Shown here: positions 1 to 64,000 of the stretch, in pieces
Position numbering within the stretch: position 1 is the stretch's first letter
How the letters are laid out: every line of letters starts with the position of its first letter
Translations under genes and position numbers: made by a program
Assembly (NCBI GenBank): GCA_003598015.1
Contig: QZKE01000006.1
Location: 3,188-67,187 of the forward strand
Source of the DNA: Actinomycetota bacterium
Lineage (GTDB): Bacteria > Actinomycetota > Geothermincolia > Geothermincolales > RBG-13-55-18
DNA length: 64,000 nucleotides
Direction: 5' to 3'
The notes under the pieces: generated by a model
Seen by the model: the letters and a program-made list of their open reading frames with translations, nothing else
Databases searched by the model: none
What the model was told of the DNA's origin: nothing

Positions 1-3000
1 GTCCCCGCCTTCATTTGGGCAATACCTACGGAAGGGTCTCCAAACAACCTGCCAACAGTGGATTTAAAGCTGCCCACGACATAAGGAGCAGCGTCATACA
101 GTAAAGAGTACCAAGGGAAGAGCGCCCTTCGTCCATAATTCCACACATTGCCCCAGAAACCTGATCCTGGCTTCAAGGTAGCTTTTGCCCATGCACTGAA
201 AGACATTCTCTCATCGTTGCAGCTCTCCCAGGCGATTATAGATGCAAGGATTTTGGGATCGTCTATTCCAAAGTGTTTTGCCGTATCTTTTATCTGGTCC
301 CAATACTCCGCTACCGTGGGAAGTCCTATATCCTCCACCTTCCCGCGATTAAACAAGCCGTAGATAAATGTGAATAACAGGGGGCCTCCCGACCCCAACT
401 CATGTGGATCCGGCACATCACCGCTTGTAGTTCCCCCACCATATAGGCCGAAGATTCCTAAGAATCCCGCTAAGCCAGGGTGGGCATTGCTGCCAGCCTC
501 GATGGCCGCTTGGCGCGCCGCCAAGAGCTTGTACATGGTCTTCAGAATAATGTTAATTATGTTATCCGCTTCACTTCCGCTATCTGACGGATTATTTGAG
601 GGGTTATCATTTTTTGCGGCCTCTTCCTCGTCCGGAGAACTAGGACCGCCACCTCCGCCTGCAGCATGCTTCTTCCCCGTCAGGTCGCTGTAATTCACCG
701 GGTCGCAGGCGCAGTAGGGGTAGTGGTTCTGGGTTATGGGCTTTTCCATCTCACCGGGCATGGGGTCCTCGGAGAGGAAACGGCCGTGGACCGGTGAGTA
801 CCATCTGGCCCCCATCCAGGTGATGTTTGCTGAGGGGTCGGTGTAGTCGGACTGGTAGCCCAGGTCGCAGGGGAGCGTGCTCGAGAGCAGGCCTCCGTAG
901 GGGTCGTAGACGCGGGAGCCGGAGAGCTCTCCCTGTGCGTTGAGGGAGAAGGTTATGTCCTGGTGGGGGTCCAGCCCCAGGTAGCTTATATCCCCCGCCG
1001 CCTCCTGGGAGAGATGGGTGCCCCCGGGGGTGAGGGTGAAGGAGACCTCCTGGGCGCCTACGCTCTCCCCCGTCTGGTTAAGGGAGGTGCCGTCGTAGGA
1101 GAAGGAGATGGCGGCCGTGCCGTCGTCCCTCTCCGCCAGCCTCTTCAAGGGGTCGTAGGTGAGGGAGAGGTCCGTACTGCCCTTTTCGTAGGAGACGAGG
1201 CGGGAGAGGGGGTCGTAGGCGTAGGTCTCCAGGGGGTTGCTGCCCGCGTCCAGTATGCACTCCAGGTTGCCGAAATCGTCGTAGGCGTAGGTGGTACCGT
1301 CCGGTCCCGTCTCCAGGCGATTGGCGTCGTCGTAGGTGTAGACGGACTCCTGCCCTCCTTTGTCTATGCACTCCAGGTTGCCCGCCTCGTCGTAGTCATA
1401 GGTTATATCGTTTGCGGTGCTGGGAGCGTCGAAGCCTGTGAGCCGGCCCAGGGAGTCGTAGGCGTAGGAATACTCTCCGCTGCCCTCGGAGAGGCCTGTT
1501 ATATCCAGGCTCTCCCTCTTCCCCTGCCCGTTGTAGGCGTAGGTGAAGGAGGCCTGGAGCTGCGAGGTGTCCATGCTGGCGTAGGCCGCCTGGGTTGCGG
1601 TCTGGCCGCCCTCGTAGTAGGTGTAGTCTATGTGTCCCTCCTCCGCGGGCAGGGCCAGGGAGGAGAGGCGGCCGTCGTCATCCCAGGTGAGGGAATAGTT
1701 CCGGTAGGCGGGGTCGGTCACGCCCGTGAGCCGGCCCGCCTTATCGTAGGCGTAGGTGGTGGCCCCGGACTCGGTCTGGCGCAGCGCCAGCTCCCCGGAG
1801 GCCAGGTACTGGTAGCTGGTCTGGTAGCTCTCCGCCCCGGCGGTGGAGGTGACCTGGGCGAGGCGCCCCGTGGCGGGCTCGTAGAGCATATCCACGCCGC
1901 TGTCCCCCTCCTGCGCGCCGGTCAGGTTGCCGCACTCGTCGTAGGCGTATTCGATGAGGGCAAGCTGGGTGGAAGGCTCGTCCATGGCCCCCTCGGCTAT
2001 GAGCCGGCCGCGGCCGTCGTAGGCGAAGGTGAGGGAGCGGTCGGGGTCCGGGCTATCGAAGGTCCGCTTCGTCATCTCCCCCCAGGCGTTGTAGGCGTAG
2101 ACCTCCGTCTCTCCCACCGGGTTCTGCTTTGCTATGGGCCATCCGCAGGCGTCGTAGGTAAAGGAGGTGGAATTCAGCCTTGCGTCTGTGGTCTCCAGCA
2201 GGTTGCCGGTGAGGTCCATGTCGTAGGCGGTCAGCGAGGCGGTGCCGGTGCCGGTACGGGCCTGCTCGTCCCAGGGGCCGGACCACTGCTCCACCCGCCG
2301 CAGGCGGGAGAGGCCGTCGTAGGTGTAGCGGGCGGCGTCCCTGCCCCCCTCCGTCTCCCCCTCCAGGGTGAGGACCACCCTGCCGGCGGCGTCGTTGCGG
2401 AAGGTGGTGCCTATCCTTTCGTCCCCCTCGTAGGGGAGCTCGCTGCGGATCAGGCGTCCCAGGATGTCGTGGTGGTACCAGGTCTCGTATCCCAGGGGGC
2501 TCTGTATCTTGTAGAGGTTCCCCTCCAGGTCGTAGGAGTAGGTTGTGGTGTAGGCGGCTCCCCCCTCGCCCTCTATGATCTGGTAGATCCTGTTGGAGAG
2601 GTTGTCGTAGCGGTACCTCGCCGTCTTGAAGATGTCCGCGGTGGGGGTTGACTGCTGCCTGACCCTCTCCTCGATGACGTTGCCCGACTCGTCGTACTCA
2701 CGGAGGGCGTAGTAATCCCCCGGTCCCTCGGTCTGCACCTCCCGTCCCAGGTCGTCGTAGGTGCGGGTGACCGCCCTCCCCTCCGGGTCGGTCTCTCTCA
2801 CCTTGCGCTCGGAGTCCGAGTACTCGTAGGCGTAGGTGCGCTCGGACGCGGATTCGCCGGCAGCCGCGGGGAGGATCTTCTTGGTCATCCTGCCCGCCGC
2901 ATCGTACTCGTATACGGTTGTGCGCACGGCCTGCCCGGAGCCCGCCGTCTCCCACAGCAGGTTGCCGTTCGCGTCGTATCTCCAGGTCCTTACGTACGGG

Positions 3001-3191
3001 CCAGAGCCCCTCCCCCATCTCTCCATGATCTTCTTTCCCAAGGGATCGTAGGAATAATTGATAAGCTGATCCGGGGAGGAGTAGGTATGGTCCCCGTCGG
3101 TAGTGTCATTGTATATGTTCTCGCGGGTCTCGGCGGCGAGTAGGCCGTCCACCTGGTATTCAAATGACTGAGTAGTTACCATCCCCACCAT
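1..3191 (-). CDS. Orphan Rhs/YD-repeat cassette 2: core 3' segment fused to a lysozyme/SLT-like tip; 3' end lies beyond window start
   Basis: Manual minus-strand translation is open from the TAG at 3273-3275 down to position 1. It is absent from the ORF track because it has no stop in the window. First ATG is at 3191. It contains YD repeats (YAYDxxGN, YTYDDLGR). Core-end motifs WMGARWYSPVHGRFLSEDP and YPYCACDPVNYSDLTGK lie at about 700-830. It is very similar at nt level, by eye, to 5665-8131. Confidence 0.7.
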   Translation of the reverse strand, partial: MVGMVTTQSFEYQVDGLLAAETRENIYNDTTDGDHTYSSPDQLINYSYDPLGKKIMERWGRGSGPYVRTWRYDANGNLLWETAGSGQAVRTTVYEYDAAGRMTKKILPAAAGESASERTYAYEYSDSERKVRETDPEGRAVTRTYDDLGREVQTEGPGDYYALREYDESGNVIEERVRQQSTPTADIFKTARYRYDNLSNRIYQIIEGEGGAAYTTTYSYDLEGNLYKIQSPLGYETWYHHDILGRLIRSELPYEGDERIGTTFRNDAAGRVVLTLEGETEGGRDAARYTYDGLSRLRRVEQWSGPWDEQARTGTGTASLTAYDMDLTGNLLETTDARLNSTSFTYDACGWPIAKQNPVGETEVYAYNAWGEMTKRTFDSPDPDRSLTFAYDGRGRLIAEGAMDEPSTQLALIEYAYDECGNLTGAQEGDSGVDMLYEPATGRLAQVTSTAGAESYQTSYQYLASGELALRQTESGATTYAYDKAGRLTGVTDPAYRNYSLTWDDDGRLSSLALPAEEGHIDYTYYEGGQTATQAAYASMDTSQLQASFTYAYNGQGKRESLDITGLSEGSGEYSYAYDSLGRLTGFDAPSTANDITYDYDEAGNLECIDKGGQESVYTYDDANRLETGPDGTTYAYDDFGNLECILDAGSNPLETYAYDPLSRLVSYEKGSTDLSLTYDPLKRLAERDDGTAAISFSYDGTSLNQTGESVGAQEVSFTLTPGGTHLSQEAAGDISYLGLDPHQDITFSLNAQGELSGSRVYDPYGGLLSSTLPCDLGYQSDYTDPSANITWMGARWYSPVHGRFLSEDPMPGEMEKPITQNHYPYCACDPVNYSDLTGKKHAAGGGGGPSSPDEEEAAKNDNPSNNPSDSGSEADNIINIILKTMYKLLAARQAAIEAGSNAHPGLAGFLGIFGLYGGGTTSGDVPDPHELGSGGPLLFTFIYGLFNRGKVEDIGLPTVAEYWDQIKDTAKHFGIDDPKILASIIAWESCNDERMSFSAWAKATLKPGSGFWGNVWNYGRRALFPWYSLLYDAAPYVVGSFKSTVGRLFGDPSVGIAQMKAG

Positions 3192-3272
3192 GGCCGCGTA
3201 ACCCGAATTGTTGACATCATCATAGGCGAAGAAATCGTATCCCCAGGCCTCCAGACCGACGGGTATGATATG
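700..3272 (-). repeat. Rhs core 3' homology block, copy C (orphan 2)
   Basis: Aligns by eye codon-for-codon with 5665-8131 and, more distantly, with 10358-12960. Indels checked are multiples of 3. Confidence 0.8.
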
Positions 3273-3517
3273 CTAATTGCATCATTAGAGAATATATTAG
3301 ACAAGCAAAATACCTTAATGACAGTGAAGTATTTCCAGCTTGTTATAGTTAGGTAAATCAACTCTTCTATAGCATTGAGCCAGATAAATGGAAATCGTTG
3401 TTGGGGCGGTTGCTTGGTAAGGTAACTTGGAGGGTCAGAGATAGAATCGCCATCAATTATTGCAGTTACAGTCATCACGGGATTATCCTTCCTGTTTACG
3501 CTTTTCATATATTTCAA
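3176..3517 (-). CDS. Hypothetical 113-aa ORF reading across the AT-rich spacer / orphan-2 junction; possibly a remnant
   Basis: ORF track only. The N-terminal ~80 codons lie in AT-rich DNA. The last ~30 codons are an alternative frame of Rhs-homologous DNA. No recognisable motif. Confidence 0.2.
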   Translation of the reverse strand: MKYMKSVNRKDNPVMTVTAIIDGDSISDPPSYLTKQPPQQRFPFIWLNAIEELIYLTITSWKYFTVIKVFCLSNIFSNDAISISYPSVWRPGDTISSPMMMSTIRVTRPWWGW

Positions 3518-3843
3518 AGTAAGGAATAACTATAAACGATATAAGGATAACCCCCTGTTTTTCCGTTTTAAACTCTGGGGAATATTCGGGGGAATAAGCG
3601 ATGAGCGTAGCTGGAAGATAACAATTACAATGTTTACAATCTTTGGTGCCAGCATCTTTTTATTCTTCCTAGTCGTTCTAATTTTGAGTCTGTAGACAAC
3701 TTTTGTTGGACGCTAGAGTATAAAGGGTGACGTAGAATAGGGTCGAGACTAAAAGGCGGCCACGTCATGAAATAGATTGCTCTCCAAAGTGCCTACCTTG
3801 GATCATGGATAGTTGCGCTTATAATTGCGCTTATAATTACCAA

Positions 3844-4632
3844 TTATTCAAAATACAGATTCTCTATAAGATACTCCACTTCATCATCATTGACTTCGCC
3901 CAATTGATTTTGCACTGTTGCTGCATAAGGTATTCCGTCTCTAAATATCAGAAGTCGATCTTGTACAAAGACATCCTCTTCCCTCTGTATTTTGTGAGTA
4001 AAATGAATGCCACAGAATCCGCTTCTTTCGAGTTGGAAGGCCTCTATCCGTGGGGTTTCACCAACGATCGAGAATTCAGCGTACATCTCTTGCATAGCTT
4101 CCTCGATGTCTTTTCTGTTATCCATTACAAAACGCTTCATCTCCCTTAGGTTCCTTGTTTCCGGCGGTCCACCATTCTCGCCAAGCCCGTAAAAATATGC
4201 AATCTTTGAGGAGGTATGGGCTATGAATATCTGTCTATATCCACTGCTGTCAAGATAAAACGCGTCTAGTGATAAACCTGGTTCTTCCTGCTTTGCAGCC
4301 TCCGCCTCTTCGTCGAACTGCCTTCCAACCACCTGCTCATATCCGTCTGGAGTACCAATCATCTTCAATTGAGGGTGGGCTATATATCGAAAAATACCAT
4401 AGCCGACCATTACAGACGTAAATATGCACACAATGATTGCCAAGATTAGGCATATTATCTTCCAGGCGCTCCAATTTATAGAACCTCGTTTCATTGAATA
4501 TAAAACATTGTCAGGATAACAAGTTGAAGGGCACCCCTCATTTTCACTTGCATATAATTCCTCACTACATCCGATGCAAGACTCATTGGATAAGTCGTTT
4601 TCAGCCCCACAGTGAGGGCATAATATAGGCAT
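3844..4632 (-). CDS. Zinc-ribbon / single-TM protein, candidate immunity protein for orphan-1 tip
   Basis: 262-aa ORF. N-terminal CPHCG...CIGC zinc-ribbon motif. One hydrophobic helix (WKIICLILAIIVCIFTSVMVGYGIF). AGGAG 4 nt upstream of the ATG. Low GC. Sits directly 3' of the orphan-1 stop on the same strand. Confidence 0.65.
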   Translation of the reverse strand: MPILCPHCGAENDLSNESCIGCSEELYASENEGCPSTCYPDNVLYSMKRGSINWSAWKIICLILAIIVCIFTSVMVGYGIFRYIAHPQLKMIGTPDGYEQVVGRQFDEEAEAAKQEEPGLSLDAFYLDSSGYRQIFIAHTSSKIAYFYGLGENGGPPETRNLREMKRFVMDNRKDIEEAMQEMYAEFSIVGETPRIEAFQLERSGFCGIHFTHKIQREEDVFVQDRLLIFRDGIPYAATVQNQLGEVNDDEVEYLIENLYFE

Positions 4633-4792
4633 ATTCTCCTAGTCCTTCCTGCTACGTTAACATTTACTTTATTAGGCTTCGCATAACTTCATCAAACCAA
4701 TTTCGAATTCATGTTCGAGATAAAGCATTTTCCGATATTGCACATTGAATAGGTGGATGTTTCGATATGACACGATACACGAAGAATTATCC

Positions 4793-7700
4793 TCAATCCT
4801 TCTTAGGCCACCACCATATTGAACCTCCCACACCTAAGGGAAAACCTATGCTAATGCTAACTGATGGGTTAATATCCCTATCTTGCTCAAACTCAATCCC
4901 TACAGGTCCTGCCTCTATTTCTACAGTGGGTCCTGGCTCCTCTTCAGGAGTCGAATCATACTTGTATCCGGCGCCGAAGCTGAATCCATAGATTCCAAAC
5001 TTTACATCGACTCCTGAATTGGTATCGTAAGTACACTTGACACCCGGAATGCTGCCTGAAACATACCCACTAACTGGAGATATACTCAGATAACCATAGA
5101 GTTTCAAAAACAGCTTCGTTTTGTAATTACCATAACCATAACCAAAAGTATCTCTAATCATTGATTCCAATTCTAATTCGGTTAGAATTCGATTTAGTTC
5201 GGATTCATCCAATGAAGCAATCGCAAGCAAGCCTTCCATAAAATTCCTAAACGCGATATCACCTTCAGCTTTTCTTAGCTTAGCAATGGTTTTTTTCAAA
5301 CCCGCTACGGAGAGATCTTCCATTAGATCTTCCATCACCCCATAATGATGTAACAGGTTCTCAATATTCATAGCGGATTCCGCAAGTATTAGTCCTTGCC
5401 GCCAGGGATTTTTAAGACCGGCCTCTATCGCAGCTTTGCGCGTTTCAATGATCTGGTTTTTAATCCGCTGAATAATCCTCCTTCTATTCCACCTCTCTCT
5501 CTCGGCTACTCTTTCGGCCTGTATGGGATCCGCCATGGAATCCCAGTACTCGCCGGTGGATGTGCCTTCGGGAGCACTTGATACATCCCAGCTAATGGTT
5601 GGTTCGGCTGCGTCACTTTCGTTGATATTGCCTCCATTTGGATCGTAATACTTCCCCGAAAGGTCATTGAAGTTCACCGGGTCGCAGGCGCAGTAGGGGT
5701 AGGGGTTCTGGGTCATGGGCTTTTCCATCTCACCGGGCTTGGGGTCCTCGGAGAGGAAGCGGCCGTGGACCGGTGAGTACCATCTGGCCCCCATCCAGAT
5801 GAGGCTTGCTGATGGGTCGGTGTAGTCGGACTGGTAGCCCAAATCGCAGGGGTCATCTCCCGAGAGCTGGTTGCCATAAGGGTCGTAGACGCGGGAGCCC
5901 GAGAGGTTGCCGGCTGAGTCCAAGGCGAAGGTTATGTCCTGGTGGGGATCCAGCCCCAGGTAGCTTATAACCCCCGCCGCCTCCTGGGCCAGGTGCGTGC
6001 CGGAGGGGGTGAGGGTGAAGGAGACCTCCTGGGTTCCCGCCGTCTCCCCCGTCTGGGCCAGGGAGGTGCCGTCGTAGGAGAAGGAGAGGATGTCCTCGCC
6101 CTCGATCCTCTCGGCCAGCCTCTTTAAGGGGTCGTAGGTGAAGGAGAGGTCCGTCTCCCCCTTAACGTAGGTCTCGAGACGGGAGAGGGGATCGTAGGTG
6201 TAGGTCTCCAGGGGGTTGCTGCCCGCGTCCAGTATGCACTCCAGGTTGCCGAAGTCGTCGTAGGCGTAGGTGGTGCCCTCCGGTCCCGTCTGCAGGCGGT
6301 TTGCGTCGTCGTAGGTGTAGGTGGAGGCACCCTTGGCGGTGAGGTTGCCCGCCTCGTCGTAGGCGTAGGTTATGTCGTTTGCGGTGCTGGGGGCGTCGAA
6401 GCCCGTGAGCCTGCCCAGGGAGTCGTACTCATACCCGTATTCGCCGTCGCCTCCCGCGAGGCCGGCGACCTGCACGCTCTCCCGCTTGCCCGCGTCGTTG
6501 TAGGCGTAGGTGAAGGAGGCCTGGGGATCCAATTCATCCATGCTGGCGTAGGCGATCTGGGTTTCGGTCTGGCCGCCCTCGTAGTAGGTGTAGTCTATAT
6601 GGCCCTCGCCCGAGGGCAGGGCCAGGGAGGAGAGGCGGCTCTCGTCATCCCAGGTGAGGGAATAGGTCCGGTAGGCGGGATCGGTTATAGACGTGAGCCT
6701 GCCCGCCTTATCGTAGGCGTAGGTGGTGGCCCCGGCTTCCGTCTGGCGCAGCGCGAGCTCCCCCGATTGCAGGTACTGGTAGCTGGTCTGGTAGCTCTCC
6801 GTCCCGGCGGTGGAGGTTACCTCCGAGAGGCGCCCCGTGGCGGGCTCGTAGAACATATCCACGCTGCTGTCCCCCTCCTGCGCACAGGTCAGGTTGCCGC
6901 AGGCGTCGTAGGTGTAGTCGATGCGGGCGACCTCCGTCAGGGGATCCCCCTCCACGGCCCCCTCGGAGGTGAGCCGGCCGCGGCCGTCATAGCCGAAGGT
7001 CAGGGCGCGGGAGCTGCCCGAGTCCGGATAGGCCCGCGCGGTCATCTCCCCCCAGGCGTTGTAGGCGTAGACCTCCGTCTCCCCCACCGGGTTCTGCTTT
7101 GCTATGGGCCAGCCGCAGGCGTCGTAGGAGTAGGAGGTGGAATTCAGCCTTGCGTCTGTGGTCTCCAGCAGGTTGCCGGTGAGGTCTATGTCGTAGGAGG
7201 TAAGCGATGCGGTGCCGGTGCCGGTATGGGCCTGCTCGTCCCAGGGGCCGGACCACTGCTCCACCTGCCGCAGGCGGGAGAGGCCGTCGTAAGCGAGCCG
7301 GGTGGCGTCCCTGCCCTCGCCGGCTTTCCCCTCCAGGGTCAGGGTCACCCTGCCCAGAGCGTCGTTGCGGTAGGTGGTGCCTATCCTGGTCTGCCCCTCG
7401 TAGGGGAGCTCGCTGCGGATGAGGCGGCCTAGGAGGTCGTGGTGGTACCAGGTCGCGTATCCCAGGGGGCTTATGGTCAGGTAGTGGTTCCCCTCCAGGT
7501 CGTAGGAGTAGGAGGTGGTGTAGGTGGCTCCCCCCTCGCCCTCCACGATGCTGTAGATCCGGTGGGAGAGGTTGTCGTAGCGGTATCGCGCGGTCTTGAA
7601 GATGTCCGCGGCGGGGGTGGACTGCTGCCTGACCCTCTCCTCGATGACGTTGCCCGACTCGTCGTACTCACGGAGGGCATAGTAGTCCCCCGGTCCCTCG

Positions 7701-7915
7701 GTCTGCACCTCCCGGCCCAGGTCGTCGTAGGTGCGGGTGGTAACCCTGCCGCAGGGATCTGTCTCGGAGACCTTCCTCTCGGCGTCGGAGTACTCGTAGG
7801 CGTAGGTGCATTCACTGTCGGGCTCGCCCGCGGCTGCGGGGAGGATCTTCTTGGTCACCCTCCCCGCCGCGTCGTACTCGTAGGTGGTTACGCGCTGGCT
7901 CGTGCCGGAGCCCAC
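4793..7915 (-). CDS. Orphan Rhs/YD-repeat cassette 1: core 3' segment plus unrecognised C-terminal toxin tip
   Basis: 1040-aa ORF from a GTG. The same frame stays open and Rhs-homologous up to 8131 (TGA at 8132-8134). YD repeats run throughout. Core-end motifs are ARWYSPVHGRFLSEDP and YPYCACDPVNFNDLSGK. They are followed by ~290 low-GC codons (4796-5665). Confidence 0.8.
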   Translation of the reverse strand: MGSGTSQRVTTYEYDAAGRVTKKILPAAAGEPDSECTYAYEYSDAERKVSETDPCGRVTTRTYDDLGREVQTEGPGDYYALREYDESGNVIEERVRQQSTPAADIFKTARYRYDNLSHRIYSIVEGEGGATYTTSYSYDLEGNHYLTISPLGYATWYHHDLLGRLIRSELPYEGQTRIGTTYRNDALGRVTLTLEGKAGEGRDATRLAYDGLSRLRQVEQWSGPWDEQAHTGTGTASLTSYDIDLTGNLLETTDARLNSTSYSYDACGWPIAKQNPVGETEVYAYNAWGEMTARAYPDSGSSRALTFGYDGRGRLTSEGAVEGDPLTEVARIDYTYDACGNLTCAQEGDSSVDMFYEPATGRLSEVTSTAGTESYQTSYQYLQSGELALRQTEAGATTYAYDKAGRLTSITDPAYRTYSLTWDDESRLSSLALPSGEGHIDYTYYEGGQTETQIAYASMDELDPQASFTYAYNDAGKRESVQVAGLAGGDGEYGYEYDSLGRLTGFDAPSTANDITYAYDEAGNLTAKGASTYTYDDANRLQTGPEGTTYAYDDFGNLECILDAGSNPLETYTYDPLSRLETYVKGETDLSFTYDPLKRLAERIEGEDILSFSYDGTSLAQTGETAGTQEVSFTLTPSGTHLAQEAAGVISYLGLDPHQDITFALDSAGNLSGSRVYDPYGNQLSGDDPCDLGYQSDYTDPSASLIWMGARWYSPVHGRFLSEDPKPGEMEKPMTQNPYPYCACDPVNFNDLSGKYYDPNGGNINESDAAEPTISWDVSSAPEGTSTGEYWDSMADPIQAERVAERERWNRRRIIQRIKNQIIETRKAAIEAGLKNPWRQGLILAESAMNIENLLHHYGVMEDLMEDLSVAGLKKTIAKLRKAEGDIAFRNFMEGLLAIASLDESELNRILTELELESMIRDTFGYGYGNYKTKLFLKLYGYLSISPVSGYVSGSIPGVKCTYDTNSGVDVKFGIYGFSFGAGYKYDSTPEEEPGPTVEIEAGPVGIEFEQDRDINPSVSISIGFPLGVGGSIWWWPKKD

Positions 7916-8131
7916 CTTCTCCCACAGCAGGTTGCCATTGGCGTCGTATATCCAGATCTTCTCGTGCGCGGTATCTCCCCGCGCCCAGCGCTCCAGGACC
8001 TTCTTGCCGAAGGGGTCGTAGGAGTAGGTGATGTCCTGGGCGGGGGAGCGCTCATCGGGGTTTCCGTTGCACCTGGTCTCCTCCGAGAGGAGGCCGTCGC
8101 AGGTGTAGTCGTAGGAGGCTATCTCGGTGAA
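5665..8131 (-). repeat. Rhs core 3' homology block, copy B (orphan 1)
   Basis: Starts 26 nt after the stop of the WG-repeat gene. Matches main-gene residues from about DYDYFCDGLLSWETR onward. Confidence 0.8.
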
Positions 8132-8157
8132 TCAATGGAGTATGTTTCTAGCTTCGA

Positions 8158-9258
8158 TTACTGATTACTGCTGATCTTAGTACTTATAGCCGCATAGCCT
8201 TCAGAGAAAGGATTTGCAAAGCAATCTACTTCTATCATAATATCTCCAGATTTATCAATGAATCCCAACCTGTTGTCAACATGGGTCTCAGCCCGGCTAT
8301 CATGGAAACCTAAAGCGACATCAAATCGAGGTTCGATAACCAGTTCCCCGTCTTTGTTGATATAACCGTACTTGCCGTTAAGTAAGACTGGAGCCAAGCC
8401 TTCTTGAAATGAGGACGCACTCTCATATTGGGGCTCTATCACTTCAATCCCATCCTTATTGATATAGCCCCACATATCGTTGATCTTGATCGCGGCCAGC
8501 CCATCTTGAAAATCGTAGGCGAAATCAAAGCGAGGTTCAATTACAACAACCCCTGCATTATCGATAAACCCATAGTTGCCGTTTATCAATATACATTTTA
8601 ATCCCTCACTGAAACCCGTACTTAACTGACCCTCAAGCAGTTCTACAGTCGCTTCTGGTTGCAAGTCGAATACTATTTCACCAAGCCCATTGATCACGCT
8701 ATATCTATCATCCATCCACACAAATGCCAGACCCTCTGAAAAATCGAATGCCCATTTATAAATAGGTTCTATCACCATTCTTCCAGATACATCTATATAG
8801 CCACGCTTTTCAGCGATACTCACACAGGCGAGCCCATCATGGAAAGATCTTGCATAGTCGAATTGCGGAGAAATGATCATATCGCCTGATCCGTCTATGT
8901 ATCCCCATTTATCATCGACTTTAACGGCAGCCAGCCCCTCATGAAAATCCCCGGCTTCCCTATATTTGGGCTCTATAATCATATTTCCATTTTTGTTTAT
9001 AAATCCCCATAGACCACCAAAATCGACCCTCGCATACCCTTCATGGAAATTTGCTGCTTGTTTAAATTGAGGCTCGATTACAATCACGCCGTTTACGTCC
9101 ATGTACCCCCAAACTTCATTGTTGTTAACCATTTTCTGCTCTCTGCCTTCATCCGGTATATCGCTGCCACAAGACGACGATAATAGTGCAAACAACATCG
9201 TTGCCGTTGCTGTCAAAATAATGTAATACCTACTGTATCTTCCTCTCATGAAAATCAC
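8158..9258 (-). CDS. WG-repeat (KWG-type beta-repeat) secreted/lipoprotein, candidate immunity protein for the Tlde1-like tip
   Basis: 366 aa. N-terminal hydrophobic signal ending LLSSSCGS. About nine repeats of WGYIDxxGxxVIEPxFxxAxxFxEGLAxV. Low GC. Lies 82 nt downstream of the main rhs stop on the same strand. Confidence 0.85.
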   Translation of the reverse strand: MIFMRGRYSRYYIILTATATMLFALLSSSCGSDIPDEGREQKMVNNNEVWGYMDVNGVIVIEPQFKQAANFHEGYARVDFGGLWGFINKNGNMIIEPKYREAGDFHEGLAAVKVDDKWGYIDGSGDMIISPQFDYARSFHDGLACVSIAEKRGYIDVSGRMVIEPIYKWAFDFSEGLAFVWMDDRYSVINGLGEIVFDLQPEATVELLEGQLSTGFSEGLKCILINGNYGFIDNAGVVVIEPRFDFAYDFQDGLAAIKINDMWGYINKDGIEVIEPQYESASSFQEGLAPVLLNGKYGYINKDGELVIEPRFDVALGFHDSRAETHVDNRLGFIDKSGDIMIEVDCFANPFSEGYAAISTKISSNQ

Positions 9259-9340
9259 GTCCCTCCGCGACTCTCAACTCAAGCTTTCAAGTTAACAATG
9301 TTTTATCGATTCCAACTCTTATGCAAGATAATGGTACTTA

Positions 9341-12300
9341 TCACCAGGAATCACCAGGATGGCCCGGATTAGTATAACCGACACCTATATCTACGAATAG
9401 GTATGTGTTCGACCAATTATCTGGATTTTGATCATAGCCAAGCCCTAGCAAATCACTAAAGGCATCGATAGATCTATCGAGCTTGTTTCCTAACACCCCT
9501 ATACACCCAGAGGTGCCTGCAGCTCCAGCATCCTCATGTATTAGAAACACCCCTTCCTGTATGAAATTGTCGTTTATATCTCTACTACGTGATGTTTGAT
9601 TATATAGCCATTCCATGGTGGAGCCTTTCATACCTACATTGCCGGCAGGTCTCAGTCTTATTACCCAATCCCCAAAACCTGGAAGCCAAGATTCTGTTTC
9701 TGGATTCTGTCTCCTGGTTAGCCTCCATGCACCCCTTGGAATAGGTCCAATGTCCTCTTGGGTCATCTGACCACCTGGCTGACCCGAATAAGCATCAACA
9801 TGGAACAGGCGTACCTTTCTGCCTCCCCCAAGATACATATACAAGTCAAGATACTTACCATCAAACGTCATTTCGGTATGGCCCGGGCAGAAATAATGTT
9901 TTACATCTCTCCAGAATCTCGTTTTCTGGTCAATGGTCATATTGTTAAGAACATTTATATCTGTTCTCATTAGAAACTCATCAAAATTATCAGACTCTAT
10001 TGCCGCAACTACGACTGCACCTAGACTACCCTCTAACTCAACGTCACGGTCATTCTGAATATCTTCTATTATATCTCTCAAGTATTCCTCCGCTGGATCC
10101 GGCGGGTCTTCTCCGCTTGTATGTTTATCCTGCACCAGTCCATACTCCTTGGCTTTATTCACGACCTCTTCTGCCATGCAAAGCAACCGGTAGGCCTGAT
10201 AGAGATGTTGCAGCGTCTTCTCCAGGTGATCTCTCGTATTCATCAAGTACGAAGGAGGCTCCATGCCGGCGCGGATGTAGAGGTGTATTGCATCTTGTAT
10301 CTGTATCAAAGCCCCGGTGACAGCCTGAATCTGCTGCGCAAGATCCTCCTTTGGCCCCATCCCCGTGGGGTCGAAGGCGTTTATAGGGTCGTCCTTGCAG
10401 TAGAGGTAGGGGTGCAGGGAGAGGGGGTCGCCTGTCTCGCCCTTTAAGGGGTCGACCGAGATGAACCGGGTGAGCTCGGGTGAGTACCAGCGTGCGCCCA
10501 TCCACACCAGGCCGGAGAGGGGGTCCTCGTAGTCCTCCTGGTAGCCCAGGGATGAATCGACGCTCCCCGCCACGGTATTCCCGTACGGATCACATATCCT
10601 CCCTCCCGTGAGGCTCCCCTGGCCCGAGAGGGTGAAGGAGACGTCGGTGTGGGGGGAGAGGCCCAGGTAGGACAGGGTCCCCTGTTTGTCCTGGGCCAGG
10701 TGCGTGCCCCCGGGGTCCAGGGCGTAGGTGGCGAGGGCGCCCCCTGCCGCGTTCGTCTCTTGGATCTGGGAGAGCGAGGCGCCGTCGTAGCGGAAAGCCC
10801 GCTCCGTCTCTCCGCCCACCTTCCTCTCCGAAAGGCGTCCCAGGGCGTCGTAGGAGAGGGTTACCAGGGGGGCCTGCGCGCTCTCCTTATAGGAGACCAG
10901 CTTCCCGAAGCCGTCCCAGGTGAAGGTCTCCGTGCCCTTCTGTACGAGGTTGCCCACCTCGTCGTAGGTGTAGGCGCCCTCGGGGCCGGTGGTTATCTGG
11001 CCCGCGTCGTTGTAGGAGTAGGTCTTGGTCTGCCCTCCGGTGGTCTGCTGCTCCAGATTGCCGCAGAGGTCGTAGTCGTAGGTTATGTCGTTTGCGGTGC
11101 TGGGGGCGTCGAAGCCCGTGAGCCTGCCCATGCCGTCGTAGGCGTAGGAGTAGGCGCCGGAGAGGGCGGTCTGGGAGGGCACGTTCACGGTCATGCCCGT
11201 CCGCCTGCCCCGGTCGTCGTAGCTGTAGTCGTAGGAGGCCTGCAGGGTGTTGGATGAGTCGTAGGCGGTCTGGGTCTCCGTGAGGCCCTCGGCGTAGTAG
11301 GTGTAGTCTATATGTCCCCCCGAGGCTGGGAGGGAGGCCCGCTCCAGCAGGGAGTCGGGGCTCCACTCGAAGGTGAGGGTGCCCCCGCAGACGGAGTCGG
11401 AGGAGGCGGTGAGCCGGCCGGAGATGTCGTAGGAGTAGTTGGAGGAGGCTTGGGTCTGGCCGCCTGAAGTCAGGATGCGGGAGCGCAGCTCCCCGGAGTC
11501 GTAGTAGCCGTAGGTGGTGGAGTAATCCCCCGCCGCTCCCTCCGCGTCGCAGGAGACGGAGGAGAGGCGGGAGGCGCCATCGTATGAAAGGGAGATGGTG
11601 CGGCCTGCGTCCACCCCGTTCGCCCTATCGTATACCGCCCCGGTGAGGTTTCCGGCATGATCGTAGGCGTAGTTGATGACATCGACCTCCGAGGTCCCGT
11701 CCAGCGCCCTCTCGGCTGTGAGCTGGCCGCGGCCGTCGTAGTCGTAGTCGATGGTGCGGTCGGGTTCGGGCTCGGTATAGGTGTGGGTATCCGCCTCCCC
11801 GTATGCGGTGTAGGTGAAGGACTCGGCCTGGCCCAGGGGGTCGGTCTTGCTGGTGGCCCGGCCGCAGGCGTCGTAGGTGTAGGAAGTGGTCTTCTCCCGG
11901 GCATCCGTCTGGGAGAGGAGGCTGCCCGTAAGGTCCACGTCGTAGGAGGTTGTGGCCCCCTCGCCCCCCGCGGGCACCGTATACGGCCCTGGGCCCGCCC
12001 CCGTCCAGGCATCCGTCCACTGCTCCACCCGCCGCAGGCGGGAGAGGCCGTCGTAGGTGTAGCGGGTGCCGTCCGGGTCCGCGTCCCCCTCGAAGGTATG
12101 CGTCTTCCTCCCCAGGGCATCGTAGGTAAAGGAGGTGACCACGCTCGCGCCCCCGGAGTGGGGCAGGACCTGACGCCGCAGGAGGGAGAGGCTGTCGTAG
12201 GCGTAGGTGGTGGTGTTGCCCCCCGGGGTGGTGGTGCTGGTGAGGTTCCCCCCATGGTCGTAGGCGAAGGCGGTGGAGAGGAGCAGCTGCTGCCCCCCGT

Positions 12301-15300
12301 CCTCCGAGAGCACCCGCTTCTCTACGAGCCTGCCCAGGTCGTCGAAGCGCTGGAAGGCCTGGCGGAAGGTGTCCGCTCCGACGCCCGCCTCCTGGCGGGA
12401 GGACTCCCGGATGACGTTGCCGCCGGCGTCGTAGGCGCGCAGCACCAGGGACTCTCCTGGAATCTCGGCCATCTCAACCCGTCCCAGGTCGTCCAGGGTG
12501 CTTATAACGGTCCGGCCCTCCGGGTCGGTCGCGGTCACCTTGCGCTCGGGGTCGGAATATACGAAGGATATGGTGCGCTCGCCTGTGGTCTCGCCGCCCG
12601 CGTCGGGCAGGATCTTGGCCAGCGGGCGATTGGCGCCGTCGTAGGTGTAGGCGGTGCTGCGCAAGGCCGTGCCGTTCCCGGAGGCCTCGGCCACCAGGTT
12701 GCCCGAGCCGTCATAGGCATGCAGCTGGACGTAGCTCTGCCCGCTCCCCAGGTCCCAGCTCTCCCGGGTCTTCTTCCCCGCGGGGTCGTAGGAGTAGGTG
12801 ATCTGCTGGGAGGGGGAGGTGCCCCCGGGGTTGGTATTGTTCCTGGTCTCCCAGGAGAGGAGGCCGTCGCAGAAGTAGTCGTAGTCAGAGACCAGGGTGG
12901 TGCCGCCTATGCTCCCGTAGGTCCCCAGGGAGAAACCGCCCGAGGCTTCCCCCACCGCCGCCCATACGTGCTCAACCTTTCCGAGGCCGTTGTAGTCGTA
13001 GGTGCGGTGGGAGTAGACCGCGTCTTCGGTGCCCTCTCCGTCGCAGATCGTCTCGGTGGTCACGTTGCCCAACATGTCGTAGCCGCGGTGCGCGACCACA
13101 CAGGTGGGAGCTTCATCCGGATACGAGCATATCGCCGCCTCCTGCACCGTCTTGCCCTGAGCGTTGTAGGCAAAGGAGATTGTGGCCGCGGGTGATGCCG
13201 GTCCCGTCCTGGTCTCCGTGAGCCTGTTGCCCGCGGGATCGTATTCATAAGTGGTGGTGATATCGCCCATGCTCTCCCCGGTGGTGCTCGCCTGGGCGAG
13301 CACGCGGCTCGCGGCGTCGTAGGTGTAGTTCACCTGCGCCTCGCGCCAGGTGAGGGCGTTCAGGTTGGATAGGGAGGGGTCGGGCACGGGCCGCGTGGTC
13401 CTCTCGCAGATCACGTTGCCCCGCGTGTCGTAGCTCTTCACGGTGCGGTAGTACATCTCCCCGTAGAGGGCCGAGGTGAAGCGGCGCTCCTCGTAGGCGG
13501 GCCGGCCCGCCGCGTCGTAGCCGTATGTGACGCATCCCGTGGAGTTCGGGTCCACCCTCTTCTTCACCTGGCCGTCGGCGAAATACTCGTAGGAGGTCAC
13601 GCGGTCCTCCCCGTCCACCTGCCGGACCAGGCGCCCGGCGTCGTCGTAGAAGTATCGCGTTTCCCTGCCCGCGTAGTCGCTCTCGGAGAGCAGAAAGCCA
13701 TTGGTGTCGTATTCCTTTGTCGCGCTGGTGTAGAGGGGATATTGAACCCAGCCGCCCGCGGGCGGGTTTGAAGTGTCGCCGGACGTATATACCGTTCTGG
13801 TCCATTCGCGGTCGTCCTTGTAGTACGTGTAGCCGGTCATCAGCCAGACGGCCTGCGGGTCAGAAGATGTATCCCCCCTGCTCCTTATGGTATATGCCAG
13901 GTTGCCGTTCTTGTCGTAGCGGGTGATCTCGGTGGGATTGAGGGTAGCCCCTCCCACGTTGATGGTGTAGCTGGTGTTCTTCTTCGTAACCCCCCGGAAA
14001 CCGTCCGCGACGTCGTCGTCGTACGTATACTCGTATTTGACAAGGCCCGGCCCGAAGGGCATAGAGGCCCCCAGCTCCTCGCTCTCAATCCTCCCATCCC
14101 CGGTATAGTCGTAGAAGTTAATGCACACCTGCGCCCCGTCTCCACTGGGTTGCGCCGGGTTCTCGTTCCAGTCCGAGAAGAGGTCCTCGCGGGTCAGGTC
14201 GCCATAGGCATCGTATATGTATTGCATGGTTGGTTCCTGCCCGTCCTCTTCGGGCCCCGGCTCTCCGTTCACCCTGGGCATGACCTTCAGCGTGGGCAGG
14301 CCCGGATTATTAACGGGCTCCGACGTGTCGTAGAAGTATAGGGTTTCGCTGAGGTCGAAATCTTTCACTTTCACAAGGTTGTTGTTACCGTCGTAGTCAT
14401 AGTACTTTGTATTCCCTGCCCCGTCAGTCTCGGAGGTGAGGCGGTCGCGCTCGTCATAGGTGAACTCCCTCACTCCCCCGTCGGGGCTGATGATGCGCTT
14501 CACCAGTCCCTGCTCCGAGGTGAACTGGGTGATGCGGCCCGCGGGGTCCCGGACCGACTTGCCGTTGCCGTCGTCCCCGTAGGAGTAGATGGTGGACTCA
14601 CCGGCGTTGTTCACCTCCTGGATGAGGCGGTAGAGGGTGTCGTAGCGGTGGGTGGTGGTGTAGCCCCGGCAGTCGGTGACCATGGTCATATGGGAGGGGG
14701 TGGCGTAGGAGAACTGCGTGGCGTGGCCGTACGCGTCCTCCGTCTTGCTGACCATGCCCGCGTTCGCCTCCCCTTCGGCGTAATAGGAGATGGTCTTTGA
14801 GGTCTCGTGGATATCGAGATTTTCGGGTTTGGCGATGCTCTCCAGCCGGTCCTGGAGATTGTATTTGTATTCGGTGGTCGCCCCGTAGATGTCCTGCACG
14901 TGTTCCAGGTTAGCGCTGTTATATGTGTATCCCACGGATATGAGATAGGGATTCTCTTGCCCGTTAAACTGGTTGTTGTATTCGAGCTTGGTTATGTGTT
15001 CACCATCCCAGGTGATATCCAAGCATCTGAATGTCCCCTCACTACCCGGCGCGGTGATCTTGTCCAGCTTGTTGTCGTCTCCGTAATCGAGCGTCAGGAT
15101 GTTATCGCTTGCGCCGTAATCGTCGACGATACGGACCAACCGCTTCGTCTCAGCGGGATCACCATCAACGTGGTCGAACTCCCACAGGTTGCCCCCGGGG
15201 ACCTTGAGGGTGTAGGGGGTGCTGTAATCGGGGTTTCCGGGATCGCTGCCCATCCCTTCGAACCTGCCCGCAGTGAGGTCGTCGAAGACCGTCGGCGGGG

Positions 15301-18300
15301 GCTTGAAGGTATCGCCCTCCTTTGTGTATGTGTCCACCCGGCCGTCGCCGCGGTGCACCTTGAGCGCGGTCATCGCCGGCGGGCTGCCGTTATCGTACAC
15401 CTCCTCGATATACACGTTATAGCTGTAGTCCCAGCCGTTGCCCACGGCGCTCTCGGGATAGGTGCCCCCCGGCTTATAGGAGTTGTAGGTGCGCTTGAAC
15501 TCGATGTCGATGCCCCGCCCGGGCAGGCTGACGTCGGTGGCCTCCTCCGTATAGCTGCCCAGGGAGGTGTTGATGCCCTCGTAGAAGCCGCAGAAGGTGT
15601 CGAAGCCCAGGGCGTTTAGGTCGTCCACCTCGTTCTCGGGCTCGTAGCACATCGTGCCGCGGCCGACATAGTTGAAATAGACCTTGCCGCCGGCGATAAC
15701 CGCGCTGGGTACGGGGCTATCCGCCACCAATTCTCCGTCCGTATAGGGAGACTCCCAGCGCAGGGCGCCGGAGTAGGCGTCGAAGACCATGAGCTTGGTG
15801 GTTGGGTAGTCGAAGGTTCCGACGGTAGTGAAGCCCACGTAGAGAAGGCCTCCTGCAACTGCCGGAGCACCCAGATCCGGGCCCCCGTTAAGCTGATAGG
15901 TGGAGTAGTCCTTGCACCACATGGTGGAGGCGGTGGTGGCATCGAATGCCCAGAGTTTAAGGTAGGTCTGGCAGCCAACGTTGTGGTTGGATACACAGTA
16001 GAGTATGCCGTTAGCATAGGCGATGTCATCTTCGAGCGACGAATAGACGTTCTCGCTCTGATCTCCGCCATATATCAATTGTTCGTTTTGGATCTCTACT
16101 ATCCTGATGCGGGATTGACTTAATCCGTACCAATATTTCACGTAGATGATGCCGTTGTGAATGGTGGGCACGCCTCCATAGTTCCACTGGGGCCAGGTGG
16201 TATCGGGATCGAGAATTAGGTCGTCTTCTTCCGCACCGGTGTTGATGTCGACAGCGCGCAGGCGGCCGCCCTCGGTGAATACCGCCATTCCCTCTAAGAC
16301 CGCCGGCCTCGACGGCCCCCACGGCAATTCAAAGGCGCGGTTCCATCTCTGCACGCCAGGGTTCTCCAGGTCCACGCAGACGAGGTGCGTGGTGGTCGTG
16401 AGCAGGAGCCGGTCTCCGATCGCAACCGGGTTGTTCGTGAACTCCTCCCCCGCAGGGGCGTAGTCCGTCACGAAGTACGGGTCGCCCTCCAGGCTTAGAT
16501 TATCCGCATTCAGCACGTGCAGGCTGTGGTCGGTCACCACGTAGGCCTTCCCGTTCGCCACGCACATGCCCCGGATTCGGTAGTCGGCTGGATCCGTCTC
16601 TTCAAACACGGCTTTCCTATCCCCCGCCTGCTCCCCCGTGGTATATATCTTCAGTACGGTGAACTTTTCATCCCCGCTCTCCGCCACGTAGAGGAAGCCG
16701 CCGCTCACCACCGGGGTTTTGCGGTTCATTTTATTATTTGTGCTATGATCCTCCCATTCTTGCGCGAAGGGCCAGAACATCTCCCCGGGCTTGATCCCCG
16801 CATTATAGTGGGTGTTCTTGAGGTCGTAGCCCTCCATGGGCCACTCCGGCACGCCCGAATAGTAGTAGGGATATGCGCTCGAGGCTGCGGCGTTGCCGGC
16901 CTGATCGAACGCCTTGATGAGGAAATCGTAGTAGCCGAAGCCCCTGGCGGTGAGGTCTACCGTCGCCGTCACATCGTAGTCTACCCCGCTCAGCGGCTCC
17001 TCGTATACCTTCTCGAGAGGCGCCCCTCCGTCGGTTGCCCAGATCTCAACCCTCTCGAGCCCGGACGCGGGCGCGGGATCGGATAGGTGAAAACTGAACT
17101 TGATTATACCCGGCTCGCCTTCGATAGGATTCTCCAGTTCTGCCACACCGATGGTGGGGGGCGTGACCTCTAAGGTGATGGTGTCGGAGTATACGGGGGA
17201 GTACACCCCGCTTATATCGACGAACTGGCAGCGCACCTCCTTCAGGCCCTCGACGGTGGGGAAGAAGGCGGAGTCCAGGATCCAGTCGCAATGTAGCACC
17301 CCGGTGTAGGAGCCCCCGCCGGGCAGCAGCGGCTTGGCATTCTCGGGCACGTAGTCCGGGTTGGCCGGGTCGTAGTTCCAGATCTTCACGTACTCGGCGT
17401 CCTCGGCAAAGAGTTTTAAATTGGTGAAGCCGGTATTGGTGAAATCTCCCGCCACGTCCTTGCCCATTACCTCTATGCTTCCCGAGGGCGGGGCGTTGTC
17501 CACATGTATGATGCGGATGGCCGTGCGTTGATGGCCGGCCGCATCCGAGGCTTGCAGCGCCAGGACGTGCTCGCCGTCGTCCACAGTGGTAGTGTCCCAG
17601 GTGAAGATATCCTCGGGATAGGGGCCGGTGCCTTCTTCCTCGATTAGTAGGTTGAGGTTCTCTCCGTCCCAGTCGTAGAGTGAGCAGGATACGATGTTGC
17701 TATCGTAGGCCACCCCCGCTATGTGCACCTGCTCGTACACCCTCCCCTCCTCGGGAGAGTCGATACGGACGTCGGGGAAGGTGTTGTCGGGGTTTACATG
17801 CACCCTGGCTACGGAGGAGTTGCCGGCCGCATCCGAGACAGAGAGTTCCAGCCACAGCCCCGTCTCCGCCAGCTCCGCGGTGTCCAGGCTGCCGAGGTTT
17901 ACGCCCGGCGGCAGGGTGTCGGATACGATCTCCGTCCACAGGGCGTCCGGGTCCTCGGGGTCGTCCTGGGTGTACCTGAGGCGCCAGGAGGCGAAGTTGG
18001 CATCGGATGCGGTGCCCTGCACGAACAGCGTTCCGCATGCCGCCTCCTCCGGCGCGGGCGAGGTGATGGCCGCGGCAGGGGGCGTGTTGTCCACGTTCGC
18101 CTGCACCGTGGTCTCGCTCACCAGGCCGGCTTGGTCCCGTACCGCCAGCTTCAGGGTGTAGAGGCCGTCGGCCGCGGCGGTGGTGTCCCAGCTATAGAGG
18201 AGGCCGCCCGCGGCCGGGGTCGTCATCTCTGGTGAGAGGGGGATCTCAGCGGGGCCAGTCCCCTCGCCGTAGAAGAGCTGGTAGGCGGTGAAATGCTCGT

Positions 18301-21300
18301 CCGTTGCCGTCCCGGTGATCTCCGCCGTCCCCCGCAGGTGTCCCCCCTCCTGGGGGGAGGAGATCTGGGCTGTGGGGTAGGTGCGGTCCACCTCCACGGT
18401 CACCTGGCCGGTGGAGATCTTGCCATAGGCGTCCTCCACCTGCAGCCGGAGGGTGTGGGGACCCGCGCAGGTCTCCATGGCGTTCCAGGTGGCGAGCACC
18501 CCGCCCGTGACCTCCTCCGTGCCGTACAGGTCCGCCTCTTCGTAGGCGTAGGCGCGGAAGGCGAAATCTCCGCTGCCCGCCTGCCAGGAGGTGCCGTTGT
18601 AGGAGAAGGCACCGCCACCTGGGTAGATATCCGAGCCGTACTCGCCCCACCTGGCGTAGTTATCCCCGTCCGTCTGGCCGTCGGTGCGGTAGATGACCAG
18701 GGCGTAGGTCCCCGAGGGGTCCAGGTACTGGCCCCGGAACTCGAATGGGTACCAGTGCTGTCCGGGGACGGCGTCGATCTCGCTCATGGCGTAGGTGGTC
18801 TCGGATACGGCTATGGCCTCGGAGGTGGGCACGCCCCCGGAGCATGCGCAGACCTTGAGCCCGATGCGGCAATCGCTCTCACCGATCCTGGTCAGGTAGA
18901 CCTCCGCCCGGTCCAGGTAGGGGCGGTCGGGGGTGAAGGTCTGGGCCAGGTCCAGGGCGGTGGGGGAGAAGTAGAAGGCGGGGTGGGTGCTGGCCTCCTC
19001 CTGGGAGGGCCCGGGGTCGCTCGCGACCGGGGGGATGGGGTAGAAGACGGAGGGGCTCTCCCCCACCCCGTAGGAGAGGAGGTAGCGGTAGAAGTTGCCG
19101 TCCGCAGCCGTGCCCTCGATCTGCAGCTGCCCGCCCACGATGGCGCCCTGCCCCGGCCAGGAGATCTCGGCGGCCGGGTCCTGCCTCTCTATGACCACGC
19201 CCACGATGTCGGAGCTCTCGAGGCCGCCCGCGTCGGTGACGGTGAGCTTTAGGTGCGCGATGCCGTCGGGGAGGCCTGAGAGGTCCCAGGTCTCCAGGTC
19301 CCCCTCCTGCACCGGGCCCGTATGCGGGGGGCTCAAGGGGGTCCATTCGCTCTCGCCCTCCAATCTGCATGTAAGCTGCCAGGATGAGAGCAGGACGTCG
19401 TAGGCGGTGCCCGTGACCATGAGCGAGGGGGAGGTGAGCACCTCGCCCTCCTCCGGATAGGTGATCTCGGCGTCCGGATAGGTGGAGTCCCAGACCACCT
19501 CGAAGGAGTTGGATTGGCCCGCATGGCCGGATCCGTCGTCCACGCTCACCTGGCAGGAGGCCGCGGCGGCGGATATGACCGCCTCCCCCGACCAGACACC
19601 GGAGGTGAAGTCGCCGCTGGCCTGCGGGGCTACGGTGCCCGTGGTGTCGGATATGTTAACCGAGCCCGCATAAGAGACCGCGGTGTTGCCGAAGGCGTCG
19701 GTGGCGGTTATGGCCAGGGGGAAGGCCACCCCCGCCGTGCGGGGGGTGGATATCTCGGATATGGCGAAGTGGTCCACGGGTCCCGCGATCACCTCGCTCT
19801 GCACGGTGTTGGTCGCGCAGGGGCCTGTCTCGGCGCAGTCCGCCTGCGCCTGGTTGGTTATGAGCGTGCCCGCCGGGGCCTGTGCCTTTACCTGGGCGTT
19901 AAAGGAGAGCTCCTGCTGCCCCTGGGAGGGCAGGGTGCCCAGGTCCCAGGTGATCTTGTGCTCGGAGGGCTCGTATACCCCTCCCCCCGTGATGCCCGAG
20001 ATGTTCTCCAGGCTCTCGTCCAGGTAGTCCGTAACCGCGGTCTGGGTGGCCTGCCCGGCGCCTGAGTTCACCACGCCTATGGTGTAGGCCAGGGTGCCCT
20101 GGGGCTGCACCTGCGCCAGGTCCACCTCCTTGCAGGTGGTGGAGAGGTCGGGGAGCAGGGCGGCCACGTCGAAAGTGTTGGAAGCACCCGTCTTCCCGTC
20201 ATATGCGCAGGTGATGACGTCGGCGGTGTAGGGGGCGCCGATGGTCACCGCGCCCGTGAACACGCCGGAGGCGAAGCCGCCGGGCGGCACGTCGGTCTGG
20301 CCGTAGCCGTCGTATCCCCAGCCCGCGATGGTGCCGCCTGAGCGCAGGGCCAGGCAGTGGTGGTCCCCCGCGGATATGGCGGTGAAATCGTTGCCGGAAG
20401 GCACCGTCGTCTGACCATAGTTGTTGTACCCCCAGGCGGCCAGGGTGCCGCCGGTGCGCAGGGCCAGGGAATGGTAGTTGCCCGCGGAGATGGCGGCGTA
20501 ATCGTTTCCCGCGGGCGGGGTGGCCTCGCCGTGCTCGTTGTATCCCCACCCCGCGATGGAGCCGTCCGCGCGCAGGGCCAGGCAGTGGTAGGCCCCGGCG
20601 GAGATGGCCACGTAGTCGCTGCCGGAGGGCACGCTTGTCTGCCCGTTATTGTTCAGCCCCCAGGCCACCAGGGAGCCGTCGGTCTTCAAAGCCAGGGAGT
20701 GGTAGTAGCCGGCGGAGATGGCCGCGAAATCGTTTCCCGCAGGCACGTTCGTCTGGCCGTAGTAGTTCTCGCCCCAGCCGGCCAGGGAGCCGTCCGCTTT
20801 GAGCGCCAGGCCGTGGAAGCCGCCCGCGGCCACGGCGACGAAGTCCGTGCCCGCCGGAGGGGTGGCCTGGCCGTGGTTGTCGTAGCCCCAGCCGGCCAGG
20901 GAGCCGCCTGAGCGCAGTGCCAGGGAGTGATTGGCGCCGCCCGCCACGGCGACGTAGTCCGTGCCCGCGGGCACGCCGGTCTGGCCCTGGTCGTTTTTGC
21001 CCCACGCCCACAGCGACCCGCCGGAGCTCACCGCCAGGGAGTGGTGGGAGCCGGCATCCAGGGCGGCGTAGACGTTCCGGGTCTCCGTGGGGCTGATGGC
21101 CCCTGTGAGGTCCGAGAGGCCTGCCACTTCCTCGAAGTCGGAGATGGTCTCCCCCGCGGCGTCCTTGGCGTAGATGGTCACCGCGAAGGGCTGTCCCTCG
21201 GTCTGGGGAGAGGATACGGGATCGAAGGTGAAATGGTGAAGGGGATCGGGGGCGATCACCGTCGTTTGGACGGTGTTGCTCACATGGGGCCCCCCGCCGC

Positions 21301-21703
21301 TGTAGGAGATGCTCGCGCTGTTGGGGATCACCGTCCCTATAGAGGTTGACTCCATGATGTCGGCGGTGAAGGTGAGATTCATCTGGCCCCCGGCGGGGAC
21401 GGTGCCCAGGTTCCAGGTCACGGTCCTGGTGGAGGGGTTGTAGACGCCGCCCCCGGTGATATTGCCCACGTCCTCCAGGTTCACGTTCACCTGGTCGGTG
21501 ACGACGGTGCTCGTCGACGCCTGATCGCCCGAGTTGATGACGTTCAGCGTGTAGGTGAGGGTCTCCCCCGGAGGGGCTTGCGCGAGGTCGACGGCCTTGG
21601 AGGAAGTGCCGTAGTTGATGCAGCCGGCCGCGAAGAGGGTGAGCAAGCTGCCGGCCAGCATGGCCAGGATGGTCAATGCGGTTACGCCCTTGGATCTCTT
21701 CAA
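9341..21703 (-). CDS. Giant (4120 aa) Rhs/YD-repeat polymorphic toxin with signal peptide, 2x DUF11, RCC1 propeller, Ig-like array, PQQ-like beta-propeller, Rhs cage and Tlde1-like C-terminal tip
   Basis: Single uninterrupted ORF with a TTG start. Signal peptide MKRSKGVTALTILAMLAGSLLTLFAAGC. DUF11-like segments (LTYTLNVINSGDQAS; LAYTIGVVNSGAGQAT). Seven 38-aa RCC1 blades. Five modules carrying IxSPxxG...GTAxDxNF. YD repeats run from about 15570 to 10358. The core ends WMGARWYSPELTRFISVDP...HPYLYCKDDPINAFDPTGM. Confidence 0.95.
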   Translation of the reverse strand: MKRSKGVTALTILAMLAGSLLTLFAAGCINYGTSSKAVDLAQAPPGETLTYTLNVINSGDQASTSTVVTDQVNVNLEDVGNITGGGVYNPSTRTVTWNLGTVPAGGQMNLTFTADIMESTSIGTVIPNSASISYSGGGPHVSNTVQTTVIAPDPLHHFTFDPVSSPQTEGQPFAVTIYAKDAAGETISDFEEVAGLSDLTGAISPTETRNVYAALDAGSHHSLAVSSGGSLWAWGKNDQGQTGVPAGTDYVAVAGGANHSLALRSGGSLAGWGYDNHGQATPPAGTDFVAVAAGGFHGLALKADGSLAGWGENYYGQTNVPAGNDFAAISAGYYHSLALKTDGSLVAWGLNNNGQTSVPSGSDYVAISAGAYHCLALRADGSIAGWGYNEHGEATPPAGNDYAAISAGNYHSLALRTGGTLAAWGYNNYGQTTVPSGNDFTAISAGDHHCLALRSGGTIAGWGYDGYGQTDVPPGGFASGVFTGAVTIGAPYTADVITCAYDGKTGASNTFDVAALLPDLSTTCKEVDLAQVQPQGTLAYTIGVVNSGAGQATQTAVTDYLDESLENISGITGGGVYEPSEHKITWDLGTLPSQGQQELSFNAQVKAQAPAGTLITNQAQADCAETGPCATNTVQSEVIAGPVDHFAISEISTPRTAGVAFPLAITATDAFGNTAVSYAGSVNISDTTGTVAPQASGDFTSGVWSGEAVISAAAASCQVSVDDGSGHAGQSNSFEVVWDSTYPDAEITYPEEGEVLTSPSLMVTGTAYDVLLSSWQLTCRLEGESEWTPLSPPHTGPVQEGDLETWDLSGLPDGIAHLKLTVTDAGGLESSDIVGVVIERQDPAAEISWPGQGAIVGGQLQIEGTAADGNFYRYLLSYGVGESPSVFYPIPPVASDPGPSQEEASTHPAFYFSPTALDLAQTFTPDRPYLDRAEVYLTRIGESDCRIGLKVCACSGGVPTSEAIAVSETTYAMSEIDAVPGQHWYPFEFRGQYLDPSGTYALVIYRTDGQTDGDNYARWGEYGSDIYPGGGAFSYNGTSWQAGSGDFAFRAYAYEEADLYGTEEVTGGVLATWNAMETCAGPHTLRLQVEDAYGKISTGQVTVEVDRTYPTAQISSPQEGGHLRGTAEITGTATDEHFTAYQLFYGEGTGPAEIPLSPEMTTPAAGGLLYSWDTTAAADGLYTLKLAVRDQAGLVSETTVQANVDNTPPAAAITSPAPEEAACGTLFVQGTASDANFASWRLRYTQDDPEDPDALWTEIVSDTLPPGVNLGSLDTAELAETGLWLELSVSDAAGNSSVARVHVNPDNTFPDVRIDSPEEGRVYEQVHIAGVAYDSNIVSCSLYDWDGENLNLLIEEEGTGPYPEDIFTWDTTTVDDGEHVLALQASDAAGHQRTAIRIIHVDNAPPSGSIEVMGKDVAGDFTNTGFTNLKLFAEDAEYVKIWNYDPANPDYVPENAKPLLPGGGSYTGVLHCDWILDSAFFPTVEGLKEVRCQFVDISGVYSPVYSDTITLEVTPPTIGVAELENPIEGEPGIIKFSFHLSDPAPASGLERVEIWATDGGAPLEKVYEEPLSGVDYDVTATVDLTARGFGYYDFLIKAFDQAGNAAASSAYPYYYSGVPEWPMEGYDLKNTHYNAGIKPGEMFWPFAQEWEDHSTNNKMNRKTPVVSGGFLYVAESGDEKFTVLKIYTTGEQAGDRKAVFEETDPADYRIRGMCVANGKAYVVTDHSLHVLNADNLSLEGDPYFVTDYAPAGEEFTNNPVAIGDRLLLTTTTHLVCVDLENPGVQRWNRAFELPWGPSRPAVLEGMAVFTEGGRLRAVDINTGAEEDDLILDPDTTWPQWNYGGVPTIHNGIIYVKYWYGLSQSRIRIVEIQNEQLIYGGDQSENVYSSLEDDIAYANGILYCVSNHNVGCQTYLKLWAFDATTASTMWCKDYSTYQLNGGPDLGAPAVAGGLLYVGFTTVGTFDYPTTKLMVFDAYSGALRWESPYTDGELVADSPVPSAVIAGGKVYFNYVGRGTMCYEPENEVDDLNALGFDTFCGFYEGINTSLGSYTEEATDVSLPGRGIDIEFKRTYNSYKPGGTYPESAVGNGWDYSYNVYIEEVYDNGSPPAMTALKVHRGDGRVDTYTKEGDTFKPPPTVFDDLTAGRFEGMGSDPGNPDYSTPYTLKVPGGNLWEFDHVDGDPAETKRLVRIVDDYGASDNILTLDYGDDNKLDKITAPGSEGTFRCLDITWDGEHITKLEYNNQFNGQENPYLISVGYTYNSANLEHVQDIYGATTEYKYNLQDRLESIAKPENLDIHETSKTISYYAEGEANAGMVSKTEDAYGHATQFSYATPSHMTMVTDCRGYTTTHRYDTLYRLIQEVNNAGESTIYSYGDDGNGKSVRDPAGRITQFTSEQGLVKRIISPDGGVREFTYDERDRLTSETDGAGNTKYYDYDGNNNLVKVKDFDLSETLYFYDTSEPVNNPGLPTLKVMPRVNGEPGPEEDGQEPTMQYIYDAYGDLTREDLFSDWNENPAQPSGDGAQVCINFYDYTGDGRIESEELGASMPFGPGLVKYEYTYDDDVADGFRGVTKKNTSYTINVGGATLNPTEITRYDKNGNLAYTIRSRGDTSSDPQAVWLMTGYTYYKDDREWTRTVYTSGDTSNPPAGGWVQYPLYTSATKEYDTNGFLLSESDYAGRETRYFYDDAGRLVRQVDGEDRVTSYEYFADGQVKKRVDPNSTGCVTYGYDAAGRPAYEERRFTSALYGEMYYRTVKSYDTRGNVICERTTRPVPDPSLSNLNALTWREAQVNYTYDAASRVLAQASTTGESMGDITTTYEYDPAGNRLTETRTGPASPAATISFAYNAQGKTVQEAAICSYPDEAPTCVVAHRGYDMLGNVTTETICDGEGTEDAVYSHRTYDYNGLGKVEHVWAAVGEASGGFSLGTYGSIGGTTLVSDYDYFCDGLLSWETRNNTNPGGTSPSQQITYSYDPAGKKTRESWDLGSGQSYVQLHAYDGSGNLVAEASGNGTALRSTAYTYDGANRPLAKILPDAGGETTGERTISFVYSDPERKVTATDPEGRTVISTLDDLGRVEMAEIPGESLVLRAYDAGGNVIRESSRQEAGVGADTFRQAFQRFDDLGRLVEKRVLSEDGGQQLLLSTAFAYDHGGNLTSTTTPGGNTTTYAYDSLSLLRRQVLPHSGGASVVTSFTYDALGRKTHTFEGDADPDGTRYTYDGLSRLRRVEQWTDAWTGAGPGPYTVPAGGEGATTSYDVDLTGSLLSQTDAREKTTSYTYDACGRATSKTDPLGQAESFTYTAYGEADTHTYTEPEPDRTIDYDYDGRGQLTAERALDGTSEVDVINYAYDHAGNLTGAVYDRANGVDAGRTISLSYDGASRLSSVSCDAEGAAGDYSTTYGYYDSGELRSRILTSGGQTQASSNYSYDISGRLTASSDSVCGGTLTFEWSPDSLLERASLPASGGHIDYTYYAEGLTETQTAYDSSNTLQASYDYSYDDRGRRTGMTVNVPSQTALSGAYSYAYDGMGRLTGFDAPSTANDITYDYDLCGNLEQQTTGGQTKTYSYNDAGQITTGPEGAYTYDEVGNLVQKGTETFTWDGFGKLVSYKESAQAPLVTLSYDALGRLSERKVGGETERAFRYDGASLSQIQETNAAGGALATYALDPGGTHLAQDKQGTLSYLGLSPHTDVSFTLSGQGSLTGGRICDPYGNTVAGSVDSSLGYQEDYEDPLSGLVWMGARWYSPELTRFISVDPLKGETGDPLSLHPYLYCKDDPINAFDPTGMGPKEDLAQQIQAVTGALIQIQDAIHLYIRAGMEPPSYLMNTRDHLEKTLQHLYQAYRLLCMAEEVVNKAKEYGLVQDKHTSGEDPPDPAEEYLRDIIEDIQNDRDVELEGSLGAVVVAAIESDNFDEFLMRTDINVLNNMTIDQKTRFWRDVKHYFCPGHTEMTFDGKYLDLYMYLGGGRKVRLFHVDAYSGQPGGQMTQEDIGPIPRGAWRLTRRQNPETESWLPGFGDWVIRLRPAGNVGMKGSTMEWLYNQTSRSRDINDNFIQEGVFLIHEDAGAAGTSGCIGVLGNKLDRSIDAFSDLLGLGYDQNPDNWSNTYLFVDIGVGYTNPGHPGDSW
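10358..12960 (-). repeat. Rhs core 3' homology block, copy A (within the full-length gene)
   Basis: Region of the main gene paralogous to both orphan cassettes. Protein-level similarity is clear. Nucleotide similarity is patchy, with islands of perfect identity. Confidence 0.75.
20279..21070 (-). repeat. Seven tandem RCC1-like blades, exact 38-codon (114-nt) period
   Basis: H[SGC]LA motif at residues 221, 259, 297, 335, 373, 411 and 449. Each unit has the form GxxHSLALxxxGSLxxWGxNxxGQTxVPxGxDFxAI. Confidence 0.85.
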
Positions 21704-21783
21704 TTCAATCCCCCCAATATGCCCGAAGCCCGCCGCGGCTCGATATCGACGTTCATTGCGACTGCGCCCTTGGATCTCTTCAA
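21700..21783 (-). CDS. Candidate 27-codon upstream ORF created by duplication of the rhs start region
   Basis: TTG AAG AGA TCC AAG GGC (MKRSKG, identical to the rhs start) preceded by the same GGGGGGATTG. The frame ends in a TGA that overlaps the rhs TTG start (TTGA). Confidence 0.3.
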   Translation of the reverse strand: MKRSKGAVAMNVDIEPRRASGILGGLN

Positions 21784-21990
21784 TGCAATCCCCCCATGTG
21801 CCCGGAGCTTACAACGCGTCTTATATCGCATACGCAAAACGTGGTGAGGTAAGAAGAAGTAGTCATGCCCGCGCGCTCATCCGTACCCCCCTTCGTCCTC
21901 GCAGCCGCCGCCGGCCCGCCGCATGCGCTCGGCCGGCGCGCTGCCGAACCTCGTTTGCTTACCGGCGGTCAATAGCCCCACTGGCGTCTA

Positions 21991-22019
21991 TTCATATAGG
22001 GGGGCAAGCGAGATGTCAA
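21991..22019 (-). promoter_or_regulatory. Candidate sigma70-like promoter upstream of rhs (TTGACA-17 nt-TATGAA)
   Basis: Minus-strand TTGACA at 22014-22019 and TATGAA at 21991-21996. About 290 nt upstream of the rhs start. Sequence match only. Confidence 0.25.
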
Positions 22020-22229
22020 GCGGTAAATGGTTTTTTTTTACAGCTTCGGTCGTACTGGTGGCCTCCGCTGGTCACCAAGTCACGTCAATCGAAGGCAGCC
22101 TGCCAAGCCGCGTACGGCTTGCATCTCGATCAGAGCATGAATCAAACCGTTACCTGTGCAGATTCAAGGCCAGCCGTGCAAAACGTGACAGCGGAGCGAG
22201 GACCACTACCCCGGAGCTCGGGCAACAAA

Positions 22230-23771
22230 TCACTCCCATTCGATGGTGGCGGGGGGCTTGGAGGAGATATCCAGCACCACGCGGTTGACGCCCTTGACCT
22301 CGTTGATAACACGGCTGGATATGCGTTCCATCACTTCGTAGGGCAGACGGGCCCAATCGGCGGTCATGGCGTCCTCGCTGGTCACAGCGCGCACGACGAT
22401 GGGGTAAGCGTAGGTACGCTCGTCTCCCATCACCCCTACCGACTTGATATCCGGCAGGACCGCGAAGGATTGCCATATCTCTTTATAGAGGCCGGCGCGC
22501 TTGATCTCATCCAGCACGATGTCGTCCGCGTCGCGCAGGATCTCGAGCTTTTCCGCGGTGACCTCTCCGATGATGCGGATGGCCAGTCCCGGGCCGGGGA
22601 AGGGCTGCCGCCACACGATCTCCTCCGGCAGTCCCAACTCCTCGCCTGCCGCGCGCACCTCGTCCTTGAAGAGGCTGCGCAGGGGCTCCACCAGGGTGAA
22701 GTCCATCTCCTCGGGCAGACCGCCCACGTTGTGGTGCGACTTGATGCGCGCCGCGTCGCGGGTACCGCTCTCGATGATGTCTGGGTAGAGGGTTCCCTGC
22801 ACCAGGAAATGGGTGTCCTTGAGTTCCCTGGCCACCTCCTCGAAGACGCGGATGAACTCCTCCCCTATGGTCTTGCGCTTCACCTCCGGGTCGGTGACGC
22901 CCTCGAGCCGGGCCAGGAAACGTTGCTGGGCTTGCACGTGGATGAGGTTCATGTGGAAATGGCGGCGGAAAGTATCTTCAACCTGCTCGCCCTCCCTTTT
23001 GCGCAGCAGGCCGTGGTCGACGAAGACGCAGGTGAGCTGGTCGCCCACCGCCTTGTGCACCAGGACGGCCGCCGTGGCCGAATCCACCCCGCCGGACAGT
23101 CCGCAGATGATCTTGTTATTCCCCACCTTCGCGCGTATCTCCCCCACCGCCTGTTCGATGATGGATACCATGGTCCAGGTGGGAAGGAGGTCCGCGGCAC
23201 CGTAGAGGAAGTTCTTGAGGATATCCTTGCCCAGGGGGGTATGGATGACTTCGGGGTGGAACTGCACCCCGTATAGCCTGCGCTCCGGGTCCTCCATGGC
23301 CGCTACCGGCGAGGCGGCGGTATGCGCGGTGATCTGGAAGCCGGAGGGAGCCCCCCGGACGCTGTCGCCGTGGCTCATCCACACCGTCTGCTCCAGGGGC
23401 AGGCCCTCGAAGAGGATGCCGTTTCCTTTGACATTCATCTCGGTCTTACCGTATTCCCGGATGCCGGTGGCCTCCACCTTGCCGTCCAATTCCTGGGCGA
23501 GCAACTGGTGGCCGTAACATATACCCAGAACCGGAAGGCCGAGCTCGAGGATGCCGGGGTCGGGACGCGGCGCACCCTCCTGGTAAACGCTGGAGGGACC
23601 CCCGGAGAAGATAAGCGCCGCGGCGCCGCGGCGCTCTATCTCCTCGGGAGAGATGTCGTAGGGCACTATTTCCGAATATACCTTGCACTCCCTCACCCGG
23701 CGGGCGATGAGCTGGGCGTACTGCGCGCCGAAATCCACGACCAGCACGCTTTCCTGCGGTTTAGCGCTCAA
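22230..23771 (-). CDS. guaA: GMP synthase (glutamine-hydrolysing)
   Basis: 513 aa. Class-I amidotransferase N-terminus ([28 protein letters not shown]). ATP-PPase SGGVDS motif. C-terminal ...PPATIEWE. Confidence 0.95.
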
Positions 23772-23866
23772 TTCCCTTCCCCTCTAAGATAACCTTACTC
23801 CTGATCCACGCCGGACTTCATTCCCCAAACCCACTTCAGACATCAGACTTCAGACTTACCAGTGGG

Positions 23867-25033
23867 TTACTTGATCATCCCCACGCCCTGTTCGTACTGC
23901 ATGGATTTGCCCTCGGTGCGAATGGACGGCGCTATCATTACCTCCGCCCTCTGAAATGCCTTGATATTCTCGTAACCACAGGTGGCCATGGAAGTGCGCA
24001 AGGCCCCGAATAGATTGACCGTACCGTCGTTTTCGTGGGCCGGACCTACCAGTATCTCCTCGATGGTCCAGCGATGTTCCGTCTTTACCCTGGTACCACG
24101 CGGTAGTTCCGGATGGAACGTGGCCATGCCCCAGTGATACCCACGGCCGGGTGCCTCCCTTGCCGCCGCCACGGGTGAACCGAGCATAACCGCATCCGCG
24201 CCACAGGCGATGGCCTTGGCGATATCCCCGCCCGTGCGCATGCCGCCGTCGGCGATGACGTTAACGTAGGTACCGGTTTCCGTAAGATGGCGCACGCGAG
24301 CGGCCGCTGCATCCGCCAGCGCCGTCGCTTGTGGAACCCCAATGCCCAGCACGCCGCGGGTAGTACATGCGGCGCCCGGACCCACTCCCACCAGGATCCC
24401 GACCGCCCCGGTGCGCATAAGGTGCAGAGCTGTCGAGTAGGAGGCGCAGCCTCCGACGATAGTGGGTATGGGGAACTCGGCGATGAATCTCTTGAGGTTG
24501 AGCGGTTCGGTACGGGAGGATACGTGCTCGGCGCTGATCACCGTTCCCTGGACGACCATGATGTCGAGGCCCGCTTCCAGCGCGACCTGGTAATACTGCC
24601 GCACCCGCTGGGGCGTGAGGGACGCCGCAGCCACGACCCCTCCCTCCTTTATCTCGCGTATGCGCCGGGCGATAAGCTCCTCTTTTACGGGCTCCTGGTA
24701 GAGCCGCTGCATACCGCGCGTGGCCTCTTCCTTGGAGTAGCCGGCAATCTCCTCGTATATCGGCTTGGGGTCCTCGTACCTTGTCTGCAGCCCCTCGAGG
24801 TTGAGTACCGCCAATCCTCCCAGCTTGCCGATGGTTATGGCCATCTCTACGTCCACTACGGCATCCATCGCGGAGGCAAGAAACGGGAGGTCGAAGCGGA
24901 AATCCCCCATCTCCCAGCTTATATCCACGTCGTCGGCATCACGCGTGCGGCGGGAAGGCACGATGGAGATGTCATCGAACCCGTACGCTCTTCTTCCTGA
25001 TTTTCCCAGACCTATCTCGATCTCCATCTCCAC
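23867..25033 (-). CDS. guaB3: GuaB3-type IMP dehydrogenase-related protein (no CBS insert)
   Basis: 388 aa. IVPSRRTRD, LGGLAVLNLEGL, GPGAACTTR and ADGGMRTGGDIAKAIACGADAVMLG. Co-linear with mycobacterial GuaB3. Confidence 0.85.
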   Translation of the reverse strand: MEMEIEIGLGKSGRRAYGFDDISIVPSRRTRDADDVDISWEMGDFRFDLPFLASAMDAVVDVEMAITIGKLGGLAVLNLEGLQTRYEDPKPIYEEIAGYSKEEATRGMQRLYQEPVKEELIARRIREIKEGGVVAAASLTPQRVRQYYQVALEAGLDIMVVQGTVISAEHVSSRTEPLNLKRFIAEFPIPTIVGGCASYSTALHLMRTGAVGILVGVGPGAACTTRGVLGIGVPQATALADAAAARVRHLTETGTYVNVIADGGMRTGGDIAKAIACGADAVMLGSPVAAAREAPGRGYHWGMATFHPELPRGTRVKTEHRWTIEEILVGPAHENDGTVNLFGALRTSMATCGYENIKAFQRAEVMIAPSIRTEGKSMQYEQGVGMIK

Positions 25034-25260
25034 CTCCGGGTACGCTCAACCGGCGCCTTCATATCTTGATCTTGACCTCGTCCCAACCGAAATATAGGTA
25101 CGCCCGCACACGGTTGATGCGGGTACGATTTTCCTGCCCCTCCGGGTTGCCCCGGATCTCGGCTTTCCTAATTATTAGATATCAAATACTATACTCCCTT
25201 CCCCCCATGTCAAGAAAGGCGCCAATACGGTGCTTGAAGAGCAACCAGGGAGGGGAATCT

Positions 25261-25288
25261 AAAAGGGGAGGGGTCGGAGCCCCTCCCG
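25261..25288 (-). terminator. Intrinsic terminator downstream of groEL
   Basis: Minus strand GGGAGGGG-loop-CCCCTCCC followed by CTTTT. Confidence 0.6.
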
Positions 25289-25311
25289 CTTGTTCTATAC
25301 GGCGGGTCTGC

Positions 25312-25337
25312 GCCTCCACATTTCCGAATGTGGAGGC
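25312..25337 (-). terminator. Perfect 10-bp hairpin immediately after the groEL stop
   Basis: GCCTCCACAT-ttccga-ATGTGGAGGC. No U-tract of its own. Lies in tandem with the 25261-25288 terminator. Confidence 0.4.
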
Positions 25338-25360
25338 CTGACGCCCGTCTAATCCCCAAT

Positions 25361-27013
<1,653 letters not shown>

Positions 27014-27033
27014 TCAAAACCCTGGGGTTCCGA

Positions 27034-27336
27034 TCACTTCTTTTTCTTTTCCTTCTCGACCACGGCGAGTATGTCGCGCTCGCTGAGGATGAGGTGTTCC
27101 TCTCCCCCGATCTTTACCTCCGTCCCGCCGTACTTCGAATAGATGATGGTGTCCCCTTCCTTGACCTCAAGGGGAACATACTTGCCATCCTCCCAGCGGC
27201 CGGGGCCAACTGCGACCACCGTTCCCTCCTGGGGCTTCTCTTTGGCGGTGTCGGGTATCACCAGACCGGAAGCGGTTTTTTCTTCTCCCTCGCCGGGCTT
27301 TACGATTACCCGATCACCCAAAGGCCTGAGTTTCAT
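27034..27336 (-). CDS. groES: Co-chaperonin GroES (Cpn10)
   Basis: 100 aa. [14 protein letters not shown]...YSKYGGTEV. Confidence 0.97.
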
Positions 27337-27396
27337 CTACACATCCCTCCTATCCTCGATCTTTCCTACGAAAAACAACCCGGCTATCGCAACACC

Positions 27397-27423
27397 TTGG
27401 CACTCCTGGTTCCAGAGTGTTAT
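27397..27423. promoter_or_regulatory. CIRCE-like inverted repeat (imperfect) upstream of groES
   Basis: TTGGCACTC-N9-GAGTGTTAT. Confidence 0.6.
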
Positions 27424-27442
27424 CACTCGCCGGTTTTGACTG

Positions 27443-27469
27443 TTAGCACTCCGGGTGTGAGAGTGCTAA
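27443..27469. promoter_or_regulatory. Perfect CIRCE (HrcA operator) upstream of groES
   Basis: TTAGCACTC-N9-GAGTGCTAA, an exact match to the consensus. Confidence 0.9.
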
Positions 27470-27601
27470 TTAAAAGAATAATACAGGTCGAGGAAAAAAT
27501 CAAGGGGTCGGGATGAGAATCATATATACGCATTATGCGAGACATATTCCGGGATCTGGGACCATGTGCAAATCCCGTTATCTTACTAGTAAGATAGTAT
27601 T

Positions 27602-28453
27602 GTGATGGCTGCTTATTTGGGACAAAAGGGCAAGGGAATGGATCGTCTCGCTCCCGTGAAGGAGTGGGCGCAGTCTATAAGCAGGTATCTTTTCTCGCAT
27701 CACTCCGACTCGCCGAATAGCCGGGGATCTGACGAGAAGGCTCTCCGGGATCCCCAAGAAGTACTATACGTGTATTGGAGGAGAAAAACAGCTCTGCTTC
27801 TGCTCTCTCTCTTCTCCAGTATTGTAGCGGCGATATTCGTTATCAATTTCTTGTACAATTCCGCGATACTGCACATATCACTGGTTATTTTACTGCTGCT
27901 TTTGTCAGCATTCACATACAATATCATCTTCTATAAGGAACTCTTATGCATACTGGATGAAAGAGGGATTGTCTGCGCAGGTTCCCCAGACTTCGTCATA
28001 CCGTGGAAAGAGATCGAGTTTGTTGTGCCCGTTTTCAGAAGACCGGCTTTTATAACCTACAATGAGGGCGGGATGGAACATAGGGTGAGGCTGTGGAAGG
28101 AACGAAGTTGCCTGCTTATAAACACCTTTAATCCCGGTGCGATACTAGGTGATTATTACGCCGCTCTCTCAGCTCAGAGTTCTCTCAGGAAACGTCGCAG
28201 AATACAGGCCCTTGTTATGCCGGTTGAGTATGAATCCGACTTTGAACTCCCTGCGAAGTTCGATTATATAGAAGGCCTGCGTTGGAGCTGGTTCGCTTCC
28301 CGGGACAGGCTGGTGATCACCGAGCAGGATGCGACTTTTGTGATCTTTGAAAGACCGCATAGGTTTGCTTTCTGCGTTCTTCCCATTGAAGAGATGTTGG
28401 CCTCAATAGAGCTGCGTGGCGTTTCTGTCAGGTCATGGGATTACGAACTTTAA
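27602..28453 (+). CDS. Hypothetical two-TM membrane protein on the opposite strand, in a low-GC patch
   Basis: 283-aa ORF. Two adjacent hydrophobic helices (ALLLLSLFSSIVAAIFVINFLY; ILHISLVILLLLLSAFTYNIIFY) followed by a soluble domain. No motif recognised. The start could be 27605 or 27638. Confidence 0.6.
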   Translation: MMAAYLGQKGKGMDRLAPVKEWAQSISRYLFSHHSDSPNSRGSDEKALRDPQEVLYVYWRRKTALLLLSLFSSIVAAIFVINFLYNSAILHISLVILLLLLSAFTYNIIFYKELLCILDERGIVCAGSPDFVIPWKEIEFVVPVFRRPAFITYNEGGMEHRVRLWKERSCLLINTFNPGAILGDYYAALSAQSSLRKRRRIQALVMPVEYESDFELPAKFDYIEGLRWSWFASRDRLVITEQDATFVIFERPHRFAFCVLPIEEMLASIELRGVSVRSWDYEL

Positions 28454-28482
28454 GCGAGGTTCCCGTAACATTCGCTCAGCCA

Positions 28483-29544
28483 TCACACTGCTGATGAAGG
28501 AAGGCTATTGGTTGATCCCAGGGGAAGGATGGCGGCGGCGTCTACGTCCAGAGGAGATATGTCTCCATCCCTCAGCATACGCCACCCCAGAGAAGCGATC
28601 ATGGCAGCGTTGTCGGCACATAACTCCAGGGTGGGGTAGTAGAGCTCTATCCCCTCACCCTGGAGCGCTTCCTCCAGCCTCTCCCGCAGGTAGCGGTTGG
28701 CGGCCACCCCTCCTGCCAGGACTACGCGGCTCACGCCGGTCTCCCGGGCGGCCCTGGTTATCTTGCTCACCTGTACGTCAACCACCGCTGCCTGGAAGGA
28801 GGCCGCTATATCCTCCACGGGTATCTCCTCACCCCGCTCGCGCGCTTTCCTCACGAAATTGATCACCGCCGTTTTCAGCCCGGACAGGGAGAAATTGTAG
28901 CTGCCGTCGTGCATCATGGCCCGCGGGAACGCCACTGCCCGGGGGTCGCCCTGGCATGAGATACGGTCTATCACCGGCCCGCCCGGATAGCCCAATCCCA
29001 GGAACCTGGCCACTTTGTCGTAGGCCTCCCCCGCCGCGTCATCCACGGTTTCACCCAGGACGCGGTAGGTGCGGTGGGCGGGCATGTGCGCAAGCAGGGT
29101 GTGGCCACCCGAAACGACGAAGGCTACCAGGGGCGGCTCGAGCCCGGGGAAGCTCAGGAAGTTCGCATAGATATGGGCCTCTAGGTGGTTGACGGCGAGC
29201 AGGGGTATAGCGAGGGCGAAGGAGACAGCCTTGGCGGCGGTCAACCCTACCAGCAAGGCTCCGATCAATCCCGGACCGCGCGTAACCGCCACGCCGTCCA
29301 GGTCTGGATATCCCACGCCGGCTTCCCGCAACGCCTCTGCGATGGCGGGGAGCAAGGCTTCGAGATGAGCCCTGCTGGCCAGTTCGGGCACTACGCCCCC
29401 GTAGCTGGCATGCAGGTCGGCCTGGGACGATATGATCAGCGACAGCACCTCCCCGCCGCCGCGTACCACGGCCGTAGAGGTCTCGTCGCACGAGGTCTCT
29501 ATGCCGAGGATCAACCCGTTCTTATCAGTGGCCGGCATCTCCAT
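28483..29544 (-). CDS. tsaD: tRNA N6-adenosine threonylcarbamoyltransferase TsaD
   Basis: 353 aa. LILGIETSCDETS, GVAANRYLRE. Kae1/Gcp family. Confidence 0.95.
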   Translation of the reverse strand: MEMPATDKNGLILGIETSCDETSTAVVRGGGEVLSLIISSQADLHASYGGVVPELASRAHLEALLPAIAEALREAGVGYPDLDGVAVTRGPGLIGALLVGLTAAKAVSFALAIPLLAVNHLEAHIYANFLSFPGLEPPLVAFVVSGGHTLLAHMPAHRTYRVLGETVDDAAGEAYDKVARFLGLGYPGGPVIDRISCQGDPRAVAFPRAMMHDGSYNFSLSGLKTAVINFVRKARERGEEIPVEDIAASFQAAVVDVQVSKITRAARETGVSRVVLAGGVAANRYLRERLEEALQGEGIELYYPTLELCADNAAMIASLGWRMLRDGDISPLDVDAAAILPLGSTNSLPSSAV

Positions 29545-30028
29545 ACCTCTTCCACAAGTCGTCCAGGATGCAGCGATACTCGTTGGTGGTGATATCCTCC
29601 GTCCACATGATCAGTGCGTTCTCCATGTTGTCCAGGTAATAGTGCTTACGTTCCCCCATGATCTGAAATCCGAACCTGGCATACAGCTCGATGGCGGCCC
29701 GGTTGGATCTTCTCACTTCCAGCGTGAAGAAGCGCGCTCCCATCCCCTCCGCGCTGCGGATGAGCTCCAGGAGCAGCCTGGCTCCCAAGCCCCGCCGGCG
29801 CAGGTCTTCCAGCACCGCCAGGGTCATTACGTGGGCCTCGTCCAGGATCAGTAGCGCCCCTCCATATGCGACCAGCCTCCCATCCGACCTGGCCGTCAGG
29901 TAGCATCCCTCCCATTTCTCCAGCTCGTGCAGGTACATGCCGCGCGTCCAGGGGTTGGTGAAGGAGACCCTTTCCAGTTCCATGATCTCGTCCAGATCAT
30001 CCCTGACCATGCGCTTGATGCTCAGCAC
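29525..30028 (-). CDS. rimI: Ribosomal-protein-alanine N-acetyltransferase RimI (GNAT)
   Basis: 167 aa GNAT fold (RRRGLGARLL). Overlaps tsaD and tsaB in the conserved operon position. Confidence 0.85.
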   Translation of the reverse strand: MLSIKRMVRDDLDEIMELERVSFTNPWTRGMYLHELEKWEGCYLTARSDGRLVAYGGALLILDEAHVMTLAVLEDLRRRGLGARLLLELIRSAEGMGARFFTLEVRRSNRAAIELYARFGFQIMGERKHYYLDNMENALIMWTEDITTNEYRCILDDLWKRYGDAGH

Positions 30029-30738
30029 GAGGATCCCCTCTCATGGCCTCCGTATCTCCACAGGGCATCGGGGCGTCTCAGGTAGAGGGGCAGGAGATGA
30101 ACGGGGTCGATACACTCGCCTCTGGCGGCGGCGAGCCGGCAAAGCCGCGCCAGTCCCTCCGGCTCCGGCCATTCCCCGCTTTCTACCTCCATGCCCACGG
30201 GCCAGGCACGGGGATAAGCGTCGATACCGTTTCCCACCCCGATGATCCCGGCGCCCTCGCGCTCCAGCCAGCTGGAGAGCGCCGTGGCTGCCGCCTCGGG
30301 CGGGGCCACACACGGCTCCATCAGTGCCGCGGGATATCCGCCATCGAGACGGTAGAGGGCGTAGTACACCTCTCCCCTCCTGGCATCCACTGCGACGAAC
30401 ACCGCCTTTTTCTCGTCGCCGGCTCCTGCCGCCGTGACCATCAGGCTGTCGGGAGCAACCAGGGGCAGGTCGAGCACCGCCGTGGTGATCTTAGCCGCGG
30501 TCACCGCCACCCGCACCCCGGTAAAAGAACCGGGGCCCCTTCCCACCCCCATCAATCCCAGTTCACCGGGGCTCGTGCCCGCTTCGGACATGATCTCGCC
30601 GGCCGCTACGAAGAGCTGCGACACTCGCGAATCGCCCGCGATCTCGCGATGGTAGGTTCCCCCTGGTCCGGCGAGGACGAGGATTCCGCGCGGTGTCGCG
30701 AGGTCCATGGCCAGTAACCATGTATCATCTCGATACAT
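30022..30738 (-). CDS. tsaB: tRNA threonylcarbamoyladenosine biosynthesis protein TsaB
   Basis: The track ORF extends to 30852. ATG at 30738 is preferred because GGGGAG lies 5 nt upstream and the N-terminal 38 codons are Arg/Cys-rich overlap with tsaE. Motif LAMDLATPRG...GRGPGSFTGVRV. Confidence 0.85.
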   Translation of the reverse strand: MYRDDTWLLAMDLATPRGILVLAGPGGTYHREIAGDSRVSQLFVAAGEIMSEAGTSPGELGLMGVGRGPGSFTGVRVAVTAAKITTAVLDLPLVAPDSLMVTAAGAGDEKKAVFVAVDARRGEVYYALYRLDGGYPAALMEPCVAPPEAAATALSSWLEREGAGIIGVGNGIDAYPRAWPVGMEVESGEWPEPEGLARLCRLAAARGECIDPVHLLPLYLRRPDALWRYGGHERGSSC

Positions 30739-31228
30739 GTCTCTCCCCTTCAAACGGCATCCCCGGCAGGCGGTCTTCCCACTTGCCTCCTCGCGGCAGG
30801 AAGTGGAGGCAGCGCTCCTCATCGCCGCCGGCGAAGTCGAACCTGACTTCAAGATATCCCGGGGGAAAGAAATCGCGCACGCGGTCGCCCCACTCCACTA
30901 GCAGGACTCCCTCACCATCCAGATATTCATCAACTCCGATAGCGTAGAGGTCCGACGCGTCCTGCAAGCGATAAGCGTCGAGGTGGTAGAGGGGCAGCCT
31001 GCCGCAGTATTCACGCATGAGAGTGAAAGTGGGGCTGGTCACGTGCTCGCCGACTCCCATCCCGCGCGCGATGCCCTGTACGAAGCAGGTCTTGCCCGCT
31101 CCCAGCTCACCGACGAGCAGAACCACGTCCCCGGGGCGCAGCAACTCCGCAAGCGCGAGCCCCAGTCCGAACGTCTCCTCAGCGCATTCCGTCCTGAAAG
31201 ATCCGCCTCCCGCCATATCTTCGCTCAA
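30725..31228 (-). CDS. tsaE: tRNA threonylcarbamoyladenosine biosynthesis ATPase TsaE
   Basis: 167 aa. Walker A GELGAGKT, SPTFTL, HLDAYRL. Confidence 0.92.
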   Translation of the reverse strand: MSEDMAGGGSFRTECAEETFGLGLALAELLRPGDVVLLVGELGAGKTCFVQGIARGMGVGEHVTSPTFTLMREYCGRLPLYHLDAYRLQDASDLYAIGVDEYLDGEGVLLVEWGDRVRDFFPPGYLEVRFDFAGGDEERCLHFLPRGGKWEDRLPGMPFEGERHVSR

Positions 31229-31423
31229 GACACACTTCCTCCGTCGCCGGCCACTCCGTCCCTACCATCTTAATCGAATCCCGTGCTCGACAAGAAGCGC
31301 GCAAGGGCTCCGTGAGAGGTTGACTGCACTCGCCTCCCACGACAGTCCTCCCCGTTCCAGGATAATCAGGAACCCGCTCGATCTCGTAACCGACGAGAAG
31401 CGTGTAAGGGCTTGGGGTGGTTG

Positions 31424-32080
31424 TCAGAAGAGACCCATCTGTTCTGGTTCGGCTTCGGCCTCTGTCGTTGTCTCCATGCCCGCCTCCCCTTCTTCCTCCC
31501 AGCGCACCTTTTCCGAAGCGAGATGCTCCTGCAGCCTCTGAAAATCCTCTATGAGGGTGCTCTTTAGGGGCGGTTTATGCAGCGCGGCCGCGGGGTGGAA
31601 GAGCGGAACGTAGGCGAGTCCGCCCTTGCGGATCAGTTTGCCACGCAACTGGGTTATTCCGGTGGTGGTGGAAAGCAGCGTCTTAGTGGCATGGTTGCCG
31701 AGGGTGCAGATGATGCGCGGCTTGATGATGTCGATCTGTTTGAACAGGTATGGGGTGCATGTCTCCAACTCCTGCGGCTGGGGATCGCGGTTATCGGGCG
31801 GGCGGCACTTGAGGGTGTTGGCGATATAGACCTGGGAGCGCTGCAGGCCGATGGAGGCCAGGAGCTGGTCGAGGAATTGCCCCGCCGGTCCTACGAAGGG
31901 GATACCCTGCTTGTCCTCGTGGAAACCGGGGGCCTCCCCCACGAACATGATCTCCGCGTTTTCGTCCCCCGTACCCAGGACGAGATTCGTGCGGGTTTCG
32001 CCCAAACGGCAGCGGCGGCAGTCTTTTATGGCCTCAAAGAGCTCGCCTATGCTGGCGGCATCTTCCCATGCCTCAGCCAT
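31424..32080 (-). CDS. Family-4 uracil-DNA glycosylase with acidic C-terminal tail
   Basis: CRRCRL...GEAPGxxED...GxPFVGxAG...LKCRPP motifs. ATG at 32080 is preferred because AGGGGA lies 4 nt upstream and it starts 8 nt after the upstream gene's stop. The track start is 32134. Confidence 0.85.
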   Translation of the reverse strand: MAEAWEDAASIGELFEAIKDCRRCRLGETRTNLVLGTGDENAEIMFVGEAPGFHEDKQGIPFVGPAGQFLDQLLASIGLQRSQVYIANTLKCRPPDNRDPQPQELETCTPYLFKQIDIIKPRIICTLGNHATKTLLSTTTGITQLRGKLIRKGGLAYVPLFHPAAALHKPPLKSTLIEDFQRLQEHLASEKVRWEEEGEAGMETTTEAEAEPEQMGLF

Positions 32081-32088
32081 CGTATCCC

Positions 32089-32325
32089 CTAGTTGGAACA
32101 CCCGGTACAGCTCGATGCGGTACAAGAACCGCATGCCGAAGAGCCGGCCGAGGAATGGAAATCACCTGACGCTGCGGACCCGCTCTTGAAGCCGAACACG
32201 GAGAGGAGTTTTCTTATCTTCTTCTTGCCGCATGCGGCGCAGCATTCGGCCTCATCGCCCATACTGCGGGCGAAATACTCGAACTTCTCCCCGCAGTCCT
32301 CACACCTGTATTCGTAAAAGGGCAT
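32089..32325 (-). CDS. FmdB-family CxxC-CxxC zinc-ribbon protein
   Basis: MPFYEYRCEDCG...CCAACG. ATG at 32325 with AAGGAAGG upstream. The track start is 32382. Confidence 0.8.
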   Translation of the reverse strand: MPFYEYRCEDCGEKFEYFARSMGDEAECCAACGKKKIRKLLSVFGFKSGSAASGDFHSSAGSSACGSCTASSCTGCSN

Positions 32326-32568
32326 TGTTTCGCACCTTCCTTTCCTCAACTTCATTTTAAACACAAGGAGCGTGGCGGGCAACGAAATGCCTCAGGTGCG
32401 GGATCGGGAGGCCTAAAACAACCTCGTGTCGCTGCCTTGCATAGCGGGAGAACGCGGCGCACCGCTACGGTCTCTGCCTATCCGCATGCGTCGTTGTTGC
32501 GCGGGCAACCTGTTTATGACAATGTTTCATAGATAAGACCATGGAGGGGCGTCATCAGCAGGTGGTGC

Positions 32569-35500
32569 ATGGAAAACGGTGCGATTCTGCTAAGTGAAGA
32601 GCGGCCCAGAAGGATATGGCCCTTGCTGGTCATCGCCATCGTCATCGCGTTCTATTTCCACTCCATACTCTTCCTGAGCAAGGTGCCGTATGTATCCGAC
32701 CTCAAGACCTACTACTATCCCGGCTGGACCTATTTCTCCCAGGCTTTCCGTAACGGAGGACCGTCATTCTGGTGCTCGGGCATATATTGCGGATTCCCCC
32801 TCTTCGCGGACAGCGAGATGGGGCTCTTCTATCCCTTGAACCTCCTGCTCTTCCCCCTGCCGGCCACGATGGGGTTCAACTATTCCATAGTCCTCCACTA
32901 CCTGTTGGGAGGATGCTTCACCTTCATCTACTGCCGCCGGCTGCGTATTAGCCGTCCCGCTGCCCTGTTCGTTTCCATTCCCTTCGTGCTGGGAGGTTTC
33001 TTCCTCGCCCACATGGTCCATCCCAACGCCGTGGCCACGGCGGCCTGGATGCCCCTGTTCCTCTATTTCCTGGAGAGAGCACTCTCCGAGGGGAGGCTTT
33101 CCTTCTACGTCGCGGCTGGAGGGGTGCTCGGCCTGCAGTCGCTTTCCGGCTTTATCATGGTTCCCCTCATAGAGGTGGTTATCGCCTTTTTCTACGTGCT
33201 CTTCTACCCGGCCGCACAAGGGGAGAGCAGGCGCCGGCGCATCCTCCAGGCTTTGGGCGGGCTGGCCATCACCGCGGGGTTGGGAGCCGGCCTGAGCATG
33301 ATCCAGAACCTGCCCACCTATAACCTGGTGCAGAGTTCCTATCGCGCCGGCGGTCTATCCGGGCGCATCTCCGACGTGGGGAGCCTGCCACCCGCCCAGC
33401 TGGCGGGGCTGGCCTTCCCCCGCCTCTTCGGAAAAGGGGGGGCGCAGGGGAATTACCTCGGAGCATGGACATTCGAGGAGGCATATGCGTATATCGGCAT
33501 ACTACCCCTGCTTTTCGCCCCGGCCGCATTGTACAAACCGCGGCGCTGGCATGCGGTGTTTTTCCTCTGCCTGGGGGCGGCCTCGCTACTGCTCATCCTG
33601 GGCGATCGCGGGCTGCTGTGGCCGCTGCTGCGCCTGCTGCCCGGGTTCAACGTGCTCAAGGGCGCGAGCAGGTTCCTGCTGACCTTCAACCTGTCCGCGC
33701 TGCTGCTCGGAGGCATGGGCTTCGAGCGCTGGCGTAATGGCGATCTGTCTGAGCGCATGCGCTCCCGCCTCGTGCGTTTCTGGGTTATTGCGGCCGCCGT
33801 AACAACCACCATCATCGCACTCTTCGTGCTCCTCTACCGCTTCAACCCGCTGGGCTTCAGGGACCTGGCATCGGCCGCGGCACGTCCCTTCCTCGCGGGG
33901 ATCAAACTCGAGCCGCAGGCGGTGGTCGACGGCATCTACGCTTTCTTCACCTCGCTCCGCCTCGATCTCCTGATACCGCTGGTGACCCTCGGGCTCTTCC
34001 TCCTGATCATCCGCAACGGCCGGGGGCAGCGCAGGCCTAACCGGCTCAAAGTGGGCCTGGCGGTGATCATCGCCGTTGCCGACGTACTCATCGTCGCCAG
34101 CCTCATCCTGCATCCGGTGCCCCGCTCCAAGGTCGAATATCGGCCGGAAGTGGTGAATGTGCTCGACGAGGCTTCCGGGGGCGCAAGGGTAGCGCTCGTC
34201 AAGGAGCCGGGCGTCAACCGCGGGGATTTCTCCCTTTCTTCAAACCAGTTGCTTCCCTACGGACTCGAGGATGCCTATGGATTCTCCACCATACCGCCGG
34301 CTCGCCTTGATCGCTTCCTGGGACTTCTCAACGCCTCCACCTCGACGTCCGCGATGAAGCTTCTCGATATTGGTTTATCCTTCAGCAACCTGGTCCGTAT
34401 AAAGGGCGTGCCCTATAACCTGTCGACGCCTTTCTCCATTCCCGGCGGCCTCGGCGCCAACCGCTATATGTGTCCGCAGGAAACCAAGGGCAAGGAACTG
34501 CGTTTCCTCCTGGACGGCGAGATACTGGAAACGGAGGAATCGGGCCGCCTCTACATCAAGCTCAACTCCATCAGTCGCGGACAGATACGTACCCATCCCG
34601 TCCTGCTCCTCGAGAAGGACGCCGGGGCCGGCGAGTACCTGCTCGAGGTGATAAACGGCGAGCAGGCTGCCACCTTCAAGGTCATAAGCTTCAAGTCACC
34701 CGGCTATGGAGGGGGGCGTACCGCGCTGGAGGTCAGGGTGCCCCTGGACAGACTGGGTGAGGCGGATGAGATAATCGCCACCACGTTGAGCGACCGCAAT
34801 CTCGAGGGAACGCGCCTCCTGGCCTTGACCCTCATCGACGAAGACGGCAGGGGTGTCCCGCTCGGGCCATGGCCGGTAATCTACTCGGACGGCAGATACG
34901 CGGTTTACGAGTTGCCGGACGCGCTACCCCGTGCCTTCACGGCCTGGGACGTCATGTGGACTGAAGACTGGAGACAAGCCGTCGATCTGACCTGGAACGA
35001 AGGCATCCTCCCCGAGGAGATAGTCCTCGCGGAAGATGAGGTCGATGCTACCCTGCGCGCGGCCATCTCTTCCCTCGGCCCGCCGGAACATACGACGCAT
35101 ATCGAGATAGTTGAGGAAGACGGAGGGCACATGCGGCTGCATACCTCGGGCGAGGACGATACCATCCTGGTCATCAACGTGGATTATCTCCCCGGATGGA
35201 AAGCCCGCGTAGACGGGGCGGAGACACCCCTCTTCTCGGCCTACGGCTTTCTCCATGCTCTCTATCTTCCCGCGGGAGAGCACGAGGTAGAGCTGGATTA
35301 CCGGTCTCCAGGTCTTGCGGCCGGTATCCCCATCACGGCCGCATCACTCGCCCTTATGCTGCTCCTTCTCGTCATTTTCAGGAGAAGGGAAGCGGCTGCG
35401 GCAAAGGCCGGGGGTGATGGCGAGCGGACTATACCACCACCCGATCCCGGGGGGATCAGCGCCTTCTTCCCCTGCTACAACGATTCCGCCACCCTGCAGG

Positions 35501-36147
35501 GCCTCATCGAAAAAGCCCTGGAGGTCCTGGGCGACCTCGCCGGGGACTTCGAGGTGATCATCGTCGATGACGGCAGCTCGGACACCTCGGGCGCGGTTAT
35601 CGATTCCCTTGCCGCGAGGTACGACAGGGTGCGGGTAGTCCGTCACGACCACAACCGCGGGTACGGGGCGGCGTTGCGCAGCGGCATCAAGACCTCCACC
35701 AAGGACTGGGTCTTCTATACGGATAGCGACGGTCAGTACGACGTAGAGGACCTTCGCCGCCTCCACGCCTATAGCGGCGCCGTCGACGTGGTCAACGGCT
35801 ACAAGCAGAACCGCAGCGACCCCTGGTATCGCATAGTGCTCGGCTCGGCTTACAACGCGGTCATCAGGCTTATTTTCGCCATCCCCATCCGCGATACGGA
35901 CTGTGATTTCCGCCTTATGCGCGGAGATATCGTGCGCGGCCTGGACCTGCGCTCGGAGGGGGGCGCCATCTGCGTGGAGATGGTCAAGGGGTTGCAGGCA
36001 AGCGGCGCCCGTTTCGCGGAGATGCCCGTGGGGCACTTCCCCCGCGAAGTAGGTAAAAGCCAGTTCTTCCACGTAAAAAATCTGGTTGTAATGGGTGGAG
36101 AACTTGCGTCATTATGGTGGAGGTTATTGAAACAAGGCGAGGTATAA
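32569..36147 (+). CDS. Fusion protein: YfhO-like polytopic GT-C membrane glycosyltransferase (about aa 1-915) plus cytoplasmic GT2 polyprenyl-phosphate glycosyltransferase domain (about aa 930-1192)
   Basis: 1192 aa. More than 10 N-terminal TM helices with an acidic first loop. About 370-aa extracytoplasmic domain. One late TM (GIPITAASLALMLLLLVIF). Then a GT2 signature: ISAFFPCYND...VIIVDDGSSD...YTDSDGQYD. Confidence 0.75.
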   Translation: MENGAILLSEERPRRIWPLLVIAIVIAFYFHSILFLSKVPYVSDLKTYYYPGWTYFSQAFRNGGPSFWCSGIYCGFPLFADSEMGLFYPLNLLLFPLPATMGFNYSIVLHYLLGGCFTFIYCRRLRISRPAALFVSIPFVLGGFFLAHMVHPNAVATAAWMPLFLYFLERALSEGRLSFYVAAGGVLGLQSLSGFIMVPLIEVVIAFFYVLFYPAAQGESRRRRILQALGGLAITAGLGAGLSMIQNLPTYNLVQSSYRAGGLSGRISDVGSLPPAQLAGLAFPRLFGKGGAQGNYLGAWTFEEAYAYIGILPLLFAPAALYKPRRWHAVFFLCLGAASLLLILGDRGLLWPLLRLLPGFNVLKGASRFLLTFNLSALLLGGMGFERWRNGDLSERMRSRLVRFWVIAAAVTTTIIALFVLLYRFNPLGFRDLASAAARPFLAGIKLEPQAVVDGIYAFFTSLRLDLLIPLVTLGLFLLIIRNGRGQRRPNRLKVGLAVIIAVADVLIVASLILHPVPRSKVEYRPEVVNVLDEASGGARVALVKEPGVNRGDFSLSSNQLLPYGLEDAYGFSTIPPARLDRFLGLLNASTSTSAMKLLDIGLSFSNLVRIKGVPYNLSTPFSIPGGLGANRYMCPQETKGKELRFLLDGEILETEESGRLYIKLNSISRGQIRTHPVLLLEKDAGAGEYLLEVINGEQAATFKVISFKSPGYGGGRTALEVRVPLDRLGEADEIIATTLSDRNLEGTRLLALTLIDEDGRGVPLGPWPVIYSDGRYAVYELPDALPRAFTAWDVMWTEDWRQAVDLTWNEGILPEEIVLAEDEVDATLRAAISSLGPPEHTTHIEIVEEDGGHMRLHTSGEDDTILVINVDYLPGWKARVDGAETPLFSAYGFLHALYLPAGEHEVELDYRSPGLAAGIPITAASLALMLLLLVIFRRREAAAAKAGGDGERTIPPPDPGGISAFFPCYNDSATLQGLIEKALEVLGDLAGDFEVIIVDDGSSDTSGAVIDSLAARYDRVRVVRHDHNRGYGAALRSGIKTSTKDWVFYTDSDGQYDVEDLRRLHAYSGAVDVVNGYKQNRSDPWYRIVLGSAYNAVIRLIFAIPIRDTDCDFRLMRGDIVRGLDLRSEGGAICVEMVKGLQASGARFAEMPVGHFPREVGKSQFFHVKNLVVMGGELASLWWRLLKQGEV

Positions 36148-36148
36148 C

Positions 36149-37195
36149 ATGCAGGAGAAGGTAGAACCCGGGGAATACTATCATGGCAAAAGGGTCCTGG
36201 TAACCGGTGGGTTGGGTTTTATCGGCAGCAATCTCGTGCGCCGCCTGGCAGGCCTGGGCGCCAGCATCACGGTGATCGACGCCTGCTTCCCCGACCAGGG
36301 CGCCAATCTCTTCAATCTCAAGGACGTCCTCGACGAACTCGTGCTCGTGGTTGCGGATATAGGCTCGGTGGACGAGATCTCTGCTTTCATCGTGGACCAG
36401 GAGATAATCTTCAACCTCGCCTCCTGCGTCAGCCATATCGATTCTCTGCGCAACCCCTTGCGGGACCTGGAGCGTAACTGCCTGAGTCAGCTCCGTTTTC
36501 TGAACTGCCTCACCGAACTCAGCCCGTGCGCGCGCATAATCTATACGGGCTCGCGCAGCCAGTACGGAAATCCTGTCTACGTCCCCATCGACGAGGACCA
36601 TCCTCTCAGACCCCTGGACATCAACGGCGTACACAAGACGGCGGCCGAGGAATATCACCGCATCTTCCACGAGCAGGGAAATATACGCTATACCTCCCTG
36701 CGGCTGACCAACATCTACGGCCCGCGCCACCAGATGCACCATGACGGCCAGGGCTTCCTCAACTGGTTTATCCGCCAGGGACTCACCGGCCAGGAGATAT
36801 GCGTCTACGGGGGCGGGGAGCAGGAGCGCGATTTCCTCTACGTCGAGGACGTGGTCGACGCCCTGCTGCGCGTGGCTCCGGATGAGCGCTGCGAGGGTCG
36901 GGTGTTCAACGTCGTCTCGGGCATCCCCATCACCGTTGCCCAGGCCGCCGCCGCCATCTGCGATATCACTGACAACAGCTGGCGTTGCGTGGCGTACCCG
37001 CCCGAGCGCAGCGCGGTGGAGCCGGGCAATATACGCCTTGACGGATCCCGCCTGCAGGTACTGACGGGCTGGATGCCCCGCTACGGCCTGCAGGCGGGTT
37101 TGCGGGAAACCGTCGACTTCTACCGTCAACACGGTCACCGCTATTTCCACGGCCCCAAAGGCAACCTGGTTTTGAGCGACAAGGGGATGGAGTGA
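36149..37195 (+). CDS. NAD-dependent sugar epimerase/dehydratase (extended SDR)
   Basis: VLVTGGLGFIGSNL Rossmann motif. GSRSQYG. The active-site position reads NGVHK where YxxxK is expected. Confidence 0.85.
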   Translation: MQEKVEPGEYYHGKRVLVTGGLGFIGSNLVRRLAGLGASITVIDACFPDQGANLFNLKDVLDELVLVVADIGSVDEISAFIVDQEIIFNLASCVSHIDSLRNPLRDLERNCLSQLRFLNCLTELSPCARIIYTGSRSQYGNPVYVPIDEDHPLRPLDINGVHKTAAEEYHRIFHEQGNIRYTSLRLTNIYGPRHQMHHDGQGFLNWFIRQGLTGQEICVYGGGEQERDFLYVEDVVDALLRVAPDERCEGRVFNVVSGIPITVAQAAAAICDITDNSWRCVAYPPERSAVEPGNIRLDGSRLQVLTGWMPRYGLQAGLRETVDFYRQHGHRYFHGPKGNLVLSDKGME

Positions 37196-38310
37196 ATCCT
37201 GCGGAGATACCCTTCCTTGACCTGTCCCGGCAGAACGAGGAACTGGCAGGCGAGTTCGCGGCGGCATTCTCCCGTTTCATGCAGGAGGGTAACTTTATCC
37301 TCGGCCCCGAGGTCGCATCCCTGGAGGAGGAGTTCACAGCGTATTGCGGAGCCACCGCGGGAGTAGGCGTGGCATCGGGAACCGATGCCCTGCTGCTCTC
37401 CCTCAAGGCCCTGGGGATCGAGCCGGGTGACGAGGTCATCACCGCCGCTCTCTCGGCACCTCCCACCGCCGTGGCCATCTCCCTTGCCGGCGCGCAGCCC
37501 GTTTTCGCCGATATAGACCCGGTATCGCGCTGTCTCTCACCGCATGCCTTGAGGGAGAAGGTTTCCGGGCGCACGCGCTGCGCGGTAGTCGTACATCTCT
37601 ACGGGCGCATGGCGGACATGCCTGAGATCGCGGGTATCGCGGAAGAATGCGGGCTCGCCCTCATCGAGGACTGCGCCCAGGCTCACGGAGCTTCCCTGCT
37701 CGGCAGGGCGGCGGGCACGTGGGGACAGGCGGGCTGCTACAGCTTTTATCCCACCAAGAACCTGGGAGCATACGGCGATGGCGGAATGGTCGTGACCGGT
37801 GACGATGACCTGGCAAGCCACCTGCGCAGCCTGCGCGATTACGGCCGCACGGATCGCGACCGCCTGGGCGAGATCGGCTTCAACAGCCGGCTGGATGAAC
37901 TACAGGCCGCGTTCCTGCGCATCAAACTCGTGCGACTTGAAGCCTGGAACCGGCGCCGGCGCGAACTGGCCCGGCGTTATCTGGAAGGACTAGCCGGATT
38001 GCCGCTGGGGCTGCCGGATTGGGACGGCGAGCGCAACCACTGTTTCCATCTCTTCGTCGTGGAATACGAGGAGCGTGATGACCTCCGCATTCACCTGGCA
38101 AAACGGGGCATTCAGACCGCCGTCCACTATCCGGTCCCCCTGCATTTGCAGGAGCCTTACCTTGCGGGGGGCCTGCCTTCATGCTCATGCCCCGCCGCGG
38201 AAAGGACCGCGAGGCGCGTCCTGTCCCTGCCCCTCTATCCTCACCTGAGCGATGAAGAACAGGACCGGATCATAGAGGCGATCATCTCCTTCTTCCGCGC
38301 TTTGGCTTGA
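37192..38310 (+). CDS. DegT/DnrJ/EryC1/StrS-family PLP-dependent sugar aminotransferase
   Basis: IPFLDLSRQ, GTDALLLSLKALG, SFYPTKNLGAYGDGG. The GTG start overlaps the upstream stop (GTGA). Confidence 0.9.
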   Translation: MNPAEIPFLDLSRQNEELAGEFAAAFSRFMQEGNFILGPEVASLEEEFTAYCGATAGVGVASGTDALLLSLKALGIEPGDEVITAALSAPPTAVAISLAGAQPVFADIDPVSRCLSPHALREKVSGRTRCAVVVHLYGRMADMPEIAGIAEECGLALIEDCAQAHGASLLGRAAGTWGQAGCYSFYPTKNLGAYGDGGMVVTGDDDLASHLRSLRDYGRTDRDRLGEIGFNSRLDELQAAFLRIKLVRLEAWNRRRRELARRYLEGLAGLPLGLPDWDGERNHCFHLFVVEYEERDDLRIHLAKRGIQTAVHYPVPLHLQEPYLAGGLPSCSCPAAERTARRVLSLPLYPHLSDEEQDRIIEAIISFFRALA

Positions 38311-38318
38311 AGCCCCGG

Positions 38319-38837
38319 TTATAGCCGGGTCGTAAGGCGCTTGCAGTCCATCTTGCGCGGCTGCGGTTCATCACGCGTGGCGTACCCCACCGGGATGAGC
38401 GCCATGGGACGCAGGTCTTTCACCAGGCGCAGGGCTTGCACTACGTCCTTTTCCCTGAAGGCACCCACCCAGCACGTTCCCAACCCCAGTGCTGTCGCCG
38501 CCAGCAGCAGGTTCTCGATGGCCGCCGCCGTGTCCTGGATCGAGTACAACTCCACGCCACGCTGGCCATAGCTGAGAGAATGCGCGGCCAGGTCCGCGCA
38601 TACCACGATGACTACCGGCGCCTCGGCCAGGAATCCCTGGCCCAATGCCGCCGCGACCAGCTCTCTCTTCATCTCCACATCACGGACCACGATGAAGCGC
38701 CACGGCTGAACGTTGCCTGCCGAGGGCGCCTGGCAGGCACAGCGCAGAAGTTCCTCCACCATCTCATCCGGCACATCCCCGGCGGGGTCGAAGGAGCGCA
38801 CGCTGCGCCGTTTCTCCATGGCTTCGAAGACATCCAT
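38319..38837 (-). CDS. Nitroreductase-family protein
   Basis: RRSVRSF...APSAGNVQPWRFIVV. Confidence 0.88.
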   Translation of the reverse strand: MDVFEAMEKRRSVRSFDPAGDVPDEMVEELLRCACQAPSAGNVQPWRFIVVRDVEMKRELVAAALGQGFLAEAPVVIVVCADLAAHSLSYGQRGVELYSIQDTAAAIENLLLAATALGLGTCWVGAFREKDVVQALRLVKDLRPMALIPVGYATRDEPQPRKMDCKRLTTRL

Positions 38838-38854
38838 ACGCGCCCTCCCTCGCC

Positions 38855-39802
38855 TTACACCAGGTCCGCATACGCTGGTATGCCCGCTACGGATGCAGCG
38901 TGCATAACCGCGTTGCGCACCGCCTGTGACATGATAACCGCGCCGACTACGCCTATCGCGTCAGCCGGGGCCTCCACCTGGCCGGTGGCCGCAGCGAAAA
39001 TTAGGTCGCCGTCGAGCTTGGTGTGGCAGGGCGTAATAGCCCTGGCGAAGCCATTGTGCCCCCTCTGCGCCACCCAGTTGACATCCGTCTTGGAGAGCCT
39101 GGCGTTGGTCACGATCACTCCCAGGGTGGTGTTGGTAAGGGGCGGAGGCTCGCCGGCCACATTGAGCATGTTACCGATACACTTCTCCGTACACGCGAAA
39201 CCCCCTTCGGCCAGGCGAGCGCCGGCGATGACCTCACCCCTTTCATCCACGACGTCGCCGAAGGCGTTGACCACCACCAGGGCGAATACCTTGACGCCAC
39301 CCGCCTCGAACCAGGCACACCCGATGCCGCTCTTGGTGCAGTTGGCGGGCCCCAACATCATCCCTACGCTGGCGCCCATACCCGCTCCCAGGTTACCCTG
39401 GCGTGTTATTTCTTCCGTGGCTTCCAGGCAGGCACGGTAGCCCATCTCCGCGTCCGGACGTGCCGTGGAGTCCCCTACTCCCAGGTCGAAGATGACGCCG
39501 GCGGGGACGATGGGTACGCGCGCGACCCCCGTCTCGAAGCCGATACCATGTTCCTCGAGGTAGCGCACGACCCCTATCGTGGAAGCCAGGCCGAACGCGC
39601 TGCCCCCTGAGAGGACGAAGGCATGAACCTCCTCCACCAGGTTAACCGGGTTCAGCAGGTCTGTTTCCCGCGTTCCGGGCGCTCCACCACGTACGTCCAC
39701 TCCGCCCTTAGCCCCCGGCGGCAGCAACACAACGCTACATCCGGTCAGGCCAGCTTCGTCCTGGGCGTGCCCCACCTTGACCCCATCGATCCTGAAGGCC
39801 AT
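38855..39802 (-). CDS. P1/S58-family (DmpA-like) aminopeptidase
   Basis: GLTGCSVVL...GGAPGTRETDLL...VLSGGSAFGL. ATG at 39802 directly follows GGGAGGAGGT. The track start is 39895. Confidence 0.85.
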   Translation of the reverse strand: MAFRIDGVKVGHAQDEAGLTGCSVVLLPPGAKGGVDVRGGAPGTRETDLLNPVNLVEEVHAFVLSGGSAFGLASTIGVVRYLEEHGIGFETGVARVPIVPAGVIFDLGVGDSTARPDAEMGYRACLEATEEITRQGNLGAGMGASVGMMLGPANCTKSGIGCAWFEAGGVKVFALVVVNAFGDVVDERGEVIAGARLAEGGFACTEKCIGNMLNVAGEPPPLTNTTLGVIVTNARLSKTDVNWVAQRGHNGFARAITPCHTKLDGDLIFAAATGQVEAPADAIGVVGAVIMSQAVRNAVMHAASVAGIPAYADLV

Positions 39803-39949
39803 ACCTCCTCCCTTCTTGCCGCTCTTCCCGCGAAGCCGCTGGTGCGGCAGATCAGGGGACTGGAACCCTTCATCGCTCGAGAAGGGCTCCACCATCCATC
39901 TTCACCCACTGTCCCGCGCATGGGATGGAATCGTTCTTCCCATCTTTCT

Positions 39950-40960
39950 TCAGCGCCCGAAGCATGCCTCGAGGAAGGCGTCCATTTCCACGTTGAACTC
40001 CTCGGTGCGCTCCAGGTGCGTCGAGTGGCCGGCGTCTTCATAGACCACCAGGCGGGCGTCGGGAAGCACTGCGCATGTCCGGCGGTTAACCTTGTCGCTG
40101 GTGAGTTTATCTTTCGTCCCCACGAACATGATGACGGGGACATCCACATCGGGCAGGTGTTCCTCGACGTGATAATCGAAACACGCCTTGGCCGCCAGGG
40201 ACGTCACCGGTACCGGGGTCGAAAAAGTCATCTCACGCTGCAGCTCCACTTCATCCGCCGGAGGTTTCTTGCCGAAGGCGGCCCAGCGGCAAATGAGATA
40301 GGCGAACGATGTATTGCTCAGCATCTTCCTCGCCATCTCCACCAGGCGGTTCTGCCGCCCTCCCATGACCAGGAAAGGCGAGAGCGGATAGGGATAGAGC
40401 CGGCTGACCAGGCTACTCATGTATATACCCTGCAGGACATCGGTGCCGGTCGAATCGATGATCATCATCCCCTTGAGCCTGCCGCGGTACTCCTCCCCGA
40501 AATGCTCGTGGAACTTGAAGGAGGTGAAACCACCCATGCTGTGCCCGGCGACGACGAACTCCTCCGGATCGAAGGCATCCACCACCGCTTTGAGGTCCTC
40601 CGCCAGGCGGTCAATGCTGAAATCCCCGCTGAGGGGCACGGCGGACTTGCCGTGCCCCCGCTGATCCATGGAGACCACCCGGTAGCGGTCGCACAGATGG
40701 GACATCTGGTGCCGGAAGATGGTGTGATTACATGTCCAGCCGTGCGCGAAGAAGACGGTAGGGCCGGCATCTCCACAATACTCTACATGCAAGGCAGTGC
40801 CGTCTCGCGACGTTATTCCCTCCCTGACCTCCCTGCCCGCGGTACAGCGGGGATCCCGGGCACTTCCTTCTGACCTGAGATGGTCGAGACGCCGCACGAT
40901 AGCCGGGGTCGCCAGTATCCCCAATGATATGACGGCGGCTCCCACCGTGTATTTCTTCAC
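39950..40960 (-). CDS. Alpha/beta hydrolase with N-terminal membrane anchor/signal
   Basis: HGWTCN..., nucleophile elbow GHSMGG. GTG at 40960 with AAGGAG 6 nt upstream is preferred. The track start is 40993. Confidence 0.8.
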   Translation of the reverse strand: MKKYTVGAAVISLGILATPAIVRRLDHLRSEGSARDPRCTAGREVREGITSRDGTALHVEYCGDAGPTVFFAHGWTCNHTIFRHQMSHLCDRYRVVSMDQRGHGKSAVPLSGDFSIDRLAEDLKAVVDAFDPEEFVVAGHSMGGFTSFKFHEHFGEEYRGRLKGMMIIDSTGTDVLQGIYMSSLVSRLYPYPLSPFLVMGGRQNRLVEMARKMLSNTSFAYLICRWAAFGKKPPADEVELQREMTFSTPVPVTSLAAKACFDYHVEEHLPDVDVPVIMFVGTKDKLTSDKVNRRTCAVLPDARLVVYEDAGHSTHLERTEEFNVEMDAFLEACFGR

Positions 40961-40994
40961 TGCCGCTCCTTTCCGTTCTACCGCACCCTGCACG

Positions 40995-42515
40995 CTAATC
41001 GCCGAACCGGATGATGTCCTCTGCGAACCTCAGGGCATCCTCCCTGTTCTTCAACGCGCCCTCCAGCTGTGCGACACGCACTTCCTTGAGTATCTCACCG
41101 ACGGCCGGTCCCTCCGGCAAGCCCAGTTCCTCCAGGAGATCGCGCCCGCCGATGAGGGGAGGTACGTCCATTTCCCGCCAGTATGCCTCCAACAGCCGGT
41201 TGCAGACCGCCACGTAATCCTCCAATTCCTCCGATGTCGAGAGTGGCCCGCGGGTGGCAAAACGGTCCGCCGTGGAAAGCAGGACCACGTCGACCAGCTC
41301 ATCCCCCAGCCTGGAGACGATCTTCCTGAGCTGCCGGTCCGAGATGCGCTGCGAGTCGGCCAGTCCAATATCCATGTGCTTCCCCACCGTATTGAACAGG
41401 TAATCGCTGGCCCTGCGTGAGAGGCGCAGCCGCTCCGCCAGGGCTTGTACCGCATCCTGGCTGTGCTTCTGATGGGAATAGAAGTGGATGCGCCCCGATG
41501 CGTCGCGCGTTACGGTACTGGCCTTTCCCACGTCGTGGTAGAGGGCGGCAAGGCGCAGAAAGGAGCTGCGGGGTTGCAGATCCTGTAGGGTCCGGCACAT
41601 CCATTCCGCGATCCTTCCGGCGTAAAGAGGAAAGGCATCGCCCGCGTCGGCAAGCAGGCGGTCGAGTTCCTCGAGTGTGAGAAGGGTGTGAGACCATACA
41701 TCCAGATGGTGGTAGGCGTTCTGCTCCAGGCCCACCGTGTCGGTAAGGTCGGGAAAGACATATTGCAGCAGACCGGTCGATTCCAGCTCAGCAAATATGC
41801 GGGAGGTGTGCGGTGAGAGCAGGGTCTCCATCAGCTCCACGGTTATGCGCTCTCCCGGGACCTTGGTAATGAGAGAAGCGTACTTCTTCATATGGTTCAG
41901 GGTGCGTTCCTCGTATTCCAGCCCCAGCATGTGGCGGAAGCGCATAGCCCGCACCAGGCGCACCGGGTCCAAGAGGAAGGACTCGTTGGAGCACTCCCGC
42001 AGGATACCGCGGGAGAGATCGCGCCAACCATAATGCTTGTCTATGAGATCGCGCGGCAACCGCAATTCCTCCTGCGCCAACCTGTCGACTTCGACCGCCA
42101 TGGCGTTTATGGTGAAGTCCCGATAGGAGAGGTCTTCCTCCACGCTCATGCCCTTGATGGGGGAGAGGTCGAGGGTTCGCCGCCGCTCGCCTTTATCGAT
42201 GACCACCCGAAAGGTCCTCTCCTCTTCGTGGAGACAGAACTCCTTTCCCTTCCAGCGCACAGCCACTTCCACGGCAACTGCTTCGGGATCCGCGGAGGTG
42301 ATGAAGTCGATATCCTCGGGCACCTCGCCCAGGAAATAGTCTCTCAAGTAGCCGCCAACCAGGTATATCTCGCCCAGTCCCAGGGAAGCCAGGCAGGAAA
42401 GAAGGGCGCCCAGGAATGGGTCTGCGCGGTCGATGTCCTCGAGGGTCAGCCTGTTGGGCAGGGTGCTCAACCTTCCTCCTTGCGTTTCTTGCATGGCCGG
42501 TATCCGCGCCAACAT
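40995..42515 (-). CDS. cca: CCA-adding tRNA nucleotidyltransferase with HD domain
   Basis: YLVGGYLRDYFLG...DIDF, RDFTINA, HD region HDVGK. An alternative TTG start at 42467 follows AAGGAGGAAGG. Confidence 0.88.
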   Translation of the reverse strand: MLARIPAMQETQGGRLSTLPNRLTLEDIDRADPFLGALLSCLASLGLGEIYLVGGYLRDYFLGEVPEDIDFITSADPEAVAVEVAVRWKGKEFCLHEEERTFRVVIDKGERRRTLDLSPIKGMSVEEDLSYRDFTINAMAVEVDRLAQEELRLPRDLIDKHYGWRDLSRGILRECSNESFLLDPVRLVRAMRFRHMLGLEYEERTLNHMKKYASLITKVPGERITVELMETLLSPHTSRIFAELESTGLLQYVFPDLTDTVGLEQNAYHHLDVWSHTLLTLEELDRLLADAGDAFPLYAGRIAEWMCRTLQDLQPRSSFLRLAALYHDVGKASTVTRDASGRIHFYSHQKHSQDAVQALAERLRLSRRASDYLFNTVGKHMDIGLADSQRISDRQLRKIVSRLGDELVDVVLLSTADRFATRGPLSTSEELEDYVAVCNRLLEAYWREMDVPPLIGGRDLLEELGLPEGPAVGEILKEVRVAQLEGALKNREDALRFAEDIIRFGD

Positions 42516-43184
42516 TATAGCTCATGGAGAGGGCCGTTCTGAGCGGAGCATGTCAACAGAGCGAGACCGTTGCACGGAGTACACCGTCCAGCCTGGGTGT
42601 TATGTAATGGGATCTGGGGTCAGATCTTGGCATTTCGCCACCCACCCTTGCAATAGAAGAGACCTGCGGCGGGCGAAACGCAACACCTGACCCACACCCT
42701 ACGGGGAAAAGAACGCACGGGCGCGGGCAGGCGAACGCGCTTGGGCATAGACTGTATAGAAATCACTGCCTGGGAACTGCGGGGTCGGTCCGAGCGACGG
42801 GCCGATAGGCGCCGCACGGGCATATCCACAGCGATGGGAGAGACGATTACGCCCGGGTGTCACCCTGTTATTAAACCATTGGCCCGACGCCGCCGGTGTG
42901 CGGGCACGGCCTCCATCTCCGCCGCCCCCAGCCCGGGGAATTACCATGTCGGGCGAGCGGAGTTATCGCGCCATGTGGTGGCTCAGGGCTTGATAAGCAC
43001 TGAGCCAGCCCGAGAACTATGGGGTTGGTCGCAGCGGGTACGCGCAAGTGAAGATGAGGTCTCTTCCTCCTATCCCGCGTATTGCGCGCCGAGCGAGACC
43101 ATTACCCCAAGGCTCGGGCCGAAAGTACAACCAGGGCCGGTTGAAGAATCGGAGCGAAGACCGTTACCCCCAGGCCCAGGCACA

Positions 43185-43604
43185 CTAATCCCGCGTCCAG
43201 TATACGCGGGCGAAATCGGAGTGATGCTGCCACTGTATGTCCAGGTGGCCGGAGTATGCTTTCTCGAACTCCTTTCCCAGCCGCTCGGCCAGAACGCGAT
43301 CGGTTGTCTCTATGACGATCTCGTCTCTGCTCTCCTCGATATGATAGATGCGGGCGGCGATATTCTTGTGCAGTTTCTTCTGCGCGACACTGCGTATGAG
43401 GTTCTTCGCTTCCTCTCTATGTGTATTAAGGAAGTCCCCCCTGAGATAGACCACACCGTCAACTTGACCTTTTGCTACTCTCTCACAACCCGGGCACAGG
43501 TGTTTCTCCCACCCGTTGCGCTTCATCGCCTTGGCCCTGGCCGCTTCGTCGAATTCCCACTTCTGGTCGATACAAACGGCATAGCAGGAAGGACATATCT
43601 TCAT
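43185..43604 (-). CDS. Small CxxC...CxxC zinc-ribbon protein, function unknown
   Basis: 139 aa. MKICPSC...LCPGC followed by an alpha/beta domain. No catalytic motif recognised. Confidence 0.7.
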   Translation of the reverse strand: MKICPSCYAVCIDQKWEFDEAARAKAMKRNGWEKHLCPGCERVAKGQVDGVVYLRGDFLNTHREEAKNLIRSVAQKKLHKNIAARIYHIEESRDEIVIETTDRVLAERLGKEFEKAYSGHLDIQWQHHSDFARVYWTRD

Positions 43605-43636
43605 AATCCTATTCCTCCTTCAGGCTCTCAGGAGAC

Positions 43637-44203
43637 TCAACCGACCATCAGGATCTTGTGCATCGACCCATATACCACCTCCAATAATTCCTCTCTTTGT
43701 CCGGGGTTCAGACCATATACGGATACGTCTTTTCTGGACAGGATATCCTCGGTGAACGCATCGTTCCCGGCATGCACGGTCGCCACCAGCGGTACAGGCA
43801 GAACCAGGAGCTCCAGCAGGGTGGAGCGAAAAGTAGAGGAGAATAACTCCATGCGACCTATCTCGTCCACAACCAGCAGATCGGCTTCCTTCTTTCCTAT
43901 CTCCAAAGCCGGTAAAGCGATGCTCTCGAAGGCCACTATATCGATGCCGTACTTGCTCACCCTGGGTTTTCCCTTGCGCTGTACATGCGCCAGTATCGCT
44001 CTGCTTCCCCCCAGGTCCCGCACCTCGAATCCGGCCCTATTGGGGCCCTCTCTTATCTCCTCGGTTACGAAGCCCCCCGCCTTGAACCCGCAGCCGGCCA
44101 GCCTTTCCACCAGCTCTACCACCAGGGTGGTCTTTCCGCTTCCGGGCCTGCCGTTCACCAGGATATTGTTGGGCATCTGCCCCCGATCTTCATGTGCCGC
44201 CAT
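43637..44203 (-). CDS. THEP1-type nucleoside-triphosphatase (PF03266-like)
   Basis: GRPGSGKTT, GFVTEEIRE...RAGFEV, KYGIDIVAFE, VVDEIGRMELFS. Co-linear with Aquifex THEP1. Confidence 0.85.
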   Translation of the reverse strand: MAAHEDRGQMPNNILVNGRPGSGKTTLVVELVERLAGCGFKAGGFVTEEIREGPNRAGFEVRDLGGSRAILAHVQRKGKPRVSKYGIDIVAFESIALPALEIGKKEADLLVVDEIGRMELFSSTFRSTLLELLVLPVPLVATVHAGNDAFTEDILSRKDVSVYGLNPGQREELLEVVYGSMHKILMVG

Positions 44204-44238
44204 CCGGCTCTTACTATAAATCTACCCCCATCATCCGT

Positions 44239-45372
44239 TTATAAACGGTTCAGATATATGCGTGGGACGCGCTTTCCCAGGTCGCACACGACTTCGTAAT
44301 TTATTGTCTCGAGTAATGCGGCCATGCGCTCTACCCCTACCTCCTCCATCCCGTACCCGCCTATGACCGTTACCTCAATGCCCGGTTCGTACACGTCATC
44401 CCCCAGGTCGACCATGCACAGGTCCATGCACACGGTACCCACTTGTGCATAACGCCTGCCCGCGATTATCACTTCCCAGCGGTTGGAGAGAGCGCGTGCC
44501 AGGCCGTCTGCATAACCGACGGGCAGGACAGCGATAGAGGTATCGCGCTCGCAGCGGTGGGTGAGACCATAGCTCAGACCCTCCCCCCGGCAGGCGCGGA
44601 AGACATGGCTGATGCTGGTCTTGAGGGAGACCGCCGGCCTCAGATCCAGGCTGCCAGCGAACTCAGCGCCGGGCAGGAGACCGTACATGGCGATACCCAG
44701 GCGGATCATCTCCATGCGGGACTCCGGCAAAGATATCGCAGCTCCCGAGGCGGCGGCATGGCGTACGGGTATCTCGAGTCCCGTATCCCGTACTTCCCGC
44801 AGGACATCATCGAAGGTCTTCATCTGCCGTGTGGTAAAAGGATCGCCGGGAACCGAGGCGTTGGCCAGATGTGTATATATCCCCTCCAGCGAAAGCCCGG
44901 GCAGCAAGGATAATTCCCGCGCCAGGACCACGGTTTCTTCCGGGGTCATCCCTACCCGGTGCATGCCGGTGTCCACCTTGAGGTGCACGGAGACATCTCT
45001 CCCTCCCGCCACGCATGCCTGTGAGAGGGAGCGGGCGTAATCCAGTGTATAGACGGTGGGGGTCAGGCCCAGTTCCACCACCCTCCGGGCCGCGGCGGGG
45101 GGAGGTTCAAAGAGCAGGTGTACGGGAGCCTGCAGGCCCGCGGCCCGCAGCTCCTCTCCCTCCTCTACGAGCGCCACACCCAGGCGGCTGGCTCCTGCCT
45201 GCAAAGCGGCGCGCGCAGTCTCCACCGCGCCGTGACCGTAGCCGTCGGCCTTGACCACGGCCATGACCTCGCAGGAGGGCCCAACCAACTCCACGTAAAG
45301 CCGTACATTATGCCGTATGCACTCCAGGTCCACCTCCGCCCGCGTGGGGCGCCAGGTGCCTCTTTCAACCAT
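44239..45372 (-). CDS. alr: Alanine racemase
   Basis: VVKADGYGHG PLP-lysine motif. 377 aa. Confidence 0.93.
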   Translation of the reverse strand: MVERGTWRPTRAEVDLECIRHNVRLYVELVGPSCEVMAVVKADGYGHGAVETARAALQAGASRLGVALVEEGEELRAAGLQAPVHLLFEPPPAAARRVVELGLTPTVYTLDYARSLSQACVAGGRDVSVHLKVDTGMHRVGMTPEETVVLARELSLLPGLSLEGIYTHLANASVPGDPFTTRQMKTFDDVLREVRDTGLEIPVRHAAASGAAISLPESRMEMIRLGIAMYGLLPGAEFAGSLDLRPAVSLKTSISHVFRACRGEGLSYGLTHRCERDTSIAVLPVGYADGLARALSNRWEVIIAGRRYAQVGTVCMDLCMVDLGDDVYEPGIEVTVIGGYGMEEVGVERMAALLETINYEVVCDLGKRVPRIYLNRL

Positions 45373-45379
45373 GGCGGGT

Positions 45380-45841
45380 TCAGCCCCCGATCAGGGTTTT
45401 CAGGATATCCGCCCGCGTTATCAGGCCCAGGAGTCTGGTTTCCTCGATCACCAGCACGTACTCGAGATCCTTGTCGTTCATGAGTGTGGCCACTTTCTCC
45501 ACGCTGTCCAGGGGATTCACCGCACGGTAGTCTTTTTCCATGACATCACGGGCTACCGAGCCCACGGCCTGACGCAGCTCTTTTTCGAAGCGGTTCAGAG
45601 AGGAGGGCAACATGATATAGCTGTCCAGGAAGTGGATGAATGAGGGAAAATGTATCTTGGCATCCTGATGCACCAGATCCTCCTCGTCGACTACACCCAG
45701 TACCTCGCCCTCCTCGTTCACAACCGGCAGGCAGCGGATACGCCTGTCCAGCATGATCTGGGCGATATCTTTGACCGGGGTCTCCGGCCTCACCGTCATG
45801 GGATCCTGGCTCATTATCTCGCGTGCTGATTTCACCTTCAC
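45380..45841 (-). CDS. CBS-domain pair protein
   Basis: 153 aa with two CBS repeats. The GTG start overlaps the nnr stop. Confidence 0.85.
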   Translation of the reverse strand: MKVKSAREIMSQDPMTVRPETPVKDIAQIMLDRRIRCLPVVNEEGEVLGVVDEEDLVHQDAKIHFPSFIHFLDSYIMLPSSLNRFEKELRQAVGSVARDVMEKDYRAVNPLDSVEKVATLMNDKDLEYVLVIEETRLLGLITRADILKTLIGG

Positions 45842-47394
45842 CTACCTCCCTTTTTATCGCGCAGCAATCCCGACAATGCCAGAGGCAGGTGGGAGTTGAG
45901 GTCTCCCGCCACCATACCCACCTGACCGATCATCTGCGCAGCCAGCTCAGCAGCCTTTCCGTGCGTGAAAACGCCGCATATCGCGGCGTCCATGGGCTCC
46001 AGTCCCTGGGCGCAAAATGCGGCAATACAGCCGGTCAGAACGTCACCGCTGCCCGCTGTGGCCAGACCCGCCATGGCCAGGGGATTTATGTGCACAGTCC
46101 CTTGTGGGCTTGCGACCAGGGTGTTGGCCCCTTTCAGAACGGTCACGCAGCCAAACCTGCGGGCCGACTCCACGGCGGCTTCCAGCCGCGATGAGCGTAT
46201 TTCCCCGGCGCTCCTGTCCAGCAGGCGTCCCAGCTCCCCGGGGTGGGGCGTGATCACGGTCGGATATTCCCTGCCGGACAGGCAGCCGGTATCTCTCGCG
46301 GCGCAGTTCAAGCCGTCGGCATCCAGGACCACCGGCTTCTCCACGCTGCGCAGCAATTCCGACACCACCGCGCAGGTAGAGGGCGCCGTCCCCAACCCCG
46401 GCCCGAGAGCCAGTACATCGTATCCCTCCATCGCCTCCCGCACCACTTCCGAAGCTCCCGTATCCAGTCGTTTTCCGTCCTCGTCTGGCAGGGGCATGGT
46501 CATCACCTCGGTGAGCTTGACCTCCATTATCGCGTTGAGGCCTGCAGCTATACCGAGGGTTACCACTCCCGCACCAGCCCTCAGGGCGGCCCGCGAACAG
46601 AGCGCCGCCGCCCCGGTAAGGCCGGCCGAACCGGCTACCACGAATACCCGGCCGCATTCGCCCTTATGCGCATCCGGGCGCCTGTTTGGGATGAGAGCGG
46701 CGACCCCTTCTTCCTCCAGGACGTATATCTCGCTCTTCACGATCTCGTCCAGCAGGCACGGGGGTATGCCGATGTCCACCCATACGAGTTCCCCCACCAT
46801 CTCCGCCCCGGGATAGAGATAGAGGCCCACCTTGGGATAGGCGAAAGTCACCGTGCGCGCCGCCCGGACGGCAGGGCCGGAAACCGCCCCCGTCTCGGCC
46901 TCCACTCCGGAGGGAATATCCACCGCGAGCACCGGTGTTGCACAGGCGTTAATCGCCGCGATGGCCTCGGCAGTCTCCCCTTCTGCCGAGCCGTGGAAAC
47001 CCGTCCCGAAGATGGCGTCGATGACCAGGTCCGAGCCCGGCAGCTCCTGTTTGAGAACGGAACCCGTCGCCCTGACGGTCGCTCCGCCCTCCTGCGAGAA
47101 ACGGCGGTAGTTAGCGGCGGCATCGGTGGAGAGTTCGCCTTCGCCGCCCAGCAGGTAGACCTTCACCGCGGCCCCCCATGACGCCAGGTAGCGTGCCGCC
47201 ACGAATCCGTCACCCCCGTTGTTTCCCCTGGCAGCGACCACGGAGATCCTCTTCCCGCCCGTAATGACCACAAGGTCGCGGGCTTGCTCGGCCACGTACC
47301 TGCCGGCACGTTCCATGAGATCGAGCGAGGGAATGCCTCCCTGTATGGCCGCCCGATCGAGCGCCGCCATCTCGTGGGGGAATAACACTCTCAT
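45838..47394 (-). CDS. nnr: Bifunctional NAD(P)H-hydrate epimerase / ADP-dependent dehydratase
   Basis: YjeF_N domain (ARGNNGGDGFVAAR) plus carbohydrate-kinase domain (GSGDVLTG). ATG at 47394 makes an ATGA overlap with the acpS stop. The 88-codon Arg/Gly-rich extension in the track to 47658 is rejected. Confidence 0.88.
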   Translation of the reverse strand: MRVLFPHEMAALDRAAIQGGIPSLDLMERAGRYVAEQARDLVVITGGKRISVVAARGNNGGDGFVAARYLASWGAAVKVYLLGGEGELSTDAAANYRRFSQEGGATVRATGSVLKQELPGSDLVIDAIFGTGFHGSAEGETAEAIAAINACATPVLAVDIPSGVEAETGAVSGPAVRAARTVTFAYPKVGLYLYPGAEMVGELVWVDIGIPPCLLDEIVKSEIYVLEEEGVAALIPNRRPDAHKGECGRVFVVAGSAGLTGAAALCSRAALRAGAGVVTLGIAAGLNAIMEVKLTEVMTMPLPDEDGKRLDTGASEVVREAMEGYDVLALGPGLGTAPSTCAVVSELLRSVEKPVVLDADGLNCAARDTGCLSGREYPTVITPHPGELGRLLDRSAGEIRSSRLEAAVESARRFGCVTVLKGANTLVASPQGTVHINPLAMAGLATAGSGDVLTGCIAAFCAQGLEPMDAAICGVFTHGKAAELAAQMIGQVGMVAGDLNSHLPLALSGLLRDKKGGR

Positions 47395-47780
47395 GTCGTC
47401 ACCCCTCCGCCAACGGCCTGGGCTATGGCTATGGCCAGGTCCCCGGTGTGGGATACGCTCACCAGGATCTCCACCACTCCCCGCTTCGCCGCCGCTTCCC
47501 CGGCGCGGCCAGACAGTTCCATGTACGGCCTCCCGCCATCGCCTGCGAGCATCTCCAGCTCGCGCCAGTCTAATCCCCTGATCCCCGTGCCCAGTGCCTT
47601 TCCCGCTGCTTCCTTGGCCGCGAAACACGCGGCATAGCGCCGGCCCGGACGGGCGCAATCCTCACACCTGGCCCTTTCCCGCAACGAAAAAACGCGCGAC
47701 ACGAAACCTTCGTGCCGCGTTATCGCTCTTTCTATCCTTGCGACCTCGACCAGGTCGATTCCAACACCCAGGATCTCCAT
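47391..47780 (-). CDS. acpS: Holo-[acyl-carrier-protein] synthase
   Basis: MEILGVGIDLVEVARIE...FAAKEAAGKALG. Confidence 0.9.
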   Translation of the reverse strand: MEILGVGIDLVEVARIERAITRHEGFVSRVFSLRERARCEDCARPGRRYAACFAAKEAAGKALGTGIRGLDWRELEMLAGDGGRPYMELSGRAGEAAAKRGVVEILVSVSHTGDLAIAIAQAVGGGVTT

Positions 47781-47869
47781 AAGCCCCTTCGTATGCCCGC
47801 GCCCGGAACCCGCCCGGGCGCCCGGTGCCTTATATCTTCATTCTCCGCGCCGCCGCGGTTACCTCCTCC

Positions 47870-49696
47870 CTACTCCACCGTCACCGTCTTGGCCAGGTTG
47901 CGTGGCTGGTCCACGTTGCACCCGCGCAGTTTGGCGATGTTGTAAGCCAGCAGTTGCAGGGCGGGGGCCAGCACGACCGGGTTGAAATGGGCTCTCACCT
48001 CCGGAACGTAGACGGTCTCCTCGCAGAACTCCGCCACTTCCCGGTCTCCCCTGGTGGCCAGCGCGATAACCGGGGCTTGGCGCGCTCGCACCTCCTCGAT
48101 ATTATTGCGCACCTTGTCGTAGATGGAGTCCTGGGGGATCAGCGCTACTACCGGGAATCCGGGATGCAGCAGCGCGATGGGGCCATGCTTCATCTCGCCT
48201 GCAGGGTAACCTTCGGCATGGATGTACGAGATCTCCTTGAGCTTGAGTGCCGCCTCCATGGCCATAGGGTAGTTGATGTTGCGACCCAGGAAGAGAAAGT
48301 CCTCGCAGCGGCAGTACTTGTCCGCGCAGCGCTCCACCGCTTCCGTATCCCTGAGAACCTCCTCTATCTTGGAAGACAGCCTCTCGAGCTCCGAGAAGGT
48401 CTCCTTGATAAATCCCTCCTCGAGCAGGCCTCGCTCCTGTCCGAGATACAGCCCCAGCAGGTACACGGCGGCGATCTGGGAGAGGAAGGTCTTGGTGGCC
48501 GCCACTCCCACCTCCAGACCGGCGTGGGTATAGATAACCCCGTCGGACTCGCGGGCCATCATGCTCCCCACTATGTTCACTATGGACAGCGTCGGCGCTC
48601 CGCTCTGGGTGGCCCAGCGTACCGCGCTCATGGTATCGAGGGTCTCCCCGGACTGGCTCACCGCCACCACCAGGCACGTGGGGTCGAGGCGCGGCTCGCG
48701 GTAATAGAATTCCGAGGCGATGTCCACCTCTACGGGAATATCCATCCAGGTCTCAATGATGTATCGCGCCAGTAGAGATGCGTGGTAGGAAGTGCCGCAG
48801 GAGACGAATATTATCCTCCGGATATCGCGGAAGTCGAGCGCGGCCTCTTCCAGCTCCTCGATACGCAGGGCTCCCGATCTCATCAGCCTGCCCCGCAGGG
48901 TGTCTGTCCATGCCTGGGGCTGCTCGAAGATCTCCTTGAGCATGAAGTCTGCATAGCCGCCCTTCTCCACCGCGGATACGTCGAAGGGGACTTCGAACGA
49001 TGAACGCTGTATCGGCCTGCCCTGTGCATCGATGATCTCATACGATTCCCGACTTATCCTGGCCAGCTCACCGTTCTCCAGCGCGACCGCCTCATGCGTG
49101 CAATCCAGGAGGGCCGGCGTGGCGGATGCCAGGAGGCTCTCCCCTTTTCCTATACCCAGTACCAGCGGGCTGTCCTTGCGCGCTCCCACCAGAACCCCGG
49201 GTTCACGGGCGCTCATGAGAACCAGCGCATATGCTCCCTCCAGCTCCTGCAGGGCAAGGCGTGCCGCCTCCAGCAGGTCTCCCCGGTAGTACTCCTCGAC
49301 CAGGTGCGCGATGACTTCGGAGTCCGTCTGGGAGCGGAAATGGTGTCCTTTGGCCTCCAATCCTTCGCGCAACTCGTGGAAGTTCTCAATGATGCCGTTG
49401 TGCGCTATCGCGATCTCCTCGTTACAGTCGAGGTGCGGGTGGGCGTTCTCCATGGAGGGGGTACCGTGGGTGGCCCAGCGCGTATGCGCGATACCCATGT
49501 CTCCATCTCCGGAGAACCAGTCCAGGTGCGACTCCAGATTGTCCAGGTTGCCCTTGCGCTTCAAGAGGGCTATCCTCTCCCCGTCGTAGACCGCTATACC
49601 CGCGGAGTCATAGCCGCGATACTCCAGGCGGCGCAGGCCCCTGAAGAGGATCTGCGGCACGGAACGGTCCCCGACATATCCTATGATGCCGCACAT
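47870..49696 (-). CDS. glmS: Glutamine--fructose-6-phosphate aminotransferase
   Basis: MCGIIGYVG N-terminal nucleophile. Two SIS domains. C-terminal ...AKTVTVE. Confidence 0.97.
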   Translation of the reverse strand: MCGIIGYVGDRSVPQILFRGLRRLEYRGYDSAGIAVYDGERIALLKRKGNLDNLESHLDWFSGDGDMGIAHTRWATHGTPSMENAHPHLDCNEEIAIAHNGIIENFHELREGLEAKGHHFRSQTDSEVIAHLVEEYYRGDLLEAARLALQELEGAYALVLMSAREPGVLVGARKDSPLVLGIGKGESLLASATPALLDCTHEAVALENGELARISRESYEIIDAQGRPIQRSSFEVPFDVSAVEKGGYADFMLKEIFEQPQAWTDTLRGRLMRSGALRIEELEEAALDFRDIRRIIFVSCGTSYHASLLARYIIETWMDIPVEVDIASEFYYREPRLDPTCLVVAVSQSGETLDTMSAVRWATQSGAPTLSIVNIVGSMMARESDGVIYTHAGLEVGVAATKTFLSQIAAVYLLGLYLGQERGLLEEGFIKETFSELERLSSKIEEVLRDTEAVERCADKYCRCEDFLFLGRNINYPMAMEAALKLKEISYIHAEGYPAGEMKHGPIALLHPGFPVVALIPQDSIYDKVRNNIEEVRARQAPVIALATRGDREVAEFCEETVYVPEVRAHFNPVVLAPALQLLAYNIAKLRGCNVDQPRNLAKTVTVE

Positions 49697-49701
49697 CTGG
49701 T

Positions 49702-51054
49702 CTATTCTCCCTCGAAAAGCGCGGCCAGTGCCCTGGCCGCTTCCTCGGCGAGTTCGGAGTCCATAGCCTCCACCATCACCCGTATCACGGGTTCGGTGCC
49801 GGATGGACGCAGCAGCACCCGCCCTTCACCCGCCAGCCTCTCCTCCCATTCGCGCAGCGCCTGCGCGATGCTTTGCGATTCCAGCTTCGCCTCCTTATCC
49901 CTGACTTCGACGTTGATGAGCAGCTGGGGTATCCTCTCCATCACCCCGCTGAGCGCCGAAAGGGGTTCGCCGGACTCCACCACCGCCTCCAAGAGCTTGA
50001 GGGCCGTCAGCAGGCCGTCTCCAGTGGTCGCATGGTCACCGAATATGATATGGCCGGACTGTTCCCCACCCAGGCTCAATCCCTCTGCCAGCATCCTCTC
50101 CAGGACGTAGCGGTCTCCCACCTGTGTGACGTGGACCTGTATTCCCTCCCGCTCCATGGCGCGATGGAAACCCAGATTGGTCATTACCGTGGTCACCATG
50201 GTGTTGCTCTTGAGAAGTCCTCTTTCCTTCATATGCAGTGCGCAGATGGCCATGATGAAGTCTCCGTCCACGAGCCGCCCTCTCTCGTCCACCGCCAGAA
50301 GCCGGTCCGCATCTCCGTCGAAAGCCAGCCCCAGGTCCGCGCCGGTATCCAGCACCGCCTGTTGCAACGACCCGGTATGGGTCGAACCGCATTCGCAGTT
50401 GATGTTCAGGCCGTCCGGCTCGGCATTCAGCACGGTGACCTCGGCGCCCAGACGCTGCAATAGCGTGGGGGCCAGGCGATAGACGGCGCCGTTGGCACAG
50501 TCGACCACGATCTTCATCTGCCCGATATCCGGCTGTACGATGGACAGCAGATGTGAGAGGTATTCTTCCTCTGCATTCTGCGCGTGGCTGACGCTGCCGA
50601 CGGCGTCGCCATCCGGCCGGTCCTCGTTTAATCCCGTGTCGATCAGCGCTTCCATCTCCCACTCCACTTCGTCCGGGAGTTTGAAGCCGGAGGAATGGAA
50701 GAATTTGATCCCGTTATCGCGCGCGGGATTGTGCGAGGCCGAGATGACCACCCCGGCGTCCGCTCCCCTGCTCCCGGTGAGATAAGCAACCGCAGGGGTA
50801 GGTACCACGCCCAGCAACTCCACGCTGCCCCCGGACGAACATATCCCGGCGACCAGTGCGGACTCCAGCATATTTCCGGAAATGCGGGTGTCCCTGCCGA
50901 CTACCAGAAAAGGCCGGGCATTGTCCCTGGCCAGCACTTTCACCGCCGCATAGCCGATACGCAAGGCAAGCTCGGGGGTTAATTCCCTGTTGGCGGTTCC
51001 CCTTATGCCGTCGGTCCCGAAAAGCCGTGTTCTGGCTACCTCTGACTTGTCCAT
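49702..51054 (-). CDS. glmM: Phosphoglucosamine mutase
   Basis: FGTDGIRG, active-site SASHNP, GGEQSGH. Confidence 0.95.
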   Translation of the reverse strand: MDKSEVARTRLFGTDGIRGTANRELTPELALRIGYAAVKVLARDNARPFLVVGRDTRISGNMLESALVAGICSSGGSVELLGVVPTPAVAYLTGSRGADAGVVISASHNPARDNGIKFFHSSGFKLPDEVEWEMEALIDTGLNEDRPDGDAVGSVSHAQNAEEEYLSHLLSIVQPDIGQMKIVVDCANGAVYRLAPTLLQRLGAEVTVLNAEPDGLNINCECGSTHTGSLQQAVLDTGADLGLAFDGDADRLLAVDERGRLVDGDFIMAICALHMKERGLLKSNTMVTTVMTNLGFHRAMEREGIQVHVTQVGDRYVLERMLAEGLSLGGEQSGHIIFGDHATTGDGLLTALKLLEAVVESGEPLSALSGVMERIPQLLINVEVRDKEAKLESQSIAQALREWEERLAGEGRVLLRPSGTEPVIRVMVEAMDSELAEEAARALAALFEGE

Positions 51055-51244
51055 AAATACGCTCCCGGTCCTCTATACCTGGACTATAGCACCCATTATT
51101 TCGGCCCTTCAAGGAAGGCCACTATGCGCACCCTTTTCCTCCAGGTCGTGCCGGAGATGGAACGCGTTGATCCTCCGAGTCATTTCCGAATATGCCGAAA
51201 CCCCGATCTGGCGAGGTAATCCCGGCTCGTAACAGATTGGGAGA

Positions 51245-51658
51245 TCAGCGCTTGGAGAATTGTGGACGCTTGCGGGCTTTCTTCAAGCCGTATTTCTTGC
51301 GTTCCTTCATGCGCGGGTCACGCCTGAGAAGTCCCGCTTTCTTGAGATCGGTACGCAGGGTCTCGTCGCAGTCCACCAGGGCGCGGGCGATACCATGACT
51401 CAACGCTCCGGCCTGTCCTGATATACCTCCACCCTTGATGGTGGCGAAAACACGGTAGCGTCCGACACCGCCTGAGACCTCCAGCGGCTGCATTACCTGG
51501 TAGCGAAGGGTCGAGCGGGGGAAGTATTCCTCGATATTCTTGCCGTTGATCTCCATCTCGCCGTCTCCGGGATACAACCATACCCGCGCTACGGCCTCTT
51601 TACGCCTTCCCGTTCCATAACCCAGCTGCTGCGGCAAATGATTCACCCGCCCTTTCAC
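51245..51658 (-). CDS. rpsI: 30S ribosomal protein S9
   Basis: [12 protein letters not shown]...[12 protein letters not shown]. Confidence 0.95.
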
Positions 51659-52098
51659 TCTGCACGGGAGACCAGGGTCAGCGTCTCCGGCTTCTGCGCC
51701 TTGTGGGGGTGGTCGGGTCCGGCATAGACGTGCAGCTTGGACAGCATCGACCGGCCCAGGCGATTTTTGGGCAGCATGCCCCTGACCGCCTTTTCCACCA
51801 CCAACCCGGGCTTGTCCCGCACGAGCACCTCGTAGGGTGTTTCCTTGAGGCCGCCGGGATATCCCGAGTGATGATAGTATATTTTCTTCTGGAGTTTGTT
51901 CCCCGTCAGCATGACCTTTCCCGCGTTGACCACGATAACGTTATCTCCGACGTCAATGTGGGTGGAGTAGATGGGTTTGTTCTTACCCTTGAGGATCTTG
52001 GCCACCTCCACTGCAAGCTTCCCCAGGGGCACGCCGTCGGCGTCTATCAACCACCACGACCTGGTTATATCTGCCTGTTTCACGCTGTATGTCTTCAT
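51655..52098 (-). CDS. rplM: 50S ribosomal protein L13
   Basis: [15 protein letters not shown]...[10 protein letters not shown]. Confidence 0.96.
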
Positions 52099-52193
52099 TC
52101 TCCTACGTGCCTTTTTGCCTTCCTCTTCTCAGCACGACAAACAATAATGATAGAGGTAGCGGGTGCGGAAGTCAAGGCAGGACGCGCCCTCCG

Positions 52194-52901
52194 CTATCTG
52201 CCGTTGAGCTTGCCGTCGACCATGTGAAATGCCTGGTCGGCCACTTCCAGGATGGACTCGTCGTGGGTTACGATGAGCACGCACTTGCCGTCCTCGCGGG
52301 CCAGCTTGACCAGGATGTCCACCACCGTCATTCCGGTGGCCGTATCCAGGTTGCCGGTGGGCTCGTCGGCCAGGATGATATCCGGATCGTTGGCCAGTGC
52401 GCGGGCGATGGCCACCCGCTGCTTCTCGCCTCCGCTCATCTTGTTCGCCCTGGTGCGCTGGAGCCGCCTGTCTATACCCATCCTCTCCAGGAGGTCCACT
52501 GCGCGCCGGCGCTGCTCTTCCGGGGGTACGGCGGACAGGTCCATGGGCAGGGTGACGTTCTCCAGGGCCGTGAGCGCCGTAACCAGGTTGAAGAACTGGA
52601 AGACGAAACCCACCCGCTCACGCCGGTAGGCGATGAGATCCGCTCCTGAGGCGCATATGTCCTCCCCCAGGACCTCTATCTCTCCGGCATCCGGGTTCTC
52701 CAGGGAGCCCACGAGATAGAGAAGGGTGGTCTTCCCCGAGCCGGATGGACCTACGATCACCACCACCTCACCTTTGCGGGCCGAGAAGTCCACTCCGTCC
52801 ACGGCGACCACGTCCCCGGCCTTGCCCCGGAAGGTCTTGGACAGGCCGTGGACCGCGAGAAAGTCGCCGGTCTCCAGGTTGATTGCGTTGTCCCCAGACA
52901 T
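52194..52901 (-). CDS. ABC transporter ATP-binding protein (MacB/LolD-like)
   Basis: Walker A GPSGSGKTT, signature MSGGEKQRV, Walker B ILADEPTGNLD. Confidence 0.92.
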   Translation of the reverse strand: MSGDNAINLETGDFLAVHGLSKTFRGKAGDVVAVDGVDFSARKGEVVVIVGPSGSGKTTLLYLVGSLENPDAGEIEVLGEDICASGADLIAYRRERVGFVFQFFNLVTALTALENVTLPMDLSAVPPEEQRRRAVDLLERMGIDRRLQRTRANKMSGGEKQRVAIARALANDPDIILADEPTGNLDTATGMTVVDILVKLAREDGKCVLIVTHDESILEVADQAFHMVDGKLNGR

Positions 52902-52914
52902 CTGCGCCGCCTCC

Positions 52915-54426
52915 TCACTCCATGCTCAAGACTCGTGCCGGTCTCAGGCGGGTAATCCACGCCACTGGAATGGCCATCCCCAGCAGGCTGATGCCCAGGA
53001 GGATGAGTATGCCGTAGAGCAACATGTCCCCCTGGTAGACCACATCCAGCTCCGCATCCTCCGCCTCGCCCACAGGAGACGCGAACAGGCCGCCCTCCTT
53101 GTAGAGGTTGCGCTCGGTGAGGCGTGACATCATGGCGGCCGCCCCTGAATCCTCCTCTTCCTCCTGCACCTGGGTGATCTCGCTCCCGGACAGCAGCCAG
53201 TCGCCAATCTTCTGGCTGATTAGCGCCGTGGCTCCCGTGGCCAGGATGATGGATACGAGGCAGATGCAGATGACCTCCACGGCATACTGCATGATAACCT
53301 GGCGGTCCGTGGCGCCTATGGCCTTGAGTACGCCGAGCTCGCGTGTACGGCCGCCTACGATGATGGCCATGGCCAGGAGGATGATGAGCGCGCACGCGCC
53401 CAAGGCCCCCGCCAGCCCGATCACCGAGGTTTTGCCCACCTTCTGCAGGGGATCGGAGATGATCTCGTATTCGGTGAAGTCCGTGACGAATTCGTACTGG
53501 TCGCTGCCGCCCGTCCGGTCGATGAAAGCCTGCTGAAGGTCGCCGGTATGGTCGACATTGTCGAAATAGTACGACCCCAGCTCGACGTATCCCGGGGTGT
53601 TGTTGAGCACCTGCACGACGGACAGGGGTGCGAAGAACTTGTTGCCCGCCGGGTTGAACGTGGCGAAGGAGCCGCCCTGGCTCTGGCGTTCCGCCTCCAC
53701 CGTCTCGTATACCCCCACGATCTCCAGTTCCAGTTCGGCGTCCTTGCCCTTCTCGCCGCTGATAGTAGCCGTCACGGTATCCCCTACCACCAGCTCGTTC
53801 TCTTCGGCCAGGTTCTTCTCGATCAGCACCACCGTATTGCCCTCCCGGTAATCGGCGTAGGTGTAGTAGGACCCCGAGATGAGCTTCTTGTTCCCGTTGA
53901 GGAACTCCGAAGCCGAGGCACCGTTGGTGTTGCCCTCGAAGACGAAGGTGCTCTCGGTGATACCTGAGGCAGCCGCGCCTTCCCTGATCTCCCTGCTCAA
54001 GTTGAGCATGGAGGACAGCTCGACATTCTCCATCCCGGGCATGGTAACGCCGGATGTCAGCACCTTGTCGTAGGTGATGATGTAAGGATCCCGAGAGAAC
54101 GCGTCGGCGAGCTCCTCCGGCACCAGGGTCTTAGCCCTCTCCTCCAGCTCTTCTTCCTCGGACATGCCGCGGGCTTCCCTGGTCCTTTCCGCTTCGCTCT
54201 TCTCACGCTCCTGTTCGAAGGTGGACATCATGAAACCTGAACTCGAACGTATCTCGCCGTAATTTCCCACCCTCTCCTTGACCGTCTCGGTCTGGCTGTC
54301 CGCGGCCAGCTTGACCGCCAGCATGGAGAGGGAGAAGGTGAGGCACACGAAGAGCAGGAGCACCACCACCAGGTTGCTGGAGGGATGGCGGCGAAAGCTG
54401 CGGAAGCCTCTCTTGGCCGAACGCAT
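52915..54426 (-). CDS. FtsX-family ABC transporter permease with large extracytoplasmic domain
   Basis: N-terminal TM, about 330-aa loop, three C-terminal TMs. ATG at 54426 with GAGGGGGA upstream. The track start at 54594 is rejected. Confidence 0.85.
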   Translation of the reverse strand: MRSAKRGFRSFRRHPSSNLVVVLLLFVCLTFSLSMLAVKLAADSQTETVKERVGNYGEIRSSSGFMMSTFEQEREKSEAERTREARGMSEEEELEERAKTLVPEELADAFSRDPYIITYDKVLTSGVTMPGMENVELSSMLNLSREIREGAAASGITESTFVFEGNTNGASASEFLNGNKKLISGSYYTYADYREGNTVVLIEKNLAEENELVVGDTVTATISGEKGKDAELELEIVGVYETVEAERQSQGGSFATFNPAGNKFFAPLSVVQVLNNTPGYVELGSYYFDNVDHTGDLQQAFIDRTGGSDQYEFVTDFTEYEIISDPLQKVGKTSVIGLAGALGACALIILLAMAIIVGGRTRELGVLKAIGATDRQVIMQYAVEVICICLVSIILATGATALISQKIGDWLLSGSEITQVQEEEEDSGAAAMMSRLTERNLYKEGGLFASPVGEAEDAELDVVYQGDMLLYGILILLGISLLGMAIPVAWITRLRPARVLSME

Positions 54427-54442
54427 GTGATCCCCCTCTTCT

Positions 54443-55213
54443 TCAATCCGGGTAGGCGGCCAGGTTGATCTCGACTTCCTCCCCGGAGTCCTCTCCGCGC
54501 GCTTTGTAGAAGACGAGGTTGGTTCCTTCCTTGGTGATCCCTTCGTTGCGGGCGGTGTTCTTGGGGTTGAGGTCATAGAAGAGGAATACCCCATCCACCG
54601 ACTCTCCCATCTTCAGCTTGTATGCCACCGGCTGCAGGGTCGTATAGTCCATCAGAGTGGCGGAGATCATGTTCTCGGAGACGTATGCTCCCAGGGTGCC
54701 TACCATGCCGTAATAATCCTCGTACTGGTCGGCGTCTATCCCCTCGCTCCAGATACGGAAGGAATACTCCGAGAGGTCGATGACATCATCACCCACGTTC
54801 TCTATCAGCAGTTCGATCTCCAGATAGTCCCCGGGAACTTCCCTCTGGCCGGATGTCAGCACGTCCGCGTTGGATTCCTGGCGCGTGGCCTCGATAACCG
54901 TGAAGCGCGCACCCGCCAGCTCCGCCGTAGAGGCTTCCGCGGGCGCGTTGCTCTCCTCCTCTTCTTCGGGCTTCTCCTCCCCGCTCTCCAGGACGAGCCC
55001 ACCGCTGCCCGTCGTCTCGGTGAGCATCTCATCGCTGGTGCCCGGCGGGTATTTGCTTTCATCGCTGGCCTCCCGCGTGGATTGCGACTCACCCCCGCAT
55101 GACGCCGCCAGCATCGTCAGCACGAGCAGCGATACGACAACCGCGGCGATAATTATCCGGTATCTCGTCCGCCTCTTCTCCATACTGCGATCATCTCCCG
55201 TCTCTTGATCCAC
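54443..55213 (-). CDS. Secreted/lipoprotein with DUF4352-like beta-sandwich domain
   Basis: Signal plus LAASCGG. An acidic linker. YLEIELLIENVGDDVIDLSEYSFRIW. The start may be ATG at 55183. Confidence 0.75.
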   Translation of the reverse strand: MDQETGDDRSMEKRRTRYRIIIAAVVVSLLVLTMLAASCGGESQSTREASDESKYPPGTSDEMLTETTGSGGLVLESGEEKPEEEEESNAPAEASTAELAGARFTVIEATRQESNADVLTSGQREVPGDYLEIELLIENVGDDVIDLSEYSFRIWSEGIDADQYEDYYGMVGTLGAYVSENMISATLMDYTTLQPVAYKLKMGESVDGVFLFYDLNPKNTARNEGITKEGTNLVFYKARGEDSGEEVEINLAAYPD

Positions 55214-55452
55214 ATATCACCACAAGCCTTCTGACTGTCTCCCTATCCCGCTTTTTCCCATGATTAGCTTCGCTAACATTAAAGGCCATGGTTGTTAAAC
55301 ATCTGTTAAGGAATCGTTACCTTTGCCTTAAAGCTGAAGCCCTGTGGCGCACATCCGCAATATTCCATCAGTCACATAAAAAGGCCCGGATACTGCATGT
55401 ATCCGGGAAAACGTCATATATCGCGTACCCGGCCACTCGTATGCCGGCGTGC

Positions 55453-56013
55453 CTACGTCAACTTCTCCACCAGCTCCTCGCCGAGCAGCTTCACTTCCTC
55501 CTGCTCCTCCGGGTTCAGCTCGTCGAACCAGCGGCCCCCCAACTGCGAGGAAAGCTCGCCCAGGCGGGACGAAGCCTGGTTGTAGCGCACGATCTTGCTC
55601 AGATCTCCTTTGAGCTTTATCTTACCCTGCATAACGGCCTTATTCGTATCCAGTTCACCGCAACTCGTCCCCTTCCAGGTCCAGTAGGAAGCAGTGAGGA
55701 CGTAGTCGGCGGCTTCGCCGACTTCCGGCGGCACCGGCCGTATGCTGCGGCATTCTCCATGCCACAGATCCATGAGGATATAAGAATCCCGTTCAATGCC
55801 CAGACCAGGTTCGGCCACGGAGTGCAGGACCACCGTGCCCTCCCATTCCGCCGCGGCCTCCCTGTACACGGCGTCTCCCTGGACCAGCTTCTCGTAGGCA
55901 GCGATCCACTCCGGCGTTCCCTGGACGAAGGGCGGGCTCTTCTCCTTGAGCCTCCTCTGCAGGACTTCCTGGTAAGCAGCTTCCCACTCATCAGTGCCGA
56001 ATGCGGGTGCCAT
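55453..56013 (-). CDS. SCP2 sterol-carrier-like domain protein
   Basis: C-terminal ...GELDTNKAVMQGKIKLKGDLSKIV, typical of the SCP2 fold. Confidence 0.7.
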   Translation of the reverse strand: MAPAFGTDEWEAAYQEVLQRRLKEKSPPFVQGTPEWIAAYEKLVQGDAVYREAAAEWEGTVVLHSVAEPGLGIERDSYILMDLWHGECRSIRPVPPEVGEAADYVLTASYWTWKGTSCGELDTNKAVMQGKIKLKGDLSKIVRYNQASSRLGELSSQLGGRWFDELNPEEQEEVKLLGEELVEKLT

Positions 56014-56167
56014 GCCGATCCCTCCTTCCGAACGCCGCTGAACTGCTTAGGTTATCTACCCGCAACATCGGGCGGGTAAACCAGTGTATCCGGGAAGCGT
56101 CCGATACCCGCTTGTATTGCCCCTGCTCGGCGGGATGCCGCTTCGCGCCGTCGCGCTTCGCGGCACT

Positions 56168-57031
56168 TCAGAGATCGAGCCAGGAGGTGATGACATCCCG
56201 CAGGATGGGAGCAGCCTCAGCCGCGGTATCCAACACCTCCCGGTGCGAAGTAGCATGTGGCCTACGCAGATCCCATACGTTAGTGATCACGCTCACCGCG
56301 GTAACGGAAATACCCAGGTAATGGGCCACCAGTGCCTCCGGCACCATGCTCATGGACACGGCATCCCCACCCACCAGGCGCATGTAGCGCAGCTCTGTGC
56401 CCGTCTCGTAGGTAGGTCCCGACACCGCCACGAGTACGCCGCCCTCCATGGGCCAGCCACGTGCTTTACCATTCTCCATAAGCGCGTCTCCCGACGGTTC
56501 GTCGTAGAGGGATGAGACGTCCAGAAACGCGGGGTTCCCTTCACCATCCCGCATTCCTCGCAGCGGGTTAGACCCCATGAGGTTGATGTGGTCGCGCACG
56601 AGCATCAGGCACCCGCGTTCGTAGACCGGGTTGAGGGCTCCGGCGGCATTGGCCATAAACACCTTCTCTATTCCCATCGCGGCCATGATCACGACCGGGA
56701 AGGTCACCGCCCCCATGTCCAGACCCTCGTAGTAATGGGGGCGCCCCTGTTGCACCATCACCACCGTCCCCCCGTAGCTGCCGCAGCACAGCTTACCCGC
56801 GTGGCCCGGGACGCTGCATGCCGGCCAGCCGGGTACTTCCCGGCAGTCGACCTCGCAGGTGCCTTCCAGCTGCGGGGTGGCTCCTCCCAGGCCGCTTCCC
56901 AGGACCACTCCCATGCGGGGAGCAGCAAGCCCTGTCTCGCGTAGAAGGGAGATCAAATAGCTCCGCGCCTCGCCTTCCATCATCCTCTGGTCTCCTCGCC
57001 CTACCGTGCCGGAACCGGTTTTCTTCGTCAC
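56168..57031 (-). CDS. Purine nucleoside phosphorylase (PNP/MTAP family)
   Basis: VLGSGLGG, GRPHYYEG, SMSMVPE. The start may be internal (56983). Confidence 0.88.
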   Translation of the reverse strand: MTKKTGSGTVGRGDQRMMEGEARSYLISLLRETGLAAPRMGVVLGSGLGGATPQLEGTCEVDCREVPGWPACSVPGHAGKLCCGSYGGTVVMVQQGRPHYYEGLDMGAVTFPVVIMAAMGIEKVFMANAAGALNPVYERGCLMLVRDHINLMGSNPLRGMRDGEGNPAFLDVSSLYDEPSGDALMENGKARGWPMEGGVLVAVSGPTYETGTELRYMRLVGGDAVSMSMVPEALVAHYLGISVTAVSVITNVWDLRRPHATSHREVLDTAAEAAPILRDVITSWLDL

Positions 57032-58101
57032 TCCTCGGCCATGCGCTCCTTGAGCAGAGCGATACTCTCCACGGGGGTGGGATCCACCCCGTTGAGCAAG
57101 GCCAGGTAACCGCTGACGAAGTCGCCGAGATGAATGGCGGAAAGCAGTCTTTCGGTACGCGTGCGCCCGCCAACGTGGATGACCGTCACTCCGCCCACCC
57201 TGTCCTGGAGGATCTCGGCGCTCACCTCCACCCGCTTGGCCACGCGCGAAGTGTCGCCCTCCTCCACCAGCATGATTATCTCCACCTTACGGGAGAAGTC
57301 ATTCTGCTCATACCACCCTACGATCTCGTTATGGTTCATCTCCGGAATGGTATGGTGGAACGCGGGGACCTTGGAATTCTCGTTGAACTGGCATTTCCAG
57401 CGATATGCGGCAACGGAAAGAATGCCGTACGTACCGTAGACAACCGGGATCTTGCCGTGCAGGCGTATAGCCAGCTGCTTGGCGAAATTCCTGGCCACGG
57501 GGGTCAAGCGGCCCCAATCCTCTCTCTTGCCCCGCAGGAAATCGGCGGTCTCGTAGGCTACTTTGACGAAACCCTGCAGCAATCCCATCTTTTCCAGGAC
57601 CGCTGCCGCCGGAAGGGACAGGTAAGGCAGGGCAGCCCGGGGCTGCAGTCCCGTGGGGACCATGATGGCGGGAAAGCGATATTTGCCCGCCATATCCAGT
57701 AACATTCCACCGGTGGTGATGGCCAGGATCTTGCATCCCAGGTATATTGCGTCCTCCAGTGCCGAGAGCGTCTCCTCGGTGTTGCCGGAATAGCTGGCGA
57801 AGATGGCCAGCGTGTCGGGACCCAGCAGGGAGGGCAGGCGGTAGGAGCGATACACCGAGATAGGCATGCCGACCGCATCCTCCAGAAGGGAACTGAGGAT
57901 ATCCCCACCGATGGCCGAACCGCCCATGCCCACATGCGCGATACGCGTTATGCCATCCTTGGGCGGTATTTCCTCCTGGTCCCGCCCCAGGCGCAGCGCT
58001 TCCGTGACCTGCTTCGAGAATGATTCGATGGCGGCGAGCATCCCGCCGGGATCTCTCTCCTCCAGCGACATCACGTCATCCAGGTTTATCGCCTCAACCA
58101 T
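57028..58101 (-). CDS. Bifunctional phosphoglucose/phosphomannose isomerase (SIS domains)
   Basis: GMGGSAIGGD, SYSGNTEET. ATG at 58101 with GAGGGGG upstream. The track start is 58182. Confidence 0.85.
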   Translation of the reverse strand: MVEAINLDDVMSLEERDPGGMLAAIESFSKQVTEALRLGRDQEEIPPKDGITRIAHVGMGGSAIGGDILSSLLEDAVGMPISVYRSYRLPSLLGPDTLAIFASYSGNTEETLSALEDAIYLGCKILAITTGGMLLDMAGKYRFPAIMVPTGLQPRAALPYLSLPAAAVLEKMGLLQGFVKVAYETADFLRGKREDWGRLTPVARNFAKQLAIRLHGKIPVVYGTYGILSVAAYRWKCQFNENSKVPAFHHTIPEMNHNEIVGWYEQNDFSRKVEIIMLVEEGDTSRVAKRVEVSAEILQDRVGGVTVIHVGGRTRTERLLSAIHLGDFVSGYLALLNGVDPTPVESIALLKERMAEE

Positions 58102-58270
58102 GTAAACCCCCTCTTCCGAAATCCTTCGGCGTATATGGTTATCTTCAACGCGGCTGCGAATAGAAATCCGCGAGGCGTGCAAGCCTGCCTATATTCTTCT
58201 CCCCATGCTGGTCACTGCCCTTCAGCACGGCTATGATAGAATTCTATCAGGTCAAGAGGAAGGGCAGATA

Positions 58271-59611
58271 ATGAGGGACGTAGATCCCGGGATATTCAAG
58301 GCATATGACGTGCGCGGCATCTACCCTGAGCAGATCGATGAAGAGGTGGCCTACCGCGTCGGCAGGGCTTTCGTGGCCTTTCTCGGAGAGGGGAAGATCG
58401 TCACCGGACGTGACATGCGGCTGTCTTCACCCGAGCTTTCCCGGGCCTTCATCTCGGGAGCCGTCGCCCAGGGTGCGGACGTGGCGGACATCGGGCTCTG
58501 CTCCACGGACATGCTCTATTTCGCCTCCGGAGTGCTGGACAGACCGGGGGCGATGTTCACCGCATCCCATAACCCCAAGGAGTACAACGGCCTCAAACTC
58601 TGCCGCCGCAAGGCGGGGCCGATAAGCATGGATACCGGCATAGTAGAGATCCGGGATCTGGTCCTGGGGGGCGAATTCCCGCAAGCGGGGAGCGCGGGTA
58701 CGGTGGAGGAGATGGACATGTTGCCGCGCTATGTGGACCACGTGCTCTCCTTTATCGATATCTCCTCCCTGCGCCCCTTGAAGGTGGTTGCTGACGCCGG
58801 CAACGGCATGGGCGGGCTTATCCTGCCAGCCCTCTTCGCCAGGTTGCCCTGCGAGCTCGTGCCCCATTGCTTCGAGCTCGATGGATCCTTCCCCCACCAT
58901 CAGCCCGACCCCATAAACCCCGAGAACATCCAGCTGCTATCGCAATGGGTATTGGAGGCCGCTGGGGATCTGGGCATGGCCTTCGACGGCGATGCCGATC
59001 GCGTTTTCCTCGTGGACGACAGGGGGGAGCCGGTCAGCGGTTCCCTCACCACCGCCATGGTCGCCCGGCGCATCCTCCAGACACATCCAGGCGAGAAGAT
59101 CATCTACAACTGCATCAACAGCTGGGTAGTCCCGGAGACCATCCGCGAGTACGGAGGAACACCTATCCGGGAAAGGGTGGGACATTCCTTCATCAAGCAG
59201 ACCATGGCGGAAACCGGGGCCGTGTTCGGGGGCGAGCACTCCGGCCATTATTATTTCAGGGATAATTACCGCGCTGACTCGGGTCTCATCGCGGCCATGT
59301 TCATCCTGGAGATAGTGAGCCTGGAGGACAGGCCCCTTTCCGAGATCCTCAAGCCGTTCAGGAAATACTACGCTTCCGGGGAGATCAACAGTCGCGTAGA
59401 GGATATTCCGGCCAAACTCGCCGAGATAGCCAGCCTCTACGCAGACGGAGATATGGACCGGCTGGATGGTATCAGCGTGGAGTTCGAGGACTGGTGGTTC
59501 AACGTGCGTCCATCCAACACGGAGCCGCTCATCCGGCTTAACCTCGAAGCCAGGACTCGTGATCTCATGGAAGCCAAACGCGACGAGGTTCTGGCGGTGA
59601 TCCGCTCCTGA
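58271..59611 (+). CDS. Phosphomannomutase/phosphoglucomutase
   Basis: FKAYDVRG, TASHNPKEYNG, FDGDADR, GGEHSGH. ATG at 58271 follows GAGGAAGGG. Confidence 0.92.
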   Translation: MRDVDPGIFKAYDVRGIYPEQIDEEVAYRVGRAFVAFLGEGKIVTGRDMRLSSPELSRAFISGAVAQGADVADIGLCSTDMLYFASGVLDRPGAMFTASHNPKEYNGLKLCRRKAGPISMDTGIVEIRDLVLGGEFPQAGSAGTVEEMDMLPRYVDHVLSFIDISSLRPLKVVADAGNGMGGLILPALFARLPCELVPHCFELDGSFPHHQPDPINPENIQLLSQWVLEAAGDLGMAFDGDADRVFLVDDRGEPVSGSLTTAMVARRILQTHPGEKIIYNCINSWVVPETIREYGGTPIRERVGHSFIKQTMAETGAVFGGEHSGHYYFRDNYRADSGLIAAMFILEIVSLEDRPLSEILKPFRKYYASGEINSRVEDIPAKLAEIASLYADGDMDRLDGISVEFEDWWFNVRPSNTEPLIRLNLEARTRDLMEAKRDEVLAVIRS

Positions 59612-60342
59612 TGGCGGCCATGCGCCGTTGCCTCATCGCTCTCCCGCTTGCGATGCTGCTGTTCGCGGGAGCTTATGGCTGCGGCAATCCTTACGGTAAA
59701 ACCGAATCGGCCTGGAGGGAGGAGGTCAACGCCTCCCTGGCAGCCCTCGAGGACTCCGCTCCTTACAGCTACGACATACATATCGAGACCTGGGTGGGCG
59801 TATCCGGACAGAGCGTATATGGAGACGAAAAAGGGGTGGGTGCATACGTGGACGGAGATTTCTCGGTCTCCATCCTGCGCACCTACCCCGCGGGCGAGGA
59901 AAACCTGGTCTATACTTCACTGCGGGGCATATCTTACCTGAGGGAGGGGGAGACATGGCGTCCCATCGATGCGCAAGAGGTCCCCAGCCCGCTTTATGAC
60001 CCCGAGCTCTTCACGGTGCTCGCCTCCGCCTACGGCTCCATATCCCTGGAGGGCGAAGAGGAACTCTCCGATGTACTGTGCCGGCGCTATCTCCTGCAAC
60101 TGGGACGGGAGAAGGCGCAGGAAGCCCTGCCGGAACGCGCCTGGTCGTATTTCTCGCCGCTGGACTTCGAGTTGAACTGCCGTATATGGGTCGCCGACGC
60201 CTCCACGCCGCCGCTCTCACTGCGCCTGGAGGTGATCGGTTTCGACCGCGAGGAAAGGCTGCAGCGCTATCGGGTCGTGGCCACCCTCAACCCGCATGAT
60301 TTCCGCTCCGAGGAGATCCAGCTGATGGAGCCCGGCGTCTGA
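59611..60342 (+). CDS. Hypothetical secreted/lipoprotein
   Basis: Signal peptide LAMLLFAGAYGCG. No recognised domain. The start overlaps the upstream stop. Confidence 0.65.
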   Translation: MAAMRRCLIALPLAMLLFAGAYGCGNPYGKTESAWREEVNASLAALEDSAPYSYDIHIETWVGVSGQSVYGDEKGVGAYVDGDFSVSILRTYPAGEENLVYTSLRGISYLREGETWRPIDAQEVPSPLYDPELFTVLASAYGSISLEGEEELSDVLCRRYLLQLGREKAQEALPERAWSYFSPLDFELNCRIWVADASTPPLSLRLEVIGFDREERLQRYRVVATLNPHDFRSEEIQLMEPGV

Positions 60343-60344
60343 TA

Positions 60345-61241
60345 CTATAGCGCGGCTTTCAACACCAGCACCGGCCGGTCGCTCTTACGGACCACCCTCT
60401 CCGTCACGCTTCCCAGAAGGTCCGCGGTGGCCCCGCGCCCCCCGAAAGCTCCCAGGATTACAAGGGACGCGTCCATCTCCTTCGCGTAGGCGAGTATGGC
60501 CGAGGGAGTGCTGCCGTTGACGACATCGAACCTGACACTCTCGCAGTAGTTGCCGAGTTCGTAACTCATCTCCTCCAGCTTCTCCATCTGCTCCTTGGCC
60601 TGCTCCTTCTTGTACTTGTCCAGGGGTTCGTACCCCATGTCACTCTTGCCCTCGACGACGTGCAGCAGGGTGATGGGCGTACACAAGGTCCTGGCCAGAT
60701 CCAGCAATACGGGCTTGACGCTGTCAGCGTACTTGGAGAAGTCGCTGGCCACAAGGATATTCCCGAACAGGGACGAGCAGGCATTCTCGCATGAAAAGCC
60801 CCCGTCATCCTTCAGGACCTTGCAGTGCTGGATCATCACCGAGCGATCCGAGAGCTTCAGCACCCTCTCGCTCACGCTGCCCAGGATGGCCCGGTTGAGG
60901 AATCCCTTGCCATGTGCTCCCAGAAAGATGAGGTTGGCGTCAACTTCCTTCGCCGCCTCCACGATCTCCGTGGACGGGCTGCCGTGTTTCAGCAGCTGTG
61001 TAACTTTCATACCCTCCGCTTCGAGCTGGCTCGCCAACTCGCCGAGGTGCTCTTCGGCAGCGCGCATCTCGGCTTCATAGGCCGGGTTCTTGTGGTCGCC
61101 GATTTCGGCGTGTTTTTTGGACTCCAGGACATAGACCAGGGCCACATCGTTGAGGCCTACCTGGGCAAGCTCGCCCGCGCAGCCGAGCAGCTTCTCCGTA
61201 TAGGGTGAGAAATCCACCGCGAAAAGCAGTTTCTGTGCCAT
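60345..61241 (-). CDS. Tandem universal stress protein (2x UspA domains)
   Basis: Two copies of ...LIFLGAHG / LVILGAFGGRG...GSVSERV / GSVTERV. Confidence 0.88.
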   Translation of the reverse strand: MAQKLLFAVDFSPYTEKLLGCAGELAQVGLNDVALVYVLESKKHAEIGDHKNPAYEAEMRAAEEHLGELASQLEAEGMKVTQLLKHGSPSTEIVEAAKEVDANLIFLGAHGKGFLNRAILGSVSERVLKLSDRSVMIQHCKVLKDDGGFSCENACSSLFGNILVASDFSKYADSVKPVLLDLARTLCTPITLLHVVEGKSDMGYEPLDKYKKEQAKEQMEKLEEMSYELGNYCESVRFDVVNGSTPSAILAYAKEMDASLVILGAFGGRGATADLLGSVTERVVRKSDRPVLVLKAAL

Positions 61242-61359
61242 GTTATCTCCCTTCTTCCTCGCTTGCTTTTCACTAGATATTATTGCTCCACATGCTGATT
61301 ATAAACCAGCCTCCGCCCCCGCCGGCGGGTTTGCGAGCAGTGCCCATAGCCTGCCGGCC

Positions 61360-62091
61360 TCAATAATAGACTTTCTCCAGGAACAGTCCACGCGGGGGCA
61401 GGGCCGGTCCGCTCCGCGAGTTGTCCCTGCTCTCCAGCACCTCGACAAAATACTCGACTGACCACCTGCCTCTTCCCACCTCCAGCAGGCTGCCGCAGAG
61501 CATGCGCATCATCATCCACACGAAAGCATTCGCTTTGATCCTGACGCAAAGCTCATCATCATGCTGCAGCAATTCCGCCTCGTATACCTCGCGTACGCTC
61601 GACTTTCCTTCTTCGCGGCGGGCAAAGGCCGCGAAGTCATGCGCTCCAACGACCGTTCCCAAGGCATCACCCATCGCATCCGCACTCAAGTCGCCGGGGA
61701 AATGATATGTGTACCTGCGCCGGAACGGCGACGGATATCCGCCTCGAAACACATAATAGGCGTATTCCCTGGCCGAAGCGCTGCGGCGCGCGTTGAACCC
61801 CTCTTCGGCTTCCTCGCATTCCCTGACCACGATATCGGGAGTGAGAAAGGCGTTCAATGCGGCGGGAAATCTCTCGAGAGACGGCTTGAGCGTGCCGAAG
61901 AAGTTCACCACCTGCCCGCGTGCATGGACTCCCGCGTCGGTCCTCCCCGCCGCATATATGGGTGAATCCAGCGTCGCCACAGCCGCCAGCGCTTCCTCCA
62001 GCGTCCCCTGCACCGTTGGTAAACCCGGCTGCTTCTGCCACCCCTTGTAGCCAGTCCCGTCGTATTGCAGCGTAAGCTTGTAATTTGGCAT
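61360..62091 (-). CDS. truA: tRNA pseudouridine(38-40) synthase
   Basis: YKLTLQYDGTGYKGWQ, catalytic GRTDAGVHA. Confidence 0.93.
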   Translation of the reverse strand: MPNYKLTLQYDGTGYKGWQKQPGLPTVQGTLEEALAAVATLDSPIYAAGRTDAGVHARGQVVNFFGTLKPSLERFPAALNAFLTPDIVVRECEEAEEGFNARRSASAREYAYYVFRGGYPSPFRRRYTYHFPGDLSADAMGDALGTVVGAHDFAAFARREEGKSSVREVYEAELLQHDDELCVRIKANAFVWMMMRMLCGSLLEVGRGRWSVEYFVEVLESRDNSRSGPALPPRGLFLEKVYY

Positions 62092-62398
62092 AAGACGATT
62101 CTACCTTACAAACCCTTTGAGGTGCGTTTCAGGAAAATCTTCACAGCCTGTTGCCAATGGCACTCTTTGCGTCCGGAATATACTTCCCCGAAGAGTCGGC
62201 AGCATACATTGCATATTCTGAGTGACAGCTTAAGAGAGAGGCTTTTTGCCGCATCTGTTCCGGTGATAGCCTGTCCAAGTCTCAGCATTTATTCTATAGC
62301 AGAAAGAGGGCCGCTGCCTTTCCGGGTCAAGATGATGATAAAATCGATTGGGGAAGGGGTTGGTATGCTTTCTTAGTGGACAGTGAAAGTGCTATTTT

Positions 62399-63010
62399 AT
62401 GGGACAAAAGGTCTTTACCATCGCTGAACCCTGGCGTTTCGTCTTGGATAACGCAAAGCGAAACTTAGTTTACCTATTAATGGTTGGGTTGATCCTCTTG
62501 TTGCCCCTGAACATACTCTATTATTTCCAGAGAGCTTTCATGGAGAGACGCTCGGGTGTCTATGAACTAGCGACCTTTGTTGCGTTTTTCCTGATTGCCA
62601 TGGTTTATGTGGCTTTCATCAAGATCGGGCTTCGCTTCGCCGCCGCAGAACAAGCAAACCTGTCGGACCTTTCTGATGCACTTTCTTATTATTGGCGTTA
62701 TTTATTGGGCTTATTTCTTTACAGTCTGATATTTATCGGGGGATTACTACTCTTGATCGTTCCCGGCATAATCTGGGCGGTCAAGTACCAGTTTTTCGGC
62801 TACTTCATCGTCGATAAAGGTATGAAGCCAGTCGAGGCGCTCACGAGAAGCGGCCAACTGACTATGGGAAAAAAGGGACAGATTCTTGCGTTCGACTTGG
62901 TCTTTTTGGCAATTGAAGCCATAATTGTTTGGCCGCTTTGGTTACTGTCAAAGACAGCTTCACAAATCATAGTGAACCGCCCCGACTTTCCTGGAGGCTC
63001 CATAGTCTGA
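62399..63010 (+). CDS. Low-GC polytopic membrane protein whose 3' end appears replaced by IS sequence
   Basis: 203-aa ORF with 4-5 TM helices. The last ~12 codons (from 62973) lie in GC-rich IS-end DNA. Confidence 0.6.
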   Translation: MGQKVFTIAEPWRFVLDNAKRNLVYLLMVGLILLLPLNILYYFQRAFMERRSGVYELATFVAFFLIAMVYVAFIKIGLRFAAAEQANLSDLSDALSYYWRYLLGLFLYSLIFIGGLLLLIVPGIIWAVKYQFFGYFIVDKGMKPVEALTRSGQLTMGKKGQILAFDLVFLAIEAIIVWPLWLLSKTASQIIVNRPDFPGGSIV

Positions 63011-63022
63011 GAGGATGGAGCC

Positions 63023-64000
<978 letters not shown>

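Follow-up and report, generated by a model that had tools for sequence, protein, structure and literature searches.

Enterobacterial Rhs arrays are delivered by the T6SS, and their tips include many nucleases with cytoplasmic action. Salmonella main and orphan genes share a 522-bp stretch of 95% identity, which serves as the recombination substrate (PMC3967940). In Gram-positives, Sec-exported Rhs/WapA proteins are known that have 'Rhs orphans' downstream of them and tips acting in the periplasm (S. suis WapA, PMC12704120), and a 2012 catalogue lists L,D-peptidase tips linked to Rhs in Actinobacteria (PMC3482391). The layout described here, found in a window of 64,000 nt (the whole stretch of DNA analysed) from an uncultured Actinomycetota bacterium, is known already from enterobacteria and Gram-positive WapA loci, and occurs here with rare, apparently cell-wall-attacking tips. 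An earlier note on this DNA had implied that the actinobacterial setting is unexpected; the backbone is indeed actinobacterial, but in view of the Gram-positive WapA orphans and the catalogued actinobacterial tips the setting is less unexpected than implied.

Layout and composition of the locus

On the minus strand, the 4120-aa rhs gene (21703-9341) is followed by a 363/366-aa gene and a 5'-truncated Rhs fragment (8131-4793); next come a 262-aa gene, 570 nt of AT-rich sequence and another 5'-truncated Rhs fragment (3272-1). The order, coordinates and open frames given in the earlier note were reproduced by an ORF and translation check, and its reading as an Rhs polymorphic-toxin gene plus two orphan core-plus-tip cassettes with three different tips is supported by family models, frames, composition and context. 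The features are as follows.

23771-22230, minus: guaA (GMP synthase; NCBIfam NF000848, 807 bits), housekeeping flank and right-hand island border
21704..22229, minus: guaA-rhs intergenic region (direct reading of sequence)
9341..21703, minus: full-length rhs, 4120 aa, zero internal stops, TTG start, GGGGGGA Shine-Dalgarno
Main Rhs aa 1-28: signal peptide with lipobox-like LFAAGC (pattern match)
Main Rhs aa 36-146: DUF11 (Pfam)
Main Rhs aa about 215-480: seven RCC1 repeats (Pfam)
Main Rhs aa 525-636: second DUF11 (Pfam)
Main Rhs aa about 1060-1431: Ig-like Big_7/Big_13/Big_3_3 (Pfam)
Main Rhs aa 1894-1988: PQQ_2/BamB-like propeller (Pfam)
Main Rhs aa 2043-2126: DUF6531 (Pfam)
Main Rhs aa 2127-3782: YD/RHS repeats and RHS-associated core
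Main Rhs aa 3783-4120 (9341..10357, minus): tip 1, 338 aa, N-terminal helical region and predicted C-terminal Tlde1/YkuD-like L,D-peptidase domain
8158..9258, minus: candidate immunity gene 1, WG-repeat protein with seven repeats (Pfam WG_beta_rep, E 1e-88)
4793..8131, minus: orphan 1, 827 core codons (8131-5651) from mid-repeat plus tip 2, intact frame
5650-4793, minus: tip 2, 285 aa
3844..4632, minus: candidate immunity gene 2, 262 aa, N-terminal zinc ribbon and one transmembrane helix
3273..3899, minus: conserved block, last 56 nt of immunity gene 2 and whole AT-rich 'spacer', 91-98% identical to contig L162
1..3272, minus: orphan 2, Rhs core (3272-672) plus tip 3 (671-1), open frame running off the window

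All three Rhs copies scored above the 32.5-bit cut-off of the RHS-associated core model TIGR03696 (70.5, 58.7 and 57.6 bits for the main gene, orphan 1 and orphan 2, respectively), and orphan 1 also matched RHS_repeat. The core-end motif, described earlier as DPxG, is so in the main gene (DPINAFDPTGM), whereas the orphans have D-L-x-G (DPVNFNDLSGK and DPVNYSDLTGK). The core/tip boundaries set by these motifs lie at 10357 (main), exactly as reported before, and at 5650 (orphan 1) and 671 (orphan 2), which refine the previous values of about 5665 and about 700. The GC drop claimed there is real, from ~0.65 to ~0.42 at each of the three; GC3 is 0.87-0.90 in the cores and 0.40-0.52 in the tips, and composition directly marks the tips and small genes as low-GC foreign DNA.

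Upstream of rhs lies guaA, directly adjacent, and then guaB3, groEL and tsaD; the actinobacterial backbone around the island, noted before, is supported. The guaA flanks in related Actinomycetota, a comparison proposed at that time, contained Rhs, tip or immunity homologs within 10 kb of guaA in 0/80 loci, consistent with guaA as right-hand border, while the left border and any tip-3 immunity gene fall outside the window. The intergenic region contains a putative sigma-70-like TTGACA-N17-TATATG near 22025-21995 and a direct repeat, 21800-21763, that duplicates 21721-21683 (the rhs ribosome-binding site and first 6 codons) and opens an upstream ORF of 27 codons that runs up to the real rhs start. 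The N-terminus of the main Rhs appears to be a Sec/lipoprotein signal, with the lipobox identified by pattern match, followed by adhesin-like domains in the fashion of WapA, which span about 2000 aa between the signal/lipobox and the DUF6531 shell. No PAAR, VgrG, LXG/WXG, TPS or SpvB domains were detected in this protein by the Pfam domain search.

Tips and their partner genes

Tip 1 is a predicted Tlde1/YkuD-like L,D-peptidase. Pfam Tlde1_dom matched it with an E of 3e-5 and 24.8 bits, under the 30.1-bit cut-off, its homologs showed weak matches to YkuD and Tlde1, and His, Asp and Gly-Cys were kept in every complete homolog. The His-x10-Cys spacing of its pair H4056 (codon at 9538) and C4067 (codon at 9505) resembles that of the essential H121/C131 pair of Tlde1/Tae5 (10.1101/2020.02.18.954545) and was counted for the L,D-peptidase reading. 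The AlphaFold model reached a pLDDT of only 63, with the L,D-carboxypeptidases Csd6 (E 5e-5) and Pgp2 (E 7e-4) as top Foldseek PDB matches. A search of 1.84 billion representative proteins yielded only 5 relatives. Candidate immunity gene 1 likely starts at ATG 9249, with GGAGGG ahead, and its signal peptide ends in ...LLSSSC, in which LSSSC is a non-canonical lipobox. Homologous WG lipoproteins (36-42% identity) come after tip-1-like toxins at two places in L155 and at one in L157, the linkage being seen in four cases from three MAGs; in L157, a decayed tip-1-like fragment (P0013), without the catalytic Cys, adjoins the intact WG gene.

The toxin part of tip 2 matched only itself among the 1.84 billion representative proteins, with one partial relative on contig L162 (44% over 73 aa), and its first ~80 aa are common to the Rhs tips P0009 and P0012. 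Domain searches and the structure model (pLDDT 42, unusable) assigned no fold or family to it. Candidate immunity gene 2 has a strong Shine-Dalgarno and a C-terminal domain of about 170 aa that ends in NLYFE. Its family comprises about 10 representative homologs, and in L162 P0004 (46% identity to the 262-aa protein) comes after a tip-2-like C-terminus.

Tip 3 (357 aa) displays the motifs ES (227-222), GIAQM (26-12) and, past the window edge, YNAG. Orphan 2 extends about 402 nt past the window, and its complete product is P0023 (C4536_00930, 1197 aa from ATG 3191). In hhalign, the tip-3 family matched the E. coli Slt70/EmtA/MltC/MltD domains with a probability of 72% and an E of 3e-5 (controls 0.2%); sequence searches of Pfam and PDB using tip 3 itself gave zero matches, and only two homologs are known. 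Motifs and hhalign together indicate that tip 3 is probably SLT-like, that is, lytic-transglycosylase-like. In L156, a tip-3 homolog is followed by a lipoprotein.

Origin and role of the orphan cassettes

The orphan cores were 48% (aa) and about 65% (nt, blastn) identical to the main core, and 78% (aa) and 84% (nt, over 2.4 kb) identical to each other; they therefore belong to a second core lineage and are no copies of the resident main core. The claim that the orphans repeat the end of the main core holds for the presence of the RHS core, but not as a DNA repeat. Since the cores are of different lineage, near-identity of the Salmonella type is missing, so that the enterobacterial-type array proposed in the earlier note stands in its layout and not in its recombination substrate. 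The longest identical main/orphan runs, exact matches of 50 and 54 nt (12066-12017/2332-2283 and 11130-11077/6417-6364), are weakly improbable, with p about 1e-3 each, given 68% same-codon usage. As had been remarked, the orphans lack an obvious ribosome-binding site and orphan 1 begins 26 nt past the stop of the preceding small gene. No properly spaced Shine-Dalgarno was found at the orphan in-frame starts, including the first canonical starts, GTG 7915 (72 codons into the frame of orphan 1; NCBI product RJP35254.1, 1040 aa) and ATG 3191 (orphan 2), in contrast to the main gene and both small genes; at the point where their homology sets in, neither has a usable start. Both orphans keep a >3.3 kb open frame despite 16% nt divergence from each other, free of stop codons, with all four indels preserving the frame and a dN/dS of 0.48, which points to frames kept under constraint, although the divergence could pre-date displacement.

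Compared with L162, identity is 69% just upstream of the conserved block, jumps to 98% inside the 3' end of immunity gene 2, amounts to 91-95% across the spacer and drops to background from 3272 on; the jump, the conserved spacer and the stop at the orphan-2 boundary form a cassette-exchange signature. Tip sub-domains occur on both core types (P0009, P0012). The block contains a conserved 41-codon ORF (3655-3530), and showed no Rfam match and no excess RNA folding (z = -0.26); its only similarity to the fetched proteins lay in the final 18 immunity-protein residues.

The locus is probably a WapA-like, Sec-exported, surface-tethered Rhs polymorphic-toxin locus with displaced or stockpiled, untranslated orphans. 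The main protein would be exported by Sec and lipid-anchored, displaying the Rhs cage on a long stalk, and the core-end aspartyl protease would free tip 1, which as a Tlde1/YkuD-type L,D-peptidase would damage the neighbour's peptidoglycan, while the WG-repeat lipoprotein would block it outside the producer's membrane. Tip 2 is a glycine/aromatic-rich domain whose partner is membrane-tethered with a probably extracellular C-terminal domain, and tip 3, probably lytic-transglycosylase-like, has a homolog whose partner appears to be a lipoprotein; given such extracytoplasmic partners, the envelope, attacked from outside, is probably the target of all three toxins. The orphans would be 3' ends of the second core lineage without translation of their own, their immunity genes being probably expressed and protective against neighbours. 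Cassettes may turn over by recombination in conserved flanks, namely the core upstream and the immunity 3' end plus AT-rich block downstream. The present main gene could re-use orphan tips only via the 50-54-nt patches or by way of another orphan-core-type rhs gene elsewhere in the genome; this recombination step is putative because main and orphan cores are only ~65% identical (nt).

The classical enterobacterial model, a silent reserve whose tips are joined to the main delivery region by RecA-dependent homologous recombination within the shared core, is unlikely here. The same layout of truncated, start-less core with intact tip and immunity gene occurs in Salmonella and E. coli (PMC3967940), in the related MAG locus L155 the core ends of the upstream gene and the orphan show 93% identity across 261 nt, and the exact 50-nt and 54-nt matches would fit, but codon bias weakens the latter, the cores fall far short of the 95% of Salmonella, and crossover at these patches would yield a chimeric shell of two lineages only 48% identical. 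It is somewhat more doubtful that the orphans are fossils, drifting pseudogenes with at most the immunity genes still functional: missing translation signals, a core lineage unlike that of the resident gene and the clearly decayed P0013 of L157 would agree with this, against which stand the long frames, with the caveat on divergence given above, the in-frame indels and the dN/dS. Frame disruption, considered earlier as a sign of decay, was not found, and orphan 2 is complete in P0023.

Independent expression from GTG 7915 and ATG 3191, for example as intracellular toxin-antitoxin-like modules, is distinctly improbable. The intact ORFs (1040 and 1197 aa), a dN/dS below 1 and the proposal of such a module for a Salmonella orphan (PMC7043789) speak for it; on the other hand, every neighbouring real gene has the Shine-Dalgarno that the orphans lack, the orphans have no signal peptide, the predicted extracytoplasmic immunity proteins misfit an intracellular toxin, and a half shell without DUF6531 and N-terminal plug would be unlikely to encapsulate one. 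An assembly artefact joining allelic 3' ends of one rhs from co-existing strains is extremely improbable, even though the source is a MAG contig and an independent assembly of the same organism (L001) breaks within the rhs gene. At 65-84% identity, the copies are too far apart for near-identical alleles; both junctions are unique sequence (one 26 nt past an immunity gene, the other the 570-nt block), the main/immunity/orphan/immunity order recurs in L155, an independent MAG assembly, and the spacer-to-immunity junction recurs in an unrelated sequencing run (L162). The collapsed or expanded repeat considered earlier is ruled out by the core divergence, and L155 has the same architecture.

Comparison with known toxin systems

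CDI cdiA-CT/cdiI orphan arrays (PMC3150448) likewise have tandem start-less tip and immunity modules after a full-length delivery gene, but CdiA forms a two-partner-secretion filament, carries a VENN motif and has no YD shell, and TPS/FHA domains are absent here. Tip 3 resembles the family-1 lytic transglycosylases (E. coli Slt70, MltC, EmtA, MltD; SLT PF01464) in the ordered ES, G-I/L-x-Q and YNxG motifs, with the hhalign match covering the GLMQ-to-AYNxG part, and differs in about 48 aa inserted between ES and GIAQM and in being carried as an Rhs tip. Tip 1 shares with Tlde1/Tae5 (DUF2778, PF10908), Rhs-DUF2778 fusions (10.1101/2020.02.18.954545) and the 'Tox-LD-peptidase' on RHS scaffolds (PMC3482391) a His-Cys pair ~10 residues apart (HxD...G(T/S)xGC), a YkuD-like fold (Foldseek), the Rhs C-terminal fusion and a predicted extracytoplasmic immunity protein, whereas it lies under the Pfam cut-off, has an extra ~190-aa N-terminal part and is paired with a WG-repeat lipoprotein rather than Tldi1, Imm16 or Imm57.

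As in the enterobacterial arrays (Salmonella STM0291/STM0292, E. coli, Dickeya; PMC3967940, PMC3150448), a full-length gene is followed by start-less core fragments, each with a distinct tip past the core-end motif, its own immunity gene and a GC drop at the tip boundary; their orphans share about 95% with the main core, compared with about 65% (nt) here, where T6SS domains are missing. Compared with WapA of Bacillus subtilis and WapA1/2 of Streptococcus suis (PMC12704120), the locus has a lipobox-like anchor with DUF11, RCC1, Ig and PQQ-propeller domains instead of LysM or wall-binding repeats, no srtB or secF-like neighbours within the window, orphan cores of another lineage than the main core and a deep-branching Actinomycetota MAG as host. 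The two have in common an N-terminal Sec signal in place of PAAR/VgrG, a large surface N-terminal region, DUF6531, YD shell and core, a polymorphic C-terminal toxin, a downstream immunity gene and truncated 'Rhs orphans' downstream, and the toxicity of some WapA tips only outside the cytoplasm (PMC12704120) is counted as a further likeness to this locus.

The rhs island and its surroundings

As read from its sequence, the locus is an Rhs polymorphic-toxin system of WapA-like type that carries two orphan cassettes. The gene list that the earlier note had drawn up for the minus strand of window 1-21812 was borne out exactly, in ORFs and in frames:

21703-9341, minus strand: main rhs ORF of 4120 aa, with a TTG start and without internal stop
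9258-8158, minus strand: small ORF of 366 aa, the WG gene
8131-4793, minus strand: open frame of orphan 1 (C4536_00940 / RJP35254.1)
4632-3844, minus strand: small ORF of 262 aa (C4536_00935)
between the 262-aa ORF and orphan 2, minus strand: AT-rich stretch, the spacer
3272 to beyond base 1, minus strand: open frame of orphan 2 (C4536_00930)

The boundaries of the tips, the C-terminal toxin parts of the main gene (tip 1), orphan 1 (tip 2) and orphan 2 (tip 3), were placed from the core-end motifs at 10357, 5650 and 671, respectively. At each of the three the GC content drops, as had been claimed, being about 0.65 on the core side and about 0.42 on the tip side, with GC3 values of 0.87-0.90 in the cores and 0.40-0.52 in the tips, and the tips, said to differ, were found to be mutually unrelated. 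The adjacency to guaA also held, the upstream order being guaA, guaB3, groEL and tsaD.

Membership of the Rhs family was evident in all three copies. The YD/RHS repeats (PF05593, TIGR01643) were matched with E values of 1e-55 in the main gene, 7e-39 in orphan 1 and 4e-33 in orphan 2, TIGR01643 matching every copy, and the RHS-associated core TIGR03696 scored 70.5, 58.7 and 57.6 bits, respectively (curated cut-off 32.5 bits), its match stopping exactly at the tip boundary in each case. The core-end motif PxxxxDPxGL reads DPINAFDPTGM in the main gene, and DPVNFNDLSGK and DPVNYSDLTGK in the orphans, with DL in place of the second DP. A variable tip followed by a small downstream gene is found in the window for tips 1 and 2, and the pairing of toxin and neighbour recurs at other loci. 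The main protein is laid out as follows:

aa 1-28: signal-like N-terminus ending in LFAAGC, a lipobox-like pattern
aa 36-146: DUF11
aa ~215-480: seven RCC1 repeats
aa 525-636: DUF11
aa ~1060-1431: Ig-like domains
aa 1894-1988: PQQ_2 propeller
aa 2043-2126: DUF6531 (PF20148, N-terminal shell plug region; E = 2e-11)
aa 2127-3782: YD shell and core
aa 3783-4120: tip 1

By sequence and Pfam matches, a putative export/retention module stands ahead of DUF6531, composed of the signal-like N-terminus with LFAAGC followed by the DUF11, RCC1 and Ig domains. With Pfam, the main protein showed no PAAR, VgrG, LXG/WXG, TPS or SpvB domain, and neither LysM nor wall-binding repeats were found. A second copy of the gene's ribosome-binding site and first 6 codons lies about 80 nt ahead of the first (window 21683-21800, minus strand) and opens a 27-codon upstream ORF, the stop of which overlaps the real TTG start. 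The copy may serve as a leader or in translational coupling, or be the scar of a duplication.

No GTDB species representative has a GuaA more than 71% identical to the one here, the best matches coming from Acidimicrobiia and other Actinomycetota MAGs. Homologs of the Rhs, tip or immunity genes were absent within 10 kb of guaA in all 80 related loci, so the island is lineage-specific; the comparison of guaA flanks proposed in the earlier note found the island in none of the relatives, which at 71% identity or less are too distant for its borders to be defined. Elsewhere in the window, the sampled ORFs proved to be housekeeping genes (glmS, glmM-like, alr, tsaEBD, groESL), with no secretion-system genes among those checked. 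Two ORFs lying among the housekeeping genes, of 283 aa (27602-28453, plus strand) and 492 aa (42741-44219, plus strand), had no Pfam match; the former had no NCBIfam match either and is also called as a gene in contig L001 (JGI 3300038436, Ga0394679_034579), which was assembled independently from the same organism and has identical GroEL and first 286 aa of Rhs. At 15284-16141, L001 breaks off within the RCC1 repeats of rhs, as assemblies typically do at repeats. Towards the far end of the window, at 63298-63414 on the plus strand, a putative insertion sequence is indicated by an ALIL pseudoknot (Rfam RF01497, 88 bits), which is the frameshift signal of IS3-family transposases.

Orphan cores and the conserved downstream block

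The orphans read as undecayed genes. The frame of orphan 1 is open for 1112 codons, and the database has orphan 2 in full, as a product of 1197 aa of which the window lacks the last 134; a check for frame disruptions, which the earlier note had named as a way to refute its reading, found both frames intact, with 359 mismatches and 4 indels between the orphans, all 4 in frame, and a dN/dS of 0.48. Also in agreement with that note, no properly spaced Shine-Dalgarno sequence precedes any in-frame start of either orphan; the main gene, both small genes and guaA each have one.

The cores of orphans 1 and 2 are 84% identical over 2.4 kb at the nucleotide level (blastn), and either is about 65% identical to the main gene; the corresponding protein values are 78% between orphans and 48% between orphan and main gene. 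Judged by these identities, the orphan cores belong to a core lineage other than that of the resident main gene. Both begin at a nearly equal position, about aa 2940 of the main protein. The longest exact runs that the main gene has in common with the orphans reach 50 nt for orphan 2 (12066-12017 with 2332-2283) and 54 nt for orphan 1 (11130-11077 with 6417-6364); they sit in a background of about 60% identity and code for RYTYDGLSRLRRVEQW and GRLTGFDAPSTANDITY. In this gene of GC3 near 0.9, the codon is also shared at 68% of identical residues, so that each run is improbable only at about 1e-3; as proof of gene conversion the runs were therefore rejected, and they are weak evidence for it. 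The exact-match sites could be a recombination hot spot, or reflect mere codon bias. The orphan of a comparison locus, L155, starts beside the same VEQW motif as these runs.

L155 (GCA_034188985.1, JAXHVT010000002.1, 1-6287) is a second actinobacterial orphan array. Its first element is a core end whose tip is Tlde1-like but diverged; then come a WG lipoprotein, core sequence that is degenerate and holds a stop codon, an orphan of 865 aa whose toxin is tip-1-like, and another WG lipoprotein. Tandem core ends were present in 6 of the 70 loci with a core-end match, which shows arrays of this sort to be common. The scan with a core-end profile returned only Rhs loci of at most 43% identity.

The spacer is part of a conserved block (window 3899-3273, minus strand) made up of the last 56 nt of the 262-aa gene and the whole AT-rich stretch. 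This block is 91-98% identical to positions 1484-2030 of L162, a 2.1-kb contig of an unrelated sequencing run (SRR13394437). Identity just upstream of it is 69%, the adjacent toxin and immunity genes are about 45% identical as proteins, and the similarity stops exactly where the frame of orphan 2 opens. The window copy carries a 12-nt tandem duplication and a 72-76-nt insertion. A 41-codon ORF (MLAPKIVNIVIVIFQLRSS...) lies inside the block (3655-3530, minus strand) with AGGAAG upstream, and is conserved in L162, where 2 of its changes are synonymous and 1 is non-synonymous. No Rfam match to the block and no excess of RNA structure in it (z = -0.26) were found, no protein or gene remnant was recognisable in the spacer, and its promoter and terminator scans gave counts equal to the shuffled expectation. 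Since conservation of the flank exceeds that of the toxin and immunity genes ahead of it, we infer, from only two sequences, that the block may act as the downstream arm, and the core as the upstream arm, for replacement of cassettes by recombination.

The tips and their candidate immunity proteins

The domain searches of the tips proposed in the earlier note bore fruit in part, with a sub-threshold match for tip 1 to PF10908 (Tlde1_dom; 24.8 bits, E = 3e-5, gathering score 30.1) and none in Pfam for tips 2 and 3. PDB sequence searches with all three tips and a tip-3 profile were negative, as were PHROGs, NCBIfam and phage tblastn searches on the tips.

Tip 1 looks like an L,D-peptidase. Its homologs gave similarly sub-threshold Tlde1 or YkuD matches, and only 5 relatives were found among 1.84 billion representatives by exhaustive phmmer; a word-indexed protein search gave no match. 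The motif LIHEDxGxxGTxGC(I/V)GV is kept in every complete homolog, as are His4056 and Cys4067, 11 residues apart. The essential H121 and C131 of Tlde1/Tae5 are 10 apart, a spacing shorter than that of YkuD (10.1101/2020.02.18.954545), and the short catalytic His-Cys spacing is common to tip 1 and Tlde1 (DUF2778). The AlphaFold model (6 sequences) had a pLDDT of 63, and its sole significant PDB matches in Foldseek were two L,D-carboxypeptidases, Csd6 (E = 5e-5) and Pgp2 (E = 7e-4), although the TM scores, taken across the full tip, were only about 0.3; Tlde1a (7uma) reached no better than E = 0.8 by profile search. A resemblance of the helical region to colicin Ia (E = 0.008) was dismissed as coiled-coil noise. 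Rhs-DUF2778 fusions (10.1101/2020.02.18.954545) and 'Tox-LD-peptidase' domains on RHS scaffolds, Actinobacteria included (PMC3482391), have already been catalogued.

The gene after tip 1 encodes seven WG repeats (WG_beta_rep, E = 1e-88) behind a lipoprotein-like signal. In L155, two tip-1-like toxins are each followed by a WG lipoprotein, and in another locus, L157, one such lipoprotein comes after a decayed tip-1-like fragment; their identity to the window protein is 36-42%. Because toxin and lipoprotein co-occur in 4 cases from 3 MAGs, there is good contextual evidence for the WG-repeat lipoprotein as candidate immunity to tip-1-like toxins; no link of WG_beta_rep to immunity was found in the literature searched. 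L157 (GCA_013178005.1, JABLXL010000048.1, 2978-4751) holds P0013, a tip-1-like, tip-only remnant of 174 aa without the catalytic Cys, then an intact 346-aa WG lipoprotein gene, with a HEPN/nucleotidyltransferase pair just downstream. It looks like a case of 'immunity outlives toxin'.

Tip 2 had no Pfam, PDB, PHROG or NCBIfam match, and its structure model (pLDDT 42) was unusable. Its first ~80 aa are 46-58% identical to the tip starts of P0009 and P0012, two proteins with other Rhs core ends in which a different C-terminal domain follows the common part. The core end of P0009 is of the orphan type and that of P0012 of the main type, so the first sub-domain of tip 2 moves between core lineages. 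The remaining ~200 aa matched only themselves among 1.84 billion representatives. One relative was found by context in L162: the end of a partial gene encodes a glycine/aromatic-rich segment (44% identity to tip-2 aa 205-274, E = 2e-9), and next to it comes P0004, a homolog of the 262-aa protein at 46% identity. The 262-aa protein has a zinc ribbon, one transmembrane helix and a C-terminal domain of ~170 aa, the ribbon being probably cytoplasmic and the C-terminal domain external. A helix motif, '...AAIEAG(L/S)', recurs about 60-80 residues past the core end in tip 2 (window ~5420-5440), tip 3 (~490-510) and the tips of P0009 and P0012, both of other metagenomes, which suggests a common pre-toxin sub-domain ahead of unrelated toxin domains.

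Complete tip 3 has 357 aa and just two homologs in 5.8 billion clusters; it gave no match in Pfam (PF01464 included), in PDB sequences or in a metagenome scan, and its homolog P0014 matched PF01464 below the cut-off (E = 0.014). It bears, in order, KHFGIDDPKILASIIAWES, VGIAQMKAGTAQ, DPSQAIEMVGGQLAW and LQYILTTGYNAGLG, which correspond to the ES, GLMQ and AYNxG blocks of E. coli MltC, EmtA, Slt70 and MltD, with ~48 residues inserted after the ES motif. Alignment of the tip-3 family with these four domains by hhalign gave a probability of 72% (E = 3e-5); when the families of tips 1 and 2 served as controls, it was 0.2%. An SLT-like lytic transglycosylase is thus probable, not established. A 231-aa lipoprotein follows the tip-3 homolog in L156 (JGI 3300037501, 656-3232), where a transmembrane protein and a GH25 lysozyme gene also lie downstream.

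Proposed envelope attack and relation to known systems

Among the predicted immunity proteins, export signals are carried by the WG protein and by the lipoprotein that follows the tip-3 homolog, and the 262-aa protein is anchored in the membrane; of the three tips, two resemble peptidoglycan enzymes. The exported or membrane-anchored predicted immunity proteins and these two tips lend themselves to one coherent reading, a prediction from sequence, in which all the toxins would attack the envelope from outside. Precedent exists in some S. suis WapA tips that are toxic in the periplasm only (PMC12704120). A wider and rather doubtful proposal is that the Rhs loci of this Actinomycetota lineage are dedicated to envelope attack, that all tips (L,D-peptidase, SLT-like and glycine/aromatic-rich) act outside the target and are neutralised by lipoproteins or membrane-tethered ectodomains, including a new WG-repeat immunity family, and that cassettes swap as units between the core and a ~630-nt non-coding arm with the 41-codon ORF. 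If true, this wider proposal would remove the unsolved membrane-crossing problem of Gram-positive Rhs toxins.

The locus supplies several candidates: the WG-repeat lipoprotein family as immunity to L,D-peptidase toxins, two toxin domains nearly without relatives in more than 1 billion representative proteins, and a conserved downstream block that may be a second homology arm for cassette exchange. The foreign-lineage orphan cores complicate the view in which homologous recombination simply swaps orphans in. What is currently understood of polymorphic toxins is not overturned.

The likeness to an enterobacterial-type orphan array, which the earlier note had asserted, stood in part. Start-less, 5'-truncated cores without translation-initiation or export signals are found here too, but linkage to a T6SS (PAAR, VgrG, chaperone) was absent from the main protein and from the housekeeping ORFs sampled over the rest of the window, and the near-identity of main and orphan cores that defines the Salmonella array, where the recombination substrate is 95% identical over 522 bp (PMC3967940), is lacking at about 65% nucleotide identity. 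L155 does have this near-identity, its two core ends being 93% identical over 261 nt. With Gram-positive WapA the locus would share a Sec-dependent, surface-associated design (PMC12704120), although the predicted retention module differs. The orphan-array design of Rhs/WapA, known from experiment, is now extended to a deep-branching uncultured actinobacterial lineage; this kind of system is already known, and the novelty lies in the particular toxins, in the WG lipoprotein as partner, in orphan cores of a foreign lineage and in the conserved block downstream.

Follow-up and report, generated by a model that had tools for sequence, protein, structure and literature searches.

Introduction

Among the described systems closest to the locus reported here are the orphan rhs-CT/rhsI cassettes of Enterobacteria, for example those of Salmonella Typhimurium (PMC3967940). 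These cassettes follow a full-length RHS gene in a tandem arrangement, and each consists of a 5'-truncated core with its own variable tip, of lower GC content, and a downstream immunity gene. WapA of Bacillus subtilis and Streptococcus suis combines RHS repeats and an N-terminal export signal with a polymorphic C-terminal toxin and its immunity protein (PMC12704120). Two other systems are relevant by their mode of action. TelC of Streptococcus intermedius is a lipid II phosphatase that works outside the membrane; in its immunity protein, TipC, a single N-terminal transmembrane (TM) segment is joined to a soluble domain that inhibits the toxin in the wall zone (PMC6193138). Tse5-CT of Pseudomonas aeruginosa is a pore-forming RHS tip that is released from the RHS shell and acts on the membrane (PMC9637101, PMC10684867); it contains predicted transmembrane and amphipathic helices and is paired with an integral immunity protein with two TM segments (PMC9637101).

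Here we analyze an RHS locus in a window of 64,000 nucleotides, the whole stretch of DNA examined, from an actinobacterium. The locus resembles the enterobacterial orphan cassettes in all the features listed above, but differs from them in its actinobacterial host, in the lipoprotein-type signal of the main gene, in the low identity between the orphan and main cores (about 65% at the nucleotide level) and in the presence of an extra 81-aa linker with a second junction, IEAGL. With WapA, it shares the RHS repeats, the N-terminal export signal, the polymorphic C-terminal toxin with immunity and a host from a Gram-positive-type phylum.

Results and Discussion

The orphan RHS module and its tip

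A sequence-only reading of this DNA had called a toxin-like tip at 4793..5665. The tip is real: the peptide quoted in that reading is the reverse-strand translation of this interval, so that the feature lies on the minus strand, and the plus strand is full of stops. The tip forms the C-terminus of a 1040-aa open reading frame (4793..7915, minus strand) which contains 12 RHS repeat stretches (PF05593, E 1.6e-36) and the RHS-associated core domain (TIGR03696, E 3.1e-16). The latter reaches as far as ...DLSG, one residue short of the tip, in agreement with the start originally proposed at about 5650. From the ORF list, PF05593 and frame analysis, the truncated RHS/YD-repeat core of this module, orphan-1, was delimited at 5651..8131 (minus strand), and the end of TIGR03696 together with the position of the motif DPVNFNDLSGK places the core/tip junction at 5651..5683 (minus strand). 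Directly after ...DPVNFNDLSG follows the tip of 285 aa (window 4796..5650, minus strand), closed by a stop codon at 4793..4795 on the same strand. The source protein is RJP35254.1, from a metagenome-assembled genome (MAG) of an uncultured actinobacterium.

The core has a GC content of 0.60-0.67, the tip and the gene downstream of it one of 0.40-0.42, a drop that is typical of imported tips. By a base-composition estimate, a chance origin of a 285-codon open frame in DNA of about 41% GC is ruled out, with a probability of roughly 1e-8. An Rfam scan of 3000..9500 returned no match, a promoter and terminator scan of 3300..5000 yielded none exceeding shuffles, and the repeats in 3200..5000 were uninformative.

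The reading frame of orphan-1 is open from about 8131, inside the RHS repeats, with a stop before it. The first possible start is a GTG at 7915, upstream of which the frame is still open and RHS-like. No N-terminal secretion signal or delivery domain was found in orphan-1, which is not a full-length deliverable RHS effector but a silent, 5'-truncated orphan RHS module. A second such module in the window, orphan-2, is its closer relative: the cores share 75% amino acid and 84% nucleotide identity, and the two modules are 75% identical across the core and the linker and unrelated beyond. Compared with the main RHS gene of the window, the orphan-1 identity is just 45% (amino acids) and about 65% (nucleotides). 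Orphan rhs tips are activated via recombination with the main gene. In this case, recombination of orphan-1 onto the main RHS gene is unlikely because the nucleotide identity is so low; no suitable recombination partner gene was seen, and the cassette may never be expressed.

A shared linker and a domain of no known family

The tip had been read as one unrecognized toxin candidate of roughly 290 aa. It is unrecognized indeed, but it is not one unit: it consists of an 81-aa shared linker and a novel domain of roughly 204 aa. The linker, or pre-toxin module (tip residues 1-81; 5408..5650, minus strand), was delimited by phmmer and hhalign and carries the landmarks YYDPNGG...EPTISWDV...TGEYWDSMADP, followed by a helix and AAIEAGL. 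In a phmmer search of 1.84 billion representative proteins, the proteins P0002 and P0003 matched residues 1-81 only, and hhalign gave 99.5% probability across these residues, stopping at IEAGL. The linker is also present at two further loci (L001 and L002), and its helix and AAIEAG motif recur in orphan-2. By these sequence comparisons, residues 1-81 are a linker common to several RHS tips of a narrow Actinomycetota lineage, ending exactly at IEAGL.

The N-terminal half of the remaining domain (tip residues 82-165; 5156..5407, minus strand) is predicted to be helical in a low-confidence AlphaFold2 (AF2) model, the only place where the helices are seen, with pLDDT 50-60. It has no homologues in any search of proteins, genomes, metagenomes, plasmids or the PDB. 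The earlier description of these helices as amphipathic was not borne out by the helical hydrophobic moment (z 0.75). The C-terminal, beta half (tip residues 166-285; 4796..5155, minus strand) was defined from its composition, residue alternation and similarity to a fragment on an unrelated metagenome contig, L003. The glycine and aromatic enrichment attributed to it holds for the C-terminal 100 aa, with 15.8% Gly and 14.9% Tyr, Phe and Trp combined. Hydrophobic residues alternate in the pattern of an amphipathic beta-strand (z 3.7, 0/1000 shuffles), a pattern compatible with any beta-sheet domain. The AF2 prediction for the whole tip, made without an alignment, had a pLDDT of 43.7 and was unusable as a model. 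The possibility that the Gly/Tyr half represents degenerate YD repeats was rejected: an HMM built for the locus scored -0.6 bits on the tip and -0.2 on the L003 fragment, against 138 for a core control.

The absence of an assignable motif, in the sense of a known toxin family, was upheld by searches of Pfam, NCBIfam, PADLOC, PHROGs and PDB sequences, which gave no significant match. There were zero matches in Pfam, PADLOC and PHROGs, and the single NCBIfam match, to a DNA polymerase III delta model, was insignificant (E 0.13; 11.7 bits against a cut-off of 530 bits). At permissive thresholds, family libraries searched with the whole tip and its sub-domains produced nothing significant (DUF6733, E 0.17, was among the best matches), and PDB sequence searches returned noise only. 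Foldseek comparison of the unreliable tip model against the PDB gave a best E of 1.2 with TM below 0.3; Bcl-xL and helical-bundle rows among the results were scattered and not significant. Neither the tip nor a two-sequence profile of its beta half had a match in a word-indexed search of 5.8 billion proteins, and in exhaustive phmmer with the tip against the 1.84 billion representatives, nothing but the source protein itself matched residues 82-285. In GTDB genomes, JGI metagenomes and IMG/VR, matches to the tip were confined to the linker or missing altogether, and tblastn of the tip against plasmids found none. In roughly 15 billion predicted proteins the domain occurs just twice, and we propose that this alpha+beta domain of roughly 204 aa is the founder of a new toxin family, of which two members are known. 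An orphan RHS cassette is an ordinary kind of locus; the domain that this one carries is novel.

The downstream immunity candidate

Downstream of the tip lies a gene for a 262-aa protein (3844..4632, minus strand), which, based on Pfam, AF2 and its homologues, is the candidate cognate immunity protein. The gene is intact and its ATG is preceded by a Shine-Dalgarno sequence, AGGAG. The predicted protein comprises an N-terminal CxxC...CxxC zinc ribbon (about 4558..4620, minus strand; weak Zn_Ribbon matches in Pfam), a single TM helix (about 4393..4464, minus strand; AF2 helix at residues 56-84) and a C-terminal domain of roughly 180 aa. The AF2 model, built from a 4-sequence alignment, had a pLDDT of 48.0, with only the helix at 56-84 confident, and the predicted topology was ambiguous by the positive-inside rule on inspection. 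Three homologues were found: P0004 (99%), P0005 (45%) and P0006 (49%). The part conserved among them is the C-terminal domain and not the zinc ribbon: P0005 has a degenerate ribbon, and at the locus L004 the ribbon lies out of frame. A search of GTDB genomes with the immunity alignment yielded no loci.

On contig L003, P0005 is encoded downstream of a toxin-like 100-aa fragment (2..304) that is 44% identical to the beta half of the tip over 73 aligned positions (E 1e-11). Because of this arrangement, the sequence comparison supports a conserved toxin-immunity pair made up of the tip and the 262-aa protein. The pairing was seen once (L003), not twice, among the two comparators, L003 and L004; the immunity homologue of L004 has only 107 nt of sequence upstream of it, and the end of a 33-aa ORF there is unlike the orphan-1 toxin. 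Protein-level conservation between the tip and L003 is concentrated on specific motifs, and many acidic residues of the beta half are conserved. The comparison with L003 is mosaic: the toxin has diverged, as has the 5' part of the immunity gene, homology reappears within the 3' half of that gene (window 4144) and increases further downstream, and the flank beyond the gene (3422..3843, minus strand) is about 95% identical.

The conservation with L003 also bears on whether the cassette is a decaying remnant, in which the tip would no longer be a working toxin and at most the immunity gene would be maintained. An orphan without a start and an export signal, with low identity to the main gene and belonging to an extremely rare family, is what such a remnant could look like. 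However, the frame runs uninterrupted for 285 codons through AT-rich DNA, the conservation falls on specific protein motifs, and the immunity gene has retained both its integrity and its Shine-Dalgarno sequence, all of which make decay a very improbable explanation.

Predicted site of action

The main RHS protein carries a lipoprotein-type signal, and its tip resembles Tlde1, with a Pfam match at E 5e-5 and an H...SGCIG motif. This tip is followed by a WG-repeat lipoprotein, a pairing that is kept in the MAG Ch49. The immunity candidates of P0002/P0003-type tips have a lipobox or a TM segment at the start. Because all immunity candidates at these RHS loci are either lipoproteins or anchored in the membrane, and because of the Tlde1-like tip of the main gene, we infer that the toxin acts outside the cytoplasm. 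No type VI secretion (T6SS) marker was seen in the window. For the orphan-2 tip, which is cut by the window edge, a reading as an SLT-type lytic transglycosylase (AWESCNDE...GIAQMK) had no Pfam support and was rejected.

Nucleases and tRNases are common among RHS and WapA tips, and the known WapA tips mostly act in the cytoplasm, with cytoplasmic immunity. The domain could accordingly be a cytoplasm-acting enzyme (a nuclease, NADase, tRNase or similar), with the linker as its entry module and the membrane protein either blocking import or unrelated. The conserved 81-aa linker could serve as a translocation module, and the many conserved acidic residues of the beta half would fit an enzyme. Nevertheless, none of the family libraries revealed a nuclease, deaminase or ADP-ribosyltransferase (ART) signature in the tip. 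Furthermore, all immunity candidates of the RHS lineage bear export or anchor signals, unlike those of WapA, and conservation in the immunity candidate falls on the C-terminal domain, which is predicted to be external, rather than on the cytoplasmic zinc ribbon. We consider a cytoplasmic enzyme distinctly improbable. The tip has no sequence similarity to WapA tips.

An action at the envelope could also take the form of a pore, and the Gly/aromatic-rich stretch had been likened to a membrane-inserting beta-hairpin or glycine-zipper sequence, a likeness that closer analysis did not support. The motif GxxxGxxxG was observed once where composition alone predicts 0.38 occurrences (p about 0.30), and GxxxG five times where it predicts 2.7 (p 0.10), so that no zipper enrichment was detected. 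The tip has no hydrophobic TM segment: the maximum Kyte-Doolittle 19-residue window, located in the beta half, reaches just 1.13, against the usual cut-off of 1.6. By inspection, the beta strands between Pro, Gly-turn or acidic breaks measure about 6-9 residues, a short length for hairpins that would have to cross a bilayer as in beta-barrel pore-formers. The single homologue (L003) lacks the WWW tail. The unique part of the tip has a net charge of -11, whereas membrane-binding toxins are usually cationic or hydrophobic. Features of helical pore-formers of the colicin or Tse5-CT type are likewise lacking, there being no hydrophobic hairpin and only one TM helix in the immunity candidate, whereas the immunity proteins of pore-formers are usually polytopic.

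A pore would nonetheless account for some observations. If the beta half inserted in the cytoplasmic membrane of the target, as oligomerizing beta-hairpins or a glycine zipper, it would kill by depolarization or leakage; the alternating hydrophobic pattern is significant, several strands have an aromatic/aliphatic face opposite a Gly/Ser face, no catalytic motif was found in the tip, and a site outside the cytoplasm is compatible. Pore-forming RHS tips do exist, Tse5-CT being an example (PMC9637101, PMC10684867), and the tip described here resembles Tse5-CT as an RHS tip without predicted enzymatic activity. It differs from Tse5-CT in being acidic, with a beta-rich C-terminus and no hydrophobic segment, and the immunity candidate, with one TM helix and a large soluble domain, contrasts with the 2-TM integral Tsi5 (PMC9637101). 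Taken with the composition, charge, strand length and tail described above, these differences make insertion unlikely, and a soluble effector acting on a wall or membrane-linked target is favored over an integral membrane pore.

Proposed mode of action

The explanation that we prefer, and consider somewhat probable, is that the tip is an exchangeable unit, composed of the linker and the novel domain, of an orphan RHS cassette, and encodes a soluble effector working outside the cytoplasm, with membrane-anchored immunity. The orphan being devoid of an export signal, the tip would have to be joined to a full-length, signal-bearing RHS protein. After joining, it would come free of the RHS shell at the junction with the core and would act extracytoplasmically on a neighboring cell, on the outer side of the membrane or in the wall zone. 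The producer would be protected by the downstream 262-aa protein, with the zinc ribbon in the cytoplasm and the 180-aa C-terminal domain displayed outside, where it would bind the toxin. This predicted layout is the same as that of TipC, a likeness in the mode of working. [quoted passage not shown]

Conclusion

Work on RHS tips has already led to new toxic activities and antibacterial targets. The lineage studied here is poorly characterized, and every cassette examined appears to be aimed at the cell envelope. We put forward, as a tentative and rather doubtful proposal, that residues 82-285 and the 262-aa protein are the first known pair in a novel class of antibacterial toxins that kill Gram-positive-type cells extracytoplasmically, by a mechanism not described before. 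If so, the toxin could be, for example, a small acidic beta-domain whose target is a lipid-linked wall precursor, or one that assembles into an unconventional pore; the immunity protein would represent a new fold, with a zinc ribbon and a single TM helix as its anchor; and the 81-aa IEAGL linker would provide RHS tips with a second junction or processing module, specific to this lineage. Should the toxin be active, the linker terminating in IEAGL would constitute a new modular junction at which toxins are swapped, and the pair could expose a new envelope vulnerability in Gram-positive-type bacteria.

Organization of the RHS locus and the tip linker

The candidate toxin peptide singled out by the sequence-only reading is the minus-strand translation of 4793..5665, the plus strand of which is closed by many stops, and forms the C-terminal end of a 1040-aa ORF (4793..7915, minus strand) with 12 RHS repeats (PF05593, E 1.6e-36) and an RHS-associated core domain (TIGR03696, E 3e-16), confirming the observation of a tip located C-terminally to an RHS core. 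Because the core domain ends at ...DLSG, the 285-aa variable tip starts at about 5650. The frame extends 5' of the first start codon as open, RHS-like sequence until it meets a stop near 8131; orphan-1 is an orphan module truncated at its 5' end and lacking an export signal. It lies between the genes for a WG-repeat lipoprotein (8158..9258) and a 262-aa protein (3844..4632), and the main RHS gene (9341..21703; a 4120-aa product carrying a lipoprotein-type signal, DUF11 and RCC1 repeats) and a second orphan, orphan-2 (3272 to past the window edge), are likewise on the minus strand. The locus is flanked by chromosomal housekeeping genes (guaA, guaB, groEL, tsaD and glmS) and displays the classic RHS-tip signature, with a GC content of 0.60-0.70 in the RHS cores that falls to 0.40-0.45 in tips and small genes. 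The exact NCBI entries, RJP35254.1 and RJP35253.1, are both annotated as hypothetical proteins. Long plus-strand ORFs antisense to the GC-rich cores (963..2651, 6599..7432, 7439..8164 and 11657..13195), with translations rich in Gly/Val/Ala/Pro, were rejected as genes and are composition artefacts.

When the tip was compared with 1.84 billion representative proteins in an exhaustive phmmer search, three matches emerged, namely, the protein itself and two others, P0002 and P0003, that match residues 1-81 or 3-82 only. A profile comparison supports homology over residues 1-81 with 99.5% probability and none beyond, the boundary falling precisely at IEAGL. Given that this stretch is joined to a different C-terminal domain in the MAG Actinomycetota Ch49 (L001), a JGI metagenome contig (L002) and locus L006, residues 1-81 (5408..5650) are a lineage-specific linker or pre-toxin module, and residues 82-285 (4796..5407) are the real variable payload. 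In L006, a C-terminal fragment of a tyrosine recombinase (24..467, minus strand) adjoins an RHS orphan with a P0002-type tip, hinting that some of these RHS cassettes travel with mobile elements.

Orphan-2 and orphan-1 have the core and part of the linker stretch in common (75% identity over 1-833, blastp). The orphan-2 tip (3..671, minus strand) follows DPVNYSDLTGK and is incomplete, running off the end of the window; it has no Pfam match. Its opening Gly/Pro/acidic linker leads into a helix ending AAIEAG, also present in orphan-1, and then into an AWESCNDE...VGIAQMK segment that resembles the E-S and G-x-x-Q motifs of lytic transglycosylases. A helix ending I-[ER]-A-G is found where tip similarity stops in all three window tips (IEAGL in orphan-1, 5408..5420, minus strand; YIRAGM in the main tip, about 10270; AAIEAGS in orphan-2, about 490) as well as in P0002 and P0003. 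This motif may mark a second junction beyond the canonical end of the RHS core, or serve there as a site of recombination or processing.

Payload domain

For the payload, no significant matches were detected in Pfam, NCBIfam, PADLOC or PHROGs, among PDB sequences or plasmids, in GTDB genomes, JGI metagenomes or IMG/VR, or among 5.8 billion proteins searched with a profile, so that its description as an unrecognised toxin candidate holds. The AlphaFold2 model of the tip, built without an alignment (pLDDT 43.7), has helices at approximately residues 32-185 and no structure in the last 100 residues, and the best Foldseek hit for this model had an E value of 1.2; this route, which the sequence-only reading had suggested, was uninformative because there are too few homologues. 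Interpretation of the beta half (residues 166-285) as a run of degenerate YD repeats was tested and rejected.

The sequence-only reading had likened the Gly/aromatic half to membrane-inserting beta-hairpin or glycine-zipper sequence. The alternation of hydrophobic and small/polar residues is indeed significant (z 3.7, 0/1000 shuffles), and in several strands an aromatic face lies opposite a Gly/Ser face. However, the top 19-residue window reaches only 1.13 on the Kyte-Doolittle scale, GxxxGxxxG occurs once against 0.38 expected, the net charge of the unique part is -11, the WWW tail is missing from the relative on Logan contig L003, and, by inspection, the strands are short and lie between Pro or acidic clusters. 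Thus, neither membrane-inserting mechanism is supported. The proposed amphipathic helices also found no backing, helical amphipathicity being non-significant (z 0.75).

Immunity candidate and proposed pairing with the tip

The start codon of 3844..4632 differs between annotations, giving 188 aa (JGI), 199 aa (NCBI) or 262 aa (GEM), and only the 262-aa version has an upstream AGGAG and includes an N-terminal CxxC...CxxC zinc ribbon (weak Pfam matches). The ribbon is followed by one predicted TM helix (residues 56-84), the sole confident part of the AlphaFold2 model, and a C-terminal domain of about 180 aa. Three homologues were identified: P0004 (the NCBI copy of the protein itself), P0005 (45% identity) and P0006 (49% identity). 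In L004, P0006 is called without the ribbon, and a CxxC...CxxC ribbon ORF lies just 5' in another frame and overlaps the P0006 start (108..356 and 262..876). A frameshift or an error in assembly probably explains this mismatch, and the ribbon-TM-domain arrangement is therefore likely to be conserved.

On L003, an ORF cut by the contig edge ends upstream of the P0005 gene, and its last 100 residues are 44% identical to tip residues 205-274 (E 1e-11, pairwise), with YDTxSGVDxKxGxY, GxGxKYD, IExG and VGIExE kept. This fragment is the toxin domain's only known relative and retains the same partner gene, so we read the tip and the 262-aa protein as a candidate toxin-immunity pair. L004 offers just 107 nt upstream of P0006, where the end of a 33-aa ORF looks unrelated to the toxin; the pairing is therefore supported once.

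Comparison of the window with L003 shows strong divergence in the toxin and in the 5' half of the immunity gene, whereas the final 21 residues of the immunity protein are the same in both and the approximately 420 bp 3' of the gene (3422..3843, minus strand; L003 1540..1954) are about 95% identical. This flank has no Rfam match; it contains a conserved 41-aa ORF (3530..3655, minus strand; MLAPKIVNIVIVIFQLRSS...) preceded by AGGAAG. In L003, the space separating the toxin end from the immunity gene holds an ORF of 75 aa (434..661, plus strand) that includes two hydrophobic segments and has no counterpart in the 160-nt gap of the window.

Probable site of action

A zinc ribbon without a preceding signal should stay cytoplasmic, which would place the conserved C-terminal domain of the immunity candidate outside. 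An envelope theme recurs across this RHS lineage. The main RHS tip (9341..10390, minus strand) is Tlde1/YkuD-like (PF10908 at E 5e-5, short of the curated threshold), with an H...SGCIG motif, and is followed by the WG-repeat lipoprotein (eight repeats; 8158..9258, minus strand). Ch49 encodes a similar toxin fragment (L001 2978..3502; 28% identity, E 9e-14) and WG-repeat lipoprotein (L001 3711..4751; 39% identity, E 5e-55), paired as in the window, and the WG-repeat protein may thus confer immunity to toxins of this type. The genes after P0002/P0003-type tips start with a lipobox or TM segment. The 262-aa protein has the same predicted layout as TipC, which is anchored by a single TM segment and neutralises TelC in the wall zone through its inhibitory ectodomain (PMC6193138). 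By contrast, the immunity protein of the pore-former Tse5-CT is a two-TM integral protein (PMC9637101), compared with one predicted TM helix here. Given the predicted immunity topology, the envelope theme and the likeness to TipC, we favour an effector acting outside the cytoplasm and consider it somewhat likelier to work as a soluble binder or enzyme than as a pore.

Possible fate of the orphans and rarity of the payload

At the nucleotide level, orphan-1 shares 84% identity with orphan-2 and only about 65% with the main gene. Orphan rhs tips usually gain activity when recombination joins them to a full-length rhs gene (cf. PMC3967940). Any recombination partner of orphan-1 would be located in another part of the genome; failing that, the orphans would be relics of a displaced gene. 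The window and L003 form a mosaic, with one flank and divergent cassettes, as expected of a polymorphic toxin locus, and, judging from its sequence, the payload is a new, extremely rare candidate toxin domain within a well-known kind of system.

Follow-up and report, generated by a model that had tools for sequence, protein, structure and literature searches.

A polymorphic-toxin array headed by a large rhs gene

The window, a 64,000-nucleotide stretch of DNA from an uncultured member of the Actinomycetota, contains an open reading frame (ORF) at 9341..21703 on the minus strand that starts with TTG and encodes an Rhs protein of 4120 aa. Its GC3 of 0.83 is usual for the genuine genes of the window. 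The ORF is a genuine gene, and its product belongs to the bacterial competition toxins of the known Rhs/YD “toxin-in-a-shell” type, and the locus is a classic polymorphic-toxin array, in which the main rhs gene is followed by a lipoprotein immunity candidate and two 5'-truncated orphan cassettes, each pairing rhs with a C-terminal toxin (CT). The start region of the main gene comprises the following features:

21975..22045, minus strand: conserved promoter-like element (A9 tract, TTGACA, TATATGAAT), ~300 nt upstream of the start codon
21700..21796, minus strand: duplicated ribosome-binding site (RBS) and start region, read from the sequence
21620..21703, minus strand: predicted signal peptide with lipobox LFAAG/C28 and TTG start codon (rule-based match and hydropathy)

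We compared this region with that of P0001, an orthologue collinear with the Rhs protein over 3,528 aa at 48.6% identity. At the promoter-like element, ~85 nt are near-identical to the region 5' of the P0001 gene in L001, and the remaining 5' untranslated region (UTR) has diverged. A scan of genome contigs for the promoter motif returned the metagenome-assembled genome (MAG) carrying P0001 as its sole match, the corresponding scan of metagenome contigs found no occurrence, and an Rfam search with the 5' UTR gave no match. Duplication of the RBS and start, which are present in one copy in L001 versus two here, creates a 27-codon upstream ORF running from TTG at 21783 to TGA at 21700, the stop of which overlaps the main start codon as TTGA.

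The signal peptide and lipidation of the Rhs protein were assigned by rule (n/h/c regions and lipobox). In the N-terminus, MKRSKGVTALTILAMLAGSLLTLFAAGC, a basic n-region precedes a hydrophobic core, and the PROSITE-type lipobox rule is satisfied at Cys28. A signal peptide ending in FAAGC, with a possible lipobox, had already been proposed in a first-pass annotation of this DNA, and the proposal gains from P0001, which shares the TTG start, the signal peptide (79% identity there) and LFAAGC.

A stalk of CLIPPER and Ig-like domains with nested modules

Domains were called on the Rhs protein by Pfam and NCBIfam profile searches. Downstream of the signal peptide, the stalk is built as follows:

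21260..21619, minus strand: CLIPPER/DUF11 domain 1, aa 29-148 (matches to PF01345, TIGR01451, and TIGR04226)
20144..21259, minus strand: Ig-like domain, aa 149-208 and 475-520, enclosing an RCC1/BLIP-II-like propeller, aa 209-474 (RCC1_2 seven times, WD40_RLD, BLIP-II)
19478..20143, minus strand: CLIPPER/DUF11 domain 2 (aa 521-640) and an unbroken Ig-like domain (aa 641-742) (best PF01345 stretch, aa 525-636)
17504..19477, minus strand: five Big_7-type Ig modules, aa 743-1400 (PF17957 above threshold; motif positions)
18524-19033, minus strand: modeled beta-sandwich nested in the second Big_7 module, aa ~891-1060 (AF2 model, Foldseek)
16784..17503, minus strand: additional Ig-like modules, aa 1401-1640, with approximate boundaries (weak Big_3_3, Big_13, and Big_3_4 matches, all sub-threshold)

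DUF11, now named “CLIPPER,” is present in two copies (PF01345, 75.7 bits), as the first-pass annotation had it, and has been described as an isopeptide stalk domain (bioRxiv 10.1101/2025.04.25.650565); the isopeptide-domain family TIGR04226 matches the Rhs protein at 28.5 bits, slightly below its cut-off of 30. The 7-blade RCC1 propeller reported previously was likewise recovered, with seven RCC1_2 matches plus WD40_RLD (E 1e-55) and the 7-bladed BLIP-II as the top PDB match (E 1e-39). With the propeller spliced out, the two parts of the split Ig-like domain align end to end with the paralogous domain at aa 641-742 (score of 134 versus 20 +/- 10.6 for shuffled sequences). The entire CLIPPER-Ig unit is present twice (score of 387 versus 68 +/- 10 for shuffles).

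The earlier count of at least five Ig-like modules also stood, with Big_7 above threshold and the motif I-x-[SWY]-P...G[TV]A-x-D recurring in five modules, at aa 747, 847, 1114, 1213, and 1314. The proposed DUF4082-like insert did not: DUF4082 (PF13313-type) gave no match at E<=1, and AF2 modeled the insert (aa ~891-1060; pLDDT 75) as a beta-sandwich within the second Big_7 module, for which the nearest structures by Foldseek were a phage phi812 baseplate protein and CBM-type sandwiches. The nesting of both the RCC1 propeller and this sandwich within Ig-like domains had been missed in the first-pass annotation.

A PQQ-like propeller directly precedes the plug and YD shell

The distal part of the protein, up to the CT, contains four features:

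15599..16783, minus strand: PQQ/BamB-like beta-propeller, aa ~1641-2035, directly before the plug (PF13360)
15314..15598, minus strand: DUF6531 N-terminal plug, aa ~2036-2130 (PF20148, 40.5 bits)
10604..15313, minus strand: YD/RHS-repeat shell, ~1570 aa (PF05593, TIGR01643, NF041261)
10355..10603, minus strand: Rhs-associated core with ARWYSP..RF.S.DP and PINAFDPTG (PxxxxDPxG) (TIGR03696, 67 bits, aa 3705-3782; motif)

A PQQ/BamB-like propeller of ~400 aa had been placed ahead of the YD cage on reading the translation, and the PQQ_2 profile agrees (PF13360; E 6e-12; 46 bits, where the cut-off is 27.6). The propeller and the distal Ig modules next to it form the most divergent part of the protein, at 38-45% identity (41% versus P0001), compared with 65-75% in the proximal stalk; the same region is 34% identical to that of L002, a frameshifted Logan contig. 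The cage itself was recovered by DUF6531, RHS_repeat/YD, and Rhs_assc_core matches, in keeping with the earlier call, and the shell scored E 1e-55 with PF05593 and E 1e-39 with TIGR01643. Its PDB matches to type VI secretion system (T6SS) Rhs proteins (E 1e-15) were better than those to teneurins, which were weak (E 5e-8 to 2e-7). Between the plug and the first YD repeats lie just ~130 aa, too few to accommodate an NHL domain, and the NHL profile had no match in the Rhs protein. Within the core, PINAFDPTG is a predicted aspartyl autoproteolysis site. Precisely at this PxxxxDPxG motif, at nt 10355, a GC content of 0.65 gives way to one of 0.46.

Three different CTs on homologous Rhs cores

The low-GC end of the main gene and the genes that follow it are as follows:

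9341..10354, minus strand: polymorphic CT, 337 aa, GC 0.46, with a helical linker and a Tlde1-like domain, aa 3979-4070 (PF10908, motif)
8158..9258, minus strand: candidate cognate immunity protein, a 366-aa WG-repeat lipoprotein with lipobox LLSSS/C, GC 0.43 (PF14903, E 1e-88; position)
4793..8048, minus strand: orphan rhs cassette 1, with a 5'-truncated YD shell end, a core, and a different 296-aa CT (ORF 4793-7915; homology to 8048)
3844..4632, minus strand: putative immunity protein for orphan 1, with a Zn-ribbon, one transmembrane (TM) helix, and a ~170-aa C-terminal domain (weak Zn_Ribbon_1 match; GC 0.43)
3..3191, minus strand: orphan rhs cassette 2, 5'-truncated, with a third CT (translation), continuing past the left end of the window

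The CT of the main protein matched PF10908 (Tlde1_dom) with an E value of 3e-5 and 24.8 bits, under the gathering cut-off of 30.1. The motif H4056-x9-T-S-G-C4067-I lies inside the matched stretch; set against the catalytic motif of Tlde1a, H-x(n)-(S/T)-H-G-C-h (PMC9638812), it has Ser before G-C, where Tlde1a has His129. A homologue search with the CT (aa 3791-4120) returned no matches, a PDB sequence search with it gave noise only, and single-sequence AF2 reached a pLDDT of 38, too low for use of the fold. The resemblance of the CT to Tlde1, a peptidoglycan enzyme of the LD-transpeptidase fold, is weak, and the putative toxin activity of the CT is the weakest step of the explanation developed below. 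By gene position, the WG-repeat lipoprotein is the candidate immunity protein of the main CT; the literature searched yielded no specific report of immunity proteins with WG repeats.

Orphan cassettes 1 and 2 align with the main protein over aa 3009-3781 (45% identity) and aa 2934-3781 (46% identity), respectively, and are 84% identical to each other at the nucleotide level. The homologous Rhs cores of the locus thus carry three different CTs, and small low-GC genes follow the first two. Orphan CT1 had no family match in Pfam or NCBIfam. Orphan CT2, which by eye (“AWES...GIAQM”) had looked SLT/lytic-transglycosylase-like, found no match in Pfam (E<=5), NCBIfam, or the PDB, which gave that impression no support. 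The two downstream cassettes and the accompanying candidate immunity genes are absent from the first-pass annotation.

The immunity candidate of the main CT has a lipobox and that of orphan CT1 a TM helix, from which the candidates following two of the three toxin cassettes are predicted to be extracytoplasmic. Together with the Tlde1-like CT, this suggests that the cassette toxins attack the envelope from the cell exterior and would account for Sec export being enough.

Export route and genomic neighborhood

It had been noted that the Rhs protein lacks PAAR, VgrG-binding, WXG/LXG, and TPS domains and that the 64 kb holds no T6SS, type VII secretion system (T7SS)/ESX, or TpsB gene. Both statements were borne out: the protein had no match to PAAR, VgrG, WXG/LXG, or TPS families at E<=0.01 in Pfam and NCBIfam, and no T6SS, T7SS, or TpsB family was found among ~50 ORFs Pfam-scanned across the window. 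VgrG or chaperone genes linked to T6SS, EssC/EccC genes, and WXG100 genes were likewise absent from the window, as were SpvB, TcdB, and TcA families from the Rhs protein and its neighbors. By Pfam, these ORFs, which cover the rest of the window, are housekeeping genes apart from a MacB/FtsX ABC pair and an IS3 transposase, with guaA, guaB3, and groEL in the upstream flank of the Rhs gene. The scan covered the 64-kb window alone, past whose left edge orphan 2 extends. Three related loci, which lie in different genomic contexts, had no secretion-system genes in their visible surroundings.

As to surface retention, the protein has a lipobox and no match to CWB, LysM, SLH, or LPXTG families at E<=0.01 in Pfam and NCBIfam. 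Judged from taxonomy alone (guaA is ~70% identical to Actinomycetota MAGs), the uncultured host is presumably a monoderm.

The exact domain stack is very rare

Only P0001 and L002 are collinear with the full stack. A word-index search with the propeller-plug segment (aa 1640-2140) missed P0001, so an exhaustive HMMER search was used; among 1.84 billion representatives, only P0001 and P0121 share the propeller-plug junction, and both bear a precomputed TEN_YD-shell match. Neither a scan of genome contigs with peptide patterns from aa 640-2050 nor an alignment-based scan of metagenome contigs found relatives. The lineage is known from three sequences, all from uncultured organisms and one from Zodletone spring. 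Other Rhs proteins that we found also combine Sec signals with long fn3/MG2/Ig stacks.

Very rare though the exact domain stack is, systems of this type are known from earlier work. The first-pass annotation had called the design unrecognized; the combination is indeed rare, with two collinear relatives, but the claim was overstated, as Zhang et al. (2012, PMC3482391) already list a category of Sec-dependent polymorphic toxins that bear RHS repeats together with beta-propellers.

A proposed Sec-exported, lipid-anchored toxin

We consider it probable that the gene product is a Sec-exported, lipid-anchored, surface-displayed Rhs/YD-shell polymorphic toxin that operates in the manner of WapA and of bacterial teneurin-like proteins (TLPs). 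The SPII signal would direct Sec passage, after which Cys28 would be lipidated and the N-terminus tethered to the outside of the membrane. The ~1,600-residue stalk, made up of two CLIPPER, two Ig-like, five Big_7, and further Ig-like modules, would carry the distal end through and past the wall, and the RCC1/BLIP-II-like propeller and the beta-sandwich may be binding modules presented as loop insertions. Ahead of the plug, the fast-diverging PQQ-like propeller is, by its divergence, the best candidate for target recognition. The DUF6531 plug, ~1570-aa YD shell, and Rhs core would enclose the 337-aa CT, which would be freed by cleavage at the observed PxxxxDPxG aspartyl-protease motif. The CT would most likely be a Tlde1-like peptidoglycan enzyme of the LD-transpeptidase fold that attacks the neighbor's wall from outside, and the downstream WG-repeat lipoprotein would neutralize it on the producer's surface. 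The two downstream orphan rhs-CT cassettes, the first of which is followed by its own candidate immunity gene, could serve as a reservoir of alternative toxins. With Sec export and a toxin acting from outside, no dedicated secretion machine would be needed. The literature offers a precedent for every one of these steps. A cargo of 337 aa is large beside the ~15-kDa C-terminal domains of TLPs, which counts against this explanation.

The alternative that survives best keeps the general design but takes the Tlde1 match to be spurious, so that the CT must enter the target's cytoplasm or membrane, like the WapA tRNases. This is possible, although we do not favor it. The Pfam score is under the gathering cut-off, the CT has no homologues, PDB match, or usable model, and most characterized Rhs/WapA toxins act in the cytoplasm (PMC3482391, PMC12704120). 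However, the E value of 3e-5 came from a single-protein search, a His...[ST]-x-G-C-hydrophobic motif falls within the matched stretch, and the adjacent immunity candidate is an exported lipoprotein, an odd place to neutralize a cytoplasmic toxin.

Somewhat more tentatively, the lineage may be an independent third “propeller-gated YD shell” solution beside TcB and teneurin/TLP, in which the fast-evolving PQQ-like propeller before the plug would be the receptor sensor and an envelope-targeting cargo (e.g., LD-transpeptidase-type with a lipoprotein immunity partner) would kill monoderm neighbors from outside without translocation. Were this true, delivery of an Rhs toxin would require nothing beyond Sec.

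It is unlikely that the Rhs protein is itself a TLP, with the same superfold of FN-plug, NHL propeller, and YD shell and variable adhesion domains. TLPs occur in Actinomycetota (PMC13018210), and the protein resembles them in its variable N-terminal adhesion stack, SPII signal, propeller by the YD shell, PxxxxDPxG motif, polymorphic CT, and downstream immunity candidate; the weak teneurin PDB matches of the shell and the TEN_YD-shell match in P0001 and P0121 point the same way. Its propeller, however, precedes the DUF6531 plug and matches PQQ_2 instead of NHL, the plug-to-YD gap is short, T6SS-type Rhs shells are the better match, and the CT, at 337 aa, exceeds the ~15 kDa usual for TLPs.

Less probable still is that export or delivery needs a specialized system encoded beyond the window, such as T7SS/ESX, T6SS, a TcA partner of the Tc-like kind, or a SecF-like/sortase helper of the sort that Streptococcus suis has; the seeming independence would then be an artefact of viewing just 64 kb. 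ESX systems are common in Actinomycetota, which counts for this reading, as does the left flank lying beyond view with orphan 2 crossing the window edge. S. suis WapA requires adjacent SecF-like and SrtB helpers (PMC12704120). Against it stand the missing WXG/LXG, PAAR, VgrG, SpvB, and TPS domains, the cleavable lipobox signal conserved between orthologues, the three related loci in different contexts without such genes nearby, and the guaA, guaB3, and groEL flank.

Finally, it is highly improbable that the protein serves mainly in fibrillar adhesion or cell-cell recognition and lacks an antibacterial role, its YD shell and CT having been repurposed in the way of metazoan teneurins. Its first 2,000 aa do resemble a fibrillar adhesin (CLIPPER, Ig, propellers), but the autoproteolysis motif is intact, and the CT is a swapped low-GC cassette with an immunity-type gene and two orphan CT cassettes behind it, all of which mark active polymorphic toxin loci.

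Much less is understood about Sec-dependent Rhs/WapA-type toxins than about their T6SS versions, such as how a >400-kDa protein crosses the wall, recognizes its target, and releases its cargo. Read as a Sec-exported, lipid-anchored toxin, the Rhs protein offers a clean natural example in which a lipid anchor would replace wall-binding repeats, putative binding modules are nested in stalk domains, a variable propeller abuts the plug, and cargo and immunity are both apparently outside the membrane. It is also an extra data point for the propeller-plus-YD-shell theme, which is relevant to the origin of teneurins. If the Tlde1-like assignment is true, a peptidoglycan-editing toxin family of Gram-negative T6SS would extend to Sec-exported Actinomycetota Rhs toxins, and this would explain why no delivery machine is needed. 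Because the lineage is rare, with three sequences from uncultured organisms, the significance is incremental rather than field-changing.

Comparison with known systems

WapA, named as the closest analogue in the first-pass annotation, is an appropriate one for an Rhs protein with a Sec/lipoprotein signal and no linked specialized secretion genes. Members of this type (Bacillus subtilis WapA; S. suis WapA-CT) share with our protein a Sec signal, the lack of a T6SS/T7SS targeting domain, an N-terminal surface-retention/adhesion region, very large size, an oversized or double Rhs barrel, an Rhs-core autoproteolysis motif, alternative CT modules, and a polymorphic CT with a downstream immunity gene (a candidate here); S. 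suis WapA is Sec-dependent, with >3000 aa and a double Rhs barrel (PMC12704120). The predicted anchor is a lipobox Cys here and wall-binding or LysM repeats in WapA, and the stalk of CLIPPER, RCC1, Big_7, and PQQ propeller is unlike that of WapA. The host phylum, the Actinomycetota, is another difference from these WapA-type toxins of Gram-positive bacteria; adjacent SecF-like or sortase genes are absent here, unlike in S. suis, and where WapA carries a tRNase, the CT here is putatively Tlde1-like.

The TLPs described by Raoelijaona et al. (2026) have variable N-terminal adhesion domains (with a TIP domain in the N-terminal region of 96%), SPI or SPII signals, a propeller beside the YD shell, and an immunity gene downstream, and they are found in Actinomycetota among other phyla (PMC13018210). 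Our protein shares with them the surface display (predicted here) of a rare yet widespread YD-shell toxin, variable N-terminal adhesion domains, SPI/SPII signals, a beta-propeller next to the shell, the PxxxxDPxG cleavage motif, and a downstream immunity gene (a candidate here). The order is propeller-plug-shell here versus FN-plug, NHL, and shell in TLPs, the propeller is of the PQQ-like type, not NHL, DUF6531 forms the plug, and the CT, at 337 aa, is ~2.5 times that of TLPs (~15 kDa). With a PQQ_2 propeller N-terminal to the DUF6531 plug and no NHL match, we did not assign the protein to the TLPs.

T6SS Rhs effectors (RhsA of Pseudomonas protegens, 7Q97; Tse5, 8CP6; Tre23, 7PQ5) are the top sequence matches for the YD shell (E 1e-15) and share the DUF6531 plug, Rhs core, encapsulated CT (predicted here), and orphan cassettes. 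In place of their PAAR/VgrG-binding N-terminus, the protein begins with a signal peptide, after which come 2,000 aa of extracellular modules, and with no linked T6SS genes in the window it was not placed among them. Nor was it placed with the T7SS (LXG/WXG) toxins, having no LXG/WXG helical domain and no EssC/EccC or WXG100 genes nearby, or with the Tc toxin TcB/TcC proteins, having no SpvB/TcdB N-terminal domain and no TcA partner among its neighbors.

With the Tlde1 family (Salmonella Tlde1a, PDB 7UMA), the CT shares the weak sub-threshold Tlde1_dom match and an H...(S/T)xGC-hydrophobic motif, in which Ser replaces His129, and for both an extracytoplasmic immunity partner is expected. Tlde1a is delivered by T6SS and its partner is Tldi1; here, delivery would be by a Sec-exported Rhs protein in a presumed monoderm, and the immunity candidate is a WG-repeat lipoprotein. 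Fibrillar adhesins with CLIPPER stalks (bioRxiv 10.1101/2025.04.25.650565) share the signal peptide, the CLIPPER plus Ig-like stalk, and interspersed binding modules (putative here); unlike them, our protein has single CLIPPER domains rather than tandem arrays and, at its distal end, a YD-shell toxin.

Sequence integrity and domain architecture of the main Rhs protein

The main rhs gene (9341 to 21703, minus strand) runs for 4,120 codons without interruption from a TTG start, and its GC3 of 0.83 is on par with that of the other real genes of the window. A collinear relative, P0001, from the Actinomycetota MAG Zod_Metabat.1188 (JAFGDU010000045), aligned with the protein end to end over aa 1 to 3528 (48.6% identity), up to the end of its own contig, and the Logan contig L002 was collinear over aa 1 to 2057, with two frameshifts. 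On the strength of these two alignments, we rejected an assembly chimera.

Searches against Pfam and NCBIfam bore out most of the domain stack proposed in the first-pass annotation. We detected two DUF11 domains, seven RCC1_2 repeats with a WD40_RLD match, a Big_7 match, a PQQ/BamB-like propeller (PQQ_2, 46 bits against a cut-off of 27.6), the DUF6531 plug, and a YD-repeat cage of RHS/YD repeats with an Rhs-associated core. The seven-bladed RCC1 call gained further support from a match to the secreted seven-bladed BLIP-II of Streptomyces (E = 1e-39), and five Ig-like modules carry the motif that had been ascribed to them. The N terminus, MKRSKGVTALTILAMLAGSLLTLFAAG followed by C, fits a PROSITE-type lipobox rule and is 79% identical in P0001, where the TTG start is also kept, consistent with the predicted Sec/lipoprotein signal ending in FAAGC. 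PAAR, VgrG, LXG/WXG, TPS, and SpvB families were not detected in the protein, as the annotation had stated for the first four. The label of a DUF4082-like insert, by contrast, was not borne out: Pfam returned no match even at E ≤ 1.

Two of the modules are nested. DUF11, now renamed CLIPPER, has been shown to build isopeptide-stabilized stalks in fibrillar adhesins (bioRxiv 10.1101/2025.04.25.650565), and here a CLIPPER-Ig unit is duplicated (local score of 387 versus 68 ± 10 for shuffles). The first copy has the RCC1 propeller (aa 209 to 474) nested in its Ig-like domain: with the propeller spliced out, this domain (aa 149 to 208 plus 475 to 520) aligned globally with its uninterrupted paralogue at aa 641 to 742 (score of 134 versus 20 ± 10.6 for shuffles). 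An AF2 model of aa 840 to 1115 (pLDDT, 75; pTM, 0.71) showed the supposed DUF4082-like insert as a beta-sandwich within the second Big_7 module; the PDB folds nearest to it were those of a baseplate protein from phage phi812 (E = 4e-7) and of CBM-type sandwiches. Because of this nesting, the propeller and the sandwich are loop insertions displayed from stalk domains.

Divergence is uneven along the protein. Identity to P0001 was 65 to 75% in the membrane-proximal stalk, including RCC1, and 68% in the plug, versus 45% in the nested sandwich, 46% in the YD shell, and 38 to 41% across the last Big_7, the Ig-like tail, and the PQQ propeller. L002 showed the same contrast (stalk, 60 to 66%; propeller, 34%). 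Target recognition is thus likely to fall to the modules at the distal end, which diverge quickly, and chiefly to the PQQ-like propeller adjoining the plug.

A polymorphic-toxin array downstream of the main rhs gene

Four further genes lie at lower coordinates, downstream of the main rhs gene, and together with it they form a polymorphic-toxin array that was overlooked in the first reading.

Genes of the array downstream of the main rhs gene
8158-9258, minus strand: WG-repeat protein of 366 aa (PF14903, E = 1e-88) that likewise bears a lipobox (LLSSS followed by C)
4793-7915, minus strand, with homology up to 8048: orphan 1, a 5'-truncated rhs fragment that aligns with main aa 3009-3781 and then carries a different C-terminal toxin (CT)
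3844-4632, minus strand: Zn-ribbon protein with one TM helix
3-3191, minus strand: orphan 2, an rhs fragment with a third CT, running off the window

The two orphans share 84% DNA identity, versus about 65% with the main rhs gene. The final codon of PINAFDPTG in the Rhs core, at nt 10355, marks the exact point where GC content drops from 0.65 to 0.46, and all CT and candidate immunity modules have a GC content of 0.40 to 0.52, versus 0.61 to 0.66 elsewhere. As read from base composition, this pattern is a textbook signature of CT/immunity cassette exchange.

A low-GC spacer (3192 to 3843; GC, 0.40) separates the Zn-ribbon gene from orphan 2 and contains a 113-aa ORF (3176 to 3517, minus strand) that has no family match; it could represent a second small cassette gene or noncoding remnant DNA. 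Opposite the YD-repeat regions, antisense ORFs of up to 562 aa (963 to 2651, 6599 to 8164, and 11657 to 13195, all plus strand) have a GC1 of about 0.9 and are Gly/Val rich; they are artifacts of repeat composition that automated pipelines could miscall as genes.

Candidate toxin and immunity functions

The main CT comprises 337 aa, of which the first third is helical; a Tlde1_dom match follows (E = 3e-5; 24.8 bits, below the curated cut-off of 30.1). This stretch contains H4056-EDAGAAGT-S-G-C4067-I, which resembles the Tlde1a catalytic motif H-x-(S/T)-H-G-C-hydrophobic (H121, H129, and C131; PMC9638812) but differs in the spacing from the first His to Cys (11 versus 10) and in the replacement of H129 by Ser. 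A protein homology search returned no homologues, there was no PDB sequence match, and a single-sequence structure model gave no usable fold. For these reasons, together with the sub-cut-off match, the reading of CT as a peptidoglycan enzyme is only suggestive and unproven, with the chances close to evenly balanced. The candidate immunity protein after the main CT is a lipobox-bearing exported lipoprotein and that after orphan 1 is a predicted bitopic membrane protein; both would sit where an envelope-acting toxin needs neutralizing, which lends such a toxin independent support from topology. A by-eye impression of the orphan 2 CT as a lytic transglycosylase found no support in family or PDB searches.

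Upstream region and genomic surroundings

Immediately upstream (21700 to 21796, minus strand), about 35 nt that comprise the RBS and the initial codons of the main rhs gene are duplicated, which creates a 27-codon uORF (MKRSKGAVAMNVDIEPRRASGILGGLN, then stop); in the P0001 locus this region is single copy. The stop codon (TGA) of the uORF and the TTG start of the main gene overlap in the sequence TTGA, so the uORF may be translationally coupled to the gene or encode a leader peptide. About 300 nt before the start, a promoter-like block (about 21975 to 22045, minus strand; A9 tract, TTGACA, and TATAT[G/A]AAT) is about 88% identical in the Zodletone MAG (L001, 9712 to 9790), whereas the encoded proteins are 48.6% identical and the neighboring genes differ. 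The long 5' UTR had no Rfam match.

Pfam scans of the roughly 50 ORFs that span the remainder of the window returned only housekeeping functions, including guaA, a GuaB3-like IMPDH, groES/groEL, tsaD/rimI/tsaB/tsaE, UDG, a YfhO-GT2 fusion, sugar-nucleotide enzymes, alr, glmS, glmM, rplM/rpsI, truA, and a MacB/FtsX ABC pair. In agreement with the first-pass annotation, T6SS, T7SS/ESX, and TpsB genes were absent from these ORFs, as they were from the visible flanks of the related loci L001, L002, and L083. The nearest guaA genes, about 70% identical, come from Actinomycetota MAGs; by this measure the host is an uncultured, deep-branching actinobacterium, presumably monoderm.

Other features of the window
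27602-28453, plus strand: 283-aa ORF between groES and tsaD, with a lower GC3 (0.54), predicted TM segments, and no Pfam match
32569-36147, plus strand: YfhO-like membrane protein fused to a family-2 glycosyltransferase (1,192 aa), with genes for an epimerase and a DegT aminotransferase after it; a probable locus for cell-envelope glycans
62399-63010: 203-aa low-GC ORF without family match, adjoining the transposase
63023-63999, plus strand: IS3-family transposase (HTH_Tnp_1, then HTH_21 plus rve) at the right window edge

Relatives and comparison with known systems

In a set of 5.8 billion clusters, the N-terminal architecture recurred only in P0001 and P0002. P0002 (1,493 aa) represents no more than a fragment, because the closest relative, on L002 (9583 to 15801; ERR15087788), is split by two frameshifts, which reflect either a faulty assembly or a pseudogene; upstream of it is a type I-C CRISPR-Cas locus. 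An exhaustive search of 1.84 billion representatives recovered the propeller-plug junction only in P0001 (E = 4e-69) and P0121 (E = 5e-20), a 2,887-aa Rhs protein whose N terminus also has Ig-like and propeller repeats, and further scans, of GTDB representatives and of JGI metagenomes, added no members. Beside P0121, an RCC1 propeller with 51% identity to that of the main protein occurs in a 744-aa protein of its own (L083, 10836 to 13070, plus strand), separated from P0121 by a TPR protein and a small Zn-ribbon/TM protein. This arrangement is a hint of a functional link between the RCC1 module and Rhs loci of this type.

We propose that the protein would be exported by Sec/SPII and lipidated at C28, span the wall with a stalk of about twelve beta-sandwich domains, and engage a neighbor through its distal binding modules. 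CT would be encapsulated by the plug, the ~1570-aa YD shell, and the core and cut between PxxxxDPxG and M; the freed toxin would attack the envelope while the lipoprotein shields the producer, and recombination with the orphan cassettes could supply alternative toxins. The sequence itself shows the domains, the motifs, the cassette layout, and the lack of linked secretion genes; lipidation, surface display, cleavage, toxin activity, immunity, and receptor binding are predictions drawn from it.

The first-pass annotation did not recognize the combination of RCC1, DUF11, and propeller ahead of an Rhs cage. The stack is indeed rare, but the kind is established. A T2SS/Sec-dependent class, with a signal peptide and repeats including "beta-propeller, RHS", is listed among the standard export routes of polymorphic toxins (Zhang et al. 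2012, PMC3482391). The WapA proteins of Gram-positives are Rhs toxins that depend on Sec, that of S. suis (>3000 aa) forming one large barrel from two Rhs regions with a ~50-kDa CT (PMC12704120). Bacterial teneurin-like proteins (TLPs; PMC13018210), rare but widespread, Actinomycetota included, have a propeller adjoining the YD shell, are cleaved at PxxxxDPxG, and are encoded upstream of an immunity gene; their N-terminal adhesion domains are diverse, and their signals are of the SPI or SPII type. Sec signals and long fn3/MG2/Ig stacks likewise occur together in other DUF6531-Rhs proteins that we recovered. Given the few relatives found, the main Rhs protein belongs to an established kind, of which it is a rare variant in architecture, and does not represent a new one; by analogy it would work like these Sec-dependent toxins. 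What makes it informative is that it has a predicted lipid anchor and nested binding modules, that the propeller at the plug is variable, and that its toxin may act on peptidoglycan from outside. It lacks the wall-binding repeats of WapA, the PAAR/VgrG of T6SS Rhs proteins, the LXG/WXG of T7SS toxins, and the SpvB/TcA of Tc toxins, and, unlike TLPs, in which an NHL domain follows the plug and precedes the shell, it has a PQQ-like propeller ahead of the plug.

Follow-up and report, generated by a model that had tools for sequence, protein, structure and literature searches.

A polymorphic Rhs toxin cassette, in which the C-terminal tip of a giant Rhs protein would attack the cell wall as an L,D-peptidase and the WG-repeat lipoprotein encoded next to it would provide immunity, is in our judgment the likely content of a segment of the genome of an uncultured Actinomycetota bacterium, contained within the stretch of 64,000 nucleotides analysed here and hereafter called the window. 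The evidence concerns the architecture of the rhs gene and of its tip, the partner gene found immediately downstream, and the fold and active site of the domain with which the tip ends.

The giant rhs gene and its low-GC tip

The main rhs gene was taken from the list of open reading frames (9341..21703, minus strand) and encodes a protein of 4120 amino acids in which Pfam, applied to the whole protein, recognizes DUF11, seven RCC1 repeats, Ig-like domains, DUF6531 and RHS repeats (E 1.4e-55 for RHS_repeat), followed by the toxin tip. The ORF is intact over its full length and begins with a TTG start; its first 28 residues (21620..21703, minus strand) constitute a putative N-terminal signal peptide with a lipobox-like end, ...LLTLFAAG/C, as judged from a pattern match to a regular expression modelled on the PROSITE PS51257 rule. 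Pfam brought to light neither a PAAR nor a VgrG domain in the 4120-residue protein, no T6SS or T7SS genes were found within the window, and the neighbours of the gene are housekeeping genes such as guaA, guaB3, groEL and similar ones. The giant Rhs protein is, in other words, one that bears an N-terminal signal/lipobox pattern without a marker of either secretion system; a reading as T6SS effector was dropped on account of the gene context, the lack of PAAR and VgrG, and the Actinomycetota host.

The border between the conserved high-GC core and the variable tip is marked by the Rhs C-terminal motif DPLKG-x22-DPTGM (10358..10453, minus strand), located in the sequence, the DPTGM of which corresponds to residues 3778–3782. 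At this site the tip is presumably released by autoproteolysis, as we assume from the behaviour of Rhs proteins in general. The first-pass annotation had counted 338 low-GC codons after DPTGM, and exactly 338 are present (9344..10357, minus strand): the base composition falls sharply at DPTGM, with a GC content of 0.461 in the tip vs 0.647 in the Rhs core and a GC3 of 0.435 vs 0.861. A reading of 9344-10357 on the plus strand was dropped because of its many stop codons, so that the feature belongs to the minus strand. Two more orphan rhs fragments, each with another tip, lie 3' of the main gene.

The tip is a low-GC, horizontally exchanged cassette in which a variable helical hairpin is followed by a conserved helical subdomain and then by a divergent domain of L,D-transpeptidase fold. 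The hairpin, tip residues 1–71 (10145..10357, minus strand; AF2 helices 2–29 and 36–71), is poorly conserved, being only 24% identical to that of the relative P0001. The helical subdomain, tip residues 88–157 (9887..10096, minus strand), delimited by the AF2 model and by the identity computed segment by segment, is 58.6% identical to P0001, is conserved, like the catalytic domain, among the relatives borne on Rhs proteins and is lacking in the canonical Tlde1 proteins. Neither Pfam nor NCBIfam has a match for this helical N-terminal half, in keeping with the earlier description of the first ~160 residues as helical and unassigned (~157 are predicted to be helical). The third part, tip residues 158–325 (9383..9886, minus strand), is a divergent Tlde1/YkuD-fold L,D-peptidase domain according to Pfam, hhalign and Foldseek and, corresponding to residues 3940–4107 of 4120, occupies the C-terminal end of the protein. 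Other Actinomycetota MAGs contain Rhs fragments that bear relatives of the tip.

The WG-repeat gene downstream of the tip

At a distance of 82 nt 3' of rhs, on the same strand and with a low GC content like that of the tip, lies the candidate immunity gene (8158..9258, minus strand), the product of which is a lipoprotein-like protein of 366 amino acids identified through Pfam and the lipobox pattern and made of eight WG_beta_rep repeats (PF14903, E 1.4e-88). A WG_beta_rep protein of 346–366 amino acids is the next one after the module in five out of five Rhs-type cassettes from four loci, namely the window, L001 (which contributes two cassettes), L087 and L088 (recovered again as L089/L090), and two of these five cassettes hold degraded toxin fragments. 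The lipobox pattern is matched by the WG-repeat proteins of the window and of L001. Furthermore, the gene that accompanies the other orphan tip of the window is of a different kind, which suggests that the WG protein goes with the L,D-peptidase type of toxin. The WG-repeat lipoprotein is probably a new type of immunity protein.

An unlikely alternative is that this lipoprotein is an accessory, either a helper in the binding of the wall or of a receptor or a chaperone of the tip, with immunity being encoded elsewhere or not needed at all. Such a role would be consistent with the size of the protein, which is large for an immunity protein, with the literature searched, in which no WG_beta_rep immunity protein is documented, and with the outcome of the searches by sequence, in which the protein matched neither a solved structure nor a defence family. 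On the other hand, its gene is found directly 3' of the tip, on the same strand and with the same low GC content, its persistence next to the two degraded cassettes is the pattern expected of an orphan immunity gene, the neighbouring tip of different type has a different partner, and the extracytoplasmic location of a lipoprotein fits the expected site of action of the toxin. A separate reading, that of an anti-phage defence role, was dropped, as PADLOC gave no match for the tip, for the WG protein or for the adjoining zinc-ribbon protein.

A divergent L,D-peptidase domain and its active site

Sequence comparisons, above all those between profiles, support placing the C-terminal half of the tip within the Tlde1/YkuD L,D-transpeptidase superfamily, with the catalytic His, Ser/Thr and Cys positions retained. 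As a single sequence the tip found no match in NCBIfam or in a word-indexed search of 5.8 billion proteins, and phmmer against the PDB returned only chance-level matches (e.g., chorismate synthase, E 0.16); its sole notable Pfam match was with Tlde1_dom (PF10908, DUF2778), which scored 26.2 bits for the C-terminal half (E 1.1e-5), 24.8 for the tip and 20.1 for the whole protein and stayed below the gathering threshold of 30.1 bits, as did the relatives P0003 and P0005. The YkuD model of Pfam gave no score for the query and weak ones for the relatives P0001 and P0003. When a clade profile was built from the few relatives of the tip, leaving out the canonical members, hhalign aligned it with 37 canonical PF10908/PF03734 proteins at 99.1% (E 8.4e-19, 141 columns), and the canonical profile matches the crystal structure of Tlde1a (7UMA, E 3.4e-7). 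From 5.8 billion sequences the clade profile also retrieved P0007, a protein scoring above the cut-offs of YkuD and of Tlde1_dom alike; within the PDB, the HMMER search with this profile did not reach Tlde1a directly, the best match being a non-significant one with Pgp2 (E 0.23).

Structure prediction from the single sequence was unusable (AlphaFold pLDDT 46), and from an alignment AF2 yielded a model with a pLDDT of 76.6 and a pTM of 0.62. The top Foldseek matches of this model in the PDB are the L,D-carboxypeptidase Csd6 (E 1.5e-5, prob 1.00) and the Gluconobacter 1,3-L,D-transpeptidase 8qzg (E 3.8e-3, prob 0.99), beyond which nothing is found below E 0.1; the model does not confirm the homology call independently, because canonical family members dominate the alignment from which it was made. 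The first-pass annotation had likened the tip to a Tlde1/YkuD-fold toxin and had proposed a profile search and a structural prediction as a check. Both of these comparisons uphold the membership in the superfamily, whereas the identification with Tlde1 in the strict sense does not stand: with a score below the Pfam cut-off and without the invariant Arg (R115) and the second His discussed below, the domain is a divergent relative rather than a plain Tlde1.

The low-GC tip holds the motif GPIPRGAWRL and, as the annotation had stated, a second motif about 60 residues further on, FLIHEDAGAAGTSGCI. The former, tip residues 204–213 (9719..9748, minus strand), fits the family-invariant GP[IL]PxGx[WY] block according to the column counts of 48 sequences, and the catalytic motif GVFLIHEDAGAAGTSGCIGVLG, tip residues 269–290 (9488..9553, minus strand), was placed by hhalign to the Tlde1a sequence; the two starts are 65 residues apart. 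In this direct alignment, which covers only 23 columns (86.5%), the catalytic block is matched with H121, S128, G130 and C131 of Tlde1a, the His codon 9536-9538 pairing with H121, the Thr codon 9512-9514 with S128 and the Cys codon 9503-9505 with C131. At least 20 family-invariant positions are retained by the query, including F-D-G, S-G, GPxPxG, W250, H274, G284 and C285, and the reading of the motifs as products of chance was dropped in view of these positions, of the E-value of 1.1e-5 with Tlde1_dom and of the hhalign result.

The catalytic motif of Tlde1 and of the L,D-transpeptidases is H-x(n)-(S/T)-H-G-C-h (PMC9638812) and the active site of the tip reads H274-x7-T282-S283-G284-C285-I286, so that the second His of (S/T)HGC is absent and S283 occupies the position of Tlde1a H129. 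This position does not seem to be essential, since it is occupied by Ala in most canonical members (34 of 41); His is found in the closest relative P0001, and the H129A mutant of Tlde1a still has D-amino-acid exchange activity (PMC9638812). A further departure concerns the position of Tlde1a R115, which the column counts show to be Arg in all 41 canonical members, Pro in P0002 and P0004, and Glu in P0001 and in the query (E268; 9554..9556, minus strand). In Tlde1a this Arg holds the D-amino acid of the exchange pocket through a salt bridge, and it is reported as conserved in every subfamily of Tlde1 (PMC9638812). Its replacement by Glu appears to be a new feature; together with the acidic E-D pair found directly after the catalytic His, it indicates that D-amino-acid exchange of the Tlde1a type is probably altered or lost. 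With this Arg and the second His both missing, the activity may be unlike that of Tlde1 or weaker.

These same substitutions are what could be invoked in favor of another reaction carried out with the same fold and triad, for Glu in place of the pocket Arg and the E-D pair following the His suggest an acceptor or substrate unlike that of Tlde1a, and the YkuD fold serves for cross-linking, Lpp attachment, carboxypeptidase activity and 1,3 cross-links (8qzg). The domain could then be a transpeptidase coupling something covalently to peptidoglycan, so as to anchor the tip, or the entire Rhs protein, to the wall of the producer or of the target (cf. the L,D-transpeptidases of E. coli and Lpp), or an amidase cutting the links between proteins and peptidoglycan. 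We regard this as quite improbable, however, because the cassette is toxin-like, with a low-GC swappable tip and orphan arrays, because its dedicated and co-inherited partner gene is retained even beside truncated fragments, and because anchoring would need neither an immunity-like partner nor polymorphism. Less probable still is that the domain is a decayed, non-catalytic relic and that the tip either has no action or owes it to the helical half at its N-terminus: although the two substitutions just described and the conservation of the helical subdomain, at least as good as that of the catalytic domain, could be taken in this sense, relatives sharing only 28–50% identity have in common the His, Thr, Gly and Cys together with about 20 further invariant positions, which points to an active site under purifying selection, while the position of H129 seems dispensable and the ORF is uninterrupted.

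Proposed mode of action and relation to known systems

If the tip is an L,D-peptidase toxin, the giant Rhs protein would be exported by Sec, cleavage at DPTGM would free the tip from the Rhs shell and the Cys nucleophile would attack the L,D bond of the peptidoglycan stem peptides in neighbouring cells. The most likely activity would be that of an L,D-carboxypeptidase/endopeptidase, by which D-Ala4 would be removed or 3-3 cross-links opened, and the L,D cross-linking of the wall would thereby be starved or undone. With such an extracytoplasmic target no membrane would have to be crossed, provided that the lineage and its targets possess, as is assumed here, a single membrane. The producer would be shielded by the membrane-anchored WG-repeat lipoprotein, which would bind the toxin outside the membrane. 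Many Actinomycetota, e.g. the mycobacteria, depend heavily on 3-3 cross-links, so that an enzyme removing the tetrapeptide donors would strike a sensitive point, and the Rhs toxins studied are mostly nucleases or ADP-ribosyltransferases that need to reach the cytoplasm.

The closest known systems are the Tox-LD-peptidase toxins predicted by Zhang, de Souza, Anantharaman, Iyer and Aravind in 2012, which combine this domain with RHS repeats and with export by T2SS (signal peptide), T6SS or TcdB/TcaC, occur in Actinobacteria, Chloroflexi and Firmicutes, are told apart by their RHS architecture and linked immunity genes, and are accompanied by the immunity families Imm16 and Imm57 (PMC3482391). 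The delivery by a Sec-exported Rhs protein, for which the first-pass annotation had claimed novelty, had therefore already been catalogued, for Tox-LD-peptidases on signal-peptide RHS toxins of Actinobacteria (PMC3482391). Indeed, the window protein shares with these toxins a C-terminal LD-peptidase fold with H, S/T and C, the RHS repeats, the signal pattern and the occurrence in Actinobacteria, as well as a gene located directly 3' in the immunity position, the predicted attack on the links of peptidoglycan stem peptides, and a polymorphic organisation with orphan rhs modules and a GC break. The differences are the extra conserved helical subdomain of this clade, the absence from it of the invariant Arg and, comparing descriptions, the nature of the partner, which is a WG_beta_rep lipoprotein instead of Imm16 or Imm57; the 2012 survey found Imm65 to be the only family of immunity lipoproteins and found no beta-propellers among the immunity proteins (PMC3482391).

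With Tlde1, exemplified by Tlde1a of Salmonella Typhimurium (PDB 7UMA), the tip has in common the order of the blocks, FDG...SG...GPxPxG...W...FxIH...(S/T)xGC, the aligned catalytic His, Ser/Thr and Cys, and a predicted action on peptidoglycan outside the cytoplasmic membrane. Unlike the window protein, which is an Rhs fusion in Actinomycetota, the Tlde1 proteins of Gram-negatives are small effectors that stand alone and are delivered as T6SS cargo, and the canonical relative examined adjoins ClpV-like and DUF4123 genes; their partner Tldi1 is a small periplasmic immunity protein, clearly of a different kind from the 366-residue WG_beta_rep protein. Compared with Tlde1a, the tip has not only Ser in place of H129 and Glu in place of R115 but also one extra residue following the catalytic His (HED vs HGG); to judge from the alignment, it lacks the disulfide cysteines and the capping insert.

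The housekeeping YkuD enzymes (e.g., LdtMt2, YcbB, Csd6, Pgp2), of which Csd6 is the best structural match to the model, are predicted to share with the tip the beta-sandwich catalytic fold; these are, however, chromosomal enzymes of wall maintenance that carry signal peptides and PG-binding domains of their own, whereas the tip is a low-GC cassette carried on an Rhs protein and paired with a partner gene. The Sec-exported Rhs/WapA-type toxins of Gram-positives are likewise large YD/RHS proteins that end in a polymorphic toxin, are followed by an immunity gene and operate, like the window protein, without a dedicated injection machine. The WapA tips so far characterised are, to our knowledge, nucleases acting in the cytoplasm. 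The Rhs repeats of Salmonella are said to be usually fused to effectors that also act in the cytoplasm (PMC12994826); in contrast with both, the predicted target of the tip of the window is the cell wall.

The understanding of polymorphic toxin systems is left unchanged by these findings, which extend a known category. The L,D-peptidase tips of Rhs proteins have been predicted since 2012 and no experimental study of such a toxin was found in the literature searched; the locus, where an intact full-length toxin stands beside a candidate antidote and which can be compared with related loci, offers a clean test case. It raises the questions of whether an exported Rhs protein can kill merely by freeing a wall-modifying enzyme onto exposed peptidoglycan, of how the Arg-to-Glu change affects the two activities, carboxypeptidase and exchange, known from Tlde1a, and of whether WG beta-repeat lipoproteins, members of a widespread family with no function found in the literature searched, can act as immunity proteins.

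We suggest more tentatively, giving it a little less than an even chance, that the tip is the founding example of an Actinomycetota-restricted branch of L,D-peptidase toxins, distinguished by a remodelled acidic active site (Glu for Arg, H-E-D), by the helical subdomain, by a machine-free Sec-Rhs delivery to exposed walls and by WG-lipoprotein immunity of a class not recognised before. Were this so, it would be the first function for WG_beta_rep (PF14903) and the first cell-wall-targeting pair of Rhs toxin and immunity protein in a phylum of Gram-positive type. The rarity of the clade appears to be a new observation, with five real relatives among 1.84 billion representative proteins. In searches for related loci, the tip alone retrieved none from the genome collection, and the alignment of query and P0001 retrieved none from the metagenome collection and, from the genome collection, only the contig already found. 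The three named genomes, i.e., the nearest relative of that of the window and two carriers of relatives of the tip, are all Actinomycetota MAGs.

The variable tip and its superfamily

The tip forms the 3′ end of the main rhs ORF, which lies on the minus strand (9341..21703) and encodes 4120 aa; the plus-strand reading of 9344–10357 is interrupted by many stop codons. The C-terminus of the Rhs translation runs ...DDPINAFDPTGM and is followed by 338 residues (numbered below from the first residue of the tip) that contain both motifs of interest, namely GPIPRGAWRL (residues 204–213; 9719–9748, minus strand) and GVFLIHEDAGAAGTSGCIGVLG (residues 269–290; 9488–9553, minus strand). The GC content is 0.647 in the Rhs core vs 0.461 in the tip and GC3 is 0.861 vs 0.435, the low GC of the tip being matched by the intergenic spacer and the next gene; the tip is a cassette. 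Since the 338-residue tip, the motifs and the GC drop were all located, the observation made in the first-pass annotation was correct, the strand, which it did not state, being minus.

Taken singly, the sequence offers weak evidence for Tlde1 membership. The Pfam search proposed in that annotation did find Tlde1_dom on the tip (E 1.1e-5), yet with 26.2 bits against a cut-off of 30.1, and single-sequence searches of NCBIfam and PDB with the tip returned nothing meaningful. The profile-level evidence for membership in the superfamily is, on the other hand, strong. A clade-only profile, built from the tip and a few relatives and searched against 5.8 billion sequences, led to a bridging protein (P0007) that is above both Pfam thresholds (YkuD 33.8 bits, Tlde1_dom 30.6 bits) and whose addition to the profile yielded 391 proteins, nearly all annotated as PF10908 and/or PF03734. 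When the clade-only profile was compared by hhalign with an alignment of 37 of these canonical proteins, the probability was 99.1% (E 8.4e-19, 141 columns); the canonical alignment in turn matched the crystal structure 7UMA of Tlde1a, the Salmonella Typhimurium T6SS L,D-transpeptidase effector, over the whole domain (E 3.4e-7), and its HMM scored the tip directly at 26 bits. The only good PDB matches of an AlphaFold model of the tip (pLDDT 76.6, pTM 0.62) were Csd6, an L,D-carboxypeptidase of Helicobacter (E 1.5e-5), and a 1,3-L,D-transpeptidase of Gluconobacter (E 3.8e-3), with E 0.18 for the third hit; since the model was built on the family alignment, it represents a consistency check and not independent proof. 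Judged on these alignments, the tip domain almost certainly belongs to the YkuD/Tlde1 superfamily.

Relatives, active site and known toxins

The family around the tip is tiny, only five real relatives being detected by phmmer among 1.84 billion representative proteins. Two are Rhs fragments, of which P0001 covers the whole tip with 47% identity and bears the canonical THGCI motif, while P0003 has 30% identity; P0005 is a non-Rhs protein of 453 aa (L002, 188–1549). P0002 (L087, 1248–1802) is a chimeric fragment of 184 aa, in which the Tlde1-like domain is reduced to its final ~80 residues, from just upstream of the catalytic His, and is preceded by ~95 unrelated N-terminal residues; this structure suggests the remains of a tip displaced by recombination. 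P0004 (L088, 2978–3502; also L089 and L090) is a truncated toxin module that ends ahead of the catalytic Cys.

The N-terminal region of the tip, described in the first-pass annotation as helical and unassigned, is indeed predicted to be helical, is not present in canonical members and has no match in Pfam or NCBIfam. Residues 88–157 form a helical subdomain with 58.6% identity to P0001 (50% for the catalytic domain), conserved among the Rhs-borne relatives on a par with the catalytic domain; residues 1–71 are poorly conserved (24% identity).

The Tlde1a sequence, rebuilt from its alignment with the canonical family, agrees in numbering with the published C37, C66, C86, C111, H121, H129 and C131. 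The tip retains the catalytic residues, H274 and C285 corresponding to H121 and C131, with T282, S283 and G284 in the places of S128, H129 and G130. By counts over 48 sequences, the family columns kept in the tip are F-D-G, L170, A189, S-G, G-P-x-P-x-G, W211, W250, F271, I273, H274, G281, G284, C285, I286 and V322. One departure concerns R115 of Tlde1a, which holds the incoming D-amino acid by a salt bridge to its carboxylate and is reported to be conserved across Tlde1 subfamilies (PMC9638812): Arg occupies this position in 41/41 canonical sequences, whereas it is replaced by Glu in the tip and P0001 and by Pro in two fragments. In addition, the residues after the catalytic His are E-D, with a one-residue insertion, in the tip vs G-G in the family. 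The tip has Ser in place of the second His of (S/T)HGC; this position is variable, being His in P0001 and Ala in most canonical members, and the H129A variant of Tlde1a retains exchange activity (PMC9638812).

Thus, the Tlde1/YkuD assignment of the first-pass annotation essentially holds at the superfamily level, on the strength of the profile comparison, the conserved columns and the model; the tip falls short of a strict Tlde1 in three respects, since its Pfam score is below the threshold, the invariant Arg is replaced and T6SS delivery does not apply. It matches a previously defined class of Rhs toxins, Tox-LD-peptidase (LD-peptidase fold with H, S and C), found in Actinobacteria, Bacteroidetes, proteobacteria, Chloroflexi and Firmicutes, exported by T2SS, T6SS or TcdB/TcaC, carrying RHS repeats and linked to the immunity families Imm16 and Imm57 (Zhang et al. 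2012, PMC3482391). In that study these toxins were separated from wall-maintenance enzymes by their RHS architecture and linked immunity genes, so that a Rhs-borne, Sec-exported domain of this kind is not the new context that had been proposed. In the literature searched, Tox-LD-peptidase toxins are mentioned by Zhang et al. 2012 alone; in a 2026 Salmonella survey, the usual fusion partners of Rhs repeats are cytoplasm-acting effectors (PMC12994826). Within this class, the tip represents a new member that is both rare and divergent; this particular clade, its active-site changes and its WG-repeat partner are not covered in PMC3482391.

The WG-repeat partner and a proposed mechanism

Downstream of the tip by 82 nt lies a minus-strand gene (8158..9258) whose 366-aa product contains eight WG_beta_rep repeats (Pfam, E 1.4e-88) and has a lipobox-like N-terminus, as judged, here and below, by a regular expression modelled on the PROSITE rule and not by a dedicated predictor. 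A WG-repeat gene follows both P0003 and P0001, which reside on one contig of the Actinomycetota MAG84_tar_biofilm; the products (352 and 364 aa) are 36–42% identical to the WG protein of the window and both have the lipobox pattern. Such a gene is also found after the chimeric P0002 and the truncated P0004, so that 5/5 Rhs-type cassettes, at four loci, are accompanied by it. Other tips and relatives have other partners: a zinc-ribbon/transmembrane protein for a different orphan tip of the window, an unrelated 226-aa protein downstream of P0005, and small or ankyrin-repeat neighbours for the canonical Tlde1-family genes, one of which lies in a T6SS-like setting that includes ClpV-like and DUF4123 genes. 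This distribution links the WG lipoprotein to this toxin clade. Its retention even beside decayed toxin fragments is the behaviour of orphan immunity genes, and a putative membrane-anchored extracytoplasmic antidote fits a wall-acting toxin. The WG-repeat protein, the most interesting loose end, is probably a new immunity partner, a role that we infer; the immunity proteins in PMC3482391 include one lipoprotein family only and none of beta-propeller type.

Two side observations concern these loci. In the Actinomycetota MAG Ch49, P0004 has a Rhs fragment upstream and, downstream, an intact WG-repeat gene followed by a nucleotidyltransferase/HEPN pair. Two genes downstream of P0005, which alone among the relatives of the clade is not Rhs-borne, an RCC1-repeat protein is encoded (L002, 3542–4720), RCC1 being common to this neighbourhood and to the Rhs protein of the window, which has seven such repeats near its N-terminus.

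A wall-targeting toxin–immunity pair is, as a whole, a likely reading. The Rhs protein would be exported by Sec, its aspartyl autoprotease would free the tip at DPTGM and Cys285 would attack an L,D bond in the stem peptides of the peptidoglycan of neighbours; as the wall is accessible, the tip would not need to cross a membrane. The WG lipoprotein would shield the producer. Given a more acidic cleft that lacks the Arg of the exchange pocket, hydrolysis (as L,D-carboxypeptidase or endopeptidase) or the use of another acceptor would be expected rather than the D-amino-acid exchange of Tlde1a; this is the least secure step, the chances for and against the specific reaction being evenly balanced.

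The carrier protein and its surroundings

In Pfam, the whole Rhs protein comprises two DUF11, seven RCC1 repeats, Ig-like domains, DUF6531 and RHS repeats, with no PAAR, VgrG, LXG or WXG domain; its N-terminus (...LLTLFAAGC) matches the lipoprotein-signal pattern. The N-terminal half (residues ~40–2040; gene 9344..21703, minus strand) is unusually elaborate for a Rhs toxin, with the two DUF11, an RCC1 beta-propeller, several Ig-like domains and a long family-less stretch ahead of DUF6531.

Downstream are two further rhs fragments, each with a different low-GC tip; the locus thus has the typical organization, a main gene accompanied by orphan cassettes. The first (4793..7915, minus strand; 1040 aa) ends in a tip (4796–5560) that has no family match and whose C-terminal segment is rich in Gly and Trp; the low-GC gene after it (3844..4632, minus strand) encodes 262 aa that include a zinc ribbon at the N-terminus and a single transmembrane helix, probably the immunity protein of this tip. 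The third module (3..3272, minus strand; open frame of 1090 aa) extends past the window start and consists of a Rhs core and, following ...DLTGK, a low-GC, window-truncated tip that has no Pfam match. Judged by eye, the stretch IAWESCNDE ... VGIAQMK in this tip is similar to a lytic-transglycosylase (SLT) motif, so that the tip may be a second one directed at the wall.

Four long plus-strand ORFs look like antisense artefacts rather than genes, each lying in high-GC DNA across a real gene of the minus strand: 963..2651, 6599..7432 and 7439..8164 overlap Rhs core genes and 21615..23276 overlaps the rhs 5′ end and guaA. The neighbours of rhs are housekeeping genes (guaA, guaB3, groEL, tsaD, glmS and glmM). 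The host is assigned to an uncultured lineage of Actinomycetota by the GroEL of the window, which is 96% identical to that of the Actinomycetota MAG Zod_Metabat.1188 and ≤75% to all else.
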